This document shows positions 1-64,000 of a stretch of 64,000 nt of DNA, piece after piece. The translations under genes were made by a program, and so were the position numbers. The notes beneath the pieces are model-generated. The model had not been told where the DNA came from, did no database searches, and was given only the letters and a program-made list of their open reading frames with translations. Positions within the stretch are counted from its first letter, which is position 1. Every line of letters begins with the position of its first letter. The stretch is from the sequence record LC597490.1; one strand, written 5' to 3'.

Positions 1-3000
1 CCTCCAGTAATGTTCTTGTAATTACCATCTAGTGTAGCAACACCAGCATACACTTTATTCGATGCGTTTCCATTTGTTACAGTTTGTTTTACACGGAATG
101 TCATGCGATATGTTTTATTCGTATCAATTGGAATAGCATTCTTAGAGAAGATTGTTTTACTCATACCAGTTACTTGAAGTACACTACCTCCGCTTGCACC
201 AACACCACTTACTTGTTGGATACCAGGTTGTCCCGCTAATGACACAGGGTTCTCACCTTCAGACACTGGGGAGTACAACATAATGGCTCTTTCGAAGAAT
301 GGGTCTTGCAGTTCTTTAAATGACAAGTTTGGATTATATCCATCTTCGAAAATGTTGTCTGGTCCAATTTGGATTAATTCTGCTTTAATCTTACCAGTGG
401 TGATTGTAGTTCCATCAAAGACAGTTACACCAGGTCGTAATACATCTGATGGAATGTTCTTATTAGTAGTTTCCCAAGGTGGACGCCATTGCATATTGAT
501 TCTTGCTCCGCCAGTACCTTCGAAGTATTCAATAGCAATTGCATTCCATGTACCAGCTTCGAGAGTAACTGTAGCACTTTTATCAGCAGGATCATATGTC
601 GGTACATCCAATATAACAGTATTATTAAGAGTGATTTTTACACCGTCATCAGCTTGAGCAATGATTGTGTAATTACCTGTTTCTTTCGCAAACAAGTATC
701 CTTGCCAACGAACAGAGAAATTATCTACAGTAGGAGCTACAATTCCTGGTCCACCTGTTCCCCAGTTAAATGAGATTACAGGGTCAATCTTTTGACCTGC
801 GTAGTTTTCAAAGTTTCTTCCTCTATAGTAATGACCAGTCAACCCAACCTCACGAGCTGCTATTGTCATATGCTCCGCAGATATGCTTCCAGCTGCAATT
901 TTATCAGCTGTGATTGCACCAACAGCTATGTCTTCATCCGTATGCAGTTGCCACAATGTAGCTACATTTCCTCTTTGAAGCATTGGACGTGCTACCCAGA
1001 ATCGACCATTCTTAGTTGGATAAAATCTAATTCTCATTTTGGTTGTGTCAGCAGGAGCAGTTCCTTTTAATGTATACCTATTCCAAACGTTGTTCTCTTT
1101 TGGATTTATGTTTGCATACAACTGAGGAAGTCTTTCTTCTCCTTTGTAAAACTCCATTACCATAAATGCAGCATTATCAATCGTTGTAAAATCATCTGTT
1201 GTCGTATATACAGAAGCGATAAATTCTTCACCAGCAGCAGTTGGAACGAATTCAGAATAAGCCGAACGCCATACATTCTCTGCATATCCTGACATATCAA
1301 TCTTTAATGTATTGCTATCATTAAATTTTTTCGTAACATCTACTGACCAGAATTTTTCTTTGTTTTCAATGCCTGTCCAATACTTAGGAGTAAAGAACTT
1401 AAATTCTGTTTCATGAAGCAATTGTTGTGCAGACACATTGATGTTCCCAGCATTTACGATTGCTGCATCTAGATTTAAGATTTTGACTTTCGCCGCATCT
1501 AAGTTACCAGTAGTAATAGAGTCAGCTCGAATTTCAAGCTTCGTACCGTTCTTAATGAACATACCTTTGATGTCGTCATTACCTGTTAATTCTTTATAGG
1601 TATTTGTTGCATCAGTTGGCGGCTTCGTTCCAGTGATCTTAGAGTAGTCAGGACCATTACCAGTAATTTTATCCCATGAGATGCTACCACCTTGCATGTT
1701 AATGTTACCAGTAATCGTTAAGTTACCTGTTGTACTATCTACACCGAAGACTACAGCATTATCAGATGTTCTTAAAATCTCGATACCTTTTGTCGCATTC
1801 AGTGTTGTTTTGTTTTTAGAACTTGTAATCACAACACCATTTGCAGTATCAATCTTCACACCGTTGTAATCTGTAGCAGGTTTAATACTGTTGTCAGCAT
1901 TATCATTAATTGTCTTAGCAGTTGTAGAAAGAAGTTTATCCATACTGTCGTATAGTTCTCTCCATTTTAAATCCCAATCTGCTTTTACAATTGTAAGATT
2001 GTTTGCGTTGGCATTATCCCAAGGACGAGGAGAAAGAGTTTCAAGATATGCTTTTAAAGCTACATACTTTGTCTCTACTGCTTTATAGTCAGCATTCGAA
2101 TCTCCTAGTTTCGCTTGTCTTGCTTGTAAACGAACATGGTAAATTTCACCGACTGCACCAGAATCAATAGCAGTAATTGCAGGGAGAGTAGTTCCAGAAG
2201 GAGCTGCACCTAGAAGGAATGTGAGAGAGTCTTTAATCTCTTTTCTTTCAGAAGGAGTTAAGATGTTGTCTTTAGACATATCAGCAATGTCTGTAACAGT
2301 TTTATTCCATTTATCTTTTACTGCTTGTGCTAATTGAGCTTCTGTTAAACCACCTACGATTTCTAAGAAACCATTTGTGATTTTCATTCCGTCACCACTA
2401 ATTACAACGCTACCTTTAGCAGACTCAGCTTTAAAACCAAAGTCTCCCATTGTAATTGCAGTAGGAAGTGGGCCAGCAAGATTTAAATCGTCTCGTAAAC
2501 CTAAGTTAATTAAGTTTGGATTGTATCCATCCTCGAACGTTGTTGTCTTGCCAACACGGATACGAGCTGCATCAATAATACCTGATGTGATTTTTGTAGC
2601 ATCTAAGTTTCCGATTTGAGCATTAGAGATAGCACCATCTGCAATGATTGCACTACCAGCTTTAATCGTACCAACTTGGATATGGTTTGCATTAATTTCC
2701 TGTGCTTTAATCTTATCACCAGTAATAGTCTCAGCAACAATGTGTTTAGCTAATACAGATTCAGCGGCGATAATACGTCCGTCTACTTCACCATCACCAA
2801 TCTTAGGATTCGTAATAGCTCCATCAGTAATACCTTCGTTGTACACACCTTTCTCATCATAGAGAACGGTTTGCCCATCAGCACCACGAACACGGAAACC
2901 ATATTGCGTTCCATCACCATTCACATCACCGATAGATACACGTTCTTTAGGAACTTGGCTTCTATCGAATACTTGCAATCTATTAGACTTAATCTTTAGT

Positions 3001-5102
3001 AATCCATCTGGTCCCTGAACAGTAACTAAACCTGTGTCAATTTGACCAGCTTTGATTTTGTTTGCCGTTAAACTAACGATCTTTGCATCAGTGATACTAG
3101 CATCAGCAATCTGCACAGAGTCGATAGTACCTTCTTTAATAACAGCACCATCAATCTTACCTAAGTCAGCAGAGATAACACCAGTAGCGATATGGATAGC
3201 TTCGATAACATTCGCTTGGATATGTTTCGCATCTAACTCGCCAATAACAGCTGTATTGATTTTAGCAGAGTCGGCATTCATATTTTCAGCATAGATGTTC
3301 ATTGCCTCAACAACATTAGCTTTCATACGTTCTGCTTCGATATCACCAGCAGTGATTTTCTTCGCATTTAAATTACCGATAGCTGCATCTTTGATGACAG
3401 CCTTATCAATAACCGCACTCTCAGCATACAAGTTAATGGCATTGATTACTGCCGCTTGAATACGTTCTGCTGACAAGTTACCTGTCGTAATATTATCGGC
3501 ATTTAAGTTTTTGATGTTCGCTGCTTGAGCTTCGAAGTTAATCGCTTCAATGATGTTAGCCTTGATACGGTCTGCATCAATATCTCCAGCCTTAATGCTT
3601 GTGGCATTTAATTGGTCAATGATAGCACCATGGATGTATGCATCTCCGATTTCAGCATGGTCTGCCGCTAAGTTAATAGCTTTAATAACACTAGCTGTAA
3701 TGCGGTCAGCATCAATCGTACCTGCCGTAATCTTCTTCGCATTTAATTCACCAATGAATGCTTGGTCAATAACCGCTGTACCAATATAAGCATTGATAGC
3801 ATGGATTACGTTTGCACTTAAAGCATCAACAGATACTACACCTTCAAGGTCAGTGTAGTTAAGAGTAGCTAGTTTTTTAATATCTAACTTCTCACTACTT
3901 GGGTCAGCATTGATAGCTTGTAATAAGCGTTGCCCGTTATATGATTTAATTTTTATATCATCAATGGAATTGTTTTGAATGATGTTTCCAGGAATGGATG
4001 ACGGAGGAATATCTATGTGGGAGACAGGAATTTTAGAACCTTCATACTGCCAAGTTTGACTTGTTGTATTTACAGAAAGTTTACCAAGTTCCATTTCACG
4101 AGTAAGTACATCATTCTCTCGAAGAACAATAGGAGCTTCACTTTTCCATGTACCAGATACTAAGCTATATGGATACCATTTATGTTCGTTTACACTTACA
4201 CCATTATTCTCTACAGTTGTACCAAACATATTGATACCATATAGAACTGCTAATTGATGTGCATACTGGAATAATTTCGTAGCGACATCAGTAGGCTTAG
4301 AGGAATCAATTAAAGAGGTTCCCATTACTTGGATGTGGTAAGTCTTACGGTAAGATAAAATCTTATCCATCTTATCTACGAATTCTGGTAGAAGGAAAGA
4401 AGACAATGTGTTTACACCGAAGCCTCTTAGGTGGAGGATGTCGCCCAGCTTCATTCCAGTTGTTAATGCATCTTCATTCATAGAAGCATGATAGTTAGCT
4501 TCCATTACATCTTCCATGTAAGTAGCATAAACAATAGCTCTCATTCCAAGTTCATGAATAGCATCTAAGATGTCTCGTTGCCTACGTCTTGAAACTTCAT
4601 TATCATAACCCATGTTGTCACAATAAATACCGTTAACACCTTTTTCTCTAAAGGTACGAATACGTTGACGAATTTCACCTATTGTTAAACTAGATGAAGT
4701 TGTGCTGGCATCAATGTATCCATATAGATTTGAAGATGCAGTCAGATTAGAAATAATGGCATCAGGCATATCAGATGGTAAAACAACATGCTTAAACTTT
4801 TGAAGGTATGCTATTTTCTTATCATCTGTTAAACCATTTAGATTTGCATATGTTCCAAGATAGAAGAATACAGATGGTGATTGTAGCACGCCGTACCCAC
4901 CTAATGAATCCATTCTGTCTTTTACTGTTGCATGATTTCCTTGTGGCATCACACCAAGAGTTTTTTCAATGGACATAATCCCATCCTGTAACTCATTGAT
5001 GTCTTCCGCCATAACGTAATCACCATTTGGATCGCCATCATATGTTGCATTTGTTTTAGGTACAAATGAATTTATTTTATTTGGATATTCTTCTGACATC
5101 AT
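1..5102 (-). CDS. Giant tail fibre / receptor-binding protein, 3'-truncated at the window edge (at least 1700 aa): N-terminal anchor, glycoside-hydrolase-like barrel, pentapeptide-period repeats, CBM-like domain, PA14 domain
   Basis: Not in the ORF track because there is no stop before position 1. RBS AAGGAGGTG precedes ATG at 5102 (MMSEEYPNKINSF...). Hand translation gives PA14-like GLTGHYYRGRNF...ISFNWG...DNFSVRWQGYL...ADDGVKI...IEYFEGTGGA at about 440-850, a jelly-roll CBM-like segment at about 950-1430, and LNAKKITAG repeats at about 2560-3900. Confidence 0.9.
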   Translation of the reverse strand, partial: MMSEEYPNKINSFVPKTNATYDGDPNGDYVMAEDINELQDGIMSIEKTLGVMPQGNHATVKDRMDSLGGYGVLQSPSVFFYLGTYANLNGLTDDKKIAYLQKFKHVVLPSDMPDAIISNLTASSNLYGYIDASTTSSSLTIGEIRQRIRTFREKGVNGIYCDNMGYDNEVSRRRQRDILDAIHELGMRAIVYATYMEDVMEANYHASMNEDALTTGMKLGDILHLRGFGVNTLSSFLLPEFVDKMDKILSYRKTYHIQVMGTSLIDSSKPTDVATKLFQYAHQLAVLYGINMFGTTVENNGVSVNEHKWYPYSLVSGTWKSEAPIVLRENDVLTREMELGKLSVNTTSQTWQYEGSKIPVSHIDIPPSSIPGNIIQNNSIDDIKIKSYNGQRLLQAINADPSSEKLDIKKLATLNYTDLEGVVSVDALSANVIHAINAYIGTAVIDQAFIGELNAKKITAGTIDADRITASVIKAINLAADHAEIGDAYIHGAIIDQLNATSIKAGDIDADRIKANIIEAINFEAQAANIKNLNADNITTGNLSAERIQAAVINAINLYAESAVIDKAVIKDAAIGNLNAKKITAGDIEAERMKANVVEAMNIYAENMNADSAKINTAVIGELDAKHIQANVIEAIHIATGVISADLGKIDGAVIKEGTIDSVQIADASITDAKIVSLTANKIKAGQIDTGLVTVQGPDGLLKIKSNRLQVFDRSQVPKERVSIGDVNGDGTQYGFRVRGADGQTVLYDEKGVYNEGITDGAITNPKIGDGEVDGRIIAAESVLAKHIVAETITGDKIKAQEINANHIQVGTIKAGSAIIADGAISNAQIGNLDATKITSGIIDAARIRVGKTTTFEDGYNPNLINLGLRDDLNLAGPLPTAITMGDFGFKAESAKGSVVISGDGMKITNGFLEIVGGLTEAQLAQAVKDKWNKTVTDIADMSKDNILTPSERKEIKDSLTFLLGAAPSGTTLPAITAIDSGAVGEIYHVRLQARQAKLGDSNADYKAVETKYVALKAYLETLSPRPWDNANANNLTIVKADWDLKWRELYDSMDKLLSTTAKTINDNADNSIKPATDYNGVKIDTANGVVITSSKNKTTLNATKGIEILRTSDNAVVFGVDSTTGNLTITGNINMQGGSISWDKITGNGPDYSKITGTKPPTDATNTYKELTGNDDIKGMFIKNGTKLEIRADSITTGNLDAAKVKILNLDAAIVNAGNINVSAQQLLHETEFKFFTPKYWTGIENKEKFWSVDVTKKFNDSNTLKIDMSGYAENVWRSAYSEFVPTAAGEEFIASVYTTTDDFTTIDNAAFMVMEFYKGEERLPQLYANINPKENNVWNRYTLKGTAPADTTKMRIRFYPTKNGRFWVARPMLQRGNVATLWQLHTDEDIAVGAITADKIAAGSISAEHMTIAAREVGLTGHYYRGRNFENYAGQKIDPVISFNWGTGGPGIVAPTVDNFSVRWQGYLFAKETGNYTIIAQADDGVKITLNNTVILDVPTYDPADKSATVTLEAGTWNAIAIEYFEGTGGARINMQWRPPWETTNKNIPSDVLRPGVTVFDGTTITTGKIKAELIQIGPDNIFEDGYNPNLSFKELQDPFFERAIMLYSPVSEGENPVSLAGQPGIQQVSGVGASGGSVLQVTGMSKTIFSKNAIPIDTNKTYRMTFRVKQTVTNGNASNKVYAGVATLDGNYKNITG

Positions 5103-5111
5103 TGCACCTCC

Positions 5112-5297
5112 TTATCGTTTTTTTATAATGCCATGTCTACCATCGAAAGGTTTCCATACTCTTTCATTCTCATCGAAGTATTGCATTTCAAAGTACTCGA
5201 TATCTGCATCTTCAAGATAAGACCAAGAGATATAAGTCTTCTCTTGGTCCTTGTCATAGAACTGGCTAATACCGAGGGGGATTCTTTTGTCGTTCAT
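5112..5297 (-). CDS. Small hypothetical protein (61 aa), possibly a beta-sandwich fragment
   Basis: RBS AGAGGAGG upstream; fills the gap between two structural genes; YISWSY...EYFEMQY resembles FN3 strands. Confidence 0.7.
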   Translation of the reverse strand: MNDKRIPLGISQFYDKDQEKTYISWSYLEDADIEYFEMQYFDENERVWKPFDGRHGIIKKR

Positions 5298-5298
5298 A

Positions 5299-8200
5299 TT
5301 ATTCCTCCTCTATGAATTCTACAATTGGGTAAATACCTGCTGCTTTATGCTTATCAACAATGTTTATGACTTCTTCTTCACTGAAGCGGCCGCCATATTC
5401 TTGTAGTACACTACGTGGTACTTTAATAACGATAACACCTTGTTGACTGTAAGCTTCACCATCCCAAGTACCCATATCCCAATGGCTTAATGAATCTGGT
5501 TGTACTTCTTTAATCTGTTGTCTTGAGATTGTCTCTTTCAAGCCGCCACCTCTTGTACGTGCATCCATTACCACAGTATCTTCTACTTGTGTATGTTCTC
5601 GTACATGGACAATAGATAATAGTAAAGCTCGTGGATTCATTTCCTGAATGTGTTTCCACTCTTCTACACTAAAGCAATGACGTACAGTATTGCTACGGTA
5701 AACACCAAATCCATCATGGTAAGGAAGAACATAAATATAAATATCTTTGTTGAGGAGTTTTACACTTGGAACACGCTCATACACAACGTATTCTTTTTCT
5801 CCTTCTTTCTTCTTAACTGGCATTGTAGATACATGCCCAGGTAGTGGATTAAAGTCTAAGTGGAAGAAGATGCCCAAGTTCTCATCGAAGTATCCTTTAT
5901 ACTCGTAGAAGTTTTCTTCGAACATATAGTTTACGTATACTTCATCCTTAAAGCTGATTGGGTCTTTCAGGTAGATACGTCCATTATCAATATCAACATC
6001 TAATACTTCTAGTACTTCATCTTCCGCACAATAGTAATCTGCAAAAATGAAATCGTATTTGTCTTCGTTGAAAATGATTGCGCCATCTGCATAAGAGATT
6101 CTGTAAGCAGTTGTTGGAAGGAGCTGTCTATCTTCTCCTTGGTACACACGAGGGGTTGGGAACGGAAGCCAATTCGCTTGTGTACTACGCCATACTTTTC
6201 TATCCGTAGTCGTTAGACGAACATCACGTTCTTGTTGGTTAGAGAACTTTCTGCGGAACACTTCTAAGTTGTCGTAAGCATAATCTGCTTTAACTTCTCC
6301 TAGAACAGTGTCTTCAAAAATAATATAACCATATTCATAGTCAATATCAAACCCTTCTTTCCAAAGAATGAACTGACCATCACTATTTTCATCGACATAT
6401 ACTTTTACAGGATATGATTTTTTCCATTTGTTTTTAGAAGCAGTGAATATCTTACGTTGCTTATCGTAGCTTCGTAATAACTCTCCCTTAATTTCGCCTT
6501 CATCAATCACAAGTGGAGAATGAGAAACTTGAATCGTACGGTCATCTAAGTAAATAGCTGTTTCCGCATTCTTCTGTCTCAATCCTTTTTTCATGTGGAA
6601 GACTTGTCGGTCATACTCAGGGATCTTGTAGTGCTGCCATCCAAATACACGAGATTGATATCTTTCATAAGCACTCGTATTCTTATATAGTTCTTTCAAC
6701 TCATTGTATCCTAAGTCCTTTTTAATGAATGAACCATTATGAATACGTAAATACCAGTTATCTCTTGTATCGTTTGAGCGTGGACGCTCTACAAAGATTT
6801 GCCCACCTTCACGAGTAGAAACAGAGTAACGACGTTTTGTTGCACCGACAGTGTAGTAATCTGTTTTAGCTTGGACAACAATCTCTGGGCGATGGTCTAC
6901 GTAATATAAATCTAAGTGAGATACAACTGAGTATCCTTCTTTATCGTAGAAGCTTTTACCAGTATCCTTGTTGTAAACAGAAAGGTTGATGTATTGGTTA
7001 TCAATACTAGAACCATCTCCGCCTAAGAAGATTTCATAATACACTTTGTTTTTGTCAGCCCATTTCGCTCCATCAGGTAATGCTGGTAATAACTCCATTA
7101 AAGAACCTAATGTAATCACGCCATCAGCTTTAGAAACTTTACGCTTATACGTTACAAAGTTTCCTGTTTCTTTAATGAATCGTCCTTGCTTGTTACGAGT
7201 GTAAACGAAAGATCGTACTGTAAATACACAATCAAGTGATGGATAATACTTCGCCACATCTACTTGTTGGAATCCTTCACTCTGTAAGTTCATACTTTCC
7301 TCTTTTGGTTTCTTAGCATAAGCATACAATGTACGTTTACCATTTCCAGGAGGAGTCATGAATACAGAGCCGACAGCATACATTCGTAAGAAGTCTGCAT
7401 ATACTGTACCGAATCCATTACCATCAATAAAGCCAATACGGATTTCAATATTCATTGTAGAAGGAACAGTATAAGTTACTTTCACTTTCGTCCATTCTCT
7501 TGTGCCAATTAAGATAGGACTCTCAGCAAGTAGTTCTCCTTTGTCATTAAAGAATCCTACTTTTGCACCTTTACCAGTGGATAATACATCTTTTGTTTTT
7601 AACCAAGTCTCAAGAGTGTATGTGCCTCCGATTACATTCTCTACCATCTGACTCCAGTAAGCGTGTGCGCCATCTTTAGAGTAAAGAGAGATAGATTTGA
7701 ATCCAGATTGCCCACCATTTACTTGGTGTTCGAATAGTGAATCTGCACCAGCTAGACGTTTTACGCTCCAACCTGGAATTGCATCAACTGTATTTTGTGT
7801 CCATTGCTTTACAACAACACCATTTACAATTGTTCCAGATTCGAAGTCTGGGTTAAACAAAGGAACTTCTTGGTCAGATTGGATTTCCATCTTATAGTTC
7901 CCAGTATGGTATTTAAATGACTCAGGAAGATACTGTTGCATCTTCTCATCAATCGTACCTGCAATCTGTTTCTTAGCGACAACAGAAGTTGCATCCTCAT
8001 CATCTTGACCATCTATATACAGAGGGATTCCATTCTCATCTTTGTACTCTTGGAAGAATAAGTTATCACGGTGATATACATAATCTTGAATCCAAGGACT
8101 AGAGATAACTTTGTTCTCTGCCATCCATAACAATGTATTGATTGCATACTGATGGTCTACATCTTCTTCTAAGAAGAGAGCACGCCAGATAGCACAGTTA

Positions 8201-9786
8201 GAAATGATTACTCGTCCTTTATCTAGGAATGTTCTGTATGCAACAGAAGGAGTATTGTTTTCATAAGAGATAAGATGCTTCCATTCCTCTCCCTCACCAA
8301 CACCAAACTTGATTTTCGCATTAACATTATCATAGCCTAGCTCTTTAATCTTCCCATCTGTTAAATACAGTCGTCTTGCAATCTCAGTAGCAACTGGGTC
8401 TGCGCCAACTTTTTTATAAGCTGTTTCATTAACAGTATCAAATGAGAACGAGAAGAATGAAGTATTCTCTTCCTTACTATTATTGAAAGATAAAACTTGT
8501 GTACCTGCACCGCCATTATCAATCCATAATGTACCGCCATGAGATAGGTAGTTTTGTAGAGACTCATTGTATGGAGAAAGATCGAACTTACCATATCCAG
8601 TTAGAATGATAATGTCATAGTCAGTGTATTTCTCACGAGACATATTTAAATCAACAGACCAGTAACTTGGATTCTCTTTTAATAGAGAAAGTAATGGTGG
8701 ATGTGGATTATACATATCTAAATATGGAGGACGATACTTTTCATCATTAAAGATTTTCCATAATGAACCTTCCACATTCTCTACACCTACGATTGTTTCA
8801 TTGAGATAAGCAATACCGATAGATAAGCTACCAGGATTTTCAGGAGTGAATCGAGTTTTTAAATCACCGTGGATACGGTACTTGAAAGAGTGTCCAGGTC
8901 TTGTTGTGTAGTTAGCCACAACTACTTGGCTAGGAGAGTAAACTTCGAAGCTTTGATTCGATTTTTGTTTTACCGTATAAATCTTTTTAAAGATATCTTG
9001 CTTCCATCCTTGTCCATCTTTTGGATTGGATTGCAATTCTTCAATGACAGTAGCGTCTACTTCTTCAAAGAATGGATGTGCTTGCAAGATTTCAACGTTA
9101 TCAGGTTTCAAAGAACCGTCAGCATTGTATCTTTCATATCGGATTACATACGTATTATCTACAGAGTTTTTAAAGTTCGTGTACACATTAACACGGTAAG
9201 CATTGTCAGGTACACCAGTACCAGATGCTTGAACCCACTCTACTTTGAATCGGCAATCACTAGGAATCGGGTCACCGTTTAAAGTTGTAATAGATAATTT
9301 AGAACCCATGTATAAAACATTCTCTCTTTGCTTCACACTTAGTTCATTGTATGAGAAGGTGCGAGAAGGAGGTGCAGCTAGATATCCCTGAGTGTATGGA
9401 ATAACTGCTGCCCCCTTCCCACTCATAAATCCCTTTAAGCTCATCTTGTAATATAAAGGTTGTGGTGTATCCTGATGATAGCGAGGAATAGTAAACTCAT
9501 CAGTCAATATTACACGATTGCTTGGGAGTTCTGATTTACCTTCATTGTCTTGCAATAAGAACGTATCGTTAGGTATCATCATCTGTTCTGATACCTGATA
9601 CACTTCTTTGTTCTCTGGGATATGTTCAGCAAAGCTTTCGACAAAGATGTTGTTTTCTGCGGAGGAATTCTTTGTCTGCACATACCCTAGATTAGCGCTC
9701 ATTCTAGGAAGAGTTTTACCAATTCTAATGCTATGACCTTTATCTTTACCATCTTTTATGATTCTATCTTTATGTGAGCTAGTCAT
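5299..9786 (-). CDS. Large baseplate/tail-appendage protein (1495 aa) with DUF4159/GATase-like and CBM-like domains
   Basis: YDIIILTGYG...LQNYLSHGGTLWIDNGG (class I glutamine-amidotransferase-like fold, about 8090-8700); NPDFESG...IPGW...YWSQ...YTLETWLKT (CBM4/9-like, about 7370-7870); located in the distal-tail cluster. Confidence 0.75.
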   Translation of the reverse strand: MTSSHKDRIIKDGKDKGHSIRIGKTLPRMSANLGYVQTKNSSAENNIFVESFAEHIPENKEVYQVSEQMMIPNDTFLLQDNEGKSELPSNRVILTDEFTIPRYHQDTPQPLYYKMSLKGFMSGKGAAVIPYTQGYLAAPPSRTFSYNELSVKQRENVLYMGSKLSITTLNGDPIPSDCRFKVEWVQASGTGVPDNAYRVNVYTNFKNSVDNTYVIRYERYNADGSLKPDNVEILQAHPFFEEVDATVIEELQSNPKDGQGWKQDIFKKIYTVKQKSNQSFEVYSPSQVVVANYTTRPGHSFKYRIHGDLKTRFTPENPGSLSIGIAYLNETIVGVENVEGSLWKIFNDEKYRPPYLDMYNPHPPLLSLLKENPSYWSVDLNMSREKYTDYDIIILTGYGKFDLSPYNESLQNYLSHGGTLWIDNGGAGTQVLSFNNSKEENTSFFSFSFDTVNETAYKKVGADPVATEIARRLYLTDGKIKELGYDNVNAKIKFGVGEGEEWKHLISYENNTPSVAYRTFLDKGRVIISNCAIWRALFLEEDVDHQYAINTLLWMAENKVISSPWIQDYVYHRDNLFFQEYKDENGIPLYIDGQDDEDATSVVAKKQIAGTIDEKMQQYLPESFKYHTGNYKMEIQSDQEVPLFNPDFESGTIVNGVVVKQWTQNTVDAIPGWSVKRLAGADSLFEHQVNGGQSGFKSISLYSKDGAHAYWSQMVENVIGGTYTLETWLKTKDVLSTGKGAKVGFFNDKGELLAESPILIGTREWTKVKVTYTVPSTMNIEIRIGFIDGNGFGTVYADFLRMYAVGSVFMTPPGNGKRTLYAYAKKPKEESMNLQSEGFQQVDVAKYYPSLDCVFTVRSFVYTRNKQGRFIKETGNFVTYKRKVSKADGVITLGSLMELLPALPDGAKWADKNKVYYEIFLGGDGSSIDNQYINLSVYNKDTGKSFYDKEGYSVVSHLDLYYVDHRPEIVVQAKTDYYTVGATKRRYSVSTREGGQIFVERPRSNDTRDNWYLRIHNGSFIKKDLGYNELKELYKNTSAYERYQSRVFGWQHYKIPEYDRQVFHMKKGLRQKNAETAIYLDDRTIQVSHSPLVIDEGEIKGELLRSYDKQRKIFTASKNKWKKSYPVKVYVDENSDGQFILWKEGFDIDYEYGYIIFEDTVLGEVKADYAYDNLEVFRRKFSNQQERDVRLTTTDRKVWRSTQANWLPFPTPRVYQGEDRQLLPTTAYRISYADGAIIFNEDKYDFIFADYYCAEDEVLEVLDVDIDNGRIYLKDPISFKDEVYVNYMFEENFYEYKGYFDENLGIFFHLDFNPLPGHVSTMPVKKKEGEKEYVVYERVPSVKLLNKDIYIYVLPYHDGFGVYRSNTVRHCFSVEEWKHIQEMNPRALLLSIVHVREHTQVEDTVVMDARTRGGGLKETISRQQIKEVQPDSLSHWDMGTWDGEAYSQQGVIVIKVPRSVLQEYGGRFSEEEVINIVDKHKAAGIYPIVEFIEEE

Positions 9787-12404
9787 AGTTTACCCCCTTT
9801 TTTCAAAATATATGCCGCTAAGTCCTGTTGTTTTTTCACAAAGACTGCATCATACTTGTGTTCTTCTATCCAAGAGAAGTCATCATAGTCGATGATTCCG
9901 TCACCGTTTACATTTAAAATGTTAAACAATTCAGGTTCAGTAGACAACTCTGTTTCACCAAAGAATGAGATTAATGTATTGACGAATGCACCAATCTTCA
10001 CTTCTTGCTCAATCCATGTTCTTTCTTTCTCAAGCTGACTTGCACGATAAGAGATTGGAATCTTAATGGACTGTCCACGGTTTGTAGTTAAGAAGGTTTC
10101 CAGTGGAACTTTCATTTTGTTCTCACGTTCGATATCTTCTTTTGCTGTTCCGTATTCATCACATAGACTTTCCACACTATCAAATCGTGTCACGATGTGG
10201 TCAACTGTTTCTGATGTAGATAGTACAATATGTTCTTGTACACCAATACCAGTTTCTAAATCAATAATGTTAATCACATCTTCTACGTATTTCTTCCCTA
10301 CATCTTCTGTACGTAAGAATGGAGCGTAGTAATGATATAGATAACGACCAGATTGTTCTTTCATTTTCAAACTAGAGCGTTCATACACTGGAACAATATA
10401 GCCTTTCTCAGCTTTTACATCTAAATCCAAATGAGTGATTGGGTTACCGTATTTATCAAGCGGTTCTACTACAACCAATGCTTGAGAGTAATCAGCTGCA
10501 ATCCCATCTGGAGTTACATGAGTACGGAAGCTTTCTAACTTCTCTACGTTGTTTGTTACATATAAGAATCCTTCGTGTTGCGGAGTAGCAAATGGATTCA
10601 TATCAATCATTGTAAGAAGCTTCTCTTCTTGGAATCGGTTACCTTCTTGTGTGATTGTAATTGGATTTCCGTCAACCTTACCAAAACGAACACGAGCTGT
10701 ATCGTACATATCAATATTGAAATCAACATTATACGTATCTTTTGGTTGATAAGTTACTCGAAGCATTTTACGTTTTAACTTTTTCTTTTCTTCTGGAACA
10801 AGGTTCATGTAAATACGTCTGCCTTGAATATCGTATGGTTCTCCCACTCGAATATTATCCAGTGTTGTAATGAATGGTTTGTGACTCTCTGTTTCAATGT
10901 CATCAAATGCAATCTCAATATAATCACTAAATCCATCGTAGACGAATACTTCTTCATTATATGTTCTGTATTGTCCACTAACTGGGTCGAAGAATGAAAC
11001 CTTACGCATTGGTTCGCCAGTAATCTTTTCAGCTAAGATAGGTGAGCCATATTTCGGTACAGGTGTAATATCAATGAAGTCTTGTCGTTGATTTGAAATC
11101 ATAGCATCAAAGCTAGATCGTAGAATGATTGGAGAACTTGGCACGAATGGTTTATCAGATGTAGAAAGAAGTGTTAGCTCTTTCGTATCTAATACACCTG
11201 AAGTAATGAGCACATCATCTATCTTACCAGAGAATGTTCCTTTACTTCCGCTACCAATAGAGATTGAACTTTTTAGTGCAGGGATTGTTTGTGTCTTTGC
11301 ACCAACAATGCGTTTACCATCTACGAAGATAGTTAATTCATATTGTGACCATGATACAGCAACATGCTTCCATGTGTTTAATGTAAATGCAGATGCCGTA
11401 CTAACATTTTCTGTCCCATATACAAATGTAAACTTTCCAGCTTCATAATACAAATGCATTTTGTCACATTCGAAAACAGTAAATGCTGTAACCACTTTTG
11501 GATTTAGAAACGTAGAGAATGTTCCCTCTAAAGGCTCGATGTTATTTTTAGATGGGAATGTAATCTTACTCCCTGCTCTCGTATTAGGCTTGTCTAACGT
11601 AGGAATAAATGATGTTTCTCTATCTGCCTCTAATTGTAGGTTTCTCATTTCAAATGGAGTACCTGCATTTTTAAATGTAATCTTTACTACTTGATTATCT
11701 GTACTTGTTGTAAGAACATACGAAAACTTAGTATCCACTAAACTAGATGGATTTAAAGTTGCTGGCGTTGCCCCTTCAACTGTAATTGCAGAACTTCCTT
11801 TTGAATTAAACGATAGTACATAGTTACCTTTCTTAGCGATAGTGACAGAGATATTATAGAACTCTCCATCTCCAGATGAACGTAAGTAAGGCGCATTGCC
11901 CTGTCCTTTTCCTAACATATGAGACGCTGATACATTGTAATTTAACATGTCAGGAAGTAGTCCAATTACTTCTAAATTTGTACAAGTTGTTCCAACGTCG
12001 CCTAGCAATCCTACTTTACCATTTGAGATGTAAGGATATTCAATATGGAATACTTTCCTTTCATCTAAGAAAACAGCAAACGTTGTGTTCTGCATAACGA
12101 TACGTACTTTATATTCTTTGTTTGTAAATACAGGAAGTTCCATCATACCTAATGATGTTCTTTCATTTTGTAAGATGATATCAAAGTGAGCATATCCTTG
12201 ATTCTCACTATTGAAGAAGCGTACTTCCATATAATAGTTTGGTTCATATATTCGAGGGCTAACACCAAATTCTTTTCCTGTGTATAAAAATGTAGCATTA
12301 ACTTCTATATCTTTCCATTCTTGTTCACCACACACATAGTAACCTGGTGATGTAAATACAAGTCCTTCAGCCTTTTGTTCTGTTTGACCAATTGGATAAT
12401 TCAT
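9783..12404 (-). CDS. Multi-domain adsorption protein (873 aa): ConA/LamG lectin-like domains, LysM-like domain, C-terminal dockerin/EF-hand-like loop
   Basis: WKHVAVSWSQYELTIFVDGK...FSGKIDDVLI (LamG); DSVESLCDEYGTAKEDIERENK...GQSIKIP (LysM-like); LNVNGDGIIDYDD (Ca-binding loop). Confidence 0.75.
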   Translation of the reverse strand: MNYPIGQTEQKAEGLVFTSPGYYVCGEQEWKDIEVNATFLYTGKEFGVSPRIYEPNYYMEVRFFNSENQGYAHFDIILQNERTSLGMMELPVFTNKEYKVRIVMQNTTFAVFLDERKVFHIEYPYISNGKVGLLGDVGTTCTNLEVIGLLPDMLNYNVSASHMLGKGQGNAPYLRSSGDGEFYNISVTIAKKGNYVLSFNSKGSSAITVEGATPATLNPSSLVDTKFSYVLTTSTDNQVVKITFKNAGTPFEMRNLQLEADRETSFIPTLDKPNTRAGSKITFPSKNNIEPLEGTFSTFLNPKVVTAFTVFECDKMHLYYEAGKFTFVYGTENVSTASAFTLNTWKHVAVSWSQYELTIFVDGKRIVGAKTQTIPALKSSISIGSGSKGTFSGKIDDVLITSGVLDTKELTLLSTSDKPFVPSSPIILRSSFDAMISNQRQDFIDITPVPKYGSPILAEKITGEPMRKVSFFDPVSGQYRTYNEEVFVYDGFSDYIEIAFDDIETESHKPFITTLDNIRVGEPYDIQGRRIYMNLVPEEKKKLKRKMLRVTYQPKDTYNVDFNIDMYDTARVRFGKVDGNPITITQEGNRFQEEKLLTMIDMNPFATPQHEGFLYVTNNVEKLESFRTHVTPDGIAADYSQALVVVEPLDKYGNPITHLDLDVKAEKGYIVPVYERSSLKMKEQSGRYLYHYYAPFLRTEDVGKKYVEDVINIIDLETGIGVQEHIVLSTSETVDHIVTRFDSVESLCDEYGTAKEDIERENKMKVPLETFLTTNRGQSIKIPISYRASQLEKERTWIEQEVKIGAFVNTLISFFGETELSTEPELFNILNVNGDGIIDYDDFSWIEEHKYDAVFVKKQQDLAAYILKKGGKL

Positions 12405-12428
12405 TCGTACACATCCTTTCCTTATTTT

Positions 12429-12457
12429 GTTGTAACCTGTTAAAAACCCTTTGACAA
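12429..12457 (-). promoter_or_regulatory. Possible weak sigmaA-type promoter (TTGTCA-N17-TACAAC)
   Basis: Lies directly after a terminator in one of the few non-coding gaps, with canonical spacing, but the -10 lacks the conserved final T. Confidence 0.3.
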
Positions 12458-12460
12458 TAG

Positions 12461-12482
12461 AAAAAGAGAGGTTTCCCTCTCT
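12461..12482 (-). terminator. Intrinsic terminator
   Basis: AGAGAGG-GAAA-CCTCTCT then TTTT on the minus strand, just after the stop of 12498-15743. Confidence 0.85.
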
Positions 12483-12497
12483 ATCGTAAAACTTTTA

Positions 12498-15400
12498 TTA
12501 AACTTGCTTAAATTGTTTCTTAAATAATGTTTTCTTACTTGTAATCAAGAAGCCACTATTTAAGATATAGTTTGTTGCTTCGGGTTCTAATTGGACTGCG
12601 CCATCGAACTTACCTTGTGTGTAAGCAACCTGTCTTGCTTGAGGAATCTCATCTTCGCCATAGACAGTTGTGATTGGCTCACTGTACAGGAAGTGTTCTT
12701 TCTGACCAAGGTAGTAGTATCCATTCTTGATAGTTGGGAACCAGTTATCTTTTGGAACTCTATCCTTGAGTGAACCTTTTAAGAAGTACTTACCATCTAC
12801 TTTGTCCACCCATGTCTGAACCCAGAGATCATTATCCTCTACAACAAACTGAAGGTCTTCTACGCCTCGTGCTCCATCCCAAGTTGTTGGTGATGGTAAT
12901 TCCATTGAGAAGTCTTTCCCTGGACTACAGATACCTGTAAAGTGCTTCACTTCAGGAGAACGCCATACTTTATCAACGCCACCTTCTTCTTTATAGGTTG
13001 TATCCATATGAATTGTAACACTCTCAGGAACTTCGCATTCATATGTTACATAATATTCATCTCCAGCTTTTGGTTCGATACCGCCAGCAGGTGACCAATC
13101 TATATAGTTACCATTACGTTTGAAGTCTCCGATTTTAGCAATGTCATTGTATTCATTGTACTGAATCATGCCGTCTTTGCTTTCAACACGTTTAATATTA
13201 CTTACTCGTGCATTACCTAGTACATCTTTACCATTACCAACCGCACCACGAACTCGAAGTTCTTTTGTGATAGTAGCTTTACGATAAGTAATATCCATAA
13301 CCTTTAATTGAATAGTATCCTCTGCAAGTGGAGTCTCATCTTTCTTCTTCACACTTCCAGCAATAATTTCAACTACATAAGGATTGCCAATTATTTTCGC
13401 TTTTGGATGAATGATAGGTAATGTAATTGGAGCAGGTACAATGATTTTCTTTCCGACAACAAGCTGCGTTGCTTCGTCTGCCTCATTCTCTTTTAGTAAG
13501 TCTTCGATGTAGATAGAGAATTTGTCAGCGATTGTTTTCCAAGTATCTCCTGCTTTTACAACATAGAAGAATGTTACAGCATCTTGTGTGTCAGGAATAA
13601 GATACGTACGTTTAAATTCTTTACGTACATCATTCGGGTTTACGACCCCGCTGAATATCTTTTCTTCTGAAACCCAATCCACATCTTCTTCTTGTGGAGG
13701 TCGGTTAACAATAACAACCAACGTATCACTTTCCTTGTTTGCATTACCTGTCTCATAAGCATTGTGAGAACTCTTTTCTGTATAAGCTTGTGTAGTTCCT
13801 TTAAACGATAATCCAATAACAGGGTTCTTCGTCTTATTTGGAATCTTTACAAACTGTCCTTCGACTAGCATTCCATTTGCTTCATATAAAAGACCAGGGT
13901 TTAATGCAATCAGTTCATCTTCAAGTACACCAAACTTCATAGCGATATATCTTGTTCTATCACCCTTAACAGTGAAGTGCATTTCATCGGGCCATCCTGA
14001 AGTTACATAGTAACGATATTGTTTGCCCTTCGTTAAGTTAGGAGTAAATGTCGGAGCCATTACAATCTCTTCTGTTTCTCCATACACCATAGAACCTCCA
14101 CCATATTGATAGTGAAGAGGAACACCAAGAGCACCTGGTTTCGTTTGACGAAGTACTTCACTATACACTTTATCTTTTGGATTACGTGATAGGTTTGTTC
14201 TATCAAACTTCTTCGATTCACTTTCCCAGTATAAGAGTAAATCTGTTGGACGTTTTACTTCATCTAGTAAGTGGTATTCAAAGTCTGTTGGTAAGCTAAC
14301 GCCTGGCAATGCTGGTGTGTACTTTGGATAGTTAAATTGAATTGTATTCATATCTAACACCATTTCCTTACCAGTGTTATTATTGTGTACAGCAGAAGTT
14401 TGTTGCGTATTCTTCACAATATCTTCTTTGTATTCCATCCAAGAACGGAAGTTAACGAAGTCTACAACAGGAGTCGATTTATCAATACGTCTTCGTAATT
14501 CAATACGTAGGAAGAAATCTTGATCCGTTGGCTTCTTCATTCCTTTATGTGTTCTACTATATGGTTCGAATCTGTCATAAGGAGCATCCATATTCTTTGT
14601 GTAATCAATGAAGTTATAGAAGATACTTGTATCCGTATTCTCTGGCGGACGATAAGATTGGTCCTCCCATACATCCCACTTCAAATTACGAACTAAGCCT
14701 TTCTTCGTTCCAGTTACACTACCATTAGATGGAGCAATATAAGGAGAATCAATATAGCCATATGTTCTTCCTGGCTTCAATCGAATACGTCCTACATTGT
14801 TTTTATATGGACAAGATACTTTACTATACACTACATTGTCAGTAGATGAACTAGAGCGAACCCATAATGTTGTTCCTTCTGGCTCATCAGCTTTGTAGTG
14901 AATACTTGTCACTTCTTTAAATGTTAATGTCTTATCTTGAGCAAGACGTTTTAAATCAATAACAGCTGTCCATTGTCCATTCTTCGAACGTTCCGATGCG
15001 TTACCACCGATTACTTGTAACCAGAATACAGATGGAGATGTTAAGTCATCACTTGATGCCATCCATATTTTAATACGAACGTAATCACACCCCTTATAAT
15101 CAGGAGATGTAGCAGTTAATAATGTCTGTCCATTCGATGCGGGTTTTTCTGTGAAAGTAAGGGGAGCATAAGTATTCCAAGCCCCTCCTTTTACTTTCGC
15201 TTGCATTTCCATACGAATATGAGAAGTTTGTGCTCGTACACCTTTAAAGTCGAATCTTTCACCTGTATGTGTATCAGGGAGGGAGATTGTAACGATATGC
15301 ATTCCGTATTGGATATTAGGAATCACATACGTAGCTGACAAGTTTGGACTTCCTTGTGTAGAGAATGTATATGTTTGTACAGGTTGTTTACCAGCTTCTG

Positions 15401-15743
15401 TTTCAGATTCAACTTTCACTGTAACTTCCTTCGCACTTGTTAAAGCTGCTGCATACACAATTTCTAGTTTGCTACCTGTAGCTTGGAATTGAACGGCTGC
15501 GCCAGCTTGTGTTGTTGACCAAGTTGTTTTACCAGAGTCAATTGTCCATGTCCCTTTTTGAATTAGAAATTCTGGGGCTAATGGCTTGTATAAAGCTTTT
15601 GGTAAATCTACTTGAGCTGATACTTGCGTTGTTCCAACTAAAGCTTCTTTTGTATAGATAGCGTGTGTTTCATAAGAACCTGAGAAGGCTCTGATTCGAC
15701 CATACCAAGATGTACCATAAAAGTTAACACCATACTGTGCCAT
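12498..15743 (-). CDS. Baseplate/tail protein (1081 aa) with two LysM domains
   Basis: HFTVKGDRTRYIAMKFGV...LIALNP...GQFVKIP and YVVKAGDTWKTIADKFSI...LLKEN...LVVGKKIIVP; N-terminal YG-x-x-x-YG repeats. Confidence 0.8.
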   Translation of the reverse strand: MAQYGVNFYGTSWYGRIRAFSGSYETHAIYTKEALVGTTQVSAQVDLPKALYKPLAPEFLIQKGTWTIDSGKTTWSTTQAGAAVQFQATGSKLEIVYAAALTSAKEVTVKVESETEAGKQPVQTYTFSTQGSPNLSATYVIPNIQYGMHIVTISLPDTHTGERFDFKGVRAQTSHIRMEMQAKVKGGAWNTYAPLTFTEKPASNGQTLLTATSPDYKGCDYVRIKIWMASSDDLTSPSVFWLQVIGGNASERSKNGQWTAVIDLKRLAQDKTLTFKEVTSIHYKADEPEGTTLWVRSSSSTDNVVYSKVSCPYKNNVGRIRLKPGRTYGYIDSPYIAPSNGSVTGTKKGLVRNLKWDVWEDQSYRPPENTDTSIFYNFIDYTKNMDAPYDRFEPYSRTHKGMKKPTDQDFFLRIELRRRIDKSTPVVDFVNFRSWMEYKEDIVKNTQQTSAVHNNNTGKEMVLDMNTIQFNYPKYTPALPGVSLPTDFEYHLLDEVKRPTDLLLYWESESKKFDRTNLSRNPKDKVYSEVLRQTKPGALGVPLHYQYGGGSMVYGETEEIVMAPTFTPNLTKGKQYRYYVTSGWPDEMHFTVKGDRTRYIAMKFGVLEDELIALNPGLLYEANGMLVEGQFVKIPNKTKNPVIGLSFKGTTQAYTEKSSHNAYETGNANKESDTLVVIVNRPPQEEDVDWVSEEKIFSGVVNPNDVRKEFKRTYLIPDTQDAVTFFYVVKAGDTWKTIADKFSIYIEDLLKENEADEATQLVVGKKIIVPAPITLPIIHPKAKIIGNPYVVEIIAGSVKKKDETPLAEDTIQLKVMDITYRKATITKELRVRGAVGNGKDVLGNARVSNIKRVESKDGMIQYNEYNDIAKIGDFKRNGNYIDWSPAGGIEPKAGDEYYVTYECEVPESVTIHMDTTYKEEGGVDKVWRSPEVKHFTGICSPGKDFSMELPSPTTWDGARGVEDLQFVVEDNDLWVQTWVDKVDGKYFLKGSLKDRVPKDNWFPTIKNGYYYLGQKEHFLYSEPITTVYGEDEIPQARQVAYTQGKFDGAVQLEPEATNYILNSGFLITSKKTLFKKQFKQV

Positions 15744-15754
15744 AGTCTCCCTCC

Positions 15755-17953
15755 TTAATCTTTATATTGTACGACGAGTTGTGCAAAGTTGTTCATATAA
15801 CAGAATCCTCCGCCCCAAGCATCATATATACAAATACCTTGTGCTTGCCAGTTTACAATCCTTTGAACATACTCTACAGGTATTGGAATAGTTTTCGTTT
15901 GACCAACTTCAAGTGCAGTATCCCAAGATGGAATATAAGAACTCCAGTTGTTTCCTGACCATCCTACTCTATCTCCTACGTAACCACCAAAGTCTCTTGT
16001 ATGGTTATGAGTATAGAATTGAAGTAATCGTCCTTGATGAGCTGGTGCAGTACCACCTTCAATACGTTTCACACGGAAGTAAGCATTGATGATTTTTTTA
16101 CCAGCTAAGTTACTACGGATATCATTCTCACGGAAGTAATACATACTAGCCCAGTGACCACTTGCACCGCCACCATAATAACCACGAGTATGATTGTATC
16201 CTTCTTGTGGTCTCCATCTATGAGTCGTCCAGTTGTAAGCATGGCAGTGATGACTATCATACGTTATCGTCTGGATTGGTTTATCCTTTGTTCTAAATGG
16301 AGTTTCTGTCCACGGGCCACATCCTTTACGGTTACATGCTCTTACCCATGTTGTATATGTTGTTTCAGGTTGGAAGCCATCAATCCAAGCAGCAGTTCCT
16401 CCACCATTATTCATTTCAGCAGGATGCATTGTATGTTTGTAAATATAATACTCTGCTCTAGGAGTTGGGTCCCATCTCATTGTTGTATACCATTGTTCTG
16501 TTCCTTCGAATCGAACATTCTTAACAGGGCCAGGTGGTTGTAATGGGTCAAAGGTAATCGGACCAACCTCTTTCCAATTACTTTCTAGTCCACTAATATC
16601 AATTGCTTTGACACGATACCATATCTTACGTTCCTCAACTTGAAGAACATGAGTAGTACTCGTATTCTTACCTTGATAATAAGTACTCCAGTATCCATTG
16701 TCATGATTACTATTGTGCATAGGAACGGCAACAGTCTGAAGTTCATAGCGGTCTAATCCCATAGGAAGCTTTTGAGATGTAGTGAATGTGTAGGACTTGC
16801 GAAGTCGTCTAGATTTATTACCATAGAAATCAACTGTACGGATTTCCAATGAGATCGTTTGATTCATTAAATTTAACTTGCCGTTTTCGATAGCAAAGTC
16901 TAATGGAATAAATATATTGTTGTCTCTCTCAACTGCTTCTCGTCTGAAGATAAGAGAAGATTTATATCGTTCATTCGGACCATAGATGAAATCAACAACA
17001 TAACACCAGATGTCTGGGCTATTATCTAAACCTAAATTCCATAGAACACTTGCAACAGGTCTTGGACTTGCCGACCAAGATAGCTCAACCGTATTATCTT
17101 CTATTCCATCATGTAGATATCGCAAGTAATCTATTTGATACATATCAGCATTTGGGAAGAACGGGTCAATCTTTTTAACTGGAAGTGGAGGGATATTAGA
17201 AAGCATTTCTAGATACGTAGAAATATGTTCTAAATCTGAAATACCTAGTGAGTCACTAACTTGGTCAATAACAGCAAGCTTAGGAGTATTTGATGCTACC
17301 CAACCTTGTGTGTAACCATGTTCAGCTTCACCAATATTTCGACCATCTAATTTCTCAGTCGGGTCAGTTGGTCTAATCTCTTTTGTTGGAGTATATTGAA
17401 TGCCTTGTAATTCACCAAAGCGTTTTAATAACTCTTGGAGATTTGTGAAGTCCTCTTTACTTGGAGCAACTCTACCTGTGAATAAATCATTAATGATAGC
17501 AATGAATCCATTCTTATATTGAGGAAACCCATTTGCAAAACGAGTGAGGTTTTGTTTCAGTGTTTTAAAATAAGTATCACGAGTTACCTTGTCACCTATC
17601 TTATCTAGTACAGCTAATTGAAGTTCTTCTCCTGGTACATATGAACTGTATTCAAAGCTTTGAACAGCAGAAGTATCACTCGCAGTAGAATCTGAATATG
17701 TTGTCACCGTCCACTGGTATCTTTTCTTATCAGTGAAAGTGAAGTTAATATCAGAACAAGGGACGATAGTTCGTCCCGTGTTTTCATTGTGAGTGTAAAG
17801 GAGTTTACCTAAACTTCCGCTTAGTTCTTCATAGATTCGAATAATTGCTCTTGTCTGTACATGAGGAGGTGTCCAAGCAAAACGTAAAGAAGGAGCAATG
17901 TTTGGACTCATTAAACTTCCATATGCAGGACTCAATCCTTCTGGTCTATTCAT
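15755..17953 (-). CDS. FN3-domain tail/baseplate fibre protein (732 aa)
   Basis: PPGPVKNVRF...MRWDPTP...GFQPETTYTTWVRACNRKGCGPW (FN3), a second FN3-like unit, and an aromatic-rich C-terminal beta domain. Confidence 0.75.
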   Translation of the reverse strand: MNRPEGLSPAYGSLMSPNIAPSLRFAWTPPHVQTRAIIRIYEELSGSLGKLLYTHNENTGRTIVPCSDINFTFTDKKRYQWTVTTYSDSTASDTSAVQSFEYSSYVPGEELQLAVLDKIGDKVTRDTYFKTLKQNLTRFANGFPQYKNGFIAIINDLFTGRVAPSKEDFTNLQELLKRFGELQGIQYTPTKEIRPTDPTEKLDGRNIGEAEHGYTQGWVASNTPKLAVIDQVSDSLGISDLEHISTYLEMLSNIPPLPVKKIDPFFPNADMYQIDYLRYLHDGIEDNTVELSWSASPRPVASVLWNLGLDNSPDIWCYVVDFIYGPNERYKSSLIFRREAVERDNNIFIPLDFAIENGKLNLMNQTISLEIRTVDFYGNKSRRLRKSYTFTTSQKLPMGLDRYELQTVAVPMHNSNHDNGYWSTYYQGKNTSTTHVLQVEERKIWYRVKAIDISGLESNWKEVGPITFDPLQPPGPVKNVRFEGTEQWYTTMRWDPTPRAEYYIYKHTMHPAEMNNGGGTAAWIDGFQPETTYTTWVRACNRKGCGPWTETPFRTKDKPIQTITYDSHHCHAYNWTTHRWRPQEGYNHTRGYYGGGASGHWASMYYFRENDIRSNLAGKKIINAYFRVKRIEGGTAPAHQGRLLQFYTHNHTRDFGGYVGDRVGWSGNNWSSYIPSWDTALEVGQTKTIPIPVEYVQRIVNWQAQGICIYDAWGGGFCYMNNFAQLVVQYKD

Positions 17954-17965
17954 TTAAACTCCTCC

Positions 17966-18979
17966 TTACTTATCAAATATACCTGGATGGGCTGGCATGA
18001 TGTGTAGGTAATCCAAGTCTAATGTTACATCAGCACTTGTAGGTAACTTAGCGATTTCAAACTCAACGATTTGGTTCGGGCCATTACCTTCTACTGTCAT
18101 GATTGGATACATGCTCTTCCATTGTCCTGAAGTAAATACATCAGCTCTGATAGTATCTTTGTTTGTTTTACCACCGATAGTAACAGATACTTCAATTAAA
18201 CTTTCAGGAACTGGATTGTCTACACGACCACGAACGCAGATAGCATAGTCTCCATACTGCAAGCTTGGAGCTTTTACTTTCCACACTGATGTTTTTACTT
18301 TGCCAGTTACTCGTCGTGCTTTGTTCGTAGCTGTTTTATAGTCAGTAATAACTGTACCGCCAGTTGCATCTTCTGCAAGCCATGTACGGTCAAACATACT
18401 GTTTAGTTTTCCAGAGAATAACGTATTTCCTTTTACTTCACCGCCAGTAGACATAGATAGTTTATCAATGATAGACTTCTCGATGCTTGTGGCATTCTCA
18501 GAACTTAGACGAATATCTGCACCAGTTAAACCAGTAGCAGTTAAGTCGATGTTCTTTTTAGCAAGTAAGCCTTGTACTTCTTGTGATAAGTTGATTTTAG
18601 AAGCTCCGCCAACTTGACCTAAATGTTTATGTTCCTCAATTGTATTTCCTGTGTCAGGTTTCCAGTTCGGACCACCATAACGCTTGTCATAGTTTTTGTT
18701 TTCCAACGTATCAATACGACCATCGACTGTTCCTTGGTCAACCCCATCTTTATCAATGTGAGGATTAATACCAAGGATACGTTCGATTGCCATAACCGCA
18801 TCAGCTAATGCGTTGACATGTTCTGCCATGTTATAATCTTTTAAGTTCTCATACCCACTAATGTTTGGGTTAAAGCCAGGATTTGCTTTGTCACGGCTAT
18901 CAAACTTATCTGGATAATGAGACATATTCAAGTCAGTAAACTTTTTATTACCGACAGCATTTGCTTCACTACGAGCCAT
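17966..18979 (-). CDS. Short tail fibre/appendage protein (337 aa) sharing its N-terminal anchor with the giant fibre
   Basis: YPDKFDS...DYNMAEHVNALADAVMAIERILGINP...TVDGRIDTLE matches YPNKINS...DYVMAEDINELQDGIMSIEKTLGVMP...TVKDRMDSLG of the ORF starting at 5102. Confidence 0.75.
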   Translation of the reverse strand: MARSEANAVGNKKFTDLNMSHYPDKFDSRDKANPGFNPNISGYENLKDYNMAEHVNALADAVMAIERILGINPHIDKDGVDQGTVDGRIDTLENKNYDKRYGGPNWKPDTGNTIEEHKHLGQVGGASKINLSQEVQGLLAKKNIDLTATGLTGADIRLSSENATSIEKSIIDKLSMSTGGEVKGNTLFSGKLNSMFDRTWLAEDATGGTVITDYKTATNKARRVTGKVKTSVWKVKAPSLQYGDYAICVRGRVDNPVPESLIEVSVTIGGKTNKDTIRADVFTSGQWKSMYPIMTVEGNGPNQIVEFEIAKLPTSADVTLDLDYLHIMPAHPGIFDK

Positions 18980-18991
18980 TTATCTCACTCC

Positions 18992-19246
18992 TTATTTACA
19001 TTGTTTATAGAAGCCGTCTAATTCGCCAAGCTTTTCAAGAGCACGCTCTAATGCGAATTTCTCACCAAGTTCTTTATTGAAATCTTTTGGGTCTACACAT
19101 GCAGACGTTCCTACGATTTCAAAACCATTCGTTAACTTAATTAAACAGACAGTTGTTTTTGTTCCCATCTTTTGATACTCGCAAGTCACAACCCAAGCCT
19201 TTGCTAAATCCTGTTTATACTGTGTAAATTCTTCAACGTATTTCAT
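18992..19246 (-). CDS. N4 Gp49/Sf6 gp66-family protein (Phage_gp49_66-like); candidate cyclic-nucleotide sponge
   Basis: TTVCLIKLTNGFEIVGTSACVDPKDFNKELGEKFA matches the family signature T-x-C-x-L-x-L-x-NGF-x-V-x-G-x-SACV-x-P-x-x-F. Confidence 0.75.
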   Translation of the reverse strand: MKYVEEFTQYKQDLAKAWVVTCEYQKMGTKTTVCLIKLTNGFEIVGTSACVDPKDFNKELGEKFALERALEKLGELDGFYKQCK

Positions 19247-20856
19247 TACATATCACCCTTCTTTGGTAGTTTTAAAGTAAGTGTTCCTTCTGGAAGAATC
19301 TTAATACCTAAATCTATTAAGCTACCTTCCATCCATGAACCCTCCGTATCAATCTGATAGAAGAAGTCCCCGAATCCTAGTTCAAGGTTTCCATCAGGAG
19401 TTGCATACAAGTTTTGCAAATCTGTGTCAATCAGTGGAGTGTTTGTTGTGAAGTCTTCTTGTGTAGTAAAGATTGTGCTCTGCACTTTATCTGTTATGTC
19501 TTTCCACTTCACTTCGATCTCGTTTACAACAGGAGTCTTATTAGATACTGTCGTAGATAATTCAGCATGTAATTTTAAGAATCCATCCGTAGGAGTTGTC
19601 AGTACAGTATTACCTGTAATGATTTCTAAGCTAGGGTCATTTGGATTATCAAATGCATACTGTGATTGATTCAACTTGAAGTCGATAGATGTCGTGTAGT
19701 AATACTGAAGGAATGCTCTTACGATGTAGTTGAGCTTAATCAACTCTGTTGAGGTAATGGTATATCTGTACGACTCTGGTTTAAACTCTTCATTTGGAAT
19801 CAAACCTTTTGCCGTGATTTTATAGCGGAAGTTGATCTCAGGGTCAATGCGGACTGAATCTTCTTCACGACCCCTTACGCCAAGGTAGGCATCAAAGTTA
19901 CGTAAGTTAGATTCTCTTTTCGGAGCTGTGATTTTTAAATCGTCGCCATCACCAACACCACTTTGGAAGTCATCTTCTTTCCATCCCTCTAATGAAGGAT
20001 TCCATACATGAGGTAGGAACTGGAAGCCTAATCTCTTCTCTTCAAGACTTCTCCAGTAAGCTTCATCCCAAGCCATGTTGTCCCATGTTGCACCAAGTAA
20101 GTTATTTAATGTATGAACATACTCTCTCATTTTAGGAGTAGGTCGTCCATGTTCATCAAACAATGTTCCTTGGAATGCTTTCTCATGAAACTCATTAACT
20201 GTGACATCTTCTGATTCAATACCAAGGTCACGACTAATTGCATTCTCTAAACCAGTCTTAGAACTGTTACCTGGCTTACGGAATACATCTAGTATACGTT
20301 CTTTCAGTTGTGCATTTCGCTCACCGAATAGTCGTTGTAATCCTAGAAGGAATGCGAACTCATCAAATGTATTCCACACATGATGTAATAAAATTGTTTC
20401 GTGCATTGTTCCATCAATTAAGATGTAATCATATGGCTTATTAATGTTTGCATCCATCAAGTACTTTGCAGCTCTTACATATAAATAGCCTTCTTCTCTG
20501 TCGATGATTGCACAATGTTCGTATTCATCTTCAACATAGAAATCTCTTACACTATCATACATAAGAATAGGATATGCAATGTCATTGCTATATCCAAAGA
20601 CTTCTCTGAATGGTCTCATGTCAGCCACAACTGGAAGTGTAATAGGAATACGGTACGTAACATCTACCTGTCCTAAGTTAGCAGTTCCGATGAATTGGTT
20701 TTGAATTGTTTGTTCTAAGTATTCTTGAACATCGTCAAACTCTAAACCAAATGTATCTAAGAACTGTGCTCCAATTGAGTCTGGGTCTTTCGCCATTTTC
20801 ATCCATTGAGGAAGAAGCGCTTGCAGTCTTTTTGTATTTTGACTGAGCATTCTCAT
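19246..20856 (-). CDS. Baseplate wedge protein (536 aa), P2 gpI/T4 gp7-like position
   Basis: LLPQWMKM...FLDTFG...WNTFDEFAFLLGLQRLFGERNAQLKERILDVF; follows the baseplate-J-like gene. Confidence 0.65.
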   Translation of the reverse strand: MRMLSQNTKRLQALLPQWMKMAKDPDSIGAQFLDTFGLEFDDVQEYLEQTIQNQFIGTANLGQVDVTYRIPITLPVVADMRPFREVFGYSNDIAYPILMYDSVRDFYVEDEYEHCAIIDREEGYLYVRAAKYLMDANINKPYDYILIDGTMHETILLHHVWNTFDEFAFLLGLQRLFGERNAQLKERILDVFRKPGNSSKTGLENAISRDLGIESEDVTVNEFHEKAFQGTLFDEHGRPTPKMREYVHTLNNLLGATWDNMAWDEAYWRSLEEKRLGFQFLPHVWNPSLEGWKEDDFQSGVGDGDDLKITAPKRESNLRNFDAYLGVRGREEDSVRIDPEINFRYKITAKGLIPNEEFKPESYRYTITSTELIKLNYIVRAFLQYYYTTSIDFKLNQSQYAFDNPNDPSLEIITGNTVLTTPTDGFLKLHAELSTTVSNKTPVVNEIEVKWKDITDKVQSTIFTTQEDFTTNTPLIDTDLQNLYATPDGNLELGFGDFFYQIDTEGSWMEGSLIDLGIKILPEGTLTLKLPKKGDM

Positions 20857-20868
20857 GATATTCCTCCT

Positions 20869-21669
20869 TTATTCAACATTGATATTTTGCAAGTACAGTC
20901 GCTCATCCCATCTAGCTGAGATATTACCAACGAAACGTGGCATATCTTTTACTGTAATGCTTTGTAGGATAACATCACTAATCTTAGGAGACGTTGCTTT
21001 TAATGTTCTTAACATGTCAGCATACAAGAATGTTTCTCCTGGTTGCAATTTACCCATATATGATTTGGCATCTTGAATGAGATGCGCCTTAATTACTTCT
21101 TTTTCTTCAGTCGAAGCACTGCTTCTATACATGACTCTAACCTTAATAGATACAGGAATCAAGAGTGGTGTTGCGATTTCTGCATAAACACCAGCAGCTT
21201 TTATCTTATCCACTTTCTCTTCTACTTGTGAGAGGATTTCATTAATACGTTCTAAGTCATCTGTAATGATGTGGATTGTGAATGAACCGCCACCATGAGT
21301 GTACTCTTTGAACTTCACATCAATAACGCCATCTACTTCAAGAGCAGCTAGACGTACAGCTGTTTTATTTGCACCAGCGATAACGAAAACCTGTTTTGTA
21401 ATACGTGCTCTGTAGTCATCATCTGACTCATCTTCTTTACGAGTACAGCTTAACAATTCACCGATTAAGTCTAAGTATTGATTTGTTGCAGTCGAGATAA
21501 AAGCTGATAGCTTCAGGTTTAAGATTTCATGATATACATCACCGAAGCGCTCACTTAGAATTTCCATTAATGTACGAGCAACTGCTCCAGGATTTACTTC
21601 ATTGATACCTGTCTTTTCTTCTAAGCGCTTTAACAAGTCTTTTAGAATATCTTCATATAGTTTATTCAT
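20869..21669 (-). CDS. Baseplate J-like protein (short, 266 aa)
   Basis: PGAVARTLME...STATNQYLDLIG...RKEDESDDDYRARI...LEVDGVIDV is the Baseplate_J pattern. Confidence 0.85.
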   Translation of the reverse strand: MNKLYEDILKDLLKRLEEKTGINEVNPGAVARTLMEILSERFGDVYHEILNLKLSAFISTATNQYLDLIGELLSCTRKEDESDDDYRARITKQVFVIAGANKTAVRLAALEVDGVIDVKFKEYTHGGGSFTIHIITDDLERINEILSQVEEKVDKIKAAGVYAEIATPLLIPVSIKVRVMYRSSASTEEKEVIKAHLIQDAKSYMGKLQPGETFLYADMLRTLKATSPKISDVILQSITVKDMPRFVGNISARWDERLYLQNINVE

Positions 21670-22169
21670 TAGCTTTCATCCTTTTGATAGATATTTGAAA
21701 CGCCTGTTGTTAAATCGAATACCAGAGGAATATAGAATCGAACAGCATTGCCATCATAAATACGAATAAAGAAAACGATTTCGCTTTCACTTACAGGAAT
21801 AGGTTTGATATCTATGTTGCCTTCACTATATAAGTTTGCATATGTCAGGCTTCGTAGAATTGTAGCTACTCCACGTTCTGCTGTTTCTCTCGTATTTGGT
21901 TCTCCAATTAAGTCAGAAAGGTCTGCACCGATATTTGCATGATGATACCAATCTGGATTCTCTGTTTGAATACGATTCTTGATAATCGTTTGTTCAACTT
22001 CATAACCTAGTCCAAGAGAGAGATCGTAGATGAACACTCCATCATCTTGTTTATCAGTTGTGATAGAACCATCTGGTTGTCTATATAGAAGATTTCCTTC
22101 TTCATCTGTTTTCGGAACGCTTCTAATTAAGTCTCCATCTTCTGAGAATGCGAGGTCATATCGAATCAT
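21669..22169 (-). CDS. Baseplate sheath-initiator (gp25/gpW-like)
   Basis: IKNRIQTENPDW...IGADLSDLIGEPN; immediately upstream of the J-like gene. Confidence 0.75.
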   Translation of the reverse strand: MIRYDLAFSEDGDLIRSVPKTDEEGNLLYRQPDGSITTDKQDDGVFIYDLSLGLGYEVEQTIIKNRIQTENPDWYHHANIGADLSDLIGEPNTRETAERGVATILRSLTYANLYSEGNIDIKPIPVSESEIVFFIRIYDGNAVRFYIPLVFDLTTGVSNIYQKDES

Positions 22170-22639
22170 TTTCTGTCACCTCTTTGTGTTAGATTGTAAT
22201 CTTGCATAAGTTGTTTTGCCTTTGGAGAATAATGCTGTAATGATTCTTTTGAAAGGAAAGATGGACTATCTGGATTTACATACTGTCCATTCCATTGAAG
22301 CCCAAGTGGGTTTGTTCTTACGTTTGTGGATTTACTGAAGATGTTTACATTGTCACCGTAGAGGTAGAGACTGTTTGTATTGGGGTCAAGTCGAATGCCG
22401 ACATTACCATTACCAAATAAGTCTACTGAGCCATCATCATTCATTTTAAAAATAGCATCTGTTAGTGGATGTTTCATTGCTACTTCTTTACGTTGAATTC
22501 TACGTTGTTGTCTATCTATCTCTGTATAATCTAGGACATCAGGACGAACACGATATGAATCAACTTTTTCTTTCCAAGGAGCTGGACGGTATTCTATTTC
22601 ACCGCCACCTAAATCAAATTCAAATGGATTATCTGCCAT
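22166..22639 (-). CDS. Probable spike beta-helix protein
   Basis: IFKMNDDGSVDLFGNGNVGIRLDPNTNSLYLYGDNVNIFS beta-strand repeats; lies between the OB-fold spike gene and the gp25-like gene. Confidence 0.5.
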   Translation of the reverse strand: MADNPFEFDLGGGEIEYRPAPWKEKVDSYRVRPDVLDYTEIDRQQRRIQRKEVAMKHPLTDAIFKMNDDGSVDLFGNGNVGIRLDPNTNSLYLYGDNVNIFSKSTNVRTNPLGLQWNGQYVNPDSPSFLSKESLQHYSPKAKQLMQDYNLTQRGDRK

Positions 22640-22651
22640 GCTATCACTCCT

Positions 22652-23005
22652 TTACATATACCATAGATTTGGTGGGATATCTCTTGTCTGTGAGCTATCG
22701 TATAGTTTGTCATTGCTATCTTTATGAACAACTGAGATATAAGGACGGTCTACTTTTCCACCACGGAAAGCAATGCTTACACGGTTACCAATCTCAACAC
22801 TCTCACGGAATATACCATCACCATCTTGAGGAAGAGGAACGTTTCTAGATTCACGCCAGTTATGACCTTGATGGTCTTTCCACATTACATCAACTGTTTG
22901 CTCAATATAACTTACACCTACGACATAACCGATGATATCTTGGCGAATGTTTTGCACCATAGGTTGAAGCATCTTTTTAATCTGTTGTTGTACTGGGTTA
23001 TTCAT
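22652..23005 (-). CDS. Central-spike OB-fold protein (gpV/gp5-N-like)
   Basis: IGYVVGV...TVDV...VPLP...VEIGNRVSIAFRGGKVDRPYI. Confidence 0.65.
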   Translation of the reverse strand: MNNPVQQQIKKMLQPMVQNIRQDIIGYVVGVSYIEQTVDVMWKDHQGHNWRESRNVPLPQDGDGIFRESVEIGNRVSIAFRGGKVDRPYISVVHKDSNDKLYDSSQTRDIPPNLWYM

Positions 23006-23009
23006 TTAC

Positions 23010-24311
23010 TCACCTCCATGAATTTGGTCCGACATATACATCAAAACCTGGATACGATTGATAGTCTGCTTCAAATAAATCAACATGGATAAATCCATTA
23101 CCAGGCTTTACATTTTGGAAGCCCAACATAGAAATAATATCTGCTAATCTATAAGTCTCTTCTTTGTTATATCCTGTTTGAATTTTTACCGCAAGACCTA
23201 TTCCATAAAATGTATTGGCTTTTGGAGTAAAAGATTGTAATATGGAAAGTTTATTTTTCACGAGGAGGTTTTTTGTTTTAAATTCTTGATGAATTAAGTC
23301 GAGTGCTTTTAGCATCAAAGGGTGTACAAGTAATGTACATCCTACGTGACCAGACTCATATCGAGAACTTGGAAGTCTCACTAATCGTTTCTCATTTAAG
23401 AAGTCTCTTCTATATAATGCATACATTTCTTTACGAGGATATTCTCTTGAGATTTCAATTGTTCTCTCATGAATTTTAGGGACTGGAAGGATTAATGAAA
23501 CTTGTCCAACTACTGGAGCTACCTTTACTTCTTTTGCATCAGCAAAGAATTGTAATGAAGCAAACTGAGCTGTCTTCTTTTCTTCTGGTTTAGCTGGTGT
23601 TGTAGAAGCTCCAGATGCTTTAGGTGGAGCGAAACGTCTTGCACATACATATCTAGCTCCATACCAATTTGTATTCAAACTACGAAGCCCTAGACCGCCC
23701 CATTCACCTTTACCAGATGCCATATCAATGAACTTGTCTCCACCCATTGAGATAGCACAGTGAACTACGTTAAATGAACCAACACCAGGAACATTAACTC
23801 TATGCCCACTACCGTCTGTAGATTTAAAGAAGATACAATCACCAGGTAGTAATTGCTCTCTAGGGATAATCAATTGTCCTGCTTGGTTTGCAATCTGCTC
23901 TCCAGTGTAACCACCTATGTTGGGGCCACCTGCTAATTCAATTGCTTGCCTTGTTAGTGTGGAACAGTCACCAGAGTTCTTATTGATTATGTCACGTACT
24001 GCCTGTGAATAAGGAGCACTCTTATGTTCATTCATTAGTTTCTGAGCCATAGCTGCAATATTCTCTCCGTTGAATCCTGATCCACCTTGAAATTGGAAGT
24101 TACCATCAGGAGTAGCAGCAGGGACGTCAGTACTAACGCCTGGGTCCCCACCATCTGTATACTCTGCTTCTTCCTCTTCTTTACGCTTCTTGTTTATTTC
24201 TTGAGCATATTCCTCAATCCATTTGAGACGTTCTTCAGCATTCTGTTTCATCGCCTCTAACTTCTTGGAATAATTATCTTCCCTTTGTTCGAACTTTTGA
24301 TTTCTAGCCAT
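23010..24311 (-). CDS. Virion wall hydrolase: NlpC/P60 peptidase plus degenerate peptidase-M15-like domain
   Basis: GDCSTLT (C116), LLPGDCIFF, VHCAISMGGDKFID (H184); C-terminal LGFQNVKPGNGFIHVDL. Confidence 0.85.
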   Translation of the reverse strand: MARNQKFEQREDNYSKKLEAMKQNAEERLKWIEEYAQEINKKRKEEEEAEYTDGGDPGVSTDVPAATPDGNFQFQGGSGFNGENIAAMAQKLMNEHKSAPYSQAVRDIINKNSGDCSTLTRQAIELAGGPNIGGYTGEQIANQAGQLIIPREQLLPGDCIFFKSTDGSGHRVNVPGVGSFNVVHCAISMGGDKFIDMASGKGEWGGLGLRSLNTNWYGARYVCARRFAPPKASGASTTPAKPEEKKTAQFASLQFFADAKEVKVAPVVGQVSLILPVPKIHERTIEISREYPRKEMYALYRRDFLNEKRLVRLPSSRYESGHVGCTLLVHPLMLKALDLIHQEFKTKNLLVKNKLSILQSFTPKANTFYGIGLAVKIQTGYNKEETYRLADIISMLGFQNVKPGNGFIHVDLFEADYQSYPGFDVYVGPNSWR

Positions 24312-24323
24312 TTAACTCACTCC

Positions 24324-25598
24324 TTACGGCCCACTTCCTGGTCCTTTGTACGGTGGATAACCAGCGTAGTCTCCCCAACTACCAGGAGGACCGATATCAA
24401 TATGAACGAATCCACCACCAGGTTGTACAGCCCTGAATCCTAAATTGTAAGCCATGTCAGCAATCTGATATGCTCTTGCCCTGCTTCTTCCTTCAACACC
24501 AATATCAATTGCCATTCCACATCCATGGAAGTCATTATCACCAGGTCGATAAGCAGAGTTTACTAGCATCTTTCCGTTGGTTAATAGGTTTTGTGATTTC
24601 ATAGTATTGTAGAGTAATTCAACAAATGGAATAAACTCAGGAGCTTCCATCATTGTACATCCACTTAAATTACTTACAAAGCGACTAGCATCTAAACGTT
24701 GATGCCCTGTATAACCTTTACGAGCAGCTAATATCTTTGCTCTGTAATCACTACGACTTTGAGCAGGTGGAGCATTTACTTTACCATTACTAATAGTTGC
24801 ACCTTGTACACCACCAGGGAAGTTAGTAGCGTAATTACCGCCACCGCCTCCACCACCTTGCGCTTTCTCTGGAAGACTGTATAGGAATGGGTCTGTGATT
24901 TTATAACCAAGACCCTCCATGATTTCTTTAATACCTTTTGGATAAGAAGAACCATAACCACTGTTACTATATCCTACGTAGAACCAAGCGAGTTGATAAA
25001 GCTCTACCTTCTTCATATCTTCTGGACCGAATCGGAATTTAGCAGGATTCTTTTGCCATGGCAACCAATAGGTATTACGTTTACCAATTAACTCTTCTAC
25101 CCCACACTCGATTTGATACTTTGTATCCTTCTGTAACTTACCAGTATCGAATCCATACTCTGATGCTTTAACCTGCATTAACCCATAATAACCAGCACTA
25201 GAACGAGTAGTAGGTTCCCCAGCAGATTCCTGAATCATAATAGCTTTAACGAATACTGGATTGACTCCGCCCTTTTCTTTACATACCTGAACGATTAAGT
25301 CATTCCATTTATCTGTTCCAGCTACACGACCTCTCATACCCGTTTGACCATGGGCACTTTTCTCAGGTCCTTTCCAGTCTGCAACTGTTGGCATTGTTCC
25401 AGTGAAACTACCACCACCGCCTTCGGTAGTAGTAGTCTCTCCTCCTTCACCAGAACCTTTCTTCTTTTTCTTATTCGCTTCAATTTCTTTCGCATACTCT
25501 TCAATCCACTTGAGACGTTCCTCGGCGTTAACCTTCATCGCCTCAAGCTTGGCGGTATACTTATCTTCACGATTGGTTTGTTTATCGCCCCTTGCCAT
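24324..25598 (-). CDS. Virion wall hydrolase: lytic transglycosylase (SLT) plus peptidase M15
   Basis: VKAIMIQESAG (E124)...GYYGLMQV; VNSAYRP...FHGCGMAIDI...GFVHIDI (Zn ligands H, D, H). Confidence 0.9.
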   Translation of the reverse strand: MARGDKQTNREDKYTAKLEAMKVNAEERLKWIEEYAKEIEANKKKKKGSGEGGETTTTEGGGGSFTGTMPTVADWKGPEKSAHGQTGMRGRVAGTDKWNDLIVQVCKEKGGVNPVFVKAIMIQESAGEPTTRSSAGYYGLMQVKASEYGFDTGKLQKDTKYQIECGVEELIGKRNTYWLPWQKNPAKFRFGPEDMKKVELYQLAWFYVGYSNSGYGSSYPKGIKEIMEGLGYKITDPFLYSLPEKAQGGGGGGGNYATNFPGGVQGATISNGKVNAPPAQSRSDYRAKILAARKGYTGHQRLDASRFVSNLSGCTMMEAPEFIPFVELLYNTMKSQNLLTNGKMLVNSAYRPGDNDFHGCGMAIDIGVEGRSRARAYQIADMAYNLGFRAVQPGGGFVHIDIGPPGSWGDYAGYPPYKGPGSGP

Positions 25599-25612
25599 TC
25601 ATCCTCACCTCT

Positions 25613-28600
25613 TTATTGCGTTTTATCTGCACCGTAATTATCAAGGTCTTGGTAGCTTGTTGTGAACTTACGGTCATCTGCATCTGTGTCAGCCATGAAG
25701 TTCATGAAGCCACCGACTGCTGCGAAGAATCCATCACCAGAACCATCGAAGCCTAGACCTTGCAAGAAGTTGTCCATTGAACCTTGTTTCGTATCACCGA
25801 CAACCATACCTTTGTGACCGTTAATACCAGCTGTAAACTCTTTACCTTGGTGCATTAATGGCATCATCAGTACAGCTTGGTTCGTAGTCTTACTTCGTCT
25901 CCACTTCTCGAATAAACTTTCAACTAACCATCCAGCAGTTAAACTGAATATCCATCCAAGTGGTGTTCCTTTCGAAGCAAATGTTCCAACGCCTTTAATG
26001 AACTTAGAACTTGATTTCATATCTTTCATTGCACCAGGTAATTTAGAAGCAGTTAGAAGTGAACGGGCCGCTAATTTCTTAGTGCCTTTCATAATCTTAC
26101 CATCCTTACCAGGTACTCCTCCAGATTTTAACCATTCCTGCGCCTTTTTGGAAACATTATCTGCGGCGGTTTTTACACGTTCCCAAGCCTGAGCCTCATT
26201 CTTACCTTCTTTACCTTTTGCTTTATAGTAAGAATCCAGTGCCTTCTTCAGTTCATTTGTTTCAGGAGTATCAGGAAGTGTATCCACAAGGTTCTTCATA
26301 CTCTTCTCGACTATCCATCCACCAGCTGCTTTACCTTTGGTCATGAGCGTTCGACCTGTTGCACTATTAGCGAACTTACGAGTTGCCGCATTACCAGCAC
26401 GTAATCCCATAACAGTTGCTCCAGCTAACATTCCGACAGATGCCCACCAGTTAGAATGAGCCAACATTGCTTTGTCATCAATAACAACAACAGCATCAGG
26501 AGTAACACTTGAAATGAATCCAGTCTCATGAGAGAAGTGATGAACAACAGCTTCAACTCCGATGTTACCGTTCATATCAGAAACAGAGTCTGACATATAA
26601 ATCATGTCATGTGGTTTCAGTGTTGGCGTTCCAATGATTGTGATACGTCCTTTATACATATCCTTCATGTAATCACGTACTGTACTTGCAGAGTAGTAAA
26701 GAGCTTGCTTCTCTGTAGTAAACATATCCCAACCTGGAATTGTACGAGAGATTAATGGAAGGTCAACAACTGCTGTACGTTGCATTGAGAAGTCAATGTC
26801 GTAGTCTGCATAAACTGGAGGTGTTGGTTTCCCGCCGTAGTTACCAACAACAATTGTATACATACCATCAGAAGATGCTTTGATTTGGTTAGATATAATA
26901 TCCATTCCATCGTCAATATAATGAAGCTGACAATAAGGACGTCTATATTCTGTATCAAGCGTACGATCCCATGACTTCGTTTTCTCATTATAAGCATACG
27001 TACTGTCGTAACGATATGCCATGTTCCAATAAGGTTTTCCGAAGAACAAGGTAGAACGAGTTTCGAATGGATGTACTGCCGCAATATAATCTGGGAAACA
27101 GTAAGAAATGTTTGTAGCTACATCCCAAATTGTTTGATTATATAGAGGCATTAAGATATTGTCCTCGTCACCGCCTTGGAATTTAAGAATGAACCCATCC
27201 CACTTCATAGGAATACGAGTACCATCTTCATAAATCCATTGGCTAAATGTTTGCAGTCCATTTGCAGAGTAAATGTTTTGAGCAGCTTCTCCATAGTTTT
27301 CATTGAAGAACTTGAAGTTTGCATCTGGTGTTCTATCACCTGGACGACCAAAGTGAGCTACCCCTAATGGATTGTCACGGAAGAATCTGTTTTCGCTGGC
27401 TACGTTGATTACGTCTTTTGCCCATGAACCTTTAGATGTTAAGAGCTTACAGATAATGTCTCGTGGTTCTTGAGCATTAAATAGTTTCGCTGTTTTATCA
27501 TCAGGGTCACCAGAGATAACACTTGTTAATTCCAGCCCGTCACCTTGAGCAACGAGTGTAATAACATCGTTTGTATCCATCTCTGTAATCTTACCGTTGA
27601 ATACAGTTGGTAATCTTCGTACAGATGAACCATAACCCATTCGTAAATGGATACGAGCACCAACTTCTAACATCATACTGTTTAATAAGTCTGAGCGAGA
27701 ATCTAAGATTGCATCACTTGGATTATCCAGTACTAAATTATCCCAGAAGCTATATGCAAAGCTGTCGTACATTTCACTTGTTGGTCGTGCCGTTAAGTTA
27801 CTGTATACGTTTGTCATGGAGATAACAGCTGTGTCAGCTACTTGTTTTCTACTTCTATGAACATCAATAGATTGGATTGCGTTGAATCCGTAGAAGTTAT
27901 CCCATAAACGATATGAACCCATCCAACGTCCTTCATCAATAATGAAGAATTGGAACGTAGGGAATGCTCGACATAAGCGACCTCTCATATCATAAGACAG
28001 CATATTGTGAGCCATTTGAGAGAATGCTTCTTCAGGAGATTGCTTGAATAATAGACGGTTGTATTCTTCATCTTTGATGTCTTCTACTTTTTGTTGGTCT
28101 TCATAGTTCTTCGTTTCTTGAGACTTACCATCTCCGAACCAATTGTCCCATAAAGAACCATCTCCACCGAATGTTTTACTCCATCCTAAAGCTAGAAGGT
28201 CAGTTGCCCATTTACCAATCAACATGTTTGTATTACCGCCAGTTGGAATCTTAACTTGGTCTAGGTAACCTTTTAATTTTCCATCCTTATGCATCTTCAT
28301 GTATGACTCATAAATTTTCTTAACTTCACTAGTAGACTTTTTCTTAATCTCACTGAGTAATGCCTTCGCCTTTTCCTTACCAAGAACATCTTCCAGAATC
28401 TTAGAATCCTCTAAGTCCTTGATTAATGCATCCTTATCACTTGTTGCAACGTTAACAGTATGAGAAGACTTACCATCAACTAACTTCATAATGTCAGGGT
28501 CTACAACTTGTCGTGGAGAACGGTAACGGTTCTTATCTTCATTGTATAAAGACTTCCACACACTCATGATAGAAGGGAATGCACCTTCCTTAATACTATC

Positions 28601-31600
28601 TTTCTTCAGCTCACCAATATAGAAAGCGGATAACATGTAATCCCAAGCACGATATTCAAATTCTTTCTCTTTTGAATCTCTAGCTTTTACATAGAATTTA
28701 TAAATGTCTTCTACGATTACTTTCAATTGGTACTTCCAATCCCATAGGAATCGTTGTGCATCATCTACACTAGTTGCGAAGTTTGGAATATCCACTTTAC
28801 CAAGACCACCGAATGTACCGTTTACATAAGGTTTACTCATAGAGTCGAAACCATTCCACTTACTTTGATGATGGAAGAATGCTTTTAGATAGTTAGCAAT
28901 ACGAGCACGAGTTGTTGGCATAAACTCTTTGTAATACATACCGTTTGTTTTATCTTGTCCCATTAATGCAATCAGGTTGTCGGTAGGTTTCTTACCTTCA
29001 CGATATTGCGTATACAATTTAAGATGGTCTTCTGGGTCAGCATACGTAAGTTTTGTATGTCCACCAGTAGCCTTATTCTTATCGTTATATACATTGTTGT
29101 TTTTAACCCAGCGTGCATCAATTAATGCATACAATTCCTTGTAGAAATCAACTGGTTTTGGAACAACATTCTGTCTCCATTTTGTAAAGTCCGCTTCTGA
29201 TTCACCATAACCCCATGTCTTCCACTTATCTAAAGGAGGAGGCGTGTCGATATTCTTCTTATCTTTCAACCAAGTAGCAACTTCAGCATTTGGTTTCCCA
29301 GTACCTTTTGCACCACCAGTAGAGTCAGTCGCATTCTCAGCAGCCTTTTCAGAGTTCGCGCCCTTATTATCTTCAGCCCAGTTAAAGACATATGGAACAT
29401 AAGGAGTCTTTTTCTCAAGCGCTTCGATAACATGCATGTTCTCTTTATCTACATCCATTGGGTCAGTAGAAGTAATACTAGAAGACATGTGTACACCAGA
29501 GGAGTCACTGAACTTCATCTCTTTACGTTGTTCTAACTGCTTCTTAATTTCTCCACGGAACGTCCATTTTGTAGAAGCATAGAAGTCAGGGTCAACGTAG
29601 ATACCGCCTGGTTTGTTTTTGTACTCCTTAATACCAGCTCCAGTTTTCTCAATGACATCATTAAGCTCTTTGTAAGTTGGTAATTCTAAGTCAGGATATA
29701 CTTCCATTTGGTCCATCTTGTACTCAATGATTGCATCTTGTAATTTGTAATCTACAGTAGATGAATGCAATTGGTCACGGTCTGTACCATTGACTGCGCT
29801 CATACCTTTTAGTTCTTCTTGACGACGTTGTGTTTTATTGAAAGCAACTAATACCATCTCACCTTGGAATCGACCAGGGAATCCAGGGACAGTATTTACG
29901 TTAAGTGTTTCAATCATTACACTTCTAACACCGAATAGTTTCAATAATTGATTCTCTATTCCTAAGAATCCAGAAGAGATACCTACACGATAATGACGAG
30001 CGAACTCATCAATCTTATCTACTAAGTTACGTAGCTTTAATACGCCATCTTCTGTTAACTCAAGGTCTAGTTTTACGGCAACATCTTGAGAACCAAGGAA
30101 CTGCATCGTAGGTGATTCACCAGTACGAGTTTGAGCAGAACTGAATATGTTTTCGTACATAACTTGCATAGAAGTAACTAACATGTCCTTCTCAGGAATT
30201 GTGTAATCAATCATGGATAGTTTAGATTCTGTTACATATACAATATCACTTAACTTGTTGTAACGATCAATCTCAGTCATTGCCATTTGTTCAGCACGGC
30301 GACCTCTTTCAACGATTCCTTTTAATGCACCTAAAGAAGTTTCTGTTACATAGAAATAACCAACGGCTTCTTTTTCAGACTTAGGTTTTACCCATAAGTT
30401 TCTATGCTTCTTCAGTTCTTCACCATTTGGAATTGACCATAAAAAGATTTTGAATGTATCCTTCTTACGGAAGTAGCCTGGAAGTTCTGAACCTTCTTCT
30501 GGGTCTACTGGTAATTTACCACGCATAATGTCATGGACTTCACTATCATGAGGAGCGAAGAATTCCGTATCATCAAATACAGCTCTTGCACTTCTATTGT
30601 TATACATATCTTGGAACACTGGATGTCCTTCCACTAAGTCATCAGGGTCTTTGATATCGCCATTCTTTTTATGACGTTGGTACTTATCATATTGCTCAAG
30701 AAGGAGTGAAGCTTTCTTACCATCGGCAATAACTTTACCTAGCTCACTTTTCTTTGCATCAATTTCCATTCTCATAACATTGATTGGCTTCATTTCACGA
30801 AGAGCAATGATTGCTTCTGCTCGTTGTTCCAATTCAGCTTCATCAGCATGAGAGAAGGAAATCTTATTTGTTAATTGTCCAGAGATAGGCTCTAGGAAAG
30901 TATGAGCTTCGTTAGCTGGTTTTGTTAAGCTACGTTGGTAGTACCATCTCATTAATGGATAGTTGATTGCGTCATGCAAACTAACTTCTTGAGGCATGTA
31001 GGCTTCAGAGTTAAACTTCGCTAATGTTAAGTTAGCCATGATAGAGTGAGGGAATCCTGGGACTGTCTCTACTGATAAGTTCATTAATGCTACATCATGA
31101 ATATCTAAAGTTGTATTAATGTATACATTATCAATAGGAAGGAAAGGCATCTTTTGGAACTGAGCAATCAGCTGGCGTAAACCATCCATTGTATATTCCA
31201 TACCTTCTGGAGTCTTCCACGGTGTACCATTAATCGCTTCTAAGTCGTGGAAATATAATTGTAGATTAATGGATGTACTTGCATATCCAGTTTTCGTTAA
31301 GATACTTCCTTTTGTACGAAGTGTTTTAATACGTTCAGTGTGAGAAGTTCTATTTACTTGGATACCAAGTGGAGGAACTGTAAGCAATACATCACCAATA
31401 CGAACACGATGTTGGTTTTGGAGGTCGCCCATTTTCTCGATTCTATCATCTAATGGTTCTAAGAAATCAATTGAGTTATCAAACACATCATCATATTTAA
31501 TTTTAACTTCCGATAAGTCTGATTTCTCTTCATTGTTCTTATTGCTTTCTTTGAAGTAGTCGTCTAGTTTTTCACCGACTGTTCCACTATCAGGCATGTC

Positions 31601-32575
31601 TTTTAGTAGTCCAAGGTCTTTGTACCATTTCATAACATCAAAGCGAATATAACCTTCATCATTTACGAACTTCTCATATGGCATACCAAGTGGAGCAGGT
31701 GCATATAAAGCAGAAGGTTTCGCAAGTAAGCTTTTATTCATGTTGATTGCGCTAGGTATTTTGTCACCCTTTAATACATCAGATTTATTTGCATGTGTTT
31801 TGTAAACAACAGCAACATAACGACCATACACATCTTTACGTGGTTCATGGTTTTCGATTCTATCTACATCGACAACAACGGCTCCAGAGCCACTCAACAT
31901 GTTATTCATATAGTCTCTTGCTTCTTCACCGATCTTGAAGGCTTGTTCTTTTGTTACTTTATAACGAGACATGTACCCAGCATTACGAGTTGTACCCGAT
32001 GCTTCACCATGGTCTTCTGTCTCAGGTGCTTGTACACCTACATAACGAATGTTTATACGTTCGCCTTTTTTAACATGCAGTCCAATCCATTTACCAGTAT
32101 CATATACAACCCCAGAGATTGTATCACCATCTTTTACTTTTACATCTTCTAATACAATGATACCTTCTGATACTGGTGTTTCTTCTGGAGGAGCTGCGAA
32201 TGCACGAGCCATTAATCTTGGAGCAAAAGCAGGTTCAGGTTTTTTATCTTCTCCTATTTGCCCTCTTTCATGGAATGGAGAATTGGATTCAACAGGAAGC
32301 TTTCTTACTACATGAGCATGTAACTCTATATTAGAAATTTTTCCTCCAAGCTTTCTTGTGAAACCATGACTTCCTTCAGTTTTATTGAAGGTAACGGAGA
32401 TAGGATATGCTTTATTTTTTTCAGCTACTGTTGTTAAGTATTCTGACAATCTGTTTCCAATAGAAACTTCATTATATCTAAAACGAACTCGTTCTCCATC
32501 TACATCCAGAGTAAGAAGCCAGAATGACTCTGGCTTCTCTTTCTGAACAGATAGGAGTCTCATTTCATACAACAT
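25613..32575 (-). CDS. Giant baseplate hub protein (2320 aa) with an N-terminal thermonuclease domain, tube-like domains, a degenerate lysozyme-like domain, a hub domain and hydrophobic C-terminal helices
   Basis: DGDT (D149)...RYVGVQAPE...DVYGRYVAVVY (SNase fold); AIQSIDVHRSRKQVADTAVISMTN...GARIHLRMGYG...VFNGKITEM...LVAQGDG (gp27/gpD-like hub); position upstream of the spike and wedge genes. Confidence 0.8.
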   Translation of the reverse strand: MLYEMRLLSVQKEKPESFWLLTLDVDGERVRFRYNEVSIGNRLSEYLTTVAEKNKAYPISVTFNKTEGSHGFTRKLGGKISNIELHAHVVRKLPVESNSPFHERGQIGEDKKPEPAFAPRLMARAFAAPPEETPVSEGIIVLEDVKVKDGDTISGVVYDTGKWIGLHVKKGERINIRYVGVQAPETEDHGEASGTTRNAGYMSRYKVTKEQAFKIGEEARDYMNNMLSGSGAVVVDVDRIENHEPRKDVYGRYVAVVYKTHANKSDVLKGDKIPSAINMNKSLLAKPSALYAPAPLGMPYEKFVNDEGYIRFDVMKWYKDLGLLKDMPDSGTVGEKLDDYFKESNKNNEEKSDLSEVKIKYDDVFDNSIDFLEPLDDRIEKMGDLQNQHRVRIGDVLLTVPPLGIQVNRTSHTERIKTLRTKGSILTKTGYASTSINLQLYFHDLEAINGTPWKTPEGMEYTMDGLRQLIAQFQKMPFLPIDNVYINTTLDIHDVALMNLSVETVPGFPHSIMANLTLAKFNSEAYMPQEVSLHDAINYPLMRWYYQRSLTKPANEAHTFLEPISGQLTNKISFSHADEAELEQRAEAIIALREMKPINVMRMEIDAKKSELGKVIADGKKASLLLEQYDKYQRHKKNGDIKDPDDLVEGHPVFQDMYNNRSARAVFDDTEFFAPHDSEVHDIMRGKLPVDPEEGSELPGYFRKKDTFKIFLWSIPNGEELKKHRNLWVKPKSEKEAVGYFYVTETSLGALKGIVERGRRAEQMAMTEIDRYNKLSDIVYVTESKLSMIDYTIPEKDMLVTSMQVMYENIFSSAQTRTGESPTMQFLGSQDVAVKLDLELTEDGVLKLRNLVDKIDEFARHYRVGISSGFLGIENQLLKLFGVRSVMIETLNVNTVPGFPGRFQGEMVLVAFNKTQRRQEELKGMSAVNGTDRDQLHSSTVDYKLQDAIIEYKMDQMEVYPDLELPTYKELNDVIEKTGAGIKEYKNKPGGIYVDPDFYASTKWTFRGEIKKQLEQRKEMKFSDSSGVHMSSSITSTDPMDVDKENMHVIEALEKKTPYVPYVFNWAEDNKGANSEKAAENATDSTGGAKGTGKPNAEVATWLKDKKNIDTPPPLDKWKTWGYGESEADFTKWRQNVVPKPVDFYKELYALIDARWVKNNNVYNDKNKATGGHTKLTYADPEDHLKLYTQYREGKKPTDNLIALMGQDKTNGMYYKEFMPTTRARIANYLKAFFHHQSKWNGFDSMSKPYVNGTFGGLGKVDIPNFATSVDDAQRFLWDWKYQLKVIVEDIYKFYVKARDSKEKEFEYRAWDYMLSAFYIGELKKDSIKEGAFPSIMSVWKSLYNEDKNRYRSPRQVVDPDIMKLVDGKSSHTVNVATSDKDALIKDLEDSKILEDVLGKEKAKALLSEIKKKSTSEVKKIYESYMKMHKDGKLKGYLDQVKIPTGGNTNMLIGKWATDLLALGWSKTFGGDGSLWDNWFGDGKSQETKNYEDQQKVEDIKDEEYNRLLFKQSPEEAFSQMAHNMLSYDMRGRLCRAFPTFQFFIIDEGRWMGSYRLWDNFYGFNAIQSIDVHRSRKQVADTAVISMTNVYSNLTARPTSEMYDSFAYSFWDNLVLDNPSDAILDSRSDLLNSMMLEVGARIHLRMGYGSSVRRLPTVFNGKITEMDTNDVITLVAQGDGLELTSVISGDPDDKTAKLFNAQEPRDIICKLLTSKGSWAKDVINVASENRFFRDNPLGVAHFGRPGDRTPDANFKFFNENYGEAAQNIYSANGLQTFSQWIYEDGTRIPMKWDGFILKFQGGDEDNILMPLYNQTIWDVATNISYCFPDYIAAVHPFETRSTLFFGKPYWNMAYRYDSTYAYNEKTKSWDRTLDTEYRRPYCQLHYIDDGMDIISNQIKASSDGMYTIVVGNYGGKPTPPVYADYDIDFSMQRTAVVDLPLISRTIPGWDMFTTEKQALYYSASTVRDYMKDMYKGRITIIGTPTLKPHDMIYMSDSVSDMNGNIGVEAVVHHFSHETGFISSVTPDAVVVIDDKAMLAHSNWWASVGMLAGATVMGLRAGNAATRKFANSATGRTLMTKGKAAGGWIVEKSMKNLVDTLPDTPETNELKKALDSYYKAKGKEGKNEAQAWERVKTAADNVSKKAQEWLKSGGVPGKDGKIMKGTKKLAARSLLTASKLPGAMKDMKSSSKFIKGVGTFASKGTPLGWIFSLTAGWLVESLFEKWRRSKTTNQAVLMMPLMHQGKEFTAGINGHKGMVVGDTKQGSMDNFLQGLGFDGSGDGFFAAVGGFMNFMADTDADDRKFTTSYQDLDNYGADKTQ

Positions 32576-32591
32576 ATGAAAACCTCCTTTA

Positions 32592-35500
32592 TTAATACGT
32601 AAACCCTTTACCCATTACATTTGCAAATTGTGTTTGCATCCACTCATTGTCTAGCTTCTGAGTATTGTCATTTACGTTCATGTTCATGTTAAGTTGAGCG
32701 CTCGTTTGACGAGATAACTCTTCATGAACGAGTTTCGAAATATCTTGTTGAGACATTCCTTTTGCATCCTTCGCTCGAATCGAAATGTTGATGTTTTCAT
32801 TTGGTGTTACACGAGCAGTCGGGCCAGAAGATACTTGTACAGGAGGTGGCGGTGGTGGCGCCATATCAGTCTGCTCTTGGAATGCTTCTGGTGTTGGACC
32901 ACTTCTCATTAAAGCTGAAGCTGCCCACATTGCACCAAATCCAATTGCTCCTCCTATCATACCTGGTCCCATCTTATGTGCTAAACCAGACATCTTTTCA
33001 CTTACTGCTTCCGTTGCTCGAACAATACCTTTGTCTGCACCAACCATTTCTGTAAGAGTATTCTTACTTAGATGCGGTGTTTCAGTTATCGTATCAGCGA
33101 GAGAATCTTTTAATGCTCTATCTCTAAACGAGAATCGCTCAGAAATAAGGTTTTCGAAGTTCTCTACACCTTCATCATATATCTTTTTGAACTGAGGATT
33201 GTTTGCGGCGATGTTGTCTAAGTGAGGAGTTGGAACAGATTCATACTTACCACCAGCTACAATGTTAGAAACAATATCTGTATCTTTCGTACCACCAGAT
33301 TGCATACCCTTCAGATGAGGATTCTCAGTGAACGTGTTGCCAGACAATGAATACAGGTCTTGTAATTGGTCTAAGTGTGTATCCAAGCCATAATGGTTCA
33401 TACTTTCATTTGGGTTGCTTGTCTTGAAGATACCCAGTATGTCATTGGCTTTTCGAATCTTCTCTACACCAACAGAGTCAGGTCGGATAACCCCTTCTTT
33501 TAACATCTCAATTGCTTGGTAATGAGTTTGCATACGTTTTTCTACTTCACCCATTACGGCTTCAGCACCGTGATGCTCCATTACTTTAGCGGCATATTGA
33601 GACTCATCGTTTGTTAGCTGTTTACCCCAGCTCTTAACAATCTCTTCTGTTAAAGCACCAACACTAATTTTCTTAGAAGAAATGGAGTCCTGTGAAATCT
33701 TACTACTAAACTCCTCTAGGATATTCATAGCTTGGTAGGCTTCGTCTTGTGAGATTAAGCCTTTTTTAGCAAGAGCCTCATAAGTTGGATTCGTTAAAGT
33801 CTGCATACGTTGACGTAAGTTATCGAGTACCCCGATGTCAGCTTTACCAGTACGAGCTAGTAAACTTTCCATCTCATTTAGTCTAGTTGTTTTTGGACCC
33901 CAACCAGCTAACTCTCCATAATCTTGTGACCTTTGTATTTCTCGTTGCAGTTGCTCACCGACAGTTAGCTTCTCTGCATTGTAGTGCTTTAACTCATCTG
34001 CTGCCATTTCGACACCAGCTTGTTCATACAATGGAATACTTCCTTGTTGAACTTGTTGCATCTCTTTATGCACAGCACGAATGTCATCAACAGTATGTGT
34101 CTTACTTGCTTTATAGTGGTTAAATACAGCATTACCATTATCACCATCATGATCGGCTTTGAATACTTTTGCAGTACCAGCGCCAACATACATAGTGTTT
34201 GCTTCAATCGTATCATCCACAAGGTAACGAAGAACTCCGTTTGTTTGTTTATTGATAGTTGGATAACGGTTTGTAAATCCATATAAACCATTTGTTTTCG
34301 CAATTTCAAGTGCTTCTTCGCCCATACGTTCAGATTTAAACTGTTTCGCTAAAGATTCAAGACGAACTTTCTCGTCTCCTTTTGCTTTACCAGCTTGTGT
34401 CATACGCTCATTGTATTCTGTAAGAACAGCTTCATGACGTTTTGGAGCTAATGACTGAACGATATCGCCTTCTGCACCTGCAATCATACGACGCATTTGT
34501 TTCGGACCAATTAAGGCATCACCTTCAGCTAGTCCTTTCTCATGCATGTTAACCCCTTCAATATGGAAACGACCAGACATATCCATCTTCGCAGAGTACT
34601 TATCTAGAAGTGTTCCGCCATGAGAACCTGTCACCATATAGTTTAGGTATGACTTGTATGCATCTACTGATTTTTCAACAGCTTCCTTATTCTCTATTGT
34701 AGGAGCAGCTTGATATGCTTTAATGTTTCTCCAGATACCAAGGGAACGCTTGTCTACTTCATTCGCCATCTCCAGTGCTTCTGGGCCAGTACCGATTTGC
34801 ATTGTACCAGGAGACATCAAACGAACATACTTGTCTTTAAACTGATGTTCACTATTGCTTGGTAATTCAAGTAAGAATGTGCCGCCGTTTTTCTTCATGA
34901 GACTTCCGACAGTTTCTTCTACACCTTCACCAAGTCCCTCAATCTGTAACTGTAGGCTTCTTGGGTCAGCAAGTGTCATTGCATAGTTTCCAAGTTTACC
35001 TTTCGTCATCTCAGGGTCAGTAGCAACATTGAATTGTGGGTCACGGAATGCATGTTGAGAAATCTCTAAGTGACCATCCTTCATAACAGCTGTGTGCGTA
35101 CCATCTGGGTCTAAGTCCGTCATGATGTTTCCACCTGTACGGATAACAATGTCACCTTCTTGTACAACACCATTCTTTTGAAGAGTTGTATTTTGGTGGT
35201 CATTGATTGCTCGTAAGATACCAGAAGTTTCTTCAGCTAATGTCATTTCCTTACTGCTGTTTTGGATAGCAGAACGAGATGAGATTTGTTGACGAACAAA
35301 CTTACCAATCGTATGGTCTTTACGCCCTAAGATTTGGTCTGTACGATTTAGAATCGCTTCTTGTTCTTTATATGTCCAACGAACCAATCCCTCTTTGCCT
35401 GTCTCAGATACACCCATTTGGTCTTGCCATTTATGGAGGTCAGCTACTCGAAGTGTTAAGTTAACATTCTTTTCCTGACGATTTATTGGAGCTGTATAAT

Positions 35501-38500
35501 TAATAACGCCAGCTTTAGCCGCAAGTTCTTCTAACATTTGAGATGATTGTTTTACGAAGTCATACTCTTGTTGTGCTCCATATACAGGACCAGCGATTCG
35601 TCCATGTTCTGAATTCAATACGAGCTTACCAACAGTTAAGTTGCTTCCTTGTACAGGTTCAAGCTTCATAGCGATATCGCCATCAGGTATTTGGAAGATA
35701 CGTTGTGTCATATCTTTAATATCTGATACGTACTTTTTAACAGCTTCATTTTTAAAGTCCATTTCAGAGTTCGTGATTAGTCGGTTGGCTTCATCTACAG
35801 CTAATCGGACTTGACCTTCAATCTCTGTACCATGCATACCTTTACTGATATCACTTACAGTTACGATTGCTTTTGCATCACCTACACCAAGTGCTTCAAA
35901 GATATCTCTATCGAAGAAGTTTGTTGTAATACGATGGTTGGCATCCGTTAAGAACTTACGTCCATTTTCTGTTTTCTCAATCATTTGAGTTTGCAGTTTA
36001 CGAGTCTCTGGGTCATAACCTACGACATGGAATCCATCGCCCCATGCTTTTTCAGTTTGATATTGTGTATTCTGACCGATACTTACCTGACCAACTGTTA
36101 ATTTGCCATGGTCAGCTTTGCCTGGATTGTTAACACGACCACCAAGAATTGTTTCCAATTCAGTAGCGTTCTTCATAACATCTCCTTCAAGTCTCCACCC
36201 ACCATTGTCAGTTCGGACTGCACGGAATCCATCCTTCGCTAAATCATTGTTCTCAGCTTGTTTAAAGAAGTTTGCAATGTCACTGTGTAATTCAAATCCA
36301 CGTTGCAGGGTAAAGTTCTTCTCACGCTTCGTATCAAACACACTTTGTAATGACTTGTCGATGATAGACATACCCTCGAATGTAGTTAGATTCTTTTCGA
36401 ATCCTTGACCATATTTACGAACTAGGTCGGCATATGCATCAGGACTACTCTTTCTAAACTCATCCATACGATCTTTAATATCCATATCAGTTAATTCAAC
36501 AGCTTGAACGTTTAGTCCAGTTAATTCTTTCTGCTGAATAACAGAACCATCAGGCATACGAAGTGGAGCACTCAAAGCTTCAGATGCAGTTGTTGTAGCA
36601 GAAGTTTGAATCATACGCTCAATCTCAGCGCTAGTATATCCTTTCGCTTGTAGTCGGCTACGAATTTCTCTTTCTTCTAATGGAATATAGTTACGAGTTT
36701 TATTCATTTGCTCACGGGCTAAAATATTATAATGACCAAATGCCTGATAAGCTTGTGATGTTTCTCGTGTACCATAGATACCATTCAGTACTTGCTCACC
36801 ACTTACGTTACCAGCATTTAAATACATATTCTTTTCTCTAGATGCGAACTCTTGAATCGTACTATGGAATGCACGTTGTTCTCTCATTCCTAAATTCTCG
36901 AAGAAGGAAGTATATGATTGAGCAGACTTGTCTTTGATTTGTTGGTATTTGTTTTTTACGCCTAGTTCTTTTTCAAAACCATAGCGTTGGTCATACCATG
37001 AATACCATTCTTCAGCCCATCCACTTACATCAATCTTACTTCTAGCTGCACGTTGAGCTATCTGAGAACGCTTAGAATCATGCTTAGTAAGTTCTTTTGC
37101 ATTTGTGTATGGATTATTATGTGAGAACTTTTCTGTCGCTTCACGGGCTTGTCTACGTAGTCTAGAGTGAGCCTCTTGTTCGTTGCCTTTACGGATTAGC
37201 TCTTTTGTAGAACTAGAACGACGGACAGCACCATCTACTAATTGTTCTAATGGTGTACCAAGTATATCCTTACCATTCATTCTCATTGCTTTTAAATAAC
37301 CTGTCTTAGTAGAACCAGGCATTGTTACGTTCATGTTTTCATCCAATAATGGAATTGGAACAGAAGCAACTTTCGCATGTTCAATGATTTGGTTCGGCTG
37401 AAGACCCATTACTTCTTTCATTACAGTTTCCTGCATAACAGCAAGCATGTATGTCTTCTTGTGACCATCGTAGATTAATTGTGTAGCCATGCCATCTCCA
37501 GAGTAGGAGTTGATTAATTGTTTTACTACATCTTCAGCTTTCATCGTTTGAACGCCACGAGCAGTGTTACCACCACTGATTTGCATTAAACCATTTAAAG
37601 CTTCGTCATGTGTTTGTAATGCCTTTTGAAATTTCGCATCACTTAAATCAAGTGTCTTACCTTGAGACTTATGAGAAGCTCGCCCACTATCAATCCCTCG
37701 TCCGATAATATCTTCTAAGATAGCTGGGTTTTGGTATGCTTCCACTAAAGGTTTACGGATAGAACTTACATCTTTGATGTCTAAGTTGTGGTTAGCATAA
37801 GAAGAGTTATGAGAATACTCAGCTCTCATCATACGAGCCATACTTTCAATAACCATGTAAGGACTTTCCCCGTGTTGTAATTCACTAACCTGACGTAGTA
37901 ATTGAGATTTCTCAGATGATGTTAAGCCAGAAGCACCTGGTCTACGAACATGATTCACAACATCCTTCAAACGTTTCTTCACAATACCAATATCTACGCC
38001 ACCATTCTTACTGATGTTCTCTTTAATATCTAATCCCTTTGTAATGTAAGAACGGATATTACGAGCTGCGGTTGCATCAGTAGAAAGATCAATACGATGA
38101 GTTGTTTCACCAGGTAATTGTAATTCTAAGAATCCTTTACCATTTGGCATTCTCACTCGTGTTTCACCGCTACCATATCTCTCATCTAATTGTTTAGCGA
38201 TATTACTTAAAGCAACGTTCTGACTGAATGGTGTAAATCCATTTGAACCTGGAAGGTTTGCATCGAGTCTTGCCATTGCAGTTTGCCATACCTTCTTCTC
38301 TTGTGTTAAACGTTTCTCCATAACAAGAAGGTCACGATATTGAGAGTTTGGTAAACCAGTAGGTGTTCCGCCAACAGTACGTTGAACATTAGGATGGTTC
38401 TGTACATAATCAGCAATATCTGATTTACGGATTTCACCACGTTTGATTTTCTCTCTCCCCTCATTTAATGCATCAAGGGCAGCGTACATACGCTCAAGCA

Positions 38501-40139
38501 TCCAACGTCCTCCACCAGATTCAGTTGTAGAGAACATCTTATCGTAAGTACGTCTTGCACGGTCTAATCCATATGCAGTTCTATTACCCGCATTAGGGTT
38601 TGCTAATTGAGGAACTTCTTCAGAAGGTTTAAATACTTGGTGGAATACACTTTGAAGGTCAGTCTCACTGTCTCGTGAAATGAAGTGGAATAAATCTGTC
38701 TCTAAGTTACGAAGTAAGATACCACTTTGTTTATTATCAGAGTTCTTTAATTTACCGCTGAATGTTTTTACAACCTCATACTCTGATTCTTTAGAGATTG
38801 GGTTTACGTTTCCTTTATAAGCAGGAACCAATTGTTTCTTTTCTGGGTCCCATCGGAATACACCATCATTTGCTCCGCTTTCATATCCTGGCAAACCTGT
38901 CATTGAGAATACTTTATCTCCAGCCTTAATGGAATTACTATTCCAAGTACCATTCATACGATTACCTGCATCAGCATTTACGATGCCTTCTACATTCAAC
39001 TTATCTAAGAATACTTTATTGGCAACATCTACAGTTAAGTCTGTATCCTGTAAAGCCATGTGAGTTGCTTGTGCGATTTCACCAGTCATGCCGTAAAAGT
39101 TAGCTAGTGTTTGGTTTCGTAAACCATGCTTAGAACTTAGGTCAGCAAATAAAGAATTGGCAATAGATAATGTATCGAATGAGTCTGCTTTCTGAATATC
39201 AGAAGCTAAACGAGTTAAAGCCATTCTAGTCTTTCTATCATGCTTAGGTATGCTAGGAACTAGCTGGTCTTTAATATAATCACGCATGAAAGGAATATCA
39301 TATGTGTTAATATTTTGCCCACCTAGTTTTAATTCTTTTCCATTACGTAATGTTTTTAAGAATTCTCTAGCTACTACATGAGGTTCTGTACCATGCTTCA
39401 CAACATTCTCAAATCCACGTTTTGCTGCTTTAATTTGGTCATGTGTAAATAAGGTACCTTTCATAGCTTTTTGATCTTTATTCTGTTTTAAGATAGTAGT
39501 CATATCACCATCTTTACGGAAGTATCCATTACCAAATGCATCATCTGCTCCGTATAAGATTAAGTCATTCACGGTACGTCTTTCATCATCCGTTAAGTTG
39601 ATACCTGTAATATGAATCCCCTTTAATTTCTCAAAGATATCCATTACATGCTTTTGTTCTTTCTCACCTGGTTTTACTAATAAAGAAAGAGCCTTATCTG
39701 TTTTGCTGAATTGAAGTTTACCTGCGGCATCTCTTTCTACTTTTGTTTGACGGAAACCAAACTCTAAAGGTGAGTACCATTCTCCGCCATGAGTACCAAT
39801 ATTCTCAATATCGAAGAACGTGAAGATATCTCCAGCCTTCATATTTTGAATCGTTTGGATGGATTTTTGAGCATGGGATTTCGTGCTTGTACTTGGGATA
39901 TGGATAGACTTAAACATATTCATTTGAGAATCAGCAGCGTTTGTTAATATCTTACCGTTGTAAGTAGCCGCTTTGAATAACTCATCAGCACCTGTTGTTC
40001 TTGGCTTCTTTTCTCGTTGAGACATTTGAGCCACAATGTACGATGCTTCAGGGTTTGTATTTTGTTTAATATAAGTACCATGAAGGGGGTCGTATTTAAA
40101 CTGACCCCCATTTTTAATTCCCCCTTTATTTTCTTCCAT
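32592..40139 (-). CDS. Putative virion-associated single-chain two-barrel RNA polymerase fused to an N-terminal DEDDh 3'-5' exonuclease (2515 aa), encoded in the tape-measure position
   Basis: Beta-prime-like NRYPT (R1958) and ADHDGD (D1996/D1998/D2000; nt 34140-34157). Beta-like TFEG (E1255), GRK-x7-R (K1395/R1403) and SKGMHG (M1435). Exonuclease motifs FDIE (D110/E112), GQNINTYD (D281) and HMALQD (H360/D365). Confidence 0.85.
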   Translation of the reverse strand: MEENKGGIKNGGQFKYDPLHGTYIKQNTNPEASYIVAQMSQREKKPRTTGADELFKAATYNGKILTNAADSQMNMFKSIHIPSTSTKSHAQKSIQTIQNMKAGDIFTFFDIENIGTHGGEWYSPLEFGFRQTKVERDAAGKLQFSKTDKALSLLVKPGEKEQKHVMDIFEKLKGIHITGINLTDDERRTVNDLILYGADDAFGNGYFRKDGDMTTILKQNKDQKAMKGTLFTHDQIKAAKRGFENVVKHGTEPHVVAREFLKTLRNGKELKLGGQNINTYDIPFMRDYIKDQLVPSIPKHDRKTRMALTRLASDIQKADSFDTLSIANSLFADLSSKHGLRNQTLANFYGMTGEIAQATHMALQDTDLTVDVANKVFLDKLNVEGIVNADAGNRMNGTWNSNSIKAGDKVFSMTGLPGYESGANDGVFRWDPEKKQLVPAYKGNVNPISKESEYEVVKTFSGKLKNSDNKQSGILLRNLETDLFHFISRDSETDLQSVFHQVFKPSEEVPQLANPNAGNRTAYGLDRARRTYDKMFSTTESGGGRWMLERMYAALDALNEGREKIKRGEIRKSDIADYVQNHPNVQRTVGGTPTGLPNSQYRDLLVMEKRLTQEKKVWQTAMARLDANLPGSNGFTPFSQNVALSNIAKQLDERYGSGETRVRMPNGKGFLELQLPGETTHRIDLSTDATAARNIRSYITKGLDIKENISKNGGVDIGIVKKRLKDVVNHVRRPGASGLTSSEKSQLLRQVSELQHGESPYMVIESMARMMRAEYSHNSSYANHNLDIKDVSSIRKPLVEAYQNPAILEDIIGRGIDSGRASHKSQGKTLDLSDAKFQKALQTHDEALNGLMQISGGNTARGVQTMKAEDVVKQLINSYSGDGMATQLIYDGHKKTYMLAVMQETVMKEVMGLQPNQIIEHAKVASVPIPLLDENMNVTMPGSTKTGYLKAMRMNGKDILGTPLEQLVDGAVRRSSSTKELIRKGNEQEAHSRLRRQAREATEKFSHNNPYTNAKELTKHDSKRSQIAQRAARSKIDVSGWAEEWYSWYDQRYGFEKELGVKNKYQQIKDKSAQSYTSFFENLGMREQRAFHSTIQEFASREKNMYLNAGNVSGEQVLNGIYGTRETSQAYQAFGHYNILAREQMNKTRNYIPLEEREIRSRLQAKGYTSAEIERMIQTSATTTASEALSAPLRMPDGSVIQQKELTGLNVQAVELTDMDIKDRMDEFRKSSPDAYADLVRKYGQGFEKNLTTFEGMSIIDKSLQSVFDTKREKNFTLQRGFELHSDIANFFKQAENNDLAKDGFRAVRTDNGGWRLEGDVMKNATELETILGGRVNNPGKADHGKLTVGQVSIGQNTQYQTEKAWGDGFHVVGYDPETRKLQTQMIEKTENGRKFLTDANHRITTNFFDRDIFEALGVGDAKAIVTVSDISKGMHGTEIEGQVRLAVDEANRLITNSEMDFKNEAVKKYVSDIKDMTQRIFQIPDGDIAMKLEPVQGSNLTVGKLVLNSEHGRIAGPVYGAQQEYDFVKQSSQMLEELAAKAGVINYTAPINRQEKNVNLTLRVADLHKWQDQMGVSETGKEGLVRWTYKEQEAILNRTDQILGRKDHTIGKFVRQQISSRSAIQNSSKEMTLAEETSGILRAINDHQNTTLQKNGVVQEGDIVIRTGGNIMTDLDPDGTHTAVMKDGHLEISQHAFRDPQFNVATDPEMTKGKLGNYAMTLADPRSLQLQIEGLGEGVEETVGSLMKKNGGTFLLELPSNSEHQFKDKYVRLMSPGTMQIGTGPEALEMANEVDKRSLGIWRNIKAYQAAPTIENKEAVEKSVDAYKSYLNYMVTGSHGGTLLDKYSAKMDMSGRFHIEGVNMHEKGLAEGDALIGPKQMRRMIAGAEGDIVQSLAPKRHEAVLTEYNERMTQAGKAKGDEKVRLESLAKQFKSERMGEEALEIAKTNGLYGFTNRYPTINKQTNGVLRYLVDDTIEANTMYVGAGTAKVFKADHDGDNGNAVFNHYKASKTHTVDDIRAVHKEMQQVQQGSIPLYEQAGVEMAADELKHYNAEKLTVGEQLQREIQRSQDYGELAGWGPKTTRLNEMESLLARTGKADIGVLDNLRQRMQTLTNPTYEALAKKGLISQDEAYQAMNILEEFSSKISQDSISSKKISVGALTEEIVKSWGKQLTNDESQYAAKVMEHHGAEAVMGEVEKRMQTHYQAIEMLKEGVIRPDSVGVEKIRKANDILGIFKTSNPNESMNHYGLDTHLDQLQDLYSLSGNTFTENPHLKGMQSGGTKDTDIVSNIVAGGKYESVPTPHLDNIAANNPQFKKIYDEGVENFENLISERFSFRDRALKDSLADTITETPHLSKNTLTEMVGADKGIVRATEAVSEKMSGLAHKMGPGMIGGAIGFGAMWAASALMRSGPTPEAFQEQTDMAPPPPPPVQVSSGPTARVTPNENINISIRAKDAKGMSQQDISKLVHEELSRQTSAQLNMNMNVNDNTQKLDNEWMQTQFANVMGKGFTY

Positions 40140-40151
40140 CCCAATTCCTCC

Positions 40152-43100
40152 TTAGCTAAATACTTTTGTCCAGTTCGTGTTTAGTTCCTGGATAATTTCT
40201 GCGCTTCTATCTTTCATCATGTCGAAACCGACATTAATCATATTCTCATCTTTAGATGGTGAACGTTGAACGGTTACCTGTACATCATCAAGACCTGCTC
40301 CTCGAAGGATTTTTTCGATACGAGATGAGTTGATAAGGTCACCCATTAAACGTGGTTGCATGTCGATTGCATCTACTCCAGAAGCATCTGCTCTCGTTTC
40401 ATCACTACCCCAGAATCCAAACTCTGTAAGTTCCATACCTTCATTGCGAACAACCTTTAACTTAATGTCATTCAATGCGGTATCTGCACGCCAACCTTCC
40501 CAGTTTTCACTAGGTAAGTAATGTGTCTTGAAATAAGATTCATTACTCTCTACTTCATCCATCTTCATTCCCCACTTAGCTTGGAAGAAGCGACGTTCAT
40601 TTTCAGGAACAAGTCGAAGGATTTCCTCCCTTTCATCAGGAGCAGCCTTCATGAATTCTGCAAAGTACTCTCTATCCTTTTTCGGTAGAGAACGGAAGAT
40701 TTTTGTCATGTCACCATTTGGGTCAGCCCCGAATAATGTTGACTCATATTCCGCTTTATATTGAAGAGCTAGTAATGTATGTGGCCCGATGTCCACACTA
40801 CTTCTATCCTCACCAATTGTTTTCAGATTCTCACGGATACGTTTTAACTGGAACTCCGTAAGCTCATCATCACCATAACCCATTTTTTTCTGCATTGCCA
40901 ATTGTTTTTTGTAAAGTTCTAGAGTTTTACGAGACTGTTTATTTTTCTTACCACGCTTGCTGTTTTCGTCTAGAAGTTCTTTTAAATCTACACCTTCTGT
41001 ACGTTTCGCTTCTTCCGCAGCCTTCTCATATAAACCTTTAAACTTCATGTATTTCAAACGGTCAAAGTACTCGTTAACTTCCCTTTCCTTCTTACGTCTT
41101 TCTGGTAACCAAACTTCACTATTGCCAGGAGTATGCTCACTTAGTACTCGTAGAGCCGCAGCCCCACCACCTACTAATGCACCAATCCATTTACCGTAGT
41201 ACTTACCTTTACCTCGTCCAGCTAACCAACCAATACCATAACCTTGAGCAGATGCGATTAATGGATTACGAGAAGCCATTGTTTCAATCATAGGTTGTAA
41301 CCATCCAGAGATAGGTTCTTCCCATGGTCTCCATGCTTTACCATATACTTCAGTACGTTTGTATTGCTCTAATGGAGAACGAACTTGTAAGAACTTATCA
41401 GCGATAGGTCCGATGATTGGTAAGCTTGGTAATAAGTCATGGCTTAGAAACTCCCACGTTTTACCGACAGTAATTTGATCGTTACTGAATAAAGCTTGTG
41501 TAGCAGTCGCACTACCATCATCTTTCACACTTACGTTGTTCTCTCCGCCGAATCCCATGAAACCACCGAAGGAGCGATTCGCTAACATGTAGTTGACGTT
41601 CTGACCTTTTTGAGTCATGTAGAATGGCATACCTTCTTCACTGTTACCAGCGTATACAACAGCACGCATTGTATTCATCATGTCATCACGGACACGGAAT
41701 AGTGGGTCGGCATCTAATCCTACTCGAATCTTCGCACCTTCATAAACGAACTGACGCAATAAAGCCTGAGCTTCTTCATCATCTTTCTTGATAGACACAC
41801 CAGCTAGTTTAATAGGGTTGTTCGGGAATTCTTCTGTTAAGAATGTATTCTGGTCAAGAATCTTCGTAACAGTTACATCTTGCATATCAATGTCAGCATT
41901 TGTGAATCGTTTATCAAAGAATTGGTATTTCTTTTTACGCTCACGGACTTGCGTCATTACTTCTTGGTACTCATCTTTCATATCATCTGTTAAACGACCA
42001 TCTTGGTTCATTTGAGAAACAACACGTTTCCACATACGATATTGGTCAGAGTAAGGAGCAACGTCAGCTAAGATACGGAATCTATCGAATGCACCGTATT
42101 TGCTTCCATCTTCTTGAGAGAACTCATCTGGATGTAGTTTGTATAATCTTTCATACGCTTCACCAGGAAGTCTCATTTCCCCTTTACTTACTTTTACATA
42201 AGGGTCACCATATTTAAATGGTAAGAAGTATTCAGCACCAGGCATCCAGTCTGGCATTTCATTTCTAATTGGATTGTAGTAATTTTTATTCGGGTCACGA
42301 GGAATGTAACGACGGAAAATCTCGGAGAATCCGCCACCAACCATATCAGCTCCACCTAGTTCCATATCCCAGAAACTACGTGCCATACTATCCATACGAG
42401 AACTTGGCTCAAGTGTTAAACCACGTCCACCCTCTTGGAATCCAGATAATGCTTTTGTACCGAAACCGTAGATACCAAGAACCTCAGATGCAGAGTAGAA
42501 CATATCACGAGCTATACCAGATGGATTGCCAATCTCACCGATATCAGCTAAGTCTGCTAATGCTTCAGGGTCACGTAAGCTTTCTAATTGAGTTAATGGT
42601 CTCATCTTAGATTGGTTAACAGCTGCTTGACCTCTCATGGTGATACGCTGGTTTATTGCAGTTAAGGCTGCACTAGAGTAATCTCCAGCTCCAACCATTC
42701 GTTCAGTACCTTCGATAGCAACGCCACCTTCAGCACTTGCTCCACCACCAAGACCAATCGCACCACCGCCACCAGAACCATAACCTTCTTCATATCCACC
42801 ATCACCAGAAGGCATGTCTTCATATACTTGAAGTCCACCAGCTGGCATTAATTGAATACTAGCACCTTCACTATAAGCATCGAATCGTCTACTAGATGCA
42901 GCGATTACTTCATCTTGATATCGTTCATGCTGTTCTTGTAAGTCTGCTCTGACAGTACGAGGAGAAATGATTCGTCCAATTGTATTATCAGCAAGAGGAC
43001 CAACAATAGGGAAGTCGGAAAGGATTGTTCCACCTTTGATTGGATACGGTCTGTCATCTTCGTGTTTCTTTTCTAGATAACTATGACCATTTAACATGTA

Positions 43101-46100
43101 TGTTAATGGAGCTAAAGGATTCGATAATGTAGGAATCCAAGTGTTTGCCCAATAATCATTTGCACTACCATAAAGAGTATCAGTGTATTCATAATCACTC
43201 TTTGCTTTACGATACCAGTTTGGTTCCCATCTCTCGATCTTTCCACCAGCCCAAGGTGTATTAGAACCTAGACCCCAGTAACGACCTTTACGTACTGCAT
43301 CTTCACCTGACTCATAATACTTGTTTACTTCTTCTTCTGAACGGAAATCAGAGAATGCACCAAGTGTTAAGAAGTCGAATGCTTTTAAGAATGGCAATTC
43401 ACCTAGTTGTCCTGCACCTGCAAATGGAGCAGTTAACTCTTTACCAATACGGTTAATACCAAGTGTTTCTTTCACGCCAGCTAAATCACCATGCATATTT
43501 ACATACGTATCAGCTAGGCTATCACTTACTGTATCTCCAGTCATATCATCTAGGTATTGTAATTCTTTATAACCTATATAAGGAAGTAAAATACGTTTCC
43601 CTAATTGGTTAACGAGAATACTTTGCATACTACCTTTGTCTTTTTGGGCAAGACCTAATCCTACTTTAGCTAACGCATTATCCATACGTTCAATACCATA
43701 GTAGAAGAATGTTGTAGCAGTTGTTACATCACCAAGGTTATTACGCCCAGCGAATGGTTGCTTTAATACTTCTTTTGTACTATTCAGGAATGCAGATACG
43801 GAACTAGAACCATCTTCAACTAATTGTTCGTAGTTTTCTTTTGCCCAGCCAATACCTTTTGCATCACGCATGATACCATAACCTGTTGTAGGTCCGAAGT
43901 AGTTCGGTGGTCTCATACCTGGTCCAGTACTTGTTAGTGGATTGAAGTCTTTAATACTCTCATGAATAGCTTGACCAAATACACTGTCTTCACCTTTCAT
44001 TAATCCAGCAAATTCTTCTAATGCATCGTCACCATAGGTATTACGGTTACGGTATACATCCTTCCACCATGTACGCATTTTAGAAAGGACTTCCATATTA
44101 CGTACTTCAGATAATGCATTCTTATCTAAGTCCCCTTCTAGGATTGCATTACGAACCAGACGACTCGTACCTTCTGTTGTCATATTAACTTGGTGAATCG
44201 AGTGTTGTTGGATTAAACGTTTTGCATCATCTAATATACCAACTAATTCTGTTTCACCTGTTTCTAATGCAGAAGCAAACTCAGGAAGGATTGCACCATT
44301 ATCACTAGAGATACGTTGGTTCTTTAAGAAACCTTGAGGAGAACGACTGAACTTTGTCCACATCTCATCTAGTTGTTCTGCTAGTGCTGTATTACCTTTT
44401 GAGATTTTACCATCGAACTCTGGAGAACCAATGGCTTGTCGTAAACGTCCTACTGCTCCCATGATTTCTTCTGTTGTATTTAATTTCGTTAAATCAATAT
44501 CAACATTCCCATACGCTTTCTTTACATGTGGATTTAAGAAATCAACTGTTGTACTAGAGAAGTTGGTAGTCTTTTCATTAAATGAACTGTAGATATTCTT
44601 ATAGATACCTTCTACTTCATCTAAATCTTTGTACTGACCTTTCATCATTTGACGAACTTGGTTAATCTCCCAGTCAGGGTCTTTAAACTTCGTGAACATA
44701 CTCTTAATACGTGAGAAGCTAGACTCTGTTTCTTGTAATCCAAATCCAAAGAAGTTTTTAACTGGCCCGATATCATCATAGTTTCGTACATGTAAATTCG
44801 CCATACTAGCTGGCATACGGCTGAATACACCGAATCGTCTATCAGCTAAGTAAACACCTTCATCTACTTTACTCATATCATTCATACGGTATACATTACC
44901 ACCAACGAAGATATGGTCGTCTGCTAATGTACCAGCAGCTGCATCTCTATTATGTGCCGCAGGATGTTGTACTGTTCTTGCTCCTTGTAAGAATGGGTCA
45001 ATATCCCCACGCTTTAATACATAACTTTTAGGAGCTTCACGAATTGTTTTCACACTTGAATAGTGAGCAAGGTCTAATGGGTTAAATCGTAGATATGGGA
45101 GTTGCACATTATCTTTTACAATATCAAGGAAATTGAAACCGCCCTCAATACTGTTACGCATATCAACAACATTACCTGACTTATCTACGAATAAGCCTGG
45201 GTCTACATGTAGGTCTCCTAGCTCTTTATCGGACTTCATATGAATACGGAAGTTGTTGGCTAGGTTCTTAGGAGACATCTTACTAGCTTTTTCTAATGGA
45301 ACTAAGAAGTCAGCACTATCTTGGTCAATCAAACCTCTGTTTAATGTTTCTTTTAATGTCAGTGGCTTTAAACCTCGGCGTTGTGCAGCCTCCATCCACT
45401 TACCATTCTTATCAATGGAGTGGTCGTCTTTAAATGCTTTCACACGGATATCACGATACTCTTTATAATTTTTCTTCGCAATTTCCTTTACATTCTTATC
45501 CTTCTTAACAGTGACCATCGTTTGGTAAACGGTCTCCGCTGTCTTCTTACGTTCTAATTCATCAACGAAGTCTAATGCATTACCAATGTTGTTCTTCTTT
45601 GCATTCTCTCTTGAATGCATCTTTAATAGTTCGTCTACCTTTTTAAGTGACGGTGCTTCGAAGAATAAGTCATCACGTTTTTGACGAAGGACATTCTCAA
45701 GTCCACCTTCCTTCATTCTTTCAGGAAGAACAGAACTTAATCGTTTCATTGTCTCTTCAAATTGAGTAGCACGTACAAAGTCCTTACGTTCCTTTTGAAG
45801 ACCTTTCATCATAGACAGATATTCATTTTGAATCTTTGTTGGTCTTCCACCAAGAGGAGTTCGTGCCATACGCATTCTCTCTTCTTGCAAGTCTTTAAAT
45901 GTACGAGTGAAACGATTATCGAATCTATCTTTGTTTCTCATATGGAACAGAGGATTCTTTTGATCTAATGCATGGTCTAATGATTTTAAGTACGAACCAA
46001 CTTCACTCATTGCATTTCCAACAGGAGTATTGCGGGCTGACATTTTAGCAGCTTGAATAGCGGCTCCTCTCATAGCCATACTAGATTCATGTGTAACTAC

Positions 46101-46229
46101 CTTTATTCCTTTACCGATTGCTCGTCTGTATTTATAACCTAGTGCAGCACCGCCTACTATACCTGCAAGCTCTAAAGGACTGGAACCTTCTTGCTCTGGT
46201 AAGGGCTGGCGTCCAGTTTGTTCTGCCAT
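40152..46229 (-). CDS. Tape-measure-like / ejection protein (2025 aa) with hydrophobic segments and a degenerate thermonuclease-fold domain
   Basis: Directly follows the chaperone pair; helical composition; Gly/Ala hydrophobic stretches (LAGIVGGAALGY; GYGIGWLAG...WIGALVGGGAAAL); VTKILDQNTF...IKLAGVS...MRAVVY...NVNYMLAN resembles SNase without its catalytic residues. Confidence 0.65.
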   Translation of the reverse strand: MAEQTGRQPLPEQEGSSPLELAGIVGGAALGYKYRRAIGKGIKVVTHESSMAMRGAAIQAAKMSARNTPVGNAMSEVGSYLKSLDHALDQKNPLFHMRNKDRFDNRFTRTFKDLQEERMRMARTPLGGRPTKIQNEYLSMMKGLQKERKDFVRATQFEETMKRLSSVLPERMKEGGLENVLRQKRDDLFFEAPSLKKVDELLKMHSRENAKKNNIGNALDFVDELERKKTAETVYQTMVTVKKDKNVKEIAKKNYKEYRDIRVKAFKDDHSIDKNGKWMEAAQRRGLKPLTLKETLNRGLIDQDSADFLVPLEKASKMSPKNLANNFRIHMKSDKELGDLHVDPGLFVDKSGNVVDMRNSIEGGFNFLDIVKDNVQLPYLRFNPLDLAHYSSVKTIREAPKSYVLKRGDIDPFLQGARTVQHPAAHNRDAAAGTLADDHIFVGGNVYRMNDMSKVDEGVYLADRRFGVFSRMPASMANLHVRNYDDIGPVKNFFGFGLQETESSFSRIKSMFTKFKDPDWEINQVRQMMKGQYKDLDEVEGIYKNIYSSFNEKTTNFSSTTVDFLNPHVKKAYGNVDIDLTKLNTTEEIMGAVGRLRQAIGSPEFDGKISKGNTALAEQLDEMWTKFSRSPQGFLKNQRISSDNGAILPEFASALETGETELVGILDDAKRLIQQHSIHQVNMTTEGTSRLVRNAILEGDLDKNALSEVRNMEVLSKMRTWWKDVYRNRNTYGDDALEEFAGLMKGEDSVFGQAIHESIKDFNPLTSTGPGMRPPNYFGPTTGYGIMRDAKGIGWAKENYEQLVEDGSSSVSAFLNSTKEVLKQPFAGRNNLGDVTTATTFFYYGIERMDNALAKVGLGLAQKDKGSMQSILVNQLGKRILLPYIGYKELQYLDDMTGDTVSDSLADTYVNMHGDLAGVKETLGINRIGKELTAPFAGAGQLGELPFLKAFDFLTLGAFSDFRSEEEVNKYYESGEDAVRKGRYWGLGSNTPWAGGKIERWEPNWYRKAKSDYEYTDTLYGSANDYWANTWIPTLSNPLAPLTYMLNGHSYLEKKHEDDRPYPIKGGTILSDFPIVGPLADNTIGRIISPRTVRADLQEQHERYQDEVIAASSRRFDAYSEGASIQLMPAGGLQVYEDMPSGDGGYEEGYGSGGGGAIGLGGGASAEGGVAIEGTERMVGAGDYSSAALTAINQRITMRGQAAVNQSKMRPLTQLESLRDPEALADLADIGEIGNPSGIARDMFYSASEVLGIYGFGTKALSGFQEGGRGLTLEPSSRMDSMARSFWDMELGGADMVGGGFSEIFRRYIPRDPNKNYYNPIRNEMPDWMPGAEYFLPFKYGDPYVKVSKGEMRLPGEAYERLYKLHPDEFSQEDGSKYGAFDRFRILADVAPYSDQYRMWKRVVSQMNQDGRLTDDMKDEYQEVMTQVRERKKKYQFFDKRFTNADIDMQDVTVTKILDQNTFLTEEFPNNPIKLAGVSIKKDDEEAQALLRQFVYEGAKIRVGLDADPLFRVRDDMMNTMRAVVYAGNSEEGMPFYMTQKGQNVNYMLANRSFGGFMGFGGENNVSVKDDGSATATQALFSNDQITVGKTWEFLSHDLLPSLPIIGPIADKFLQVRSPLEQYKRTEVYGKAWRPWEEPISGWLQPMIETMASRNPLIASAQGYGIGWLAGRGKGKYYGKWIGALVGGGAAALRVLSEHTPGNSEVWLPERRKKEREVNEYFDRLKYMKFKGLYEKAAEEAKRTEGVDLKELLDENSKRGKKNKQSRKTLELYKKQLAMQKKMGYGDDELTEFQLKRIRENLKTIGEDRSSVDIGPHTLLALQYKAEYESTLFGADPNGDMTKIFRSLPKKDREYFAEFMKAAPDEREEILRLVPENERRFFQAKWGMKMDEVESNESYFKTHYLPSENWEGWRADTALNDIKLKVVRNEGMELTEFGFWGSDETRADASGVDAIDMQPRLMGDLINSSRIEKILRGAGLDDVQVTVQRSPSKDENMINVGFDMMKDRSAEIIQELNTNWTKVFS

Positions 46230-46244
46230 TTAATTCACTCCTTT

Positions 46245-46775
46245 CTAGAATGGATGGTGATGTTGTTGCTCTGTATCTTCTTCTAGTTTAACTCCACGAA
46301 GAACTTCAAGTGTCCATTTTGCACGAGAGTAATACCACATTGTTTTTTCTAAACCCCAATTATCAATTTCTTCTAGTGTAAATTCAGGGAAACAGAACTT
46401 GATGATACAAGATACTTGGTTTTCGAAGTTACGCATCTCTACATCGAATTGTCTTTCCAAGTCTTTCATTAGTGTATTGTCTTTACCGAATCCTGCTTTC
46501 TTCAGGATTTCCTGACCGACAACGTTTGGAACCCCAGCTGGTAATAAATCTATGTCTTCCACTACTGGGTCTAGTAAACATAGCTTACAGATTTCATCAT
46601 ACTTATCTGTTTCGAATTCTAATGGGGCAATCTTTTCTCTAAATTCTTTACGAGATAATGGTCGCCATACATATGCATCATCTTCAAATTCTGTTACATA
46701 TACCTCTCGATATTCCTTTACCCATTCATCTCTAATACGTAAGTACTCTGATACTTCCTTTGATTGCATCTTCAT
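46245..46775 (-). CDS. Tail assembly chaperone, long (GT-like) form; the start may be the ATG at 46769
   Basis: EVYVTEFEDDAYVWRPLSRKEF is paralogous to the upstream chaperone; extra C-terminal FCFPEFTLEEIDNW...WYYSRAKW segment; sits directly before the giant tail genes. Confidence 0.75.
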   Translation of the reverse strand: MKMQSKEVSEYLRIRDEWVKEYREVYVTEFEDDAYVWRPLSRKEFREKIAPLEFETDKYDEICKLCLLDPVVEDIDLLPAGVPNVVGQEILKKAGFGKDNTLMKDLERQFDVEMRNFENQVSCIIKFCFPEFTLEEIDNWGLEKTMWYYSRAKWTLEVLRGVKLEEDTEQQHHHPF

Positions 46776-46787
46776 GTCCTCCCAAAT

Positions 46788-46814
46788 AAAAAAGAGAGGG
46801 GATATCCCCCTCTC
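46788..46814 (-). terminator. Intrinsic terminator between the two chaperone genes
   Basis: GAGAGGGG-GATAT-CCCCTCTC then TTTTTT. Confidence 0.85.
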
Positions 46815-46829
46815 CCCTTATTATATTTC

Positions 46830-47312
46830 TTATAGACGAATAGCGCCTGTTTTTGCAGTGAAACCAGATTTCTCTAAGATTGTGTCAGCTAATACAGTTG
46901 GGATACCAGCTTTACCAGCACGTAACTGTGCGAAGCCGTAACCTACTGGATATAAGATTGCTGTATCACAAATCTTTTCTTCACGGTAGTACTGGTCTGC
47001 ACCTTGCATGTTCATTACTGATTTGTACTCAGTACGACGTAGTGGGCGCCAGATAAATACTTGGTCGTCAAACTCAACAAGATAAACTTCTTCGTTGAAT
47101 GCTGATTTCCATTCTTCAACTTGGTGCTCTGTTGGGCCACCTGGGAATAACAACTTGTTACCATGCTCATCGACCATTAAGTCTTCTTCAAAGTTTTCTT
47201 CAGCAGCTTCGTTAACTTCTGGAGCTGGACCAGCTGTTACTACTTCTTCTTTCTCTTCAACTTCTACCTTTGCATTCTCTAATTCTAATTCTGGATTTTG
47301 TTTGCGTGCCAT
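46830..47312 (-). CDS. Tail assembly chaperone, short (G-like) form
   Basis: EQVEEWKS-like N-region, EVYLVEFDDQVFIWRPLRRTEYK, ICDTAILYP; located between the tube genes and the tape-measure-like genes. Confidence 0.8.
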   Translation of the reverse strand: MARKQNPELELENAKVEVEEKEEVVTAGPAPEVNEAAEENFEEDLMVDEHGNKLLFPGGPTEHQVEEWKSAFNEEVYLVEFDDQVFIWRPLRRTEYKSVMNMQGADQYYREEKICDTAILYPVGYGFAQLRAGKAGIPTVLADTILEKSGFTAKTGAIRL

Positions 47313-47337
47313 CTTGTTTTCCTCCTAATTTATAAAT

Positions 47338-48078
47338 CTATAATGATGCGTTGAAGTCTCTAGCAATAAATGTATAGACTTCTTCAACAGGGCTTCCGTC
47401 CCTCCCGACGATTTGTGAAACACCTGTTAATTGCACACCTGTTAATGTTTGTGCTGTTGATGCTACCTTATTACCATTTGTTTGAGTCATTGGACCATAT
47501 TGAATGACGATGTTGAAACCCATATCGCCTAGTTCTTTTTGTCCACCTTCATTACCACTTACATGGTTTGTGAAGTAACTACTATTTTGTCTGATAGCAC
47601 TAGCTGTTGTGATGGAATTAATGCCTTGTTCTTCCCAAAAGGTTTTTTCGAACTTGTCAGCTACCGCATAGAAGTTTTCTCCTGATGCCGCTTCAACTGC
47701 TTGTTCTAATGTAAGGTTGCTTTTGAAGTTATCATAACTGAAGACTGCTCCATTATCTGGAGAAGTAAGAGGGGCTTGTAATCTTTCAAGTGCTGATTGC
47801 AGATAGAATGATTCTTTAAAGTTGATGGAGAACTGACCTTGAATTTGACGAGACCCTCGTGCTACCTTATCCCATGTATAAGAAGCGTATCCAAAGATCG
47901 GCGCTACGTTTTCCTGCATTGAAAATTGTAACCCTGTAATCTCATCCAACCAAATATCATTAAAGTAAATTCTTACATCTGCACCAGTAAAATATTGTTC
48001 ATTGAATCTCTTATACTCAACAGTCTGTCCTGGAGAGTTATATGAATATCCAAAAACACGAGGTGTAGTGTTTCCCAT
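47338..48078 (-). CDS. Tail-tube paralogue 3 (probable tube initiator); start revised to ATG 48078
   Basis: FTGADVRIYF...ITGLQFS...PIFGY...ARGSRQIQGQF...TFIARD; RBS AGGAGGT precedes 48078 rather than 48102. Confidence 0.75.
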   Translation of the reverse strand: MGNTTPRVFGYSYNSPGQTVEYKRFNEQYFTGADVRIYFNDIWLDEITGLQFSMQENVAPIFGYASYTWDKVARGSRQIQGQFSINFKESFYLQSALERLQAPLTSPDNGAVFSYDNFKSNLTLEQAVEAASGENFYAVADKFEKTFWEEQGINSITTASAIRQNSSYFTNHVSGNEGGQKELGDMGFNIVIQYGPMTQTNGNKVASTAQTLTGVQLTGVSQIVGRDGSPVEEVYTFIARDFNASL

Positions 48079-48106
48079 TTTATACCTCCTTTTCCTTATC
48101 AACGTT

Positions 48107-48136
48107 ATCGTAACGATTCGTTTCGTTAAAAGTCAA
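48107..48136 (-). promoter_or_regulatory. Possible sigmaA-type promoter (TTGACT-N18-TACGAT) overlapped by short inverted repeats
   Basis: Seen in the non-coding gap; ATCGT-A-ACGAT at 48107-48117 and CGTTA-TCG-TAACG at 48103-48115. Confidence 0.45.
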
Positions 48137-48143
48137 GAGTTTC

Positions 48144-48716
48144 TTAATACTCTGTGTACACATCATCAATGCCCTCTGGGTCCATTAAATCAATGTCCAT
48201 TGCAATGTACTGCATTGTATTCTCAGTAATCATATCTTCGATAGACATTGTTTGTCCTTCTGTAAGTATGTGGACTCCATAGATATTGAGAGTAGAAGCA
48301 TTGCCATACTCATTCATAAAGTTGATGTTTATATCAAAAGGAGGAAGCTCATCTGTCTTCATATTCTTTTTCATTAAACTAATTTCTTCAGAAGTGAAGT
48401 CAAAGTCTGTACGACTACCAGTGTAAGGTGTATCTCGTGGAGTTGCACCATTCTCATAGCTTCGCATTACATTCTTTAGTACGTGTCTATCAAACACTGT
48501 AAAGATAAGCGTGCCAGCAATTGTACGTTGACCTCTTACAACACCTTTAGGATTGATACGACCTAATGCATAGACAGGTGATGTAGGACGATAGATACTA
48601 TACGTTACAGTTTGTAGTTCACCGAATACAATGGGCTTCCCATTTAATGGAGTGATTGTAGCTAGGATATCAGCACCACCAAATGATGTATACGTTCTAT
48701 TATTATATTTTGTCAT
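48144..48716 (-). CDS. Tail-tube paralogue 2
   Basis: YTSFGGADI...GELQTVTYS...PVYALG...RGQRTIAGTLIFTVFDR...DELPPFDININFMNEYG; close to tube 1. Confidence 0.85.
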   Translation of the reverse strand: MTKYNNRTYTSFGGADILATITPLNGKPIVFGELQTVTYSIYRPTSPVYALGRINPKGVVRGQRTIAGTLIFTVFDRHVLKNVMRSYENGATPRDTPYTGSRTDFDFTSEEISLMKKNMKTDELPPFDININFMNEYGNASTLNIYGVHILTEGQTMSIEDMITENTMQYIAMDIDLMDPEGIDDVYTEY

Positions 48717-48732
48717 ACTGTTTCCTCCCTAT

Positions 48733-48757
48733 AAAAAAAGAGGGCGCTATGCCCTCT
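48733..48757 (-). terminator. Intrinsic terminator after the major tube gene
   Basis: AGAGGGC-ATAGC-GCCCTCT then TTTTTT. Confidence 0.85.
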
Positions 48758-48767
48758 CCTCTTGAGT

Positions 48768-49343
48768 TTATCGAATGTCGTCGTAAACGTCAGGTACCAT
48801 GTCTTCGATGTCACGAGCAACGAAAGTACAAGCCTTTTCAGTTGTAATGTCATCAATAGACATTCCCATACCTTCATTTAGAATCTCTACTCCGTAGATT
48901 GTCATCTTAGAAGAGTTACCATATTCGTTCATGAAGTTGATTGTAATATCGAATGGTGGAATTTCATCTGTGTACTTCGGACGAACTTTTTCTTTCCAAC
49001 GACCAGGGATGTCTTGAATAGTTAAGTTGTATTCATGAACTGGAGTTGGGTTTTGTTGTTCAGCAGATGAGTTCATTGCGTGACGGAATACGCCAGGCTC
49101 TGCTTTTAATTGGTGTAACGCATCACGGTCAAACACTGTGAATACGATAGAACCAGCAATACCACGTTTACCACGAGAGAATGAACGTGGGTTAGGATCA
49201 CCCATAGTGTATACAGGTACCTTTTCACGAGTTACAGAGTAAGTGATAGCTTGAAGCTCCCCTACTACTCGACCATTGAAAGTAGCCATGATGTCAGCGC
49301 CACCGAAAGTTGTATACGTTCTTGTATATGTGCTTGCAGACAT
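48768..49343 (-). CDS. Major tail tube protein
   Basis: Immediately after the sheath gene; GELQAITYSVTREKVPVYTMG...SRGKRGIAGSIVF; codon choice like the capsid gene. Confidence 0.85.
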   Translation of the reverse strand: MSASTYTRTYTTFGGADIMATFNGRVVGELQAITYSVTREKVPVYTMGDPNPRSFSRGKRGIAGSIVFTVFDRDALHQLKAEPGVFRHAMNSSAEQQNPTPVHEYNLTIQDIPGRWKEKVRPKYTDEIPPFDITINFMNEYGNSSKMTIYGVEILNEGMGMSIDDITTEKACTFVARDIEDMVPDVYDDIR

Positions 49344-49370
49344 TTGTATTGCCCCCTTTTATTTGTTTGG

Positions 49371-49395
49371 AATAACAAGCCCCCACAAGGAGGGC
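49371..49395 (-). terminator. Possible weak terminator or stability hairpin between sheath and tube
   Basis: GCCCTC-CTTGT-GGGGGC then TTGTTATT. Confidence 0.5.
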
Positions 49396-49401
49396 AAGCT
49401 A

Positions 49402-50982
49402 TTAGAAGTTAGGACGTAAAGATACGTTAACTTGGATTTTACGCATTTCGAATGCTGGGATGATTTCTAAAGTCACGATGCATTCTGATAAAGAGTTACC
49501 ACGACGTACAACGCTGAAGCGGTAGTCACGGATAGCACCCTCAGTCTTCATCGCTTCTAATCCACCTTTAATCGTTGCATTTAAAGAGTTGAAACGTGGG
49601 AAGTCATTTGGTTCACCAATGAATGGTTCGCAAACTGTTCGCACTAACTCAGTAGCTGCTTGAGTAATACGTAGAGTAGAAAGACGAGAATAATCAGAAG
49701 TACGTTTTACGCCATCTACGAAGTAGTCTGGAGCAGTAGTGATACCGTCTGTACAAACAACTTGGTTGTTACGTAAGCGGAATGTTACATACTTTTGACC
49801 AGTTAATAGATTTAATTGGCGAAGAGATAAGTTGTAGTGGATAGAAGCAACACCAGGAACACGTTTGTTCGTTGGAGCAGATTCTGCACGAAGCGTAGAA
49901 GTTAATGCTGCGTAAGATACAACAGAACTCATGTAGTGAAGAGAAGACTTACCAGGAAGGTTGAAACCGAACTCTGGACAAGCTACTACAGAAACATAAC
50001 CAGAATACTCGTTGTCTAACTTAGCTAATTTATCAACGTGACGTTTTACGTTAGCTAATGAGTTATCTACAGGAGCAGATGTCCCAATGTAAGTTAGAAC
50101 AGCATTGTGAGTTAATGTCTGTACTTCAGCGTAGTCTGCTAAAAGCTGTGCAAAGTTACCTACGTGGATAGTACCAGTGTCATGTTTCTCACGACGAGAA
50201 GTGCCAGGCTTGATTCCAAGAGGAGCAGTTGTTTCAGCTTTAAGTGTGATTGGCTTATCAGAAACGATAGTTAACACACCGTCTACTAGAACAACATCAA
50301 GTTTCGCTGTACCTGCTGGAGTAGCAGCTGCTAAAGCAGATTTCACATCAGCAAGGAAGTCCTCGATTTTTTTGTTTTGACCATCGTAAGTTACTCCTGC
50401 TAATACAGCTGTACGACTAGCACCGCCGCCTTCAGAGAATACGATTTTGTCAGACTTGTCTAATTCGATTTTGATCGGAGCAGATAATACAGCATCAGCA
50501 TGAAGCATTTCAGCATAGTGTACGATACCAGGTACGTTCGGGAAGTTTTCAATTCCTTCGATATCTGGAAGGTCCTCTACTTTAATGTCAGCTACTTCGC
50601 TATCCACGAATACACCATGTAATACAACGTGGTCTACTGTGAAGTCTGCTAAGATACCAAACAATGCATCTTGTAAATAAGCGAATTGTTCTTTTGAGTC
50701 TTTTCCTTTTACAGCCATTAAATAAGTACGACGGTTACCAGCATCAAATGCTGCTTTCCAAGCTGCTGCAATTGGGTTAACCTCGCCGTTCATTACGAAT
50801 GTACCGAAGCCAAATGTTACTAAGTCGCTAGATTGACGAATTAATACAGGTTGACCTGGAGCATCAGCAACTAAAGATGGTGCTAAGATTAAAAGACTTT
50901 GTGTGCTTGTATCCTCAGGAAGGATTAAACCACCGTCTGCGATATTAACCTCAATACCAGGTAGGTTTGTAAAGTTAGCCAT
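49402..50982 (-). CDS. Major contractile tail sheath protein; start revised to ATG 50982
   Basis: MANFTNLPGIEVNIADGG; C-terminal YSRLSTLRI...FIGEPN...IRDYRF...PAFEMRKIQVNV; RBS AAAGGAGG before 50982. Confidence 0.9.
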   Translation of the reverse strand: MANFTNLPGIEVNIADGGLILPEDTSTQSLLILAPSLVADAPGQPVLIRQSSDLVTFGFGTFVMNGEVNPIAAAWKAAFDAGNRRTYLMAVKGKDSKEQFAYLQDALFGILADFTVDHVVLHGVFVDSEVADIKVEDLPDIEGIENFPNVPGIVHYAEMLHADAVLSAPIKIELDKSDKIVFSEGGGASRTAVLAGVTYDGQNKKIEDFLADVKSALAAATPAGTAKLDVVLVDGVLTIVSDKPITLKAETTAPLGIKPGTSRREKHDTGTIHVGNFAQLLADYAEVQTLTHNAVLTYIGTSAPVDNSLANVKRHVDKLAKLDNEYSGYVSVVACPEFGFNLPGKSSLHYMSSVVSYAALTSTLRAESAPTNKRVPGVASIHYNLSLRQLNLLTGQKYVTFRLRNNQVVCTDGITTAPDYFVDGVKRTSDYSRLSTLRITQAATELVRTVCEPFIGEPNDFPRFNSLNATIKGGLEAMKTEGAIRDYRFSVVRRGNSLSECIVTLEIIPAFEMRKIQVNVSLRPNF

Positions 50983-50983
50983 C

Positions 50984-51640
50984 TTAATTTCCTCCTTTAT
51001 TTCTTGATGGAATCTCAATATGAATTTCATCTTGAGTATATGAGTCATCTGCTAGATTCATTTTTGAACGAACCGTTGCAGTAACTTTTTCGATAATACC
51101 GCTATTCATTTCAGTTAGTTCCTCTAAACGTAGTAGATAGGTAATTTCTCGTCCTACCATCGTATCTCTGTAGAACCCAGAATCCATGTCTTTACATTCT
51201 TTAAAGATAATATCTTCTACACCCTGCTCCATTAGGAAGCCTTGGTAAGTAGACATTAACGCTCGGAAGTTCTTTGCAAGAGCATCAGCTTTGCCGTTAG
51301 ACTCTTCCCATATAAAAAACTTCATTACACAATCCATGATTTGTCCCTTAATCGTAATTGTTTCCATAGCTTGTGTCTGGGGGTTCTCGACAACAAACTG
51401 CTCACGAATACGAGGTTTAATCTCGATTGTCTTTTCTCCAAATGTACCAGGCTTGAGAACATCAATCTTGTAAGTAATAACAGGAGTGGTAATGTTTTTA
51501 GGGTCTGTACCAGAAGGCCAAGCTTCCGTGAACGTACCCCAATCATCTCCCCAAACTGCTGGAAGTAAGTTGTGCAGGAGTGTGGTGAACCCATCTGCAT
51601 CCAAACATCCTTTAGCTTGCAATCGTGGTGTTCTTTGCAT
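50984..51640 (-). CDS. Tail terminator / neck protein
   Basis: Position between the closure/sheath-like gene and the sheath; PVITYK...GQIMDCVMKFFIWEESNGKADALAKNFRALM pattern. Confidence 0.6.
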   Translation of the reverse strand: MQRTPRLQAKGCLDADGFTTLLHNLLPAVWGDDWGTFTEAWPSGTDPKNITTPVITYKIDVLKPGTFGEKTIEIKPRIREQFVVENPQTQAMETITIKGQIMDCVMKFFIWEESNGKADALAKNFRALMSTYQGFLMEQGVEDIIFKECKDMDSGFYRDTMVGREITYLLRLEELTEMNSGIIEKVTATVRSKMNLADDSYTQDEIHIEIPSRNKGGN

Positions 51641-53091
51641 TAGCTATTCCCCCTTGCTATATAGACTGTTGTATTGGACTGTACTCTTTCGATCTCACCA
51701 TAGAACTGGAACACCAAATCTATGACAGCAAGAGTATCTGATTCTTTGTAAGAGATAGAAGATTCATAGCTCCGAACCCATTGGTTCTTTACATACTCAT
51801 CTAGTATTTCTTTTAAGAATTGTTCAAGTTGTTGTTTCTGTCTGCGTAACATAGGGTCGCCAATGAACTGGCTTGTCTTTATTTGGAGTTCGTAATGAAG
51901 ATACTGGATAGTACGAATGATATGAGGCTTATTCGAGGTTTCCTTTGTAGAAGAAAAAATAGTAGCGTAGAAAGGAACGTACCCCTTTCGAATAGAAGGT
52001 ACAATACAGATATAACCATTAGACGATAACGATGCAACATATTTCTGCGATAATTCGTAATTTAATCCTAAAATTCCTTCTAATTTCTTATTTGTAGGAA
52101 TAATGTTGTGTTTTATCGTTCCAAGTAATGCTCCATAGGCAGATGCCATAGAAATCATCGGGCCATCTATTTCGAAGTAACCTTCACCTACAACTACCTG
52201 CACATGAGGATACTTACCTTTCTCTACACTCATAAGAGCATCTTTCTTATCTGCAACAGATTCATTCGTTACAGTTGTAATTGGTTCAGTACCAACAACG
52301 ATTGTGCAACCCACATCACTGACTACAGATTTCTCTTGAGCAAAGTCTTCTAGCTTCTGAATGAAACTAAAGTCATCTTCCATATACCATCCTGCTAGAA
52401 CCATCGTATTGAAGTTGAGCATACCTAGATATGGATGAACACTATCATCTTCAAACAAGTTATTGATGAATGAGTCCGTTAATAACTGCTTATCATTAGC
52501 TTGCCAGTCTTTATCCCATCTGTTTTCACACATCCATGCATCTGATACACCATTGTTTAATTGGATTAATACAGGTAATGGTAGTGAGAAAGAAAGTTTT
52601 GCATCTGATAGAGCATGAGCCATAACTCCTGTTAAGCCAAATGTAGCATCATTGTTAATAGCTTGTACTAACTCTTGTACATTTGGGAAACGAGAGAAAT
52701 CATATTCACGGCGACGTCCATCTACAGCTACCTCATCTATTAAGAGATGTGTTTCATATAGCATGATACGGATGTCATTGCCGTACTCTCCGCCACAGAT
52801 TGCATATAGGTTAAACATAGGTTCACCTGTTACAGGGTGTTTAACGACTGTCTCAGCGTGCTCTCCGTTGATACGGTATAAAATGATGTCAGGAACTTTA
52901 GCAGCCGCACAAGCTGTGTATGCATCGTATAAGGGGCTATCACCTAAGAACTCTTTTGCATCATCTTCAGAGTACAATAGGAATGGAGTTCCAACTGGCC
53001 CACCTTGAGATGGTCCGACTAATAGTACAGTAGCGAATGGGTCATATTGTTTTTCTTCTGCATAAGCAAAATACTTTTTAGAGTTATGCAT
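51640..53091 (-). CDS. Divergent second tail-sheath paralogue (483 aa)
   Basis: VLLVGPSQGGPVGTPFLL...LYDAY...ILYRING...GGEYGNDIRI; C-terminal IRTIQY...FIGDP...FYGEIERV. Confidence 0.75.
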   Translation of the reverse strand: MHNSKKYFAYAEEKQYDPFATVLLVGPSQGGPVGTPFLLYSEDDAKEFLGDSPLYDAYTACAAAKVPDIILYRINGEHAETVVKHPVTGEPMFNLYAICGGEYGNDIRIMLYETHLLIDEVAVDGRRREYDFSRFPNVQELVQAINNDATFGLTGVMAHALSDAKLSFSLPLPVLIQLNNGVSDAWMCENRWDKDWQANDKQLLTDSFINNLFEDDSVHPYLGMLNFNTMVLAGWYMEDDFSFIQKLEDFAQEKSVVSDVGCTIVVGTEPITTVTNESVADKKDALMSVEKGKYPHVQVVVGEGYFEIDGPMISMASAYGALLGTIKHNIIPTNKKLEGILGLNYELSQKYVASLSSNGYICIVPSIRKGYVPFYATIFSSTKETSNKPHIIRTIQYLHYELQIKTSQFIGDPMLRRQKQQLEQFLKEILDEYVKNQWVRSYESSISYKESDTLAVIDLVFQFYGEIERVQSNTTVYIARGNS

Positions 53092-53099
53092 ACAATCAC

Positions 53100-53624
53100 C
53101 TACTTTCTATATAAGAGTTCATACCCTATTTCAAATGGTCTCTCTACAATACGGATACCACGAATCTCTTTTTGAATTGGTTGGTCATGGACATAAACCT
53201 TCTTGTAGATAAGTTCATCACGTTCAAAGTGATATGGAGAGATATGAGATACCTCAAATAAATCTCCTCCGTTATAGATAGGAAGCCCCTGCGGAGTCCA
53301 ATCTACTTCTAGGATTAAGTCTCCTTGTTTCACTTGTGTTGTTCTATCCATGTAATAGAAACGACCTGGTACCATCATTTCACCAAAGTTTCCTGCTTGC
53401 CCAAGTAATGCCAATGTCTCAGGTACACTTGTATCTGTGTTTCTTGCTAGATGCTTTTCGATAATAGGAACACTACCCAAACCAAAACAGCTTGGGCAGT
53501 CCCTTTGTGCTTCTTGTCTCTTTTCATCCCAGCAAGAACATTTGGTCATATTACTTGCACGAATCAGCAAACAGTTTCGTCCATACTTTTCTAAAATACC
53601 TCGAAACTTTTGATACAGATTCAT
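53100..53624 (-). CDS. Head-closure protein with a Cys cluster (CxC...CxxC)
   Basis: KCSCWD...DCPSCFGLG; follows the adaptor gene. Confidence 0.65.
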   Translation of the reverse strand: MNLYQKFRGILEKYGRNCLLIRASNMTKCSCWDEKRQEAQRDCPSCFGLGSVPIIEKHLARNTDTSVPETLALLGQAGNFGEMMVPGRFYYMDRTTQVKQGDLILEVDWTPQGLPIYNGGDLFEVSHISPYHFERDELIYKKVYVHDQPIQKEIRGIRIVERPFEIGYELLYRK

Positions 53625-53636
53625 ACAGCAACCTCC

Positions 53637-55160
53637 TTAGTTCATTTGCTTTAATGTTACACGATCTATGAATGGTGGGAATGGGTTTCCTACGCCGCCT
53701 CGTTGAACACTTGTAGGTTTTGCATATCCACGATTGAAGTGACCATGCATCCAATCTAACCATGGTTTCATAGCATTCTGGAAGTATCTCATAAGAGACA
53801 TTACATCGGAGACAGAAGATTTGTCCTCTACCTGTAAATCGCCTAACTTAATTGCTTCTTTTCCACCAGCACCCATACGGACACAAGTATCAAGTAGCAA
53901 CCCATAAGCAACTTTACATCTTACGTATTGTCCTACCTCATAAGGGAACTTACCATCTTTATATAGAGTCGCATCAAAAGCTTTAGACTTAGAAGCAATT
54001 TGATATGCTTCCTTACTTGCTTCATGAATACGTTTTGCTAACTCAATATCAGACATGTCACCTATTAAATGACCAACATCTAACCTTACGATATCAATAG
54101 ATACATAGAAAGGATTCATAGGTGTATAAAAAGTAATACTATGTGTAATCCCCAGAGCCAAACCAGCTTCAGATGCAATCTTACTACGAAGGATAATCGT
54201 ATAGATTTTATTCTCTTCTAGTTTCTCTGGTAGTACTACCTTGATTACTCTTCCTTCTTCTACAGAAATAACTACACCTTCAACAGCTTTACTTGGAGCA
54301 TATGTTGTATAGAGTTCCATTGGGGAGTACTCGTTTTTACCTTCTGCTTCGACCATATACACAGATGTCGCATCTACTGTTGATTCATCTAGTTTCTCTG
54401 AGAAGGAAATGAATACCTCTTTCTCTTTCATATCTAAGCTATTGTTTTTCGGGAAGCTGTCAATCATTCGCAAACCTTGTTCTGTTACAGGAGGTTTCGT
54501 TTCTTCAGTCTTCTTTTCAACAACAAATGTTGCTGATACCCACTTACTCTCAATATCCTTCTGTTTAGACTTAATATGAGCCGTGTACGTTCCTTCCTTA
54601 AAGGTGATAGGAATCTCTAAGGACTGTTGGGTTACAGCGTAGCTAGGCTCGCCTACAGGCCATATAACAGGCGCATCAGGAGCTGTGTTTCCTTCTGTAA
54701 TAAACAGATGATAAACAACCTGCTCAGTAGGAATAAATGTGATAGGTGGTAACCAAGAGAATTTAACTGTAGGAGCTTTGACTGTAGCTACGAATGATTG
54801 TGGCTCCGATACAGATGCCTCACCTTTTGTAGAGAATGAATATACTTTATTCACTCCGATGATATCTCCTAGTACAGTTTTAACACCGTTTGATTCTCCT
54901 ATAATCATAAGTTCATATTGAGCTAGTGGTTCTAATGGTGCAGTAGGAGAAACAATCAGTTCCTTATTCGTACGAACGTATTCATACGTACAAGCAACTT
55001 TAGCTCCGTTTACTTTTGTTAAGTATACTGTTCCTTCATTTAATGAACTTACATTCATGTCTGCTTGGAAACGTACACGTACTTTTGTATCTACTGCAAC
55101 GTTTTGTTCTTTGTTAGCAGGATAAACATATGTTACTAAAAATGGATTTGCAGCCATCAT
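53637..55160 (-). CDS. Head-tail adaptor fused to Ig-like (Big_5-like) and FN3-like domains
   Basis: VTYVYPANKEQNVAVDTKVRVRF...LN..TVYL and MIDSFPKNN...ISFSEKLDESTV (two Ig-like units); C-terminal helical adaptor-like region with KLGDLQVE. Confidence 0.65.
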   Translation of the reverse strand: MMAANPFLVTYVYPANKEQNVAVDTKVRVRFQADMNVSSLNEGTVYLTKVNGAKVACTYEYVRTNKELIVSPTAPLEPLAQYELMIIGESNGVKTVLGDIIGVNKVYSFSTKGEASVSEPQSFVATVKAPTVKFSWLPPITFIPTEQVVYHLFITEGNTAPDAPVIWPVGEPSYAVTQQSLEIPITFKEGTYTAHIKSKQKDIESKWVSATFVVEKKTEETKPPVTEQGLRMIDSFPKNNSLDMKEKEVFISFSEKLDESTVDATSVYMVEAEGKNEYSPMELYTTYAPSKAVEGVVISVEEGRVIKVVLPEKLEENKIYTIILRSKIASEAGLALGITHSITFYTPMNPFYVSIDIVRLDVGHLIGDMSDIELAKRIHEASKEAYQIASKSKAFDATLYKDGKFPYEVGQYVRCKVAYGLLLDTCVRMGAGGKEAIKLGDLQVEDKSSVSDVMSLMRYFQNAMKPWLDWMHGHFNRGYAKPTSVQRGGVGNPFPPFIDRVTLKQMN

Positions 55161-55170
55161 ATCACCTCAC

Positions 55171-55193
55171 AAAAAAGGGCGGTGTTACCCGCC
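55171..55193 (-). terminator. Intrinsic terminator
   Basis: GGCGG-GTAACA-CCGCC-C then TTTTTT. Confidence 0.8.
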
Positions 55194-55202
55194 ACTTATT
55201 TA

Positions 55203-56048
55203 TTATTCTGTTGGTTCTGCTGGTTTAGCAGCAACAGTTGCAGATGTTTTATCAGAGTTCACGTATTCACGAACAGCGATAACGTCTACTACTTCGCTTT
55301 TAACTAAAGCACGAGTTGTAATAGAGTAAGTTCCAGTAGAGTTAGCTTCACCTAGTTTAGTAGAACCAACATAAGCTTCTACTTTAACACCGTTAGTAGC
55401 TGTACCTTTAATTACTGTATCTCCTTCAGTTAATGCATCTACTTTAGGAGCAGTTGGTTTCGCAACGTCTTTCAGTAAACCAGATTTAACACCAGTTTGG
55501 TTTTGAGCTTCGGCTAAAGTGTAATTAGCTGTTTTACCAGTTGCATCTGTAACTGAGTCAGCACCTTTAGCAATGAAGTTAGAGTATCCAGTTGGTTTTG
55601 TTACTGTAACGTAGTAGATACCAGCATCAACAGCGTCAAATTTGAAATCACCTTTAGAATCAGTAACAACATCTTTAACTTTTTCGCCAGTAGATTTAAA
55701 TAATGATACTGTAACACCAGCTAAACCTAAATCAGTACCTGAATCAAATCGACCATTACGGTTAACATCTGACCATACGTTACCAGATAATGTAGCAGGT
55801 GTTGGTGGTTTAGGAGGGTTTACATCTTCCTCAACGAACTCATTGAATAGTTCTACATCATCAGGTAAAACCAATAATAGATTTTGTCGTACTAAAGAAT
55901 CAATACCTTTAAAATCCATATCTTCATGGATGTTATATAGTTTTAAGTGTCGGTCTGAACCTTGGTGGAAAGTAACACCTGTTAACTCGTCTGTAAAACC
56001 GTGTCCTCGATAAGAAGGACTCACGGCAACTCTTATACGTTTTGGCAT
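55203..56048 (-). CDS. Probable capsid-surface protein with an SdrD B-like domain and a bacterial Ig domain
   Basis: LSGNVWSDVNRNGRFD...GLAGVTVSL...TDSKGDFKF...GIYYVTVTKPTGY (SdrD_B/CnaB-like); KPTAPKVD...VIKGTA (Ig). Confidence 0.8.
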   Translation of the reverse strand: MPKRIRVAVSPSYRGHGFTDELTGVTFHQGSDRHLKLYNIHEDMDFKGIDSLVRQNLLLVLPDDVELFNEFVEEDVNPPKPPTPATLSGNVWSDVNRNGRFDSGTDLGLAGVTVSLFKSTGEKVKDVVTDSKGDFKFDAVDAGIYYVTVTKPTGYSNFIAKGADSVTDATGKTANYTLAEAQNQTGVKSGLLKDVAKPTAPKVDALTEGDTVIKGTATNGVKVEAYVGSTKLGEANSTGTYSITTRALVKSEVVDVIAVREYVNSDKTSATVAAKPAEPTE

Positions 56049-56069
56049 ATTGCACGCTCCTTTTATTTA

Positions 56070-56444
56070 TTATCCAATGATCCCAGTTCCATCAAACTTA
56101 AATGTAGCTACAGATGGCTGGCTAGTATGAACGATTGTTTCTTTATTATGATAGGTTACCTTTGCAACTCCATTATAATAAGATGTATTAGATGCTCTTA
56201 AATACAATGATTCACCTTCATTTAAGAAATAAGTTTCATCTTTAATTTGCAGATAAGCTCTTTCATCAATTAACAATTGAGAGGTACCAATTAAAACACT
56301 ATCATTTTGATGTGGCTGGATACGTACATATGAGCCACCTTCTCTTCCAGTAGCAATAGGTTGTTGAAAGACTACTGAACTACCAGCTGTACGTGTTCTT
56401 TCTTCGTATCTAACATCCATCATGAACATGTCACTTCCTATCAT
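56070..56444 (-). CDS. Hypothetical protein, paralogue of 56487-56855 (true start probably 56429 or 56423)
   Basis: Shared YEE, GGxYVxI and LNEGExLY motifs; RBS-like AGGAAGTG lies inside the annotated 5' end. Confidence 0.7.
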   Translation of the reverse strand: MIGSDMFMMDVRYEERTRTAGSSVVFQQPIATGREGGSYVRIQPHQNDSVLIGTSQLLIDERAYLQIKDETYFLNEGESLYLRASNTSYYNGVAKVTYHNKETIVHTSQPSVATFKFDGTGIIG

Positions 56445-56446
56445 AT

Positions 56447-56476
56447 AAATAAGACCCCTACATTCCGTAGAGGTCT
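56447..56476 (-). terminator. Intrinsic terminator
   Basis: AGACCTCTAC-GGAAT-GTAGGGGTCT then TATTT. Confidence 0.7.
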
Positions 56477-56486
56477 CTAGGTGTTC

Positions 56487-56855
56487 TTACTGTTGATTCA
56501 ATTGAATTGTACCAGTAAGGTTAATTGGAGGTTGCTGAGATTGAGATACAGGTGGTGCATTTAAGTAAAGAACAGTGTAAAAGCTAGAAGAGTATCTACC
56601 AGTAGACTGGTTGTAATACTTTAAACCATATAGCTGTTCACCTTCATTCAACCAAATAGGTGCATTACCAGAGAAAGCTGCTACGTTTTTTGAGTACACA
56701 TACTCATTAGATTGCTGGTAGTTATCAAACCAATCTTTTGTTCCGATTGGTGATTCACCATCATCTGTGCTGATATATACATATCCTCCACCAGGAACTC
56801 CTTTAGCAATGAGCTTTGGAGTTTCCTCATAACACATCACTCTTTCCATTCTCAT
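56487..56855 (-). CDS. Hypothetical protein downstream of the major capsid gene
   Basis: RBS AGGAGG 8 nt before ATG 56855; paralogous to the next gene. Confidence 0.7.
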   Translation of the reverse strand: MRMERVMCYEETPKLIAKGVPGGGYVYISTDDGESPIGTKDWFDNYQQSNEYVYSKNVAAFSGNAPIWLNEGEQLYGLKYYNQSTGRYSSSFYTVLYLNAPPVSQSQQPPINLTGTIQLNQQ

Positions 56856-56879
56856 CAAACATTCCTCCTAATAATTTAT

Positions 56880-56907
56880 ATTGAAGAGAAAGCCCGAAGG
56901 CTCTCTC
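56880..56907 (-). terminator. Hairpin/terminator after the major capsid gene
   Basis: GAGAGAGCC-TTCG-GGCTTTCTC (cUUCGg tetraloop) with a weak U-tract. Confidence 0.7.
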
Positions 56908-56921
56908 AAACAATTAAGCTA

Positions 56922-58058
56922 TTAGATTTCGTCGTGTTGTTTTGCGAATGAACCTTTCATGTCAGCAGGAAGAGGCATTTTCTCGAACTCACGAGTTGGA
57001 GCTGGGTAAGTCTTAGCAAAGCGAATGTTACGAGCTACTGCTAATCCTAAACCACCGTTTAAGATACCTACGCCATAGCGCTCTTTTACTTTTAACGTGT
57101 AGATGTCACGTAATGGATCGTCGAATTGCTCAGTTGAGATTTCGTCCTTCACAAGCATTACACCAACGTTGTTACGGTCTACTAAGTAGAAGTCAAACGT
57201 TTTGTTAGCTTGGTCGAATGGTACGAATGGAGAGAAGATAACGTTTAATCCTAAAGCATTTGAAGTGTTGAATGATTTAGGGTCAAAGCTTGAAGTACCT
57301 TGTCCGAATGCTGCGATAGAAGAACCTTCTAGAGCTGCGTTTTTAGCGAATAATGACCAGCATAATGGATGCATTACGATGTCAGTTGGAGTATGACCAG
57401 CAGCCATAATAGATACAGCCATGTCGATAATATCTTCAGCAGCTAATGTACCGTTACGTTCGCCGTCAAATCCACGTCCTGTTGGATAACCATCTTGGTA
57501 ACCTACGATAACGTCTGGACCTGATGGATTTGCTGGGTCTTTACCCATGATAGGTCCGTACATTTTAGCATCGAATACTACGTGACCATGTTTAGAGAAC
57601 TCTTCGAAGATTACCTCTTCTTTTTTACGAGCCATTGCACGACCAGCAGCTTGTAAGTGTAAACCGATTACATCCCATTGAGAGTCAGCAACCATTTCGT
57701 CCGTGATTTGTACTTTAAGACCGTACTTTTTAACACGAACATCTACGTTTGTGATGCCCTCTTTAGTTAAGTTTAGAGTTTGCTCTCTGTATTCTTGACC
57801 TTCTCCGACTTCGAAAGCACGGATAGCGCCGAAGTGAATGAACTCCATGCTACGACCTTCGTTAAGTTGTACTTTTTGGAAGAACTGAGAAGCTAAGTAC
57901 ATAGGTTCAGCAGCTTCTGCTACTACTTGTGATACTACTTTTGGAATTAAGATATTTGCATCAGCAGTTGTTAATGCCTCTGTTACAGATACGAAACTTT
58001 CTTCAGTGCGACGACCTTCAAAAGTCACCATCTTAGCAAATTTTTCTTCTAGTTTCAT
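56922..58058 (-). CDS. Major capsid protein (HK97-like fold)
   Basis: LIPKVVSQVVAEAAEP...AFEVGEGQEY...KKYGLKVQITDEMVADSQWDVI...AMARKKEE; position after the protease and decoration genes. Confidence 0.92.
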   Translation of the reverse strand: MKLEEKFAKMVTFEGRRTEESFVSVTEALTTADANILIPKVVSQVVAEAAEPMYLASQFFQKVQLNEGRSMEFIHFGAIRAFEVGEGQEYREQTLNLTKEGITNVDVRVKKYGLKVQITDEMVADSQWDVIGLHLQAAGRAMARKKEEVIFEEFSKHGHVVFDAKMYGPIMGKDPANPSGPDVIVGYQDGYPTGRGFDGERNGTLAAEDIIDMAVSIMAAGHTPTDIVMHPLCWSLFAKNAALEGSSIAAFGQGTSSFDPKSFNTSNALGLNVIFSPFVPFDQANKTFDFYLVDRNNVGVMLVKDEISTEQFDDPLRDIYTLKVKERYGVGILNGGLGLAVARNIRFAKTYPAPTREFEKMPLPADMKGSFAKQHDEI

Positions 58059-58099
58059 TACTTGTTTCCTCCTTCAAATCCCTTTTTAAATTTGATTTT

Positions 58100-58124
58100 A
58101 AATAAGGGAGGGGGCTAACCCCTC
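58100..58124 (-). terminator. Terminator-like hairpin between the decoration and capsid genes
   Basis: GGAGGG-TTAGCC-CCCTCC then CTTATTT. Confidence 0.55.
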
Positions 58125-58140
58125 CAGTTTGTTGTTAGGG

Positions 58141-59370
58141 TTAGCGTTGTAATAAGATACGAACTGCACCGACAGAACCAGCGTAATCCCACTCAGTTGG
58201 AACACCAGCGATTGGGTCTACTACTAAGTCAGCGTCGATTGTTAATTCAGCAGCAGCTAAGTTTGGTTCTAGGTAAGCAACAACAGTGTTGTTCTTGATG
58301 TCAACATGTACATCTTCAGAAGCAAGAGCTTTTCCGCCTAATTTAACTACGATACTATTAAGTTCAGCTTTATCGAATTTGTGACGAAGCTTGATGAATA
58401 CTGCTAAGTTACGAACATCTTTAGCTGTTGCAACTGTTTTACCAGCGATTGTTACGCCGTCAGTAGCATGGATGTGTTCGATGTGACCATCGTTGTTTGA
58501 AGTTTTATCAAAGATGTCGTCAAGCTTAATGTCAGCTACACGTTGTTTAGCAGCGAAGTAACCGTCAGTTAAGAATGGGATACCTTTATTGATTGTTGGG
58601 TTTAATAATTTTTCGAAGTCATTCTTCCAACCATGTAGTTGGTGAGGAGCACCGAATGGGTAAGCAGCGGCAGAACCGTCTGGGTTAAAGCCTGGAGATG
58701 GAACAGTAGAAAGACCTTTTAGGTAAGCTTCAAGCTCAGGAATTTCCATATCCATGTAGTATTGTAGGAAGCCAGCTGGTGGTAATTCACGTTCAGCAGC
58801 TAATACTTGACCGATGATTTCAAATGGAGAAGCATCTGGTTTAGAAGCGTCTAACTTAACGAAGTTACCGTCTTTACCAACTTTTACGAAGTCGCCTGGT
58901 TGTAAAGCATCAGCTTTAGCAGAGTAAGCAGCACCGTATTTCATTGCAGATGCAAATTGTGAAGCTGTGTCAATTGTTTCATGTTCGAATAATGGTACTT
59001 CGATGTAGTTACGAGTTAATACTGTAGGTTGCATTCCTGTGAAGCGATCACGGTAGCGTTTGTATTGGTTGTTTTGAATAACACCAATTGCTTTACGAGA
59101 ACCTTCTGTAGCTTGTTTAAGAGCTGTGCGGTAACGACCATGTTCTGTGTCATACTCAGCAGGAGCTGCTTCTACGATTTTACCTTTTGCTAAAACTACT
59201 TCTTGGTTTCCTTCAGGACCGAATGGGTAAACGAATTTCACCTTACTGTTTTCTTCTTTAGAAACAATCCATTCTTCAGCTGGTGCGTTTCCTTCAGAAA
59301 CTACTAAGTTCGTATGTGATTTACCACCGAACGTGTAACCATTTACTTGAGAGTTTGGAAATAATGCCAT
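58141..59370 (-). CDS. Capsid decoration / cement protein (409 aa)
   Basis: Lies between the protease and the MCP; VVLAKGKIV...AIGVI...LQPGDFVKVGKDGNFVKL...IIGQV beta-tulip-like pattern; highly expressed codon choice. Confidence 0.7.
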   Translation of the reverse strand: MALFPNSQVNGYTFGGKSHTNLVVSEGNAPAEEWIVSKEENSKVKFVYPFGPEGNQEVVLAKGKIVEAAPAEYDTEHGRYRTALKQATEGSRKAIGVIQNNQYKRYRDRFTGMQPTVLTRNYIEVPLFEHETIDTASQFASAMKYGAAYSAKADALQPGDFVKVGKDGNFVKLDASKPDASPFEIIGQVLAAERELPPAGFLQYYMDMEIPELEAYLKGLSTVPSPGFNPDGSAAAYPFGAPHQLHGWKNDFEKLLNPTINKGIPFLTDGYFAAKQRVADIKLDDIFDKTSNNDGHIEHIHATDGVTIAGKTVATAKDVRNLAVFIKLRHKFDKAELNSIVVKLGGKALASEDVHVDIKNNTVVAYLEPNLAAAELTIDADLVVDPIAGVPTEWDYAGSVGAVRILLQR

Positions 59371-59391
59371 TTCTAGTTATCCTCCTTTGGA

Positions 59392-60036
59392 TTACTTTTT
59401 CATTTTTTGGATATTGCCACCGAATAAAGTTTTTAGTGCATTCTCAGGAGTAATACCTTCTGCAACTTGTTTCGCACCTGGGTCATTAGGATCAGCGCTA
59501 GAGCCTGGGTTCTGAACACCTTCTACTACTCTAGTAGCGGCTGGTGTAACTACATTAGTAGGAACTACTACAGATTCTTTTGCTAAGTCAGCTAATGTGT
59601 CTTTTAAAGATTCCATTGTACGACCTTTATATGAGTCGATAGCTTCTTCACGAGATGATTCTTTTCCTAATAAGACACGCATGTCTACTACACGTTCAAC
59701 TACTTGTGTATGTAGCTCTTGTCCTAAGGATTCTTGTTGAGCCGTTAACTCTTCTTTAGCAGCGTTAGCTTCAGTAAGAGCTTCTTCAGCTTGAGTCTTA
59801 GCTTCTTCTAACTGAGTTTTCTCAGCTTCTAAAGTAGACTTCTCTTCTACTAGAGTAGCTTTCTCTGTTTCTAGAGTAGCGTTAGCTTCTTCTAGAGCAG
59901 TTACTTTTTCAGTAGCTTCTGTTACTGATGCTTCTAGTTCAGTTACTTTATTTTCTAATTCTTGTTTTTGCGTGTTAGCTTCAGCAAGGTTAGTATTTAA
60001 TTCTTCAACCTTGGCTTTTAATTCTTCAATTGTCAT
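59392..60036 (-). CDS. Nested in-frame scaffolding protein (214 aa)
   Basis: GGGAGGAG 8 nt upstream of in-frame ATG 60036 (MTIEELKAKVEEL...), exactly where the coiled coil starts. Confidence 0.8.
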   Translation of the reverse strand: MTIEELKAKVEELNTNLAEANTQKQELENKVTELEASVTEATEKVTALEEANATLETEKATLVEEKSTLEAEKTQLEEAKTQAEEALTEANAAKEELTAQQESLGQELHTQVVERVVDMRVLLGKESSREEAIDSYKGRTMESLKDTLADLAKESVVVPTNVVTPAATRVVEGVQNPGSSADPNDPGAKQVAEGITPENALKTLFGGNIQKMKK

Positions 60037-60813
60037 GCCCTTAACTCCTCCCGTTTTTTCAATGATAAGGCCTTTTTCTTTTGCTTCCGCTTCAGAAACT
60101 TGCCAAGACTCTTGAGGTCTTGATAGGTCGATAAGCTGACGTTCGCTTCCCATAAATGCTTCTGCTGTTGAGATAGTTTGACCTGCCTCAATAATCATTG
60201 CATCTTGGTCTGCTGGGACGTTAACCCAAGATAACTCATCGAAGTAGACGTTTCCGACAATCCACTCAGTTGTAATACCATCATGAACTTCGCCTTTCCA
60301 GTGACCACAGAAACCTTCATTGATAATGTCTGTACCACAAACGCTACAAGTACAAGCATCGGTAGAAGCACCGATAGATACTGTTAGTAAGCGTCCGCCT
60401 AAGATATCATCAATTGCTTTTTCATGCGTAATCTTTGGAGTAACGATTAAGCCTGGGCGACCTGATGCAGTAAACTCACTGAATACTGCGCTTTGTACAC
60501 GACCAGTAACTTCTGTCTCATGGTCATGGTTGAAGATAACAGGTTTCGCATATGGCTTTGTCCAAGAGTAAAGACCACTCTTTAACTCTTCATGACCACG
60601 AAGCTTTTCAGCAGGGTAACGAGTGTAGTTTCGAGTAGAACCAGCGTGGATTGCTTCAATACGTGGAAGTAAGTAGCGCATACCATTTTCGGAAGTAGAC
60701 TCTTGAAGAGCTGTACGATTACCATTTAGGATATTGGCTTTAATAGTTGTAGACTCTGATAACTTAGCAGGGTCAACGTCTAAGCCTTTCCATTTGATAA
60801 TATTCAATATCAT
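59392..60813 (-). CDS. Prohead protease with a C-terminal scaffold coiled coil (start may be TTG 60807)
   Basis: AIHAGSTRN...YP...PVIFNHD...GRV...TVSIGA...CSVCG...C.H...FDELSWVNVPAD; heptad-rich Glu/Ala/Lys tail. Confidence 0.9.
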   Translation of the reverse strand: MILNIIKWKGLDVDPAKLSESTTIKANILNGNRTALQESTSENGMRYLLPRIEAIHAGSTRNYTRYPAEKLRGHEELKSGLYSWTKPYAKPVIFNHDHETEVTGRVQSAVFSEFTASGRPGLIVTPKITHEKAIDDILGGRLLTVSIGASTDACTCSVCGTDIINEGFCGHWKGEVHDGITTEWIVGNVYFDELSWVNVPADQDAMIIEAGQTISTAEAFMGSERQLIDLSRPQESWQVSEAEAKEKGLIIEKTGGVKGMTIEELKAKVEELNTNLAEANTQKQELENKVTELEASVTEATEKVTALEEANATLETEKATLVEEKSTLEAEKTQLEEAKTQAEEALTEANAAKEELTAQQESLGQELHTQVVERVVDMRVLLGKESSREEAIDSYKGRTMESLKDTLADLAKESVVVPTNVVTPAATRVVEGVQNPGSSADPNDPGAKQVAEGITPENALKTLFGGNIQKMKK

Positions 60814-60828
60814 CCACCTCCTGACTCA

Positions 60829-62877
60829 TTAAAGTACTCCGACCAAGCATTCACAGTTTGGGTGATGTGGTGGAATCTGATGAAGGACATCGTGTAAACT
60901 TCCTTCTAATGAAATCTTTGTTTGCTTACATTTATTACAATCACTTTGTGAGAAGATTACTGCATCTTTCACACCTGTCTCTTTTAAAGAAACTGCAATG
61001 CCAAAGTTGTAAGCACGATACCATTCAGTTTTAACGATGGTTTTGATACGATAACGATTTGCATAGAAAGCGCCTATAAGTGAGGAAATTTGTTCAGCAC
61101 CATAATCTTCTTCGAAGTGTCGGTCTAACATCTTAGACAAGTCATCTACGAATCTAGTCATGGACTTTTCAAATTGAGGATTTAGCATGGAAGCCATCTG
61201 TAACTGGAGATTAGCTGAGGAAGAAGACGCTTTATACGCAAGACCTTTTGAGATTGCACGTTCCATGTGGAGACGATGTTTTCTATTAAAGAGTGTTTTA
61301 GCTTGGTTGAGAACAAAACCTTCGATTTGATCTTTGGTTTTCTTTGCTTCTACCATTGCCAACACATCATCTTGTATGGAAATATAAATGGCTTCCATCT
61401 CTTCCTGATAGTTAGTAATGTCTAACTCAGGATTAAAAGTAACCATTTGTGCATTCTCCGTCAATAGGTTTTTATCATTTTCTTCATTTTCTTGTAAATT
61501 TTCCTTCTTTGCCTTGCCTGGAGAGTCCTGTTTTCCATGTTGATTCTCTGGTTGGTCTTTATTATCACCTGCATTTGCGGCTGCATCATTAGCTGTTGCA
61601 ACGGCAAACATGTTAGCATTTAATCGAGATTCATCGGCAACTGGGTCTAATCCCATCATCACACGCATTTCCTCGTGCGTAATAACGTTTTGAGAGAACA
61701 ACTGAACAATATGATTCTCTTTCTTCGTTTTCGCATCTAATTCAATTTCATGGAATGTAAATAAAATTTCATCATCTACATTCAGAACTGGGTCATAACC
61801 GCCCTCAAATAATAATTCATTTATAATTTCATACTGAATTACTTCAGCCATTATACGTTGGAACTCTTTTACTCCATCATTTAAATCAGCGGACATGTTA
61901 TCTGAAGTTGCTTTATTCGCTGTGTCACCAATGCCCATTACTGAATCAGATACACCTAGACCAGAAAATACACGTTGTCTATAGTACTTCAAGTATGGAG
62001 ATGCATCTAAAGCATTACCTTGTGAACCTAGTACACTAATGTTGTGTCTCTCTGGTACTACGATACCGCCGTCCATCGGCATGGAATTAATTTCCTCACG
62101 GATGTTTTCAATCTCTGTATCATCAGCTTCCCAACCTGGTTTATCTAAACCTACTTGATAGATATATAGAGGGAATAAGTTACGGTGAACTAAACGAGCT
62201 ACGTTCTCTTCAATTTGACGAAGCATCTTAACATCGTCTAATACGTTGAAGATAAGAGGAACACCATATGCACGTCCTGTTGGTTTATTATATGCAAAGT
62301 GAATCACATCTTCTGGCTTGAATGTAATACCGTCTCCACCAGTAGTAGATTGTTCATAACCTACAATCTTACCTTGCTCATCACGAGATACTTTAATTGT
62401 TGTTGGAGGTAAAATGAAATAACCAGCTACAGGTTGTTTAGCCGTATAACCTACAGCCTTCACACCAGTTGCTCCGCCCATTGAACCTTTTTGTCTTGCC
62501 TTAACTACGTAAGCATTACCAAATAAAATTAAGTCGTAACCGATTTGATTGAATAAACGCTCTAACGGTTGTTGTGTTGCTTCTTCCATTAGCTTTAAAC
62601 GAGTCCATACATATTCACTAGCTGCTTCATTCTTACCAGAGATATCCCATCCTTGTTTAAACATTAAACTATTATATTTGTTTATAGCACGTTTAATATA
62701 AGAATCGGTTTGGTAAGCACGAAAGATTTCTTCTAAATCGACTGGGTTATCTTCAAAGTCAGAACCACCAGCACCTTTAATAGCTTGACCTACTTTTTTT
62801 ACTGCGACCTTTTTGGGGTCACGAGGAGTCGCCTCCTTTGTTTTAAAGAAACGACTCATTGTTGACCACAACTTCAT
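60829..62877 (-). CDS. Portal protein fused to a C-terminal MuF-like head-morphogenesis domain
   Basis: Portal: LILFGNAYVVKAR...FKPEDVIHF...GRAYGVPLI. After a low-complexity linker: IKTIVKTEWYRAYNFG...C..C...IPPHHPNCEC. Confidence 0.88.
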   Translation of the reverse strand: MKLWSTMSRFFKTKEATPRDPKKVAVKKVGQAIKGAGGSDFEDNPVDLEEIFRAYQTDSYIKRAINKYNSLMFKQGWDISGKNEAASEYVWTRLKLMEEATQQPLERLFNQIGYDLILFGNAYVVKARQKGSMGGATGVKAVGYTAKQPVAGYFILPPTTIKVSRDEQGKIVGYEQSTTGGDGITFKPEDVIHFAYNKPTGRAYGVPLIFNVLDDVKMLRQIEENVARLVHRNLFPLYIYQVGLDKPGWEADDTEIENIREEINSMPMDGGIVVPERHNISVLGSQGNALDASPYLKYYRQRVFSGLGVSDSVMGIGDTANKATSDNMSADLNDGVKEFQRIMAEVIQYEIINELLFEGGYDPVLNVDDEILFTFHEIELDAKTKKENHIVQLFSQNVITHEEMRVMMGLDPVADESRLNANMFAVATANDAAANAGDNKDQPENQHGKQDSPGKAKKENLQENEENDKNLLTENAQMVTFNPELDITNYQEEMEAIYISIQDDVLAMVEAKKTKDQIEGFVLNQAKTLFNRKHRLHMERAISKGLAYKASSSSANLQLQMASMLNPQFEKSMTRFVDDLSKMLDRHFEEDYGAEQISSLIGAFYANRYRIKTIVKTEWYRAYNFGIAVSLKETGVKDAVIFSQSDCNKCKQTKISLEGSLHDVLHQIPPHHPNCECLVGVL

Positions 62878-62895
62878 AGATGTTTACCTCCCTTC

Positions 62896-63771
62896 TTAGA
62901 TAATTACACGGATTTCTTTTTCTTGAGATGATAGTTGTACATATACTGCACCTGTTGAACTTGGAGGTAATACCTTTTCTTCTGAGTATCCACCGAAGTA
63001 AGATAAGAAGCTACCGCCTACTACATACGTACGTTGATGACGGACTAACTTATCTTCATCATCTTCGATTAACCATACTTCATCACGATGCCATTGCTTA
63101 CCATGTGTATGACCTCTTACGTACAAGTCTGCTAATGGTACAACCTTGTTTAGTTTTTCTGCACTATTTGCTTTAGCACCAGTTGTAGAACCACCGCCTA
63201 CACCATGATGGAAAGCTACTTTGTAAATGATCTCTCCTACTTTTAATCGGAAGTATCCTTGATATCCGAAATACGGAACTCCTAAACGGTCCGCTAAAAT
63301 CTGCATAGGATTCATACCAATCATGTGAGCTACACGTTGCTCATGATTACCTGGCCCCATTCCCAGGATTTTACCTGCTTCAGCAAGTGGACTTAACATT
63401 TCATATAGTGTTTCTAATTGCTCAGGAATGTTTTTATCTTCTTCGAACATTGCCATACCAACTGATGTTTTGGTAGCAATCTCTGCTAAGTCACCGTTAA
63501 GGATTGTTACACAGTTAGGAATCTCCATAATTAAATCTAAGAACTCCTGGAAGTGTACGATGTTTGCTTGTCGGTTTCCTAGATGCACATCTGTAATAGG
63601 AATAATCACCAATCCATCTTTTTCAAATAATTCCCCCACGAACTCATAAGATAAAATACGTTTTCCATCTTCTCGCTTATTACGTTGGATGCGATAGAAT
63701 TTTTCGATTGGAGATTCTTCTCCTAATTGACTTCGTAATGCTTCTGCTCTACTTTTGTAGTCCTCCATCAT
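62896..63771 (-). CDS. Calcineurin-like metallophosphoesterase
   Basis: TDVHLG, NGDLAE, GNHE, FHHG and GHTH: all five motifs present. Confidence 0.9.
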   Translation of the reverse strand: MMEDYKSRAEALRSQLGEESPIEKFYRIQRNKREDGKRILSYEFVGELFEKDGLVIIPITDVHLGNRQANIVHFQEFLDLIMEIPNCVTILNGDLAEIATKTSVGMAMFEEDKNIPEQLETLYEMLSPLAEAGKILGMGPGNHEQRVAHMIGMNPMQILADRLGVPYFGYQGYFRLKVGEIIYKVAFHHGVGGGSTTGAKANSAEKLNKVVPLADLYVRGHTHGKQWHRDEVWLIEDDEDKLVRHQRTYVVGGSFLSYFGGYSEEKVLPPSSTGAVYVQLSSQEKEIRVII

Positions 63772-64000
63772 TATTCCCCTCTCTTCTCAGTAGCTGATGC
63801 AACCGCATCAATCCATTCATCTCTATGGTCTTCTTTTACAGGATTCTGTTCCAATGCTCCTGACATGTTCTCAACGATAGTATATAGGCGACGCACACTT
63901 TCTTTATCCGTCACAGCTCGCATATGTCTATGTCGATAATTAGCTTCATAATCCGTCATCTTAAAATAATCCATGGACTGTTGTTGATAAGCTTCCTCCA
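63771..64000 (-). CDS. Hypothetical protein; the frame stays open to the window edge, so the start is at 63974 or beyond 64000
   Basis: In-frame EEAYQQQS precedes the Met at 63974 with no stop; its stop overlaps the next gene's start. Confidence 0.55.
   Translation of the reverse strand, partial: EEAYQQQSMDYFKMTDYEANYRHRHMRAVTDKESVRRLYTIVENMSGALEQNPVKEDHRDEWIDAVASATEKRGE

What the first reader, a model, noticed from the sequence alone, without database searches (positions are those of the whole stretch)
18992..19246. Candidate anti-CBASS sponge embedded among baseplate genes
This 84-aa non-structural-looking gene is translationally coupled to the baseplate operon and has the N4 Gp49/Sf6 gp66 signature (NGFEIVGTSACVDP). 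My recollection, which should be verified, is that the SPO1 cGAMP sponge Acb4 belongs to this family. Placement in a late operon would time it to late infection, when CBASS is generally activated.
Basis: partly seen in the sequence, partly recalled or inferred. Interest (0 to 1): 0.65.

Follow-up and report, generated by a model that had tools for sequence, protein, structure and literature searches.

The report
Acb4-family sponge gene in baseplate operon
This small gene of a giant Bacillus cereus phage belongs to the known Acb4 family of viral "sponge" proteins, which soak up bacterial CBASS alarm nucleotides. The protein is already listed in the published family catalogue, so the only unusual point is that it was inserted into the late baseplate operon.

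Summary
The window is Bacillus phage vB_BceM_WH1 (LC597490.1). The ORF at 18992..19246 (-) is gp086, 84 aa.

- **Family:** it matches Pfam PF13876 (67 bits, cut-off 27). It matches the solved SPO1 Acb4-cGAMP structure 9e4w by sequence (E 3.8e-7 alone, 4.7e-15 as a profile).
- **Fold:** the AlphaFold2 model has pLDDT 96.5. Its top 13 Foldseek hits are all 9e4w chains (TM 0.87).
- **Prior knowledge:** the Acb4 paper (PMC11722364) equates PF13876 with the Acb4 family, and its Table S3 lists this exact protein. It is catalogued but untested.
- **Pocket:** all five base-contacting residues of SPO1 Acb4 are kept. The three phosphate-contact positions differ from SPO1 but resemble N4 Acb4 (V and E identical, F for Y), a validated sponge.
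- **Context:** the gene sits in a 14-gene late tail/baseplate run with junction gaps of 16 nt or less. It has a one-base stop/start overlap and no nearby promoter above chance.
- **Origin:** it is an insertion. Three genomes carry it; KLEB27-3 and four IMG/VR contigs have the same gene order without it.
- **Selection:** it is under purifying selection (dN/dS 0.06-0.14).

Binding, tetramer formation and late timing are inferred, not shown. The finding is ordinary in kind and modestly interesting in context.

The parts
18992..19246 (-). gp086 (BCO16139.1; UniProt A0A7R7J305), an 84-aa Acb4-family (PF13876) protein, coordinates including the stop codon
   Evidence: ORF. PF13876 at 67.4 bits. 9e4w Acb4 at E 3.8e-7 alone and 4.7e-15 as a profile. 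AF2 pLDDT 96.5 and Foldseek TM 0.87 to 9e4w. Listed in Table S3 of PMC11722364. dN/dS 0.06-0.14.
19088..19129 (-). Codons 40-53: the conserved family motif, covering strand beta3 and the start of the beta3-alpha4 ligand loop. It includes F42 and E43, homologous to the SPO1 Acb4 guanine-stacking and guanine-reading residues F48 and E49.
   Evidence: G41, F42, E43, G46, T47, S48, A49 and C50 are invariant in 21 relatives. The residue map comes from ungapped HMMER alignments to 9e4w and the contact list in PMC11722364.
19253..19261 (-). Shine-Dalgarno-like GAAGGGTGA, 6 nt before the gp086 start and inside the 3' end of gp087
   Evidence: Read from the sequence.
19244..19248 (-). TAATG junction: the gp087 stop and the gp086 start share base 19246
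18980..18991 (-). 12-nt spacer carrying the Shine-Dalgarno sequence (GGAGTGA) of the downstream gene gp085
19246..20856 (-). gp087, 536 aa, upstream neighbour; virion structural protein family (phrog_21059; homologue of 0305phi8-36 ORF162)
20869..21669 (-). gp088, Baseplate_J / baseplate wedge subunit
   Evidence: PF04865 at E 1.3e-12; phrog_6 at E 8.9e-27
17966..18979 (-). gp085, 337 aa, downstream neighbour, annotated as a virion structural protein. In relatives without gp086 it directly follows the gp087 homologue.
12498..46229 (-). Run of 14 co-directional tail/baseplate genes in which every junction gap is 16 nt or less; this is the presumed late transcription unit that contains gp086
   Evidence: Junction table; ORF list.
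12465..12482 (-). Terminator-like hairpin plus T-run, 16 nt after the last gene of the run (gp083) and in the only 93-nt intergenic gap nearby

Best explanation
gp086 is an Acb4-type nucleotide sponge. By homology it should form a small homotetramer whose inter-protomer pockets sequester CBASS cyclic dinucleotides, so the host's Cap effector is never switched on. It keeps the SPO1-type guanine-reading pair (K30, E43) and stacking Phe (F42). Its most likely ligands are therefore mixed-base signals such as 3'3'-cGAMP and cUA-type dinucleotides, and not the housekeeping c-di-AMP of its Gram-positive host. The gene was inserted as a single cassette into the spacer between two baseplate-module genes in the WH1/Edson lineage. 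It is now most likely co-transcribed and translationally coupled with late virion genes, so sponge production would coincide with the stage at which several CBASS systems are reported to fire. Shown here: family membership, fold, conservation of base-contact residues, insertion, purifying selection and tight operon packing. Inferred: tetramer formation, ligand binding and specificity, late timing and anti-CBASS effect.
For: - **Family and fold:** PF13876 at 67.4 bits. 9e4w (SPO1 Acb4 with 3'3'-cGAMP) is the only significant PDB sequence hit (E 3.8e-7; profile E 4.7e-15). The AF2 model has pLDDT 96.5, and the 13 best Foldseek PDB hits are all 9e4w chains (TM 0.82-0.88, rmsd 1.2-2.2 A).
- **Published function of the family:** PMC11722364 shows that SPO1 Acb4 is a tetrameric cGAMP sponge, equates PF13876 with the family, and reports that all eight tested homologues bound 3'3'-cGAMP. 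Its Table S3 lists this exact protein.
- **Pocket:** SPO1 K36, F48, E49, F62 and N63 correspond to K30, F42, E43, F56 and N57, all identical. V56 and I66 correspond to C50 and L60. At SPO1 Y57, T70 and K81 the protein has V51, F64 and E75; N4 Acb4 has V, Y and E there.
- **Closest tested relative:** N4 Acb4 is 45% identical over 73 residues (E 3e-21). It is experimentally a cyclic-dinucleotide sponge (PMC13640721, PMC12657230).
- **Insertion:** KLEB27-3 and four IMG/VR contigs have collinear gp090-to-gp083 homologues with no gene between the gp087 and gp085 homologues. The whole KLEB27-3 genome has no PF13876-like ORF.
- **Selection:** dN/dS is 0.06-0.14, and gp086 is more conserved than its neighbours.
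- **Expression context:** no promoter or terminator signal above chance lies near it, and junction gaps are 16 nt or less across 14 genes.
- **Late CBASS activation:** supported by the literature.
Against: - No binding, oligomer or expression data exist for this protein, and only a monomer could be modelled.
- All three SPO1 phosphate-backbone contacts are replaced, so affinity and ligand range cannot be read off the SPO1 structure.
- The closest validated relative, N4 Acb4, prefers c-di-AMP and lacks the K/E pair, so specificity within this sub-branch is not settled.
- SPO1 Acb4 activity appears early, at about 15 min, so late-only expression might give less protection.
- Phage-specific promoters would not be seen by a sigma-70 consensus scan.
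- The one B. cereus CBASS found in the literature search uses a Nuc-SAVED effector. Its signal was not checked here, and no Acb4 binding data for cyclic trinucleotides were found.
Confidence: 0.8

Rival explanations
1. It is an Acb4-fold sponge with a different ligand range from the SPO1 prototype. Candidates are c-di-AMP-type signals as for N4 Acb4, 2'3'-linked decoys, or larger cyclic oligonucleotides. In that case it would counter a different set of signalling defences than cGAMP-type CBASS.
For: - All three SPO1 phosphate-contact positions differ (V51, F64, E75) and resemble N4 Acb4: V and E are identical, and F stands where N4 has Y.
- N4 Acb4 binds c-di-AMP at 111 nM and cUAMP about 100-fold more weakly.
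- The Edson orthologue differs from WH1 at three contact-homologous positions (56, 57, 64), which is 3 of its 7 substitutions (P 0.034). This hints that the pocket is being tuned.
Against: - The guanine-reading pair K30/E43 and the stacking F42 are SPO1-like. F42 and E43 are invariant and K30 nearly so (20 of 21) in the 21 closest relatives. N4 has T/T at K30/E43.
- All eight homologues tested in PMC11722364 bound 3'3'-cGAMP, and those from Gram-positive hosts did not bind c-di-AMP.
Confidence: 0.12
2. It is a small baseplate structural or assembly protein that merely shares the alpha-beta-beta-beta-alpha fold, as its position in the operon would suggest.
For: It sits between virion genes, overlaps the upstream stop codon, and is conserved at that place in three genomes.
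Against: - It is absent from the same, otherwise collinear, baseplate module of KLEB27-3 and four IMG/VR relatives, so the baseplate does not need it.
- Its nearest homologues lie in small-gene, replication or packaging contexts of unrelated phages.
- No tail or baseplate structure appears among the 50 Foldseek PDB hits listed.
- The record annotates gp083-085 as virion structural proteins but gp086 only as hypothetical. The basis of those labels is unknown.
Confidence: 0.03
3. It is an RNA- or ribosome-binding regulator, using the dsRBD-like or hibernation-factor-like fold from which Acb4 is thought to derive.
For: Foldseek also lists YfiA/protein Y, RNase III dsRBDs and Rv2632c/Rv1738. Pfam gives a weak Rv2632c-like match (E 0.11).
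Against: - Those hits are far weaker (TM 0.39-0.59, E 0.008 or worse) than the Acb4 hits (E about 1e-7, TM 0.87).
- The Rv2632c-like score of 12.9 bits is below its cut-off of 25.
- The Acb4 base-contact residues are conserved.
Confidence: 0.03

Closest known systems
Bacillus phage SPO1 Acb4 (gp1.3; PDB 9e4w), founding member of the Acb4 / PF13876 family
   Same: - Same Pfam family and the same fold (TM 0.87).
- Small single-domain protein of a Bacillus phage.
- Identical residues at the five base-contact positions (K, F, E, F, N).
- Same expected mechanism: sequestration of cGAMP- or cUA-type CBASS signals, sparing c-di-AMP.
   Different: - Only about 26% identical.
- 12 residues shorter (84 aa against 96 aa), and in the model alpha4 and alpha5 form one long helix.
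- The phosphate-contact residues Y57, T70 and K81 are replaced by V, F and E.
- The SPO1 gene lies in a cluster of small uncharacterised genes and its activity appears by about 15 min. gp086 lies inside a late baseplate operon.
Escherichia phage N4 Acb4 (gp48)
   Same: - It is the closest experimentally studied relative: 45% identity over 73 residues, E 3e-21.
- It resembles gp086 at SPO1 positions V56, Y57, T70 and K81: C, V and E are identical, and N4 has Y where gp086 has F.
- It is a validated cyclic-dinucleotide sponge.
   Different: - N4 has T/T where gp086 and SPO1 have the guanine-reading K/E pair.
- N4 Acb4 binds c-di-AMP tightly and thereby triggers the guard systems Panoptes and PanDA.
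- It has a C-terminal extension of about 30 residues.
- It lies in the N4 anti-signalling hotspot between replication genes and the virion RNA polymerase gene, not in a tail operon.
Haemophilus phage SuMu gene 36 (PF13876 homologue)
   Same: It is also embedded in a late morphogenesis cluster, between Mu gp37-like head genes and the tail sheath gene. A structural-module position is therefore not unique to WH1.
   Different: It comes from a Gram-negative Mu-like phage, lacks the K/E pair, and sits at a head-tail boundary rather than inside the baseplate genes. It is uncharacterised.
Other phage signal sponges (Acb2, Tad1, Tad2, Sequestin)
   Same: They use the same strategy: small homo-oligomers with inter-protomer pockets that sequester immune nucleotides. 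A Tad2-like gene lies about 600 nt from a gp086-like gene in locus L008.
   Different: Their folds are unrelated. No sequence or structure match to them was returned.

Membership tests
Acb4 / PF13876 (Phage_gp49_66) sponge family | Match to the Pfam PF13876 model above its gathering score | tested here: met
   67.4 bits against a cut-off of 27, E 1.6e-18, covering profile positions 7-78 of 82.
Acb4 / PF13876 (Phage_gp49_66) sponge family | Sequence homology to the solved prototype (SPO1 Acb4, 9e4w) | tested here: met
   phmmer E 3.8e-7, as the only hit. A profile of 21 relatives gives E 4.7e-15 over chain residues 16-87 of 97.
Acb4 / PF13876 (Phage_gp49_66) sponge family | Protomer fold: N-terminal helix, three antiparallel strands, long C-terminal helical arm | tested here: met
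   The AF2 model (pLDDT 96.5) has H9-18, E19-27, E31-38, E43-49 and H58-83. Foldseek ranks 1-13 are all 9e4w chains, with TM 0.82-0.88.
Acb4 / PF13876 (Phage_gp49_66) sponge family | Homotetrameric pinwheel with four inter-protomer ligand pockets | not testable with these tools
   Only single-chain prediction was available. PMC11722364 reports confident AF3 tetramers for all eight homologues it modelled.
Acb4 / PF13876 (Phage_gp49_66) sponge family | [quoted passage not shown] | not testable with these tools
   No biochemical data exist for this protein. All eight tested family members bound 3'3'-cGAMP.
Acb4 / PF13876 (Phage_gp49_66) sponge family | Small protein encoded by a phage or prophage, and included in the published family list | tested here: met
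   84 aa, encoded by phage vB_BceM_WH1. The identical sequence is listed as A0A7R7J305 in Table S3 of PMC11722364.
SPO1-type Acb4 pocket (subtype, not a family-defining feature) | Nucleobase-contact residues K36, F48, E49 (guanine) and F62, N63 (adenine) | tested here: met
   K30, F42, E43, F56 and N57 are identical. The offset was checked against all ten published contact residues in the 9e4w chain.
SPO1-type Acb4 pocket (subtype, not a family-defining feature) | Phosphate-backbone contact residues Y57, T70, K81 | tested here: not met
   gp086 has V51, F64 and E75. The validated sponge N4 Acb4 has V, Y and E at these positions. These residues therefore belong to the SPO1 protein, not to the family.
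Phage baseplate structural proteins | Conserved presence in the baseplate module of related phages, and structural similarity to known tail or baseplate proteins | tested here: not met
   Absent from the collinear modules of KLEB27-3 and four IMG/VR contigs. No tail or baseplate hit appears among the 50 Foldseek matches listed.
Rv2632c-like (PF08962) / dsRBD-like RNA binders | Family model match above cut-off, or a strong fold match | tested here: not met
   PF08962 scores 12.9 bits against a cut-off of 25. Foldseek gives TM 0.39-0.59 at E 0.008 or worse.

The most novel reading that the evidence does not exclude
Hard-wiring the sponge gene into a late virion operon may be an adaptive timing strategy rather than an accident of insertion. 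Co-transcription with the very structural and assembly genes that trigger many CBASS systems would scale the antidote with the trigger. It might also shorten the time during which sponge-sensing guard systems of the Panoptes or PanDA type could detect it. The idea fits the context census: about ten of 21 interpretable contexts of gp086-like genes lie next to or inside terminase, portal, head or tail modules.
Probability: 0.3. Interest if true: 0.5.

Novelty: already known. Interest (0 to 1): 0.25.

Why it matters
The finding correctly names an anti-defence gene in a poorly annotated 230-kb B. cereus-group phage, where the record still calls it hypothetical. It also documents a clean case of a sponge gene inserted as a single cassette into a conserved baseplate operon. 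If the late placement is functional, it would link sponge timing to the late-stage triggers of CBASS. That matters for understanding how counter-defence genes are scheduled, but it adds no new kind of system.

Tried and rejected
- **Genome search:** Using A1 instead would have biased the test towards E43, so the phylum test was dropped. Snippets of Table S3 show Bacillus-phage members without E at that position, so no general Gram-positive rule is claimed.
- **NCBIfam:** no model matches.
- **Literature on WH1:** none found, so the basis of the record's "virion structural protein" labels is unknown.
- **Own promoter or terminator:** the scan found fewer promoter-like sites than shuffled sequence (38 against 57 expected). 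Only a 9-of-12 site lies 400 nt upstream, inside gp087, and one weak hairpin lies inside gp087. Both were rejected as chance.
- **Composition:** GC and GC3 of gp086 do not differ from its neighbours, so composition gives no sign of a recent transfer.
- **Paralogues:** none in the window, and a single tblastn place in the whole WH1 record.
- **Weak PDB hit:** the profile hit to uridylate kinase 1ybd (E 0.042) was dismissed as chance.
- **Tetramer modelling:** not possible with the single-chain predictor.

Full report
**1. Where we are**

Megablast places window 17000-21000 at 100% identity on Bacillus phage vB_BceM_WH1. This is LC597490.1, a 229,829-bp phage of Bacillus cereus, and window position equals record position minus 62,000. 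The finding's ORF is the record's gp086 (BCO16139.1), annotated only as "hypothetical protein". Nearly the whole window is one long minus-strand virion-gene cluster.

**2. The observation**

- The ORF runs from ATG to TAA at 18992..19246 (-) and encodes 84 aa.
- Pfam PF13876 matches at 67.4 bits against a cut-off of 27. Five PHROG families, all of unknown function, match at E 7.2e-9 or better, with a sixth only marginal at E 0.0095. NCBIfam has no model for it.
- The stop codon of gp087 and the start codon of gp086 share one base (TAATG). A GAAGGGTGA Shine-Dalgarno-like element lies 6 nt upstream. gp085 starts 12 nt after the gp086 stop, behind GGAGTGA.
- The neighbours are tail or baseplate genes:
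  - gp088 is Baseplate_J / baseplate wedge.
  - gp087 belongs to a virion structural protein PHROG and is homologous to 0305phi8-36 ORF162.
  - gp084 has an FN3 domain, gp083 has LysM plus DUF4815, and gp092 has NlpC/P60.

**3. Is it Acb4-like?**

- Against all PDB sequences, the only hit of the single protein is 9e4w, "anti-CBASS 4 (Acb4)", at E 3.8e-7.
- A profile of 21 relatives raises this to E 4.7e-15 over chain residues 16-87 of 97.
- An AlphaFold2 model built on that alignment is very confident (pLDDT 96.5, pTM 0.85). Its elements are helix 9-18, strands 19-27, 31-38 and 43-49, and helix 58-83.
- Foldseek against the PDB returns chains of 9e4w as ranks 1-13 (TM 0.82-0.88, rmsd 1.2-2.2 A, about 26% identity).
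- Only after these come much weaker matches to Rv2632c, Rv1738, ribosome hibernation factors and dsRBDs. The Acb4 paper reports hibernation factors, ribonucleases and dsRBD proteins as distant structural relatives.
- That paper (PMC11722364) shows that SPO1 gp1.3 (Acb4) is a tetrameric sponge holding four 3'3'-cGAMP molecules. It identifies PF13876 as the family (1,331 homologues) and reports that all eight tested homologues bound 3'3'-cGAMP.
- Its Table S3 contains this exact 84-aa protein under A0A7R7J305, Bacillus phage vB_BceM_WH1.

The protein is already catalogued as an Acb4 homologue, though it has never been tested individually.

**4. The pocket**

The HMMER alignments to 9e4w have no gaps. 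The chain carries one extra N-terminal residue, and all ten published contact residues fall on the expected letters of the chain, which validates the map: gp086 number = paper number minus 6.

| SPO1 Acb4 residue | Role in SPO1 Acb4 | gp086 | N4 Acb4 |
|---|---|---|---|
| K36 | reads guanine | K30 | T |
| F48 | stacks on guanine | F42 | F |
| E49 | reads guanine | E43 | T |
| F62 | adenine pocket | F56 | F |
| N63 | adenine pocket (backbone contact) | N57 | N |
| V56 | hydrophobic packing | C50 | C |
| I66 | hydrophobic packing | L60 | L |
| Y57 | phosphate contact | V51 | V |
| T70 | phosphate contact | F64 | Y |
| K81 | phosphate contact | E75 | E |

- The five base-contact residues are identical to SPO1. 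In the 21 closest relatives, F42, E43 and C50 are invariant and K30 is present in 20 of 21.
- The three phosphate contacts differ from SPO1. This is not evidence against nucleotide binding, because phage N4 gp48 has C, V, Y and E at the positions of V56, Y57, T70 and K81.
- N4 gp48 is the closest experimentally studied relative (45% identity over 73 residues, E 3e-21). It is a proven cyclic-dinucleotide sponge: its c-di-AMP Kd is 111 nM, and it triggers Panoptes and PanDA.
- N4 has T/T where SPO1 and gp086 have the guanine-reading K/E pair.
- gp086 thus combines an N4-like backbone region with an SPO1-like guanine pocket.
- In the paper, Acb4 proteins from phages of Gram-positive hosts avoided c-di-AMP. 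Together these points lead me to infer a preference for mixed-base signals (cGAMP, cUA) and avoidance of c-di-AMP. This is an inference from about ten residues and is not a measurement.

**5. Operon and timing**

- From 46229 down to 12498, fourteen minus-strand genes are joined by gaps of -4 to 16 nt, most of them 12-nt spacers with a Shine-Dalgarno sequence.
- The next gap, of 93 nt, holds the only intergenic terminator-like hairpin, at 12482..12465.
- Promoter-like sites are fewer than in shuffled sequence (38 against 57), and none lies convincingly ahead of gp086.
- The gene is therefore most likely made with the late tail and baseplate proteins. Phage-specific promoters cannot be excluded by a sigma-70 scan.
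  - Prohead proteases activate CD-NTases "during late stages".
  - A B. cereus type II CBASS moved into B. subtilis showed effector activity only after 35-45 min.
- In contrast, SPO1 Acb4 activity appears at about 15 min, and its gene sits among small uncharacterised genes.

**6. It is an insertion**

- Edson (about 90% nucleotide identity over the 4-kb query) and a 229-kb Logan contig (ERR14864770) carry the gene at the same place, with the same junction geometry.
- Bacillus phage KLEB27-3 has collinear homologues of gp090, 089, 088, 087, 085, 084 and 083 at 30-50% identity. Only 15 nt separate its gp087 and gp085 homologues.
- A profile search of all six frames of the complete KLEB27-3 genome finds nothing (best E 0.88). 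The window control scores 3.7e-45 and shows a single copy.
- Four IMG/VR jumbo-phage contigs show the same collinear order with no PF13876 gene.
- The more distant relatives 0305phi8-36 and Moorella phage MTATph1 also lack it at this locus.
- Comparing the junctions suggests how the cassette went in. The KLEB27-3 spacer ahead of its gp085 homologue resembles the sequence now ahead of gp086. This suggests that the cassette entered the spacer, took over the old ribosome-binding site and brought a new one for gp085. This is an inference from two sequences.
- Composition gives no sign of foreign origin.
- The nearest homologues outside the clade (50-62% identity) are in other Bacillus phages and in metagenomic phages.

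**7. Selection**

- Pairwise dN/dS for gp086 is 0.06-0.14, at dS 0.43-1.23.
- Between WH1 and the Logan genome, 15% of gp086 residues differ. The figures for its neighbours are 27% (gp087), 40% (gp085) and 60% (gp084).
- The gene is therefore functional and well maintained at this position.

**8. Is a late-module position unusual for the family?**

I collected contexts for relatives from annotated phages, encoding contigs and 20 IMG/VR loci.

| Context | Loci |
|---|---|
| Next to or inside packaging or morphogenesis genes | L008, L009 and L013 (before terminase); L016 (between small and large terminase); L028 (after terminase); L014, L036 and L041 (after portal or MuF); SuMu (between head genes and tail sheath); the WH1 clade |
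| Replication or nucleotide-metabolism neighbours | L015, L031, L042, L043, L045, L039, N4 |
| Arrays of small genes | Kirov, YungSlug, L030, L033 |
| Uninterpretable | six loci |

Proximity to late modules is thus common in this sub-branch. Sitting inside the baseplate genes was seen only in the WH1 clade. The sample is small and was not chosen at random. A position just upstream of a terminase gene may also belong to a separate transcription unit.

**9. Verdict**

The gene belongs to a known, recently characterised family and is already in that family's published list. Binding, oligomer state, ligand range and timing remain inferred. The modest added value lies in three points: the clean evidence for insertion, the mixed SPO1/N4 character of the pocket, and the recurrent association of this sub-branch with late modules.

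No broken genes were met. Profile HMMs were built from alignments A1 and A2 for searching only.

Noticed in passing
window 5112..5297 (-): gp080 is a 61-aa ORF wedged between two giant structural genes, with a 1-nt gap upstream. It has no Pfam or PHROG match. KLEB27-3 has a 192-bp ORF (gp049) at the syntenic place, between its 4.5-kb structural gene and its tail-fibre gene. This may be a conserved small virion or chaperone gene.
   Followed up: partly
window 12498..46229 (-): Fourteen genes, including three of 2,025-2,515 aa, are packed with junction gaps of 16 nt or less. Most junctions are a stereotyped 12-nt spacer carrying a Shine-Dalgarno sequence. gp086 is one of four junctions in this run that overlap instead.
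   Followed up: yes
L008:6973-8294: In an 88-kb metagenomic phage contig, a Tad2-like gene (PF11195) lies about 600 nt upstream of a gp086-like Acb4 gene. Both lie just before the large terminase gene, forming a two-sponge island at the edge of the packaging module.
   Followed up: no
L002:6001-6255 (Edson orthologue) compared with window 18992..19246: Three of the seven amino-acid differences between WH1 and Edson gp086 fall on positions homologous to SPO1 ligand contacts (56, 57, 64), with hypergeometric P 0.034. None of the 13 differences in the ERR14864770 copy does. This could reflect tuning of the pocket, or chance.
   Followed up: partly
L012:2920-3291 (phage N4): The PF13876 ORF of N4 is labelled gp48 in EF056009, and the Panoptes paper (PMC12657230) also calls it N4gp48. 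The Pfam family name, however, says "N4 Gp49". This numbering mismatch is worth knowing when comparing sources.
   Followed up: yes
L003:3989-4369 (Kirov_7), P0007, L012:2920-3291: Several close relatives carry C-terminal extensions of 30-45 residues beyond the Acb4 core, whereas gp086 is a minimal core-only version. The literature reports frequent fusions of Acb4 to Tad2 or Sequestin domains. These extensions were not examined.
   Followed up: no
window 19249..20856 (-) (gp087): Only the N-terminal 216-294 residues or so of gp087 are shared with 0305phi8-36 ORF162 and Moorella phage MTATph1. The full length is shared only with KLEB27-3-like phages, so the C-terminal half is a clade-specific module.
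   Followed up: no

Follow-up and report, generated by a model that had tools for sequence, protein, structure and literature searches.

The middle of three consecutive giant genes in the tail region of Bacillus phage vB_BceM_WH1 is strongly indicated, by motif conservation and a predicted structure, to encode an RNA-polymerase-type fold with a conserved active site, and the phage, which has a contractile tail, probably uses that tail to deliver a transcription enzyme of its own. Long-tailed Thermus phages of a single group are so far the only ones for which a tail-borne RNA polymerase has been reported. The window, a stretch of 64,000 nucleotides from sequence record LC597490.1, matched vB_BceM_WH1 at 100%; this is a Bacillus cereus phage with a 230-kb genome and a contractile tail. 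A literature search found no published paper on phage WH1 and no published description of its Bacillus phage family.

Gene order and conservation of the three giant genes

The preliminary description had claimed three giant open reading frames of 2025, 2515 and 2320 aa following the tail chaperones, and the coordinates, lengths and placement were all as claimed. The trio, gp096, gp095 and gp094, occupies 20,617 bases of the minus strand, and an ORF check found no internal stops (Table 1). Upstream are two small chaperone-type genes (46245-47312), which share a match to phrog_29368 and correspond to the two-gene chaperone described for phage 0305phi8-36 (PMC2147016), and then three tube paralogs and two sheath paralogs. 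The trio is followed by a lysin gene and then by a baseplate J gene. All three giants carry the product name 'virion structural protein' in the vB_BceM_WH1 record. No tape-measure family in Pfam or PHROGs matched gp094, gp095 or gp096.

Table 1. Features of the giant-gene locus, with positions in the window
Feature	Position	Strand	Basis or remarks
gp098, first tail-chaperone-type gene, 160 aa	46830..47312	-	phrog_29362 and phrog_29368; annotated tail chaperonin
gp097, second tail-chaperone-type gene, 176 aa	46245..46775	-	phrog_29368; annotated tail chaperonin
gp096, giant 1, conserved virion protein, 2025 aa	40152..46229	-	ORF; relatives; ORF145 homology
gp096 830-2025, highly conserved, mostly helical body	40155..43742	-	34-59% identity to 40 relatives
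gp096 ~1447-1560 (bounds approximate), predicted SNase-like OB domain without catalytic pattern	41550..41891	-	model and Foldseek
gp095, giant 2: putative exonuclease, RNA polymerase and conserved C-terminal module, 2515 aa	32592..40139	-	ORF
gp095 ~95-375, DEDDh-type 3'-5' exonuclease signature	39015..39857	-	invariant residues and PDB profile
gp095 ~1440-2345, predicted two-barrel RNA-polymerase core	33105..35822	-	AF2, Foldseek, BFVD
gp095 1950-2006, predicted catalytic barrel (DPBB-A)	34122..34292	-	N-R-Y-P-T 1957-1961, D-H-D-G-D 1996-2000
gp095 2390-2411, Gly/Ala-rich hydrophobic segment	32907..32972	-	uncharged, KD ~1.2 (1.17 over 2391-2411), 50% Gly+Ala
gp095 2412-2515, conserved C-terminal module	32595..32906	-	many invariant columns
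gp094, giant 3: baseplate hub with predicted nuclease head, 2320 aa	25613..32575	-	ORF; hub homology
gp094 ~143-320, predicted staphylococcal-nuclease domain, conserved catalytic-type residues	31616..32149	-	PF00565, NF047969, phrog_452
gp094 1517-2270, most conserved hub region	25766..28027	-	phrog_20474 (E 6e-217), phrog_8809
gp093, separate tail lysin (transglycosylase and L,D-endopeptidase-like), adjoining the hub gene	24324..25598	-	NCBIfam, PHROG

Related jumbo phages and phage-like replicons, more than 15 in all, keep the trio in this order, and it was syntenic in 11 of 12 IMG/VR loci, in two bacterial replicons and in KLEB27-3. In an unrelated viral contig, the gene immediately upstream of a canonical tape measure encoded a giant with the RNA polymerase motif. 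Phage 0305phi8-36 has the same order after its two-gene chaperone, in ORF145, ORF146 and ORF147 (1930, 2537 and 1903 aa; Thomas et al. 2007; Hardies et al. 2007, PMC2147016). ORF145 and ORF146 were detected in its virions by mass spectrometry, with ORF146 called the tape measure on the basis of tail length and ORF147 the hub (PMC2147016); the record annotation of ORF147 bears no mass-spectrometry note. Homology to ORF145 covers the C-terminal half of gp096, gp095 occupies the position of ORF146 ('hypothetical tape measure'), and gp094 is homologous to ORF147 ('baseplate hub protein', E 8e-48) and to the hub of ME3.

Predicted enzyme domains in the giant proteins

The claim of an RNA polymerase in the middle giant was borne out by motifs and fold alike. 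Alignment of the gp095 family, whose members span 2366-2546 aa, showed that N1957, R1958, P1960, T1961, D1996, D1998, G1999 and D2000 are invariant. The metal-binding DxDGD was found in all 38 full-length relatives, and these polymerase motifs were kept although the relatives share only ~25% identity. Eight of 13 relatives matched PF00623 (best E 1.9e-5), and a PDB profile aligned the NRxPT...DxDGD block with the same motif of phiKZ gp55. The AF2 model of the polymerase was confident across model residues 140-1045 (pLDDT 68, pTM 0.57) and gave 140 PDB matches at E<=1e-3 in Foldseek, the best 50 of which were RNA polymerase largest or beta-prime-type subunits. In BFVD the matches included RNA polymerase subunits of phages and giant viruses as well as the ME3 middle giant (1.3e-8) and a siphovirus 'minor tail protein' (2e-7). 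No known beta-type barrel was matched by the second barrel (DPBB-B), for which there were only conserved basic residues within a strand-rich region upstream. The polymerase is probably catalytically intact, and under the mechanism proposed below it would be active early in infection.

A DEDDh exonuclease had also been claimed for this protein. All five DEDDh residues are kept at the N-terminus, with D110, E112, N276, D281, H360 and D365 invariant in 11-13 relatives of 18-63% identity, and the motifs were retained in 36 of the 38 relatives. The residue pattern thus stood, and profile support was weak: nearly all PDB profile matches were 3'-5' exonuclease domains, namely those of family-B DNA polymerases and exonuclease I, with a best E of 0.045. 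An N-terminal 3'-5' exonuclease is therefore indicated with moderate strength, and the domain may act as such. gp095 also has a long middle region to which no function was assigned. At the other end of the protein, the last ~60 residues are the sole part alignable with ORF146 of 0305phi8-36; the same restriction of similarity to the C-terminus was noted earlier between ORF146 and its BtI1 counterpart (PMC2147016). This C-terminal module may dock at the hub.

In gp094, which has relatives in 75 clusters, the described near-intact staphylococcal nuclease (SNase) is strongly indicated at the N-terminus. PF00565 was matched at E 1.4e-5 (25.9 bits against a cut-off of 21), the best NCBIfam match was the calcium-activated nuclease EcnA (NF047969, E 5.3e-7), and PHROGs gave the endonuclease family phrog_452. 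D151, T152 and R252 were invariant in 17 relatives, with D149, G150, R177 and E185 nearly so, and a thermonuclease in the PDB matched the C-terminal half of the domain (E 0.11). In other lineages lysozyme-like, SLT, M23 or LysM domains replace the SNase. On sequence comparison, the gp094 N-terminus is an exchangeable enzyme slot, holding a predicted nuclease here, and because relatives have cell-wall lysins there, the hub nuclease may work extracellularly instead of being injected. Invariant columns are dense in the hub region at 1517-2270. The adjoining gp093 matched an EmtA-type transglycosylase (5.4e-5) and MepK (2.3e-4) in NCBIfam, and transglycosylase and endolysin families in PHROG.

The best conserved member of the trio is gp096, with relatives of 1960-2160 aa in 90 clusters. 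Its C-terminal ~1200 aa were modelled as a compact fold (pLDDT 74, pTM 0.69), and a fold search with this model found no PDB match for the body except for one small domain, a strand-rich block at model residues 618-730. The sole match was staphylococcal nuclease 2qdb (E 0.11, prob 1.00, TM 0.64 on target), and profile-profile comparison with the gp094 SNase in hhalign gave E 0.038, with no in-register partner for the invariant Arg of gp094. Of the 'dead SNase' described for gp096, then, a weak fold match and the missing catalytic pattern were recovered, and Pfam, NCBIfam and PDB sequence profiles detected no SNase. This is weak to moderate indication that gp096 harbours a degenerate nuclease-like domain. 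It is probably best regarded as a conserved companion of gp095 and gp094.

Gly/Ala-rich hydrophobic helices had been attributed to each giant, and at least one such segment was present in each. Within that of gp095, W2405, S2408 and A2409 are invariant in the family; gp094 has one at 2045-2065 (KD 0.90), inside the conserved hub region, and gp096 has one at 1677-1697 (KD 0.80) as well as a Gly-rich linker at 1152-1172. All are modest, and no segment of gp094, gp095 or gp096 reached the classical transmembrane score of 1.6.

Proposed delivery of the polymerase and alternative explanations

The best explanation as a whole, held with moderate confidence, is that the trio is a conserved virion module of 0305phi8-36-like jumbo myophages in which the gp095 polymerase is delivered by the tail. 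The observed part consists of gene order, conservation, folds, motif invariance and virion annotation. Under this explanation gp095 would be incorporated in the tail, within the lumen, and its C-terminal module would sit at the hub. Upon sheath contraction it would exit the particle before the DNA, and its hydrophobic segment may remain at the membrane as an anchor or tether. The polymerase would then transcribe the earliest genes of the incoming genome with no need for host RNA polymerase. Host polymerase, redirected by the phage's own two sigma factors, would read the later genes. The interpretation given in the preliminary description is thus partly supported; its further proposals, that all three giants fill the lumen and form a membrane conduit and that transcription pulls the DNA in, are hypothetical. 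The small-gene region, scanned quickly for repeats, showed no conspicuous repeated motif resembling a promoter.

Location in the lumen has a difficulty. The gp095 polymerase and the gp096 C-terminal body are predicted to be compact rather than extended tapes, and because of these globular folds they would be ill-suited to the tail-tube lumen unless stored unfolded. Their compactness would fit storage of gp095, and perhaps gp096, in the capsid as ejected virion proteins, like the polymerases of N4 and crAss-like phages and the core proteins of T7, in which case the length ruler would be another protein or only part of gp095 or gp096. The lack of a tape-measure family match is in keeping with this, as are the ejected core protein genes of T7, which also sit among tail genes. 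In crAss-like and N4-like phages, moreover, the virion RNA polymerase is fused to large uncharacterised proteins (PMC10770324). However, the genes of gp096 and gp095 directly fill the interval from the tail chaperones to the hub, gp095 shares its C-terminal module, and no other part, with ORF146, assigned as tape measure from tail length (PMC2147016), and phage P23-45 shows that a folded RNA polymerase can belong to a tape measure. Capsid storage is considered unlikely.

An equally unlikely explanation is that the enzyme domains are extracytoplasmic or serve other ends than transcription. The targets of the hub nuclease would be nucleic acid bound to the wall or extracellular DNA in the Bacillus biofilm matrix, and the polymerase and exonuclease of gp095 would not produce early mRNA but would process the DNA end, or hold it, while the DNA is ejected. 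Nucleases of the staphylococcal type are secreted and depend on calcium, and the EcnA match of gp094 agrees with such a role, as do the wall-active domains that fill the same slot in other lineages, including SLT in 0305phi8-36. The middle giant of 0305phi8-36, moreover, has no polymerase. Strict retention of the metal-binding and upstream motifs across 38 such divergent relatives nevertheless points to RNA-polymerase-type catalysis, and no further polymerase gene like orf99, described below, is present in WH1. Finally, an ordinary tape measure, hub and accessory protein with chance motifs or dead relics is highly improbable: a single DxDGD is expected ~0.15 times in 6860 residues of the trio's composition by our own estimate, and the gp096 domain looks degenerate, but for gp095 and gp094 this reading is contradicted by family-wide motif invariance, the independent RNA polymerase fold matches and an SNase score above the curated Pfam cut-off.

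Comparison with known polymerase-bearing phages

Phage 0305phi8-36, with its matching gene order, differs in its enzymes. ORF146 has neither the polymerase nor the exonuclease motifs of gp095, and because this middle giant of similar size has no polymerase motif, the polymerase appears dispensable for the structural role. ORF147 carries wall-lysin domains, SLT among them, in place of the nuclease in gp094, and lysin domains like those fused to the hub in 0305phi8-36 are in a separate gene, gp093, in WH1. A stand-alone YonO/RdRP-like RNA polymerase (orf99) is encoded beside the terminal repeat of 0305phi8-36, whereas tblastn found no polymerase of this type in vB_BceM_WH1.

The best fold matches of gp095 were RNA polymerase beta-prime subunits, including virion and non-virion enzymes of jumbo phages (phiKZ, AR9). 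Unlike these multisubunit enzymes, gp095 is a single chain embedded in a giant of the tail module; no separate beta-type subunit gene was found, and sequence likeness is restricted to the catalytic barrel. Crass-like phages (phi14:2 gp66) and N4 also have giant virion proteins with an RNA polymerase that enters with the DNA for early transcription, as proposed for gp095. These phages are podoviruses, in which the polymerase is presumed to be carried inside the capsid, and the N4 virion enzyme is T7-like, not two-barrel. Fold matches of gp095 to crAss-like proteins in BFVD were weak (E 0.003-0.03).

In Thermus phage P23-45, the virion RNA polymerase gp96 is fused to the tape measure and reads pre-early genes (Chaban et al. 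2024, PMC10770324). Both gp96 and gp095 are giants at the tape-measure position, with a two-barrel polymerase fold containing a DxDGD-type motif and with hydrophobic segments. P23-45 is a siphovirus with the polymerase at the N-terminus of 5002 aa, whereas in the contractile-tailed WH1 it lies in the C-terminal half of 2515 aa; gp095 differs further in its N-terminal exonuclease signature, no metallopeptidase was found, and no second, non-virion RNA polymerase was seen in WH1. The gp96 structure was absent among the best 50 of the 140 PDB matches of gp095, and the sole P23-45 protein in BFVD scored E 0.044. gp96 is thus the closest precedent for gp095, not an orthologue, and the role proposed for it, to transcribe the first genes at the pore through which the DNA enters, is the same as that proposed here for gp095.

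Gene order and distribution of the three giants

The window was 100% identical over the region tested to the genome of Bacillus phage vB_BceM_WH1 (LC597490.1, 229,829 bp, host Bacillus cereus), and the DNA of phage Edson was 90% identical to it. All of the large ORFs in the window were encoded on the minus strand, and the boundaries of the three giant ORFs were exactly those of the preliminary description, with no internal stop in any of them. In transcription order, two sheath paralogs came first, then three small tube-type paralogs, a pair of chaperone-type genes with one PHROG in common, and the giants themselves; downstream of these were a lysin gene, small genes of the baseplate, and the gene for a baseplate J protein. 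A duplicated set of sheath and tube genes has also been described in phage 0305phi8-36. In the WH1 record, the product name of gp094, gp095, and gp096 is 'virion structural protein', and no publications on WH1 or the related phage KLEB27-3 were found in a literature search. All-against-all BLASTP showed no paralogy among the three giants, and single-sequence searches of all three against PDB sequences returned nothing useful.

Coordinates of the features discussed in the window, in the WH1 record, and in related sequences
Feature	Sequence	Coordinates	Strand	Length (aa)	Remarks
gp096, first giant	window	40152-46229	minus	2025	
gp096, N-terminal region	window	43800-46229		800	Lys/Glu-rich, poorly conserved, helical; source of the toxin-component matches
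gp095, middle giant	window	32592-40139	minus	2515	
gp094, hub	window	25613-32575	minus	2320	
gp093	window	24324-25598			lytic-transglycosylase-like region and L,D-endopeptidase-like C-terminus
Virion giants downstream of the trio	window	5299-17953			binding-type domains
fn3 giant	window	15755-17953			virion giant
LysM and DUF4815 giant	window	12498-15743			virion giant
Laminin_G_3 giant	window	9783-12404			virion giant
ORF in the downstream block	window	5299-9786		1495	no clear family match
Three small tube-type paralogs	window	47338-49343		254, 190, 191	all match phrog_9206 (label 'major head protein')
Two sheath paralogs	window	49402-53091		548, 483	218-aa virion protein in between
822-aa early-region protein	WH1 record (segment L003)	144024-146492 (18024-20492)		822	N-terminal Rho_N/SAP-type nucleic-acid-binding domain
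DNA polymerase III alpha	WH1 record (segment L005)	194353-198551 (18353-22551)			annotated as three separate CDS
gp096 counterpart	KLEB27-3 (segment L004)	4623-11776			one interruption: two CDS separated by a single additional ORF of 211 aa
Middle-gene region	Moorella phage MTATph1 (segment L010)	12513-19869			several pieces, one transposase gene among them
Twelfth IMG/VR locus	IMGVR_UViG_3300045988_179398 (segment L023)	7058-18149			124-kb viral contig, context unrelated to the trio
Positive control for tape-measure searches	segment L023	14034-18146			matches 13 tape-measure PHROGs
orf99	0305phi8-36 (segment L011)	39027-42683			stand-alone YonO/RdRP-like RNAP, adjoins the right terminal repeat

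The order of the trio, a protein of ~2050 aa followed by one of ~2450 aa with a DxDGD motif and one of ~2420 aa with an N-terminal SNase signature, was found in 11 of the 12 IMG/VR loci, which were on contigs as long as 264 kb; one of the loci begins within the module, and another breaks off within the middle gene. The same order was present in KLEB27-3 and in two bacterial replicons, a Cytobacillus replicon and a Paenibacillus 'plasmid'. Profile comparison placed the middle giants of these two replicons in the gp095 family over nearly their whole length (E 1e-137 and 6e-43, respectively), and the Cytobacillus protein retained the motifs, including DxDGD, at 21% identity. A scan of genome contigs with two peptide patterns gave no confirmed relative; because these two replicons do carry the trio, this result reflects a limit of the patterns. 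The trio of Acinetobacter phage ME3 was shorter (1263, 1603, and 2329 aa) and had a DxDxD variant in the middle protein.

The 211-aa ORF that splits the gp096 counterpart of KLEB27-3 had no Pfam match, and the interruption may be an inserted element of the intron type or a genuine split of the gene. In MTATph1, where gp096-like and hub-like giants flank the broken middle gene, the break looks like one insertion. The twelfth IMG/VR locus encoded a 2210-aa protein with NRxPT and DxDGD motifs and a weak match to phrog_2987 'RNA polymerase beta subunit' (2.4e-5), which lay immediately upstream of a tape measure of canonical type (1371 aa), with an integrase gene nearby.

RNA polymerase and exonuclease motifs of gp095

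As a single sequence, gp095 had zero matches in Pfam, PHROGs, NCBIfam, and PDB, and the polymerase signal emerged only once relatives had been collected. A word-indexed search gave 15 relatives, each with a length of 2366-2546 aa, and invariant residues were read from an alignment of 12 of these and the window protein. In the polymerase region of this 13-protein alignment N1957, R1958, P1960, T1961, D1996, D1998, G1999, and D2000 were invariant, the pattern that marks the catalytic double-psi barrel in the largest subunits of RNAPs; the DxDxD metal-binding triad of this barrel (DPBB-A) corresponds to D1996, D1998, and D2000. Eight of the 13 family members matched PF00623 (best E 1.9e-5), and the top PDB profile match of the family, aligned on the NRxPT/DxDGD block, was the phiKZ beta-prime-like protein gp55 (E 0.39). 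When the polymerase segment was searched exhaustively with phmmer against 1.84 billion representatives, no more than 37 proteins reached E<=0.001; in 30 of these, which were 2384-2541 aa in length, the matching part occupied the same place relative to the whole protein. When the relatives of at least 1800 aa from both searches were pooled, DxDGD was kept in all 38, and the strict form NRxP[ST], no more than 70 residues upstream of it, in 30.

An AlphaFold2 model of residues 1300-2400, built from the 13-sequence alignment, had a pLDDT of 68, with values mostly of 70-90 over model residues 140-1045. Foldseek comparison of this model with PDB gave 140 matches at E<=1e-3, and the best 50 of these were all beta-prime, RpoC1, Pol I A190, or the beta-prime of phage AR9 (prob 1.00, ~280 aligned columns). 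In a viral structure library the model matched the ME3 middle giant (1.3e-8) as well as many RNAP subunits of phages and giant viruses. The invariant residues, the PF00623 matches of the relatives, and the fold matches thus bear out the earlier proposal of an RNAP in the middle giant with respect to the catalytic barrel with its motifs. A further match, over 779 columns (E 2e-7), was to BFVD entry A0A8S5SD80_1, a 'minor tail protein' of Siphoviridae sp. ctnpt50, possibly a further case of an RNAP carried in a tail protein, here that of a siphovirus.

Upstream of DPBB-A, the model contained a strand-rich block (residues ~1664-1775) followed by two long helices, and long helices also followed DPBB-A. 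Two-barrel RNAPs have been described as having the order DPBB-B, connector, DPBB-A, bridge helix (PMC10770324), and the order of elements in the gp095 model is the one expected for this arrangement. The conserved basic residues K1591, R1599, R1667, and R1773 were in or near the strand-rich block; in two-barrel RNAPs, DPBB-B contributes two basic residues to the active site. The position of this candidate DPBB-B was taken solely from the secondary structure of the model and from conservation; no match to a beta-type barrel was found by sequence or among the listed fold matches. Comparison of the gp095 family with 0305phi8-36 orf99 by hhalign gave no alignment in the polymerase region, indicating that the two polymerases are not relatives as far as sequence can tell.

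At the N-terminus of gp095, two alignments showed D110, E112, D281, H360, and D365 to be invariant; these residues make up the motifs Exo I (DxE), Exo II (D), and Exo III (Hx4D). The His-x4-Asp form of the third motif suggests the DEDDh subclass. When the first 450 residues of 11 sequences, with 18-31% identity to WH1, were aligned, D110, E112, N276, D281, H360, and D365 were all kept, and the DxE and Hx4D motifs were found in 36 of the 38 full-length relatives. A profile of this region matched 41 PDB chains; with few exceptions these were exonuclease I or the 3'-5' exonuclease domains of family-B DNA polymerases, with the alignments falling on the Exo II block, and one relative matched Pfam RNase_T (0.037). 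The N-terminus is a probable DEDDh-type 3'-5' exonuclease: the five motif residues were invariant in both alignments, while the profile matches to exonuclease domains reached an E of 0.045 at best.

At the other end of the protein, residues 2390-2411 were its most hydrophobic stretch (KD ~1.2, half Gly and Ala), directly followed by a strongly conserved module of ~100 residues. Of the whole of gp095, only the last ~60 residues of this module could be aligned with ORF146 of 0305phi8-36, which had neither DxDxD nor an exonuclease motif in the register of the gp095 family. A C-terminal-only match of this kind was also seen by Hardies et al. when they compared ORF146 with its counterpart in BtI1, and they took ORF146 to be the tape measure on the basis of tail length (PMC2147016). 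We infer that the C-terminal module docks gp095 to the conserved hub.

The first giant and the hub

The best conserved of the three giants was gp096. Its relatives formed 90 clusters, most of 1960-2160 aa, and its last 1200 residues were 34-59% identical to those of 40 relatives. A confident model of residues 830-2025 (pLDDT 74, pTM 0.69) was mostly helical, and its sole PDB fold match was staphylococcal nuclease 2qdb (E 0.11, prob 1.00, TM 0.64 on target), placed in the model at a strand-rich block of residues ~1447-1560. When the profiles of the gp094 and gp096 families were compared by hhalign, there was a single match, between residues 216-284 of the gp094 SNase and residues 1484-1550 of gp096 (E 0.038), in which the invariant arginine of gp094 was out of register. 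No SNase was found in gp096 by Pfam, NCBIfam, or PDB profile search, and as a single sequence gp096 had no match in Pfam, PHROGs, or NCBIfam. Since the fold and profile matches are weak and the sequence libraries show none, the 'dead SNase' proposed earlier for gp096 is plausible but weakly supported. The gp096 family profile also matched ADP-ribosyltransferase components of binary toxins in their N-terminal part (E ~1e-4), but the match was judged compositional because the aligned stretch is Lys/Glu-rich and poorly conserved and the catalytic part is not covered. Some gp096 relatives (P0046, P0086, P0087, and P0105) contained intein or LAGLIDADG domains (PF14528, PF14890), which is unusual for a protein without a known enzymatic function.

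The third giant, gp094, was homologous to the 'baseplate hub' ORF147 of 0305phi8-36 (tblastn E 8e-48) and to the ME3 hub (7e-16). The relationship of ORF147 itself to gp27 has been reported (PMC2147016); Pfam, NCBIfam, and PDB profile searches found no direct match of gp094 to gp27, VgrG, or gpD. Its C-terminal third matched phrog_20474 at 6e-217. Residues 143-264 matched Pfam SNase (PF00565) with 25.9 bits, compared with a curated cut-off of 21, and the same region matched the NCBIfam calcium-activated nuclease NF047969 (5.3e-7). D149, G150, D151, T152, R177, E185, and R252 were conserved in 17 relatives, and these are presumably the calcium-binding and catalytic positions of SNase. The family profile aligned the second half of the SNase fold to thermonuclease structures (E 0.11). 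With a score above the family cut-off and catalytic-type residues conserved, the near-intact SNase attributed to gp094 holds.

Across 75 clusters of gp094 relatives, the N-terminal slot varied: it held SNase in the WH1 clade and lysozyme-like, SLT, M23, or LysM domains elsewhere. The ORF147 hub of 0305phi8-36 carried SLT, NlpC/P60, and M23 domains, while the wall-degrading functions of WH1 were found in gp093, the gene directly after the hub; thus these domains are fused to the hub in one phage and encoded separately in the other. Because the slot is one used by wall lysins, the gp094 nuclease may, by analogy, equally work outside the cell.

A proposed tail-borne polymerase and comparison with known systems

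No match to a tape-measure family was found for any of the three giants in Pfam or PHROG, whereas the positive control from the twelfth IMG/VR locus was recognized by tape-measure PHROGs. The gp095 gene is located between the chaperones and the hub, and the protein has its C-terminal module in common with ORF146, the 0305phi8-36 protein assigned as tape measure. According to the record annotation, ORF145 and ORF146 of that phage were detected in virions by mass spectrometry.

The closest described system is gp96 of phage P23-45, a tape-measure-fused RNAP that transcribes pre-early genes, its proposed site being the pore that the tape measure forms (PMC10770324). The polymerase is N-terminal in gp96 and C-terminal in gp095. 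None of the 37 HMMER relatives at E<=0.001 was of gp96 size, and no gp96 structure was among the listed 50 of the 140 PDB fold matches, so that by domain order and detectable similarity gp095 does not appear to be an orthologue of gp96. The P23-45 work was all that was found in the literature searched on a tape measure combined with a two-barrel RNAP, though subscription literature may hold more. Its supplementary files did not contain WH1, KLEB27-3, ME3, or 0305phi8-36 by name, nor the protein accessions of WH1 gp095, ME3_36, ORF146, or orf99, and a survey of jumbo phages mentions only orf99 for this lineage (PMC7824862). Because these searches returned only the P23-45 work, the gp095 family is regarded as an undescribed variant of RNAP-carrying giants.

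Two sigma factors (gp018 and gp030) are named in the WH1 record, which lists no RNA polymerase. A motif scan of 126-226 kb of the record and of the window found only gp095; the remaining parts, 1-50 kb, 50-62 kb, and 226-230 kb, were covered by tblastn with orf99 and, for the first 50 kb, also by the annotation. The tblastn search had no match in WH1, Edson, KLEB27-3, ME3, or MTATph1, and matched SPbeta-type and other Bacillus phages. An 822-aa early-region protein, with its product name masked as 'xxxxx' in the record, was rejected as a second RNAP, having no polymerase motif in the scan and only its Rho_N/SAP-type N-terminal domain. A simple repeat scan of the small-gene region showed no convincing shared promoter motif. 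The DNA polymerase III alpha gene, annotated as three CDS in WH1, is interrupted by a mobile intron in 0305phi8-36.

Whereas 0305phi8-36 has orf99 and a middle giant without RNAP motifs, the reverse is true of WH1, Edson, and KLEB27-3. These reversed patterns indicate that the polymerase is either a stand-alone protein, as in 0305phi8-36, or embedded in the middle giant, as in the WH1 type, although two lineages are two data points and not a rule.

By analogy to gp96, the best-supported reading is that gp095 would be built into the tail and ejected, and that its predicted polymerase would start phage transcription. The protein may be stored in the tail lumen, its weakly hydrophobic segments may insert in the membrane, its probable exonuclease may have a role, and transcription might pull in the DNA. 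As to storage in the lumen, the compactness of the predicted folds speaks for an unfolded or some other unusual state, or for a different location.

A further-reaching reading, held with somewhat less than even confidence, is that a widespread, undescribed family of tail proteins of 2,400-2,500 aa allows contractile-tailed jumbo phages of Bacillales, and in a shorter form Acinetobacter phage ME3, to inject a single-chain two-barrel RNAP fused to a DEDDh exonuclease, making the earliest transcription independent of the host. The tail-borne RNAP and the stand-alone YonO-like enzyme of 0305phi8-36 would then be alternative solutions in one lineage, and RNAP giants adjoining tape measures or fused to them would have had at least three origins (in P23-45, in the WH1 family, and in the type of the twelfth IMG/VR locus).

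Delivery of a working RNAP by gp095 would bear on how infection starts in phages with no recognizable early polymerase gene, on the naming of many 'virion structural protein' and 'tape measure' giants in jumbo-phage genomes, and on the passage of large folded enzymes through the tail tube. The addition of an exonuclease to an RNAP giant and the nuclease-tipped hub are new combinations, whose roles are open to study by structure and expression data. The 'tape-measure-fused virion RNAP' described in 2024 from one group of Thermus siphoviruses would then be a recurring strategy rather than a curiosity, one that extends to contractile-tailed Bacillus jumbo phages.

What the first reader, a model, noticed from the sequence alone, without database searches (positions are those of the whole stretch)
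33600..36500. Hidden single-chain two-barrel RNA polymerase in the tape-measure slot
All hallmark elements appear in the correct order and spacing. Beta-like barrel: TTFEGMSII (E1255, cf. E. coli beta NFEDSILV, E813); NGRKFLTDANHR (K1395 and R1403, cf. K1065 and K1073, same 8-residue gap); ISKGMHGTEIE (cf. PSRMNIGQILE). Beta-prime-like barrel: NRYPT (R1958, cf. R425) and ADHDGD (cf. ADFDGD), 38 residues apart versus 35. A following IGVLDN...QDSISSKK segment recalls the RdRP/YonO/crAss-type branch. Known precedents are phi14:2 gp66, SPbeta YonO and the tail-tape-fused gp96 of Thermus P23-45. This protein would normally be annotated as tape measure or hypothetical. I cannot tell from here whether this family has been described.
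Basis: partly seen in the sequence, partly recalled or inferred. Interest (0 to 1): 0.95.

Follow-up and report, generated by a model that had tools for sequence, protein, structure and literature searches.

The report
Polymerase hidden in giant phage tail protein
A 2,515-residue, unannotated "virion structural protein" in the tape-measure position of a Bacillus jumbo phage contains an RNA-polymerase-type catalytic core with every active-site residue conserved, so the phage probably carries its own transcription enzyme into the host cell.

Summary
The window is Bacillus phage vB_BceM_WH1 (about 62-126 kb of the genome). The ORF at 32592..40139 (-) is gp095, annotated only as "virion structural protein". 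All seven quoted motifs are present, each once.

- **Family:** gp095 belongs to at least 83 clusters (50% identity) of uniformly about 2,400-2,500-residue proteins. None carries a functional name.
- **Active site:** the eight residues that define two-barrel RNA polymerases are invariant or nearly so: acid 1255, K1395, R/K1403, R1958, P1960, D1996, D1998, D2000.
- **Fold:** an AlphaFold model of residues 1130-2260 (pLDDT 85.6, pTM 0.80) matches only RNA polymerase beta'/Rpb1 subunits in the PDB (top 50 hits, E 6e-5 to 1e-3).
- **Position:** the gene lies between homologues of 0305phi8-36 ORF145 and the hub gene ORF147. That is the slot of ORF146, the presumed tape measure, with which it shares only its last ~60 residues.

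The link to the YonO/RdRP/crAss branch is not supported. The spacing in the beta-like barrel is of the cellular type. Catalysis and presence in the virion remain inferred.

The parts
32592..40139 (-). gp095 of Bacillus phage vB_BceM_WH1, 2,515 aa, one intact ORF; annotated 'virion structural protein'
   Evidence: 100% tblastn match to LC597490.1 94592-102139
40147..40153 (-). Shine-Dalgarno AAGGAGG 7 nt upstream of the ATG, overlapping the stop codon of gp096 (tight operon)
39015..39857 (-). N-terminal DEDDh 3'-5' exonuclease-like domain (about aa 95-375); catalytic residues D110, E112, D281, H360, D365
   Evidence: The five residues are invariant in 66-67 of 66-67 full-length representatives. 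The family profile hits solved DEDDh exonucleases at E 8e-4 to 5e-3, with the Exo II and Exo III motifs in register.
33360..36752 (-). Modelled polymerase module, aa 1130-2260
   Evidence: AlphaFold2 with 41 sequences gives pLDDT 85.6 and pTM 0.80. The independent BFVD model of the same protein agrees at TM 0.83.
35805..36392 (-). Beta/Rpb2-like barrel region (about aa 1250-1445) carrying the acid at 1255 and the basic pair K1395 / R1403
   Evidence: Column counts are. The spacing is 140 and 8 residues, against 142 and 8 in yeast Rpb2 (numbers from PMC2919709). The model is beta-rich here. RPB2-type viral subunits are hit only weakly, at E 5e-3 and 1.6e-2.
34110..34592 (-). Beta'/Rpb1-like catalytic barrel (about aa 1850-2010) with R1958-x-P1960 and D1996-x-D1998-G-D2000
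   Evidence: The PDB top 50 are all beta'/Rpb1 subunits. Pfam RNA_pol_Rpb1_2 is hit in 5 of 9 members, best E 3.8e-4. phiKZ gp55 aligns with RxP and DxDGD in register. The residues are invariant.
33660..34091 (-). Long conserved helices after the catalytic loop (about aa 2017-2160) with invariant G2103, N2107, Q2150 and K2156. They are candidates for bridge-helix/trigger-type elements, but this is not assigned.
32595..33002 (-). C-terminal module (aa 2380-2515): a Gly/Ala-rich hydrophobic stretch (2393-2411), a proline run, and a conserved tail. It is the only part shared with the 0305phi8-36 ORF146 tape measure.
   Evidence: the Moorella phage C-terminal piece also matches
40152..46229 (-). 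gp096, 2,025 aa, upstream neighbour; homologue of 0305phi8-36 ORF145 (virion protein by mass spectrometry in that phage)
25613..32575 (-). gp094, 2,320 aa, downstream neighbour; homologue of 0305phi8-36 ORF147 baseplate hub, with an added SNase-type nuclease domain
46245..47312 (-). Two tail-assembly chaperonin genes (gp097, gp098) that open the tail-lumen gene block
   Evidence: the two-gene chaperonin arrangement is described for 0305phi8-36 in PMC2147016

Best explanation
gp095 is a multi-domain protein encoded in the tape-measure slot of the tail gene block. It contains a catalytically intact single-chain two-barrel nucleotide polymerase, arranged as a beta-like barrel followed by a beta'-like barrel. 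This is most probably a DNA-dependent RNA polymerase.

Proposed mechanism:
1. The protein is built into the virion. Its C-terminal tail docks it at the hub end of the tail.
2. It leaves the particle with the DNA at infection.
3. The Asp triad (D1996, D1998, D2000) and the acid at 1255 hold two Mg2+ ions.
4. K1395, R1403 and R1958 hold the incoming NTP and the RNA 3' end.
5. The first phage genes are therefore transcribed without host RNA polymerase.
6. Later transcription can use host polymerase redirected by the phage's two sigma factors.

An invariant N-terminal DEDDh exonuclease travels with the polymerase; its role is unknown.

Shown: the motifs, their conservation, the beta'-type fold and the gene position. 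Inferred: the fold of the beta-like barrel, packaging in the virion, RNA synthesis, the template and the timing.
For: - **Active-site residues:** the eight universal two-barrel residues (PMC2919709) are kept in 68/68 to 84/84 representatives that share only about 20-30% identity.
- **Fold:** the model has pLDDT 85.6 and pTM 0.80. Foldseek against the PDB gives 52 hits at E<=1e-3, and the top 50 are all RNAP beta'/Rpb1 subunits, including phage AR9 nvRNAP.
- **Viral structure library:** BFVD returns jumbo-phage beta' subunits and giant-virus RPB1/RPB2.
- **Sequence profiles:** Pfam RNA_pol_Rpb1_2 is the only family hit recurrently, in 5 of 9 members. The profile against PDB sequences finds phiKZ gp55 and AR9 beta' exactly over RxP...DxDGD.
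- **Gene position:** the order chaperonins, ORF145 homologue, gp095, hub homologue is conserved in relatives.
- **Link to a tape measure:** the C-terminal ~60 residues resemble those of the 0305phi8-36 tape measure.
- **Complementary distribution:** 0305phi8-36 has a separate YonO-like polymerase (orf99) and no DxDxD in its slot protein. WH1, Edson, KLEB27-3, ME3 and MTATph1 lack orf99. gp095 holds the only polymerase-type DxDGD in the 209 kb of WH1 that was scanned.
- **Precedent:** P23-45 gp96 (PMC10770324).
Against: - No curated family threshold is reached. The best Pfam hit (E 3.8e-4) is below the gathering score, and PHROGs, NCBIfam and single-sequence PDB searches find nothing.
- The beta-like barrel rests on residue pattern, secondary structure and weak RPB2 hits only. 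Model coordinates could not be inspected.
- WH1 encodes two sigma factors, so it can use host polymerase and has no obvious need for its own.
- A quick repeat scan of the small-gene regions found no phage-specific promoter motif.
- Presence in the virion rests on database annotation only. No proteomics paper for WH1 or KLEB27-3 is in the library.
- Folded enzyme domains fill more than half of the chain. That fits poorly with a simple helical ruler inside a tail tube.
- A DEDDh exonuclease is not a usual partner of an RNA polymerase.
Confidence: 0.65

Rival explanations
1. The module is a two-barrel polymerase, but not an early-gene transcriptase. Together with the DEDDh exonuclease it could make or edit another polymer. 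Options include primers, RNA copied from RNA, or DNA in the manner of the archaeal two-barrel polymerase PolD, which works with an exonuclease subunit.
For: An invariant 3'-5' exonuclease is fused to the polymerase in every full-length member. That pairing is typical of proofreading DNA polymerases. The phage can already redirect host RNA polymerase with its own sigma factors. Two-barrel enzymes include RNA-dependent and DNA polymerases (PMC2919709; PMC7824862).
Against: All top structural matches are DNA-dependent RNA polymerase beta' subunits. RxP plus DxDGD, and the Rpb2-type spacing of the acid and basic pair, are the RNAP signature. WH1 has its own DNA polymerase III genes. There is no PF05183 (RdRP) signal.
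Confidence: 0.15
2. gp095 is first of all the tape measure or tail-lumen plug. The polymerase-like core would serve as a DNA-binding or DNA-pulling device during genome entry, not to produce functional transcripts.
For: It sits in the tape-measure slot and shares a C-terminal tail with the 0305phi8-36 tape measure. It is nearly the same length as that protein (2,515 against 2,537 aa). Polymerase-driven genome entry was considered for 0305phi8-36 in PMC2147016.
Against: Strict conservation of all catalytic residues over a deep family points to chemistry, not mere binding. The slot protein of 0305phi8-36 does its job without any such module.
Confidence: 0.1
3. gp095 is not packaged. It is a non-virion polymerase that merely happens to be encoded among tail genes.
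For: No proteomic data for WH1 could be found. The label 'virion structural protein' may be transferred from neighbours.
Against: It is co-oriented and tightly packed with the tail genes: a 12-nt gap, an RBS overlapping the upstream stop, and no internal promoter or terminator signal above chance. The same position is kept in distant relatives. The C-terminal tail is shared with a mass-spectrometry-proven virion protein. A late-expressed non-virion polymerase would have no evident task.
Confidence: 0.08
4. The resemblance is chance or a decayed relic with no function.
For: Sequence-only searches stay below curated thresholds.
Against: The residues are invariant in 84/84 representatives. The model is confident and significant fold matches go only to RNAP.
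Confidence: 0.02

Closest known systems
Thermus phage P23-45 gp96, tape-measure-fused virion RNA polymerase (PMC10770324)
   Same: Both are single-chain two-barrel polymerase cores with a DxDGD loop, inside the giant protein of the tape-measure slot. Both were annotated as a tail protein. Both have a hydrophobic C-terminal part.
   Different: No detectable sequence or ranked fold relationship: no gp96 entry appears among the PDB hits shown. The host phage is a myophage of Firmicutes, not a siphophage of Thermus. The polymerase lies in the middle of the chain (aa ~1250-2160), not at the N-terminus. It carries an extra DEDDh exonuclease and no metallopeptidase. No second (non-virion) polymerase gene was found.
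Cellulophaga crAss-like phage phi14:2 gp66 virion RNA polymerase (PDB 6VR4)
   Same: A giant (>2,000 aa) virion-type protein with both barrels in one chain, flanked by other giant proteins.
   Different: 6VR4 is not in the top 50 PDB matches. A crAss-like phage protein appears only at rank 39 of BFVD (E 0.023, probability 0.44). The gene context also differs, because gp095 sits in a tail gene block.
YonO of SPbeta and orf99 of 0305phi8-36 (Pfam PF05183, RdRP-like)
   Same: Single-chain two-barrel enzymes of Bacillus phages with RxP and DxDGD motifs.
   Different: No PF05183 hit. hhalign of the two family alignments gives probability 0.4%. The acid-to-basic-pair spacing is 140 and 8 here, against 29 and 5 in QDE-1. 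YonO-like proteins are about 800-1,270 aa and are encoded among non-structural genes.
Multisubunit RNA polymerases of jumbo phages (AR9, phiKZ) and of bacteria
   Same: These are the best structural and profile matches (7s01_d, 7ogp_A and bacterial beta'). The barrel spacing is of the cellular type.
   Different: Here both barrels are in one polypeptide and are embedded in a tail-block protein. No separate subunits exist. Only about 280 residues superpose.
NCgl1702 of Corynebacterium glutamicum, a 2,169-aa beta::beta' fusion of presumed phage origin (PMC2919709)
   Same: A giant single chain with only the two-barrel residues recognisable and the rest unique.
   Different: The relationship could not be tested because the sequence could not be fetched with these tools. 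No relative of gp095 was found in 185,579 species genomes by the pattern scan.
N4 virion RNA polymerase
   Same: A giant virion-borne polymerase injected with the DNA for early transcription.
   Different: Different fold, T7-like and right-handed, according to PMC7824862. It is analogous only.

Membership tests
Two-barrel (double-psi beta-barrel) RNA polymerase superfamily | Eight invariant active-site residues: the three Asp of DxDxD, R and P of RxP upstream, and one acid plus two basic residues in the other barrel (PMC2919709) | tested here: met
   D/E1255 68/68, K1395 71/71, R/K1403 68/70, R1958 83/83, P1960 83/83, and D1996, D1998, D2000 84/84. The order and spacing are 140, 8 and 38 residues, against 142, 8 and 33 in yeast Rpb2/Rpb1.
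Two-barrel (double-psi beta-barrel) RNA polymerase superfamily | Beta'/Rpb1-type catalytic barrel fold | tested here: met
   The model has pLDDT 85.6 and pTM 0.80. The top 50 PDB matches are all beta'/Rpb1 subunits, E 6e-5 to 1e-3, probability 1.00.
Two-barrel (double-psi beta-barrel) RNA polymerase superfamily | Beta/Rpb2-type second barrel facing the first | tested here: inconclusive
   The segment is beta-rich with the right residues. Only weak RPB2-type hits were found, at E 5e-3 and 1.6e-2.
Two-barrel (double-psi beta-barrel) RNA polymerase superfamily | Template-dependent NTP polymerisation | not testable with these tools
   Biochemical property.
YonO / RdRP-like polymerases (PF05183) | Match to PF05183 or to a YonO-like profile | tested here: not met
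   No PF05183 hit in gp095 or in nine relatives. hhalign of A4 against A5 (22 orf99-like proteins, all PF05183) gives probability 0.4%.
YonO / RdRP-like polymerases (PF05183) | Compact first barrel with the acid and basic residues close together (QDE-1: D709, R738, K743) | tested here: not met
   In gp095 the acid lies 140 residues before the basic pair, and the pair is 8 apart, as in Rpb2.
crAss-like virion RNA polymerase (phi14:2 gp66) | Specific structural or sequence similarity to gp66 (6VR4) | tested here: not met
   Absent from PDB sequence hits and from the top 50 fold hits. One crAss-like phage protein appears at E 0.023, probability 0.44.
Tape-measure-fused virion RNA polymerase (P23-45 gp96 type) | Polymerase core inside the protein of the tape-measure slot | tested here: met
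   gp095 lies between the ORF145 homologue and the hub homologue, the place of ORF146 in 0305phi8-36.
Tape-measure-fused virion RNA polymerase (P23-45 gp96 type) | Homology to gp96 | tested here: not met
   No gp96 chain among the PDB sequence or fold matches shown.
Tape-measure-fused virion RNA polymerase (P23-45 gp96 type) | Presence in the virion | not tested
   Only the labels 'virion structural protein' (WH1) and 'structural protein' (KLEB27-3) are available. No proteomics paper was found.
Tail tape measure protein | Gene after the tail chaperones and before the hub | tested here: met
   It is one gene removed from the chaperonins, exactly as in 0305phi8-36.
Tail tape measure protein | Mostly extended helical chain whose length sets tail length | tested here: inconclusive
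   At least about 1,400 of 2,515 residues belong to folded enzyme modules. The tail length of WH1 is not known here, and gp096 could be the ruler instead.
DEDDh (DnaQ-like) 3'-5' exonucleases | Exo I DxE, Exo II D and Exo III HxxxxD catalytic residues, plus profile similarity | tested here: met
   D110, E112, D281, H360 and D365 are invariant in 66-67 representatives. Solved DEDDh exonucleases are hit at E 8e-4 to 5e-3. Pfam itself gives no hit.

The most novel reading that the evidence does not exclude
The fusion of an intact DEDDh exonuclease and an intact two-barrel polymerase in every family member is a functional pair. It would be either a virion-delivered RNA polymerase with a dedicated exonucleolytic editing or processing domain, or a phage two-barrel enzyme that synthesises something other than mRNA (primers or DNA), in the manner of PolD with its exonuclease partner. 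Either would be a kind of enzyme not described for bacterial viruses.
Probability: 0.12. Interest if true: 0.9.

Novelty: new variant of a known kind. Interest (0 to 1): 0.72.

Why it matters
Virion-delivered two-barrel RNA polymerases are known experimentally from few lineages: crAss-like phages, the phiKZ/AR9 jumbo phages, and one Thermus siphophage in which the enzyme is fused to the tape measure.

This finding adds an unrelated and sizeable family:
- at least 83 clusters at 50% identity
- contigs of up to 264 kb
- Bacillus phages WH1, Edson and KLEB27-3
- structural cousins in Acinetobacter phage ME3 and in a gut siphovirus "minor tail protein"

In all of them the enzyme sits in the tape-measure slot of contractile-tailed jumbo phages. 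That suggests placing a polymerase at the tip of the DNA-delivery path is a recurrent solution. It also suggests that many "tape measure" or "structural" giants hide enzymes.

The cellular-type barrel spacing in a single chain bears on how the simple and the multisubunit two-barrel enzymes are related. The invariant exonuclease partner is unexplained.

In practice, the family deserves a functional annotation. It currently has none in Pfam, PHROGs or NCBIfam.

Tried and rejected
- **First structure model.** The first AlphaFold model, built from 9 sequences, was poor (pLDDT 63, pTM 0.33). Foldseek found nothing significant with it. It was superseded by the 41-sequence model.
- **Large alignments.** Alignments of 55 and 77 full-length proteins failed in the tool. 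Protein sub-ranges are not accepted as references.
- **Single-sequence searches.** PHROGs, NCBIfam and single-sequence PDB searches found nothing for gp095.
- **YonO-like comparison.** hhalign against 0305phi8-36 orf99 alone, and against a 22-sequence YonO-like alignment, found no similarity. I therefore rejected the YonO/RdRP branch assignment.
- **0305phi8-36 ORF146.** I tested it as a family member and rejected it. Only the last ~60 residues align, and it has no DxDxD.
- **A second polymerase in WH1.** The 822-aa unnamed WH1 protein has only a Rho_N domain. A six-frame motif scan found no other polymerase-type DxDGD. It covered 1-50 kb and 62-209 kb; 50-62 kb and 209-230 kb were not scanned.
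- **Promoter motif.** A repeat scan of the small-gene regions showed only ribosome-binding sites and coding repeats.
- **Prophage copies.** A pattern scan of 185,579 species genomes found no relative. The scan with the deeper alignment could not run.
- **Literature.** Searches for WH1, KLEB27-3, ME3 and for tape-measure or two-barrel polymerases returned only the P23-45 work and general reviews.

Full report
**What is there.** The window matches Bacillus phage vB_BceM_WH1 (LC597490.1, 229,829 bp, host Bacillus cereus) at 100% identity. It corresponds to about 62-126 kb of that genome. The finding lies inside one intact ORF on the minus strand, window 32592..40139. This is a 2,515-aa protein annotated only as "virion structural protein_gp095". 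The finding's coordinates cover residues 1214-2180. The gene has a strong ribosome-binding site that overlaps the stop codon of the upstream gene. No promoter or terminator signal above chance occurs inside the block.

**Is it more than chance.** A single D.DGD is expected about 0.04 times in such a protein, so the motif alone proves little. Conservation is the argument.

- The word-indexed search found only 9 relatives.
- The exhaustive profile search found 83 representatives of 50%-identity clusters, 56 of them at E<1e-30.
- Nearly all are 2,200-2,600 aa long, with the matching region at the same place.
- None carries a functional name.

I aligned all 88 sequences to the family profile and counted residues column by column:

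| Position in gp095 | Residue kept | Count |
|---|---|---|
| 1255 | D or E | 68/68 |
| 1395 | K | 71/71 |
| 1403 | R or K | 68/70 |
| 1958 | R | 83/83 |
| 1960 | P | 83/83 |
| 1996, 1998, 1999, 2000 | D, D, G, D | 84/84 each |
| 2103 | G | 74/74 |
| 2150 | Q | 70/70 |
| 2156 | K | 70/70 |

These sequences share only about 16-30% identity with gp095.

**The eight-residue criterion.** Ruprich-Robert and Thuriaux (PMC2919709) define the two-barrel polymerase superfamily by eight invariant residues. In yeast these are Rpb1 R446, P448 and the three Asp of the DxDGD loop, plus Rpb2 D837, K979 and K987. gp095 has all eight, with the beta-like barrel first and the beta'-like barrel second. The spacings are:

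- acid to first basic residue: 140 (Rpb2: 142)
- basic pair: 8 apart (Rpb2: 8)
- R to first Asp: 38 (Rpb1: 33)

In QDE-1, the solved RdRP-type enzyme, the first-barrel residues are D709, R738 and K743, which is a much more compact arrangement. By this measure gp095 resembles the cellular type and not the YonO/RdRP type.

**Sequence-level tests.**

- For gp095 alone, Pfam gives only a sub-threshold RNA_pol_Rpb1_2 match (E 0.09) over residues 1941-2013.
- PHROGs, NCBIfam and PDB sequences give nothing.
- Scanning nine relatives separately, RNA_pol_Rpb1_2 is the only family hit repeatedly: 5 of 9, best E 3.8e-4, still below the gathering score.
- A 41-sequence profile against PDB sequences finds phiKZ gp55 (E 0.021), AR9 beta' (E 0.2) and Rpb1 homologues. 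All align over the RxP...DxDGD stretch, and the printed alignment is in register.

**Structure.** A model from 9 sequences was poor and uninformative. A model of residues 1130-2260 from 41 sequences is confident, with mean pLDDT 85.6 and pTM 0.80.

- **Against the PDB** there are 52 matches at E<=1e-3. The top 50 are all beta'/Rpb1-type subunits: bacterial beta', cyanobacterial and plastid subunits, phage AR9 non-virion RNAP and human Pol I. They align over about 260-340 columns at probability 1.00.
- **Against BFVD** the independent model of the same protein agrees (TM 0.83). It is followed by:
  - a "minor tail protein" of an uncultured siphovirus (E 5e-18, 1,070 columns)
  - an uncharacterised protein of Acinetobacter phage ME3 (E 7e-7, 915 columns)
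  - jumbo-phage beta' subunits
  - giant-virus RPB1 and RPB2-type subunits, with the "subunit beta" entries at E 5e-3 and 1.6e-2

The beta'-type barrel is therefore shown. The beta-type barrel is supported only by residues, by secondary structure and by these weak hits, because I could not inspect model coordinates. No entry for phi14:2 gp66, QDE-1 or P23-45 gp96 appears in the lists shown.

**The slot.** On the coding strand the gene order is: sheath, tube-region genes, two tail chaperonins (gp098, gp097), gp096 (2,025 aa), gp095 (2,515 aa), gp094 (2,320 aa), cell-wall hydrolases, baseplate J.

- gp094 is the homologue of 0305phi8-36 ORF147, the gp27-like baseplate hub.
- gp096 is the homologue of ORF145.
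- Between those two genes 0305phi8-36 has ORF146. It is 2,537 aa, the "hypothetical tape measure protein", and a virion protein by mass spectrometry. Hardies et al. assigned it mainly from tail length and position (PMC2147016).
- gp095 and ORF146 align only over their last ~60 residues, and ORF146 has no DxDxD at all.
- The same trio of giant genes flanks the relatives on metagenomic contigs and in KLEB27-3.

In Acinetobacter phage ME3 the protein in the same slot (ME3_36, 1,603 aa) has one RxP followed 43 residues later by DxDxD. By its length it is very probably the structural match found in BFVD.

So "tape-measure slot" is correct as a position. Whether gp095 itself measures the tail is open, because folded enzyme modules occupy more than half of it.

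**What else is in the protein.** An N-terminal DEDDh exonuclease-like domain lies at about residues 95-375.

- The family profile hits solved DEDDh exonucleases at E 8e-4 to 5e-3, with the Exo II and Exo III motifs aligned.
- D110, E112, D281, H360 and D365 are invariant in 66-67 of 66-67 full-length representatives.

The C-terminus carries a Gly/Ala-rich hydrophobic stretch (2393-2411), a proline run and a strongly conserved tail. This tail is the only part shared with the 0305phi8-36 tape measure and with the C-terminal piece in Moorella phage MTATph1.

**Other polymerases in these phages.**

- WH1 has two sigma-factor genes and no annotated RNA polymerase.
- A six-frame scan of the WH1 loci fetched by then (1-50 kb and 62-209 kb; 50-62 kb and 209-230 kb were not scanned) found no other polymerase-type DxDGD in a large ORF.
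- 0305phi8-36 encodes a separate YonO-like polymerase, orf99 (PF05183).
- tblastn with orf99 finds no counterpart in WH1, Edson, KLEB27-3, ME3 or MTATph1.

The two solutions thus look complementary, but the sample is small. Profile-profile comparison of the gp095 family with 22 orf99-like proteins shows no similarity.

**Distribution.** Relatives lie on IMG/VR contigs of 29-264 kb and on Logan, ENA and JGI contigs up to 229 kb. A pattern-based scan of one genome per bacterial species found none. The family therefore looks like one of large virulent phages, not of common prophages, within the limits of that scan.

**Mechanism proposed.** gp095 is made late with the tail proteins and is incorporated through its C-terminal tail at the hub end of the tail. 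It leaves the virion with the DNA. Its two-barrel core transcribes the first genes independently of the host enzyme, as shown for P23-45 gp96 (PMC10770324) and for crAss-like gp66. Later transcription can use host polymerase with the phage sigma factors.

- **Shown:** the motifs, their conservation, the beta'-type fold, the exonuclease signature and the gene position.
- **Inferred:** packaging, RNA synthesis, the template and the timing.

I put 0.9 on "two-barrel polymerase fold with an intact active site" and 0.65 on the whole mechanism. The rivals are a polymerase with another product that works together with the exonuclease, a mainly structural or translocating role, and a non-packaged enzyme.

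**Known or new.** Nothing in the searchable library describes this family. Searches for the phage names and for tape-measure or two-barrel polymerases return only the P23-45 paper and general reviews. That library is incomplete, so prior description elsewhere cannot be excluded.

The kind of thing, a virion polymerase hidden in a giant tail or virion protein, is known. New here are the lineage, the lack of detectable homology to the known examples, the cellular-type barrel spacing in one chain, the mid-chain position and the fused exonuclease. I rate it a new variant of a known kind.

Noticed in passing
window 39015-39857 (-), aa ~95-375 of gp095: An intact DEDDh 3'-5' exonuclease signature sits in the same protein as the polymerase core. 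Its role next to a polymerase is unexplained.
   Followed up: partly
window 25613-32575 (-), gp094: The baseplate-hub homologue (0305phi8-36 ORF147) carries an N-terminal staphylococcal-nuclease-type domain at aa ~145-264 (Pfam SNase E 1.4e-5; NCBIfam EcnA-like E 5e-7). It also matches a long lysin-type PHROG. A nuclease would thus sit at the tail tip next to the polymerase protein.
   Followed up: partly
window 23010-25598 (-), gp092 and gp093: gp093 is annotated as an N-acetylmuramoyl-L-alanine amidase, but its only Pfam match is SLT lytic transglycosylase. gp092, annotated 'hypothetical', matches NlpC/P60 peptidase.
   Followed up: no
L009:9174-16530 (Moorella phage MTATph1, the slot between the ORF145-like gene and the hub gene): The slot gene is interrupted once by an inserted transposase gene. 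The pieces keep weak similarity to the N-terminal domain and to the C-terminal tail of the gp095 family.
   Followed up: partly
L004:7623-14776 (Bacillus phage vB_BauM_KLEB27-3): The gp096 homologue is present as two ORFs (1,340 and 677 aa) that together cover gp096, with one small ORF between them. I did not check whether this is an intron, a homing element or a true split.
   Followed up: no
L011:6503-11314 (Acinetobacter phage vB_AbaM_ME3, ME3_36): The 1,603-aa 'hypothetical protein' in the same slot has RxP followed 43 residues later by a DxDxD. It is very probably the BFVD structural match at E 7e-7. This suggests a much shorter, more divergent version of the same module in a phage of a Gram-negative host.
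   Followed up: partly
BFVD entry A0A8S5SD80_1: A 'minor tail protein' of an uncultured siphovirus matches the model over 1,070 columns (E 5e-18) at 12% identity. Similar hidden modules may therefore exist in long-tailed non-contractile phages.
   Followed up: no
L005:18750-19733 (WH1 genome ~178.7-179.7 kb, gp211 'virion structural protein'): Five tandem copies of a 171-nt coding repeat lie inside a gene annotated as a virion structural protein.
   Followed up: no
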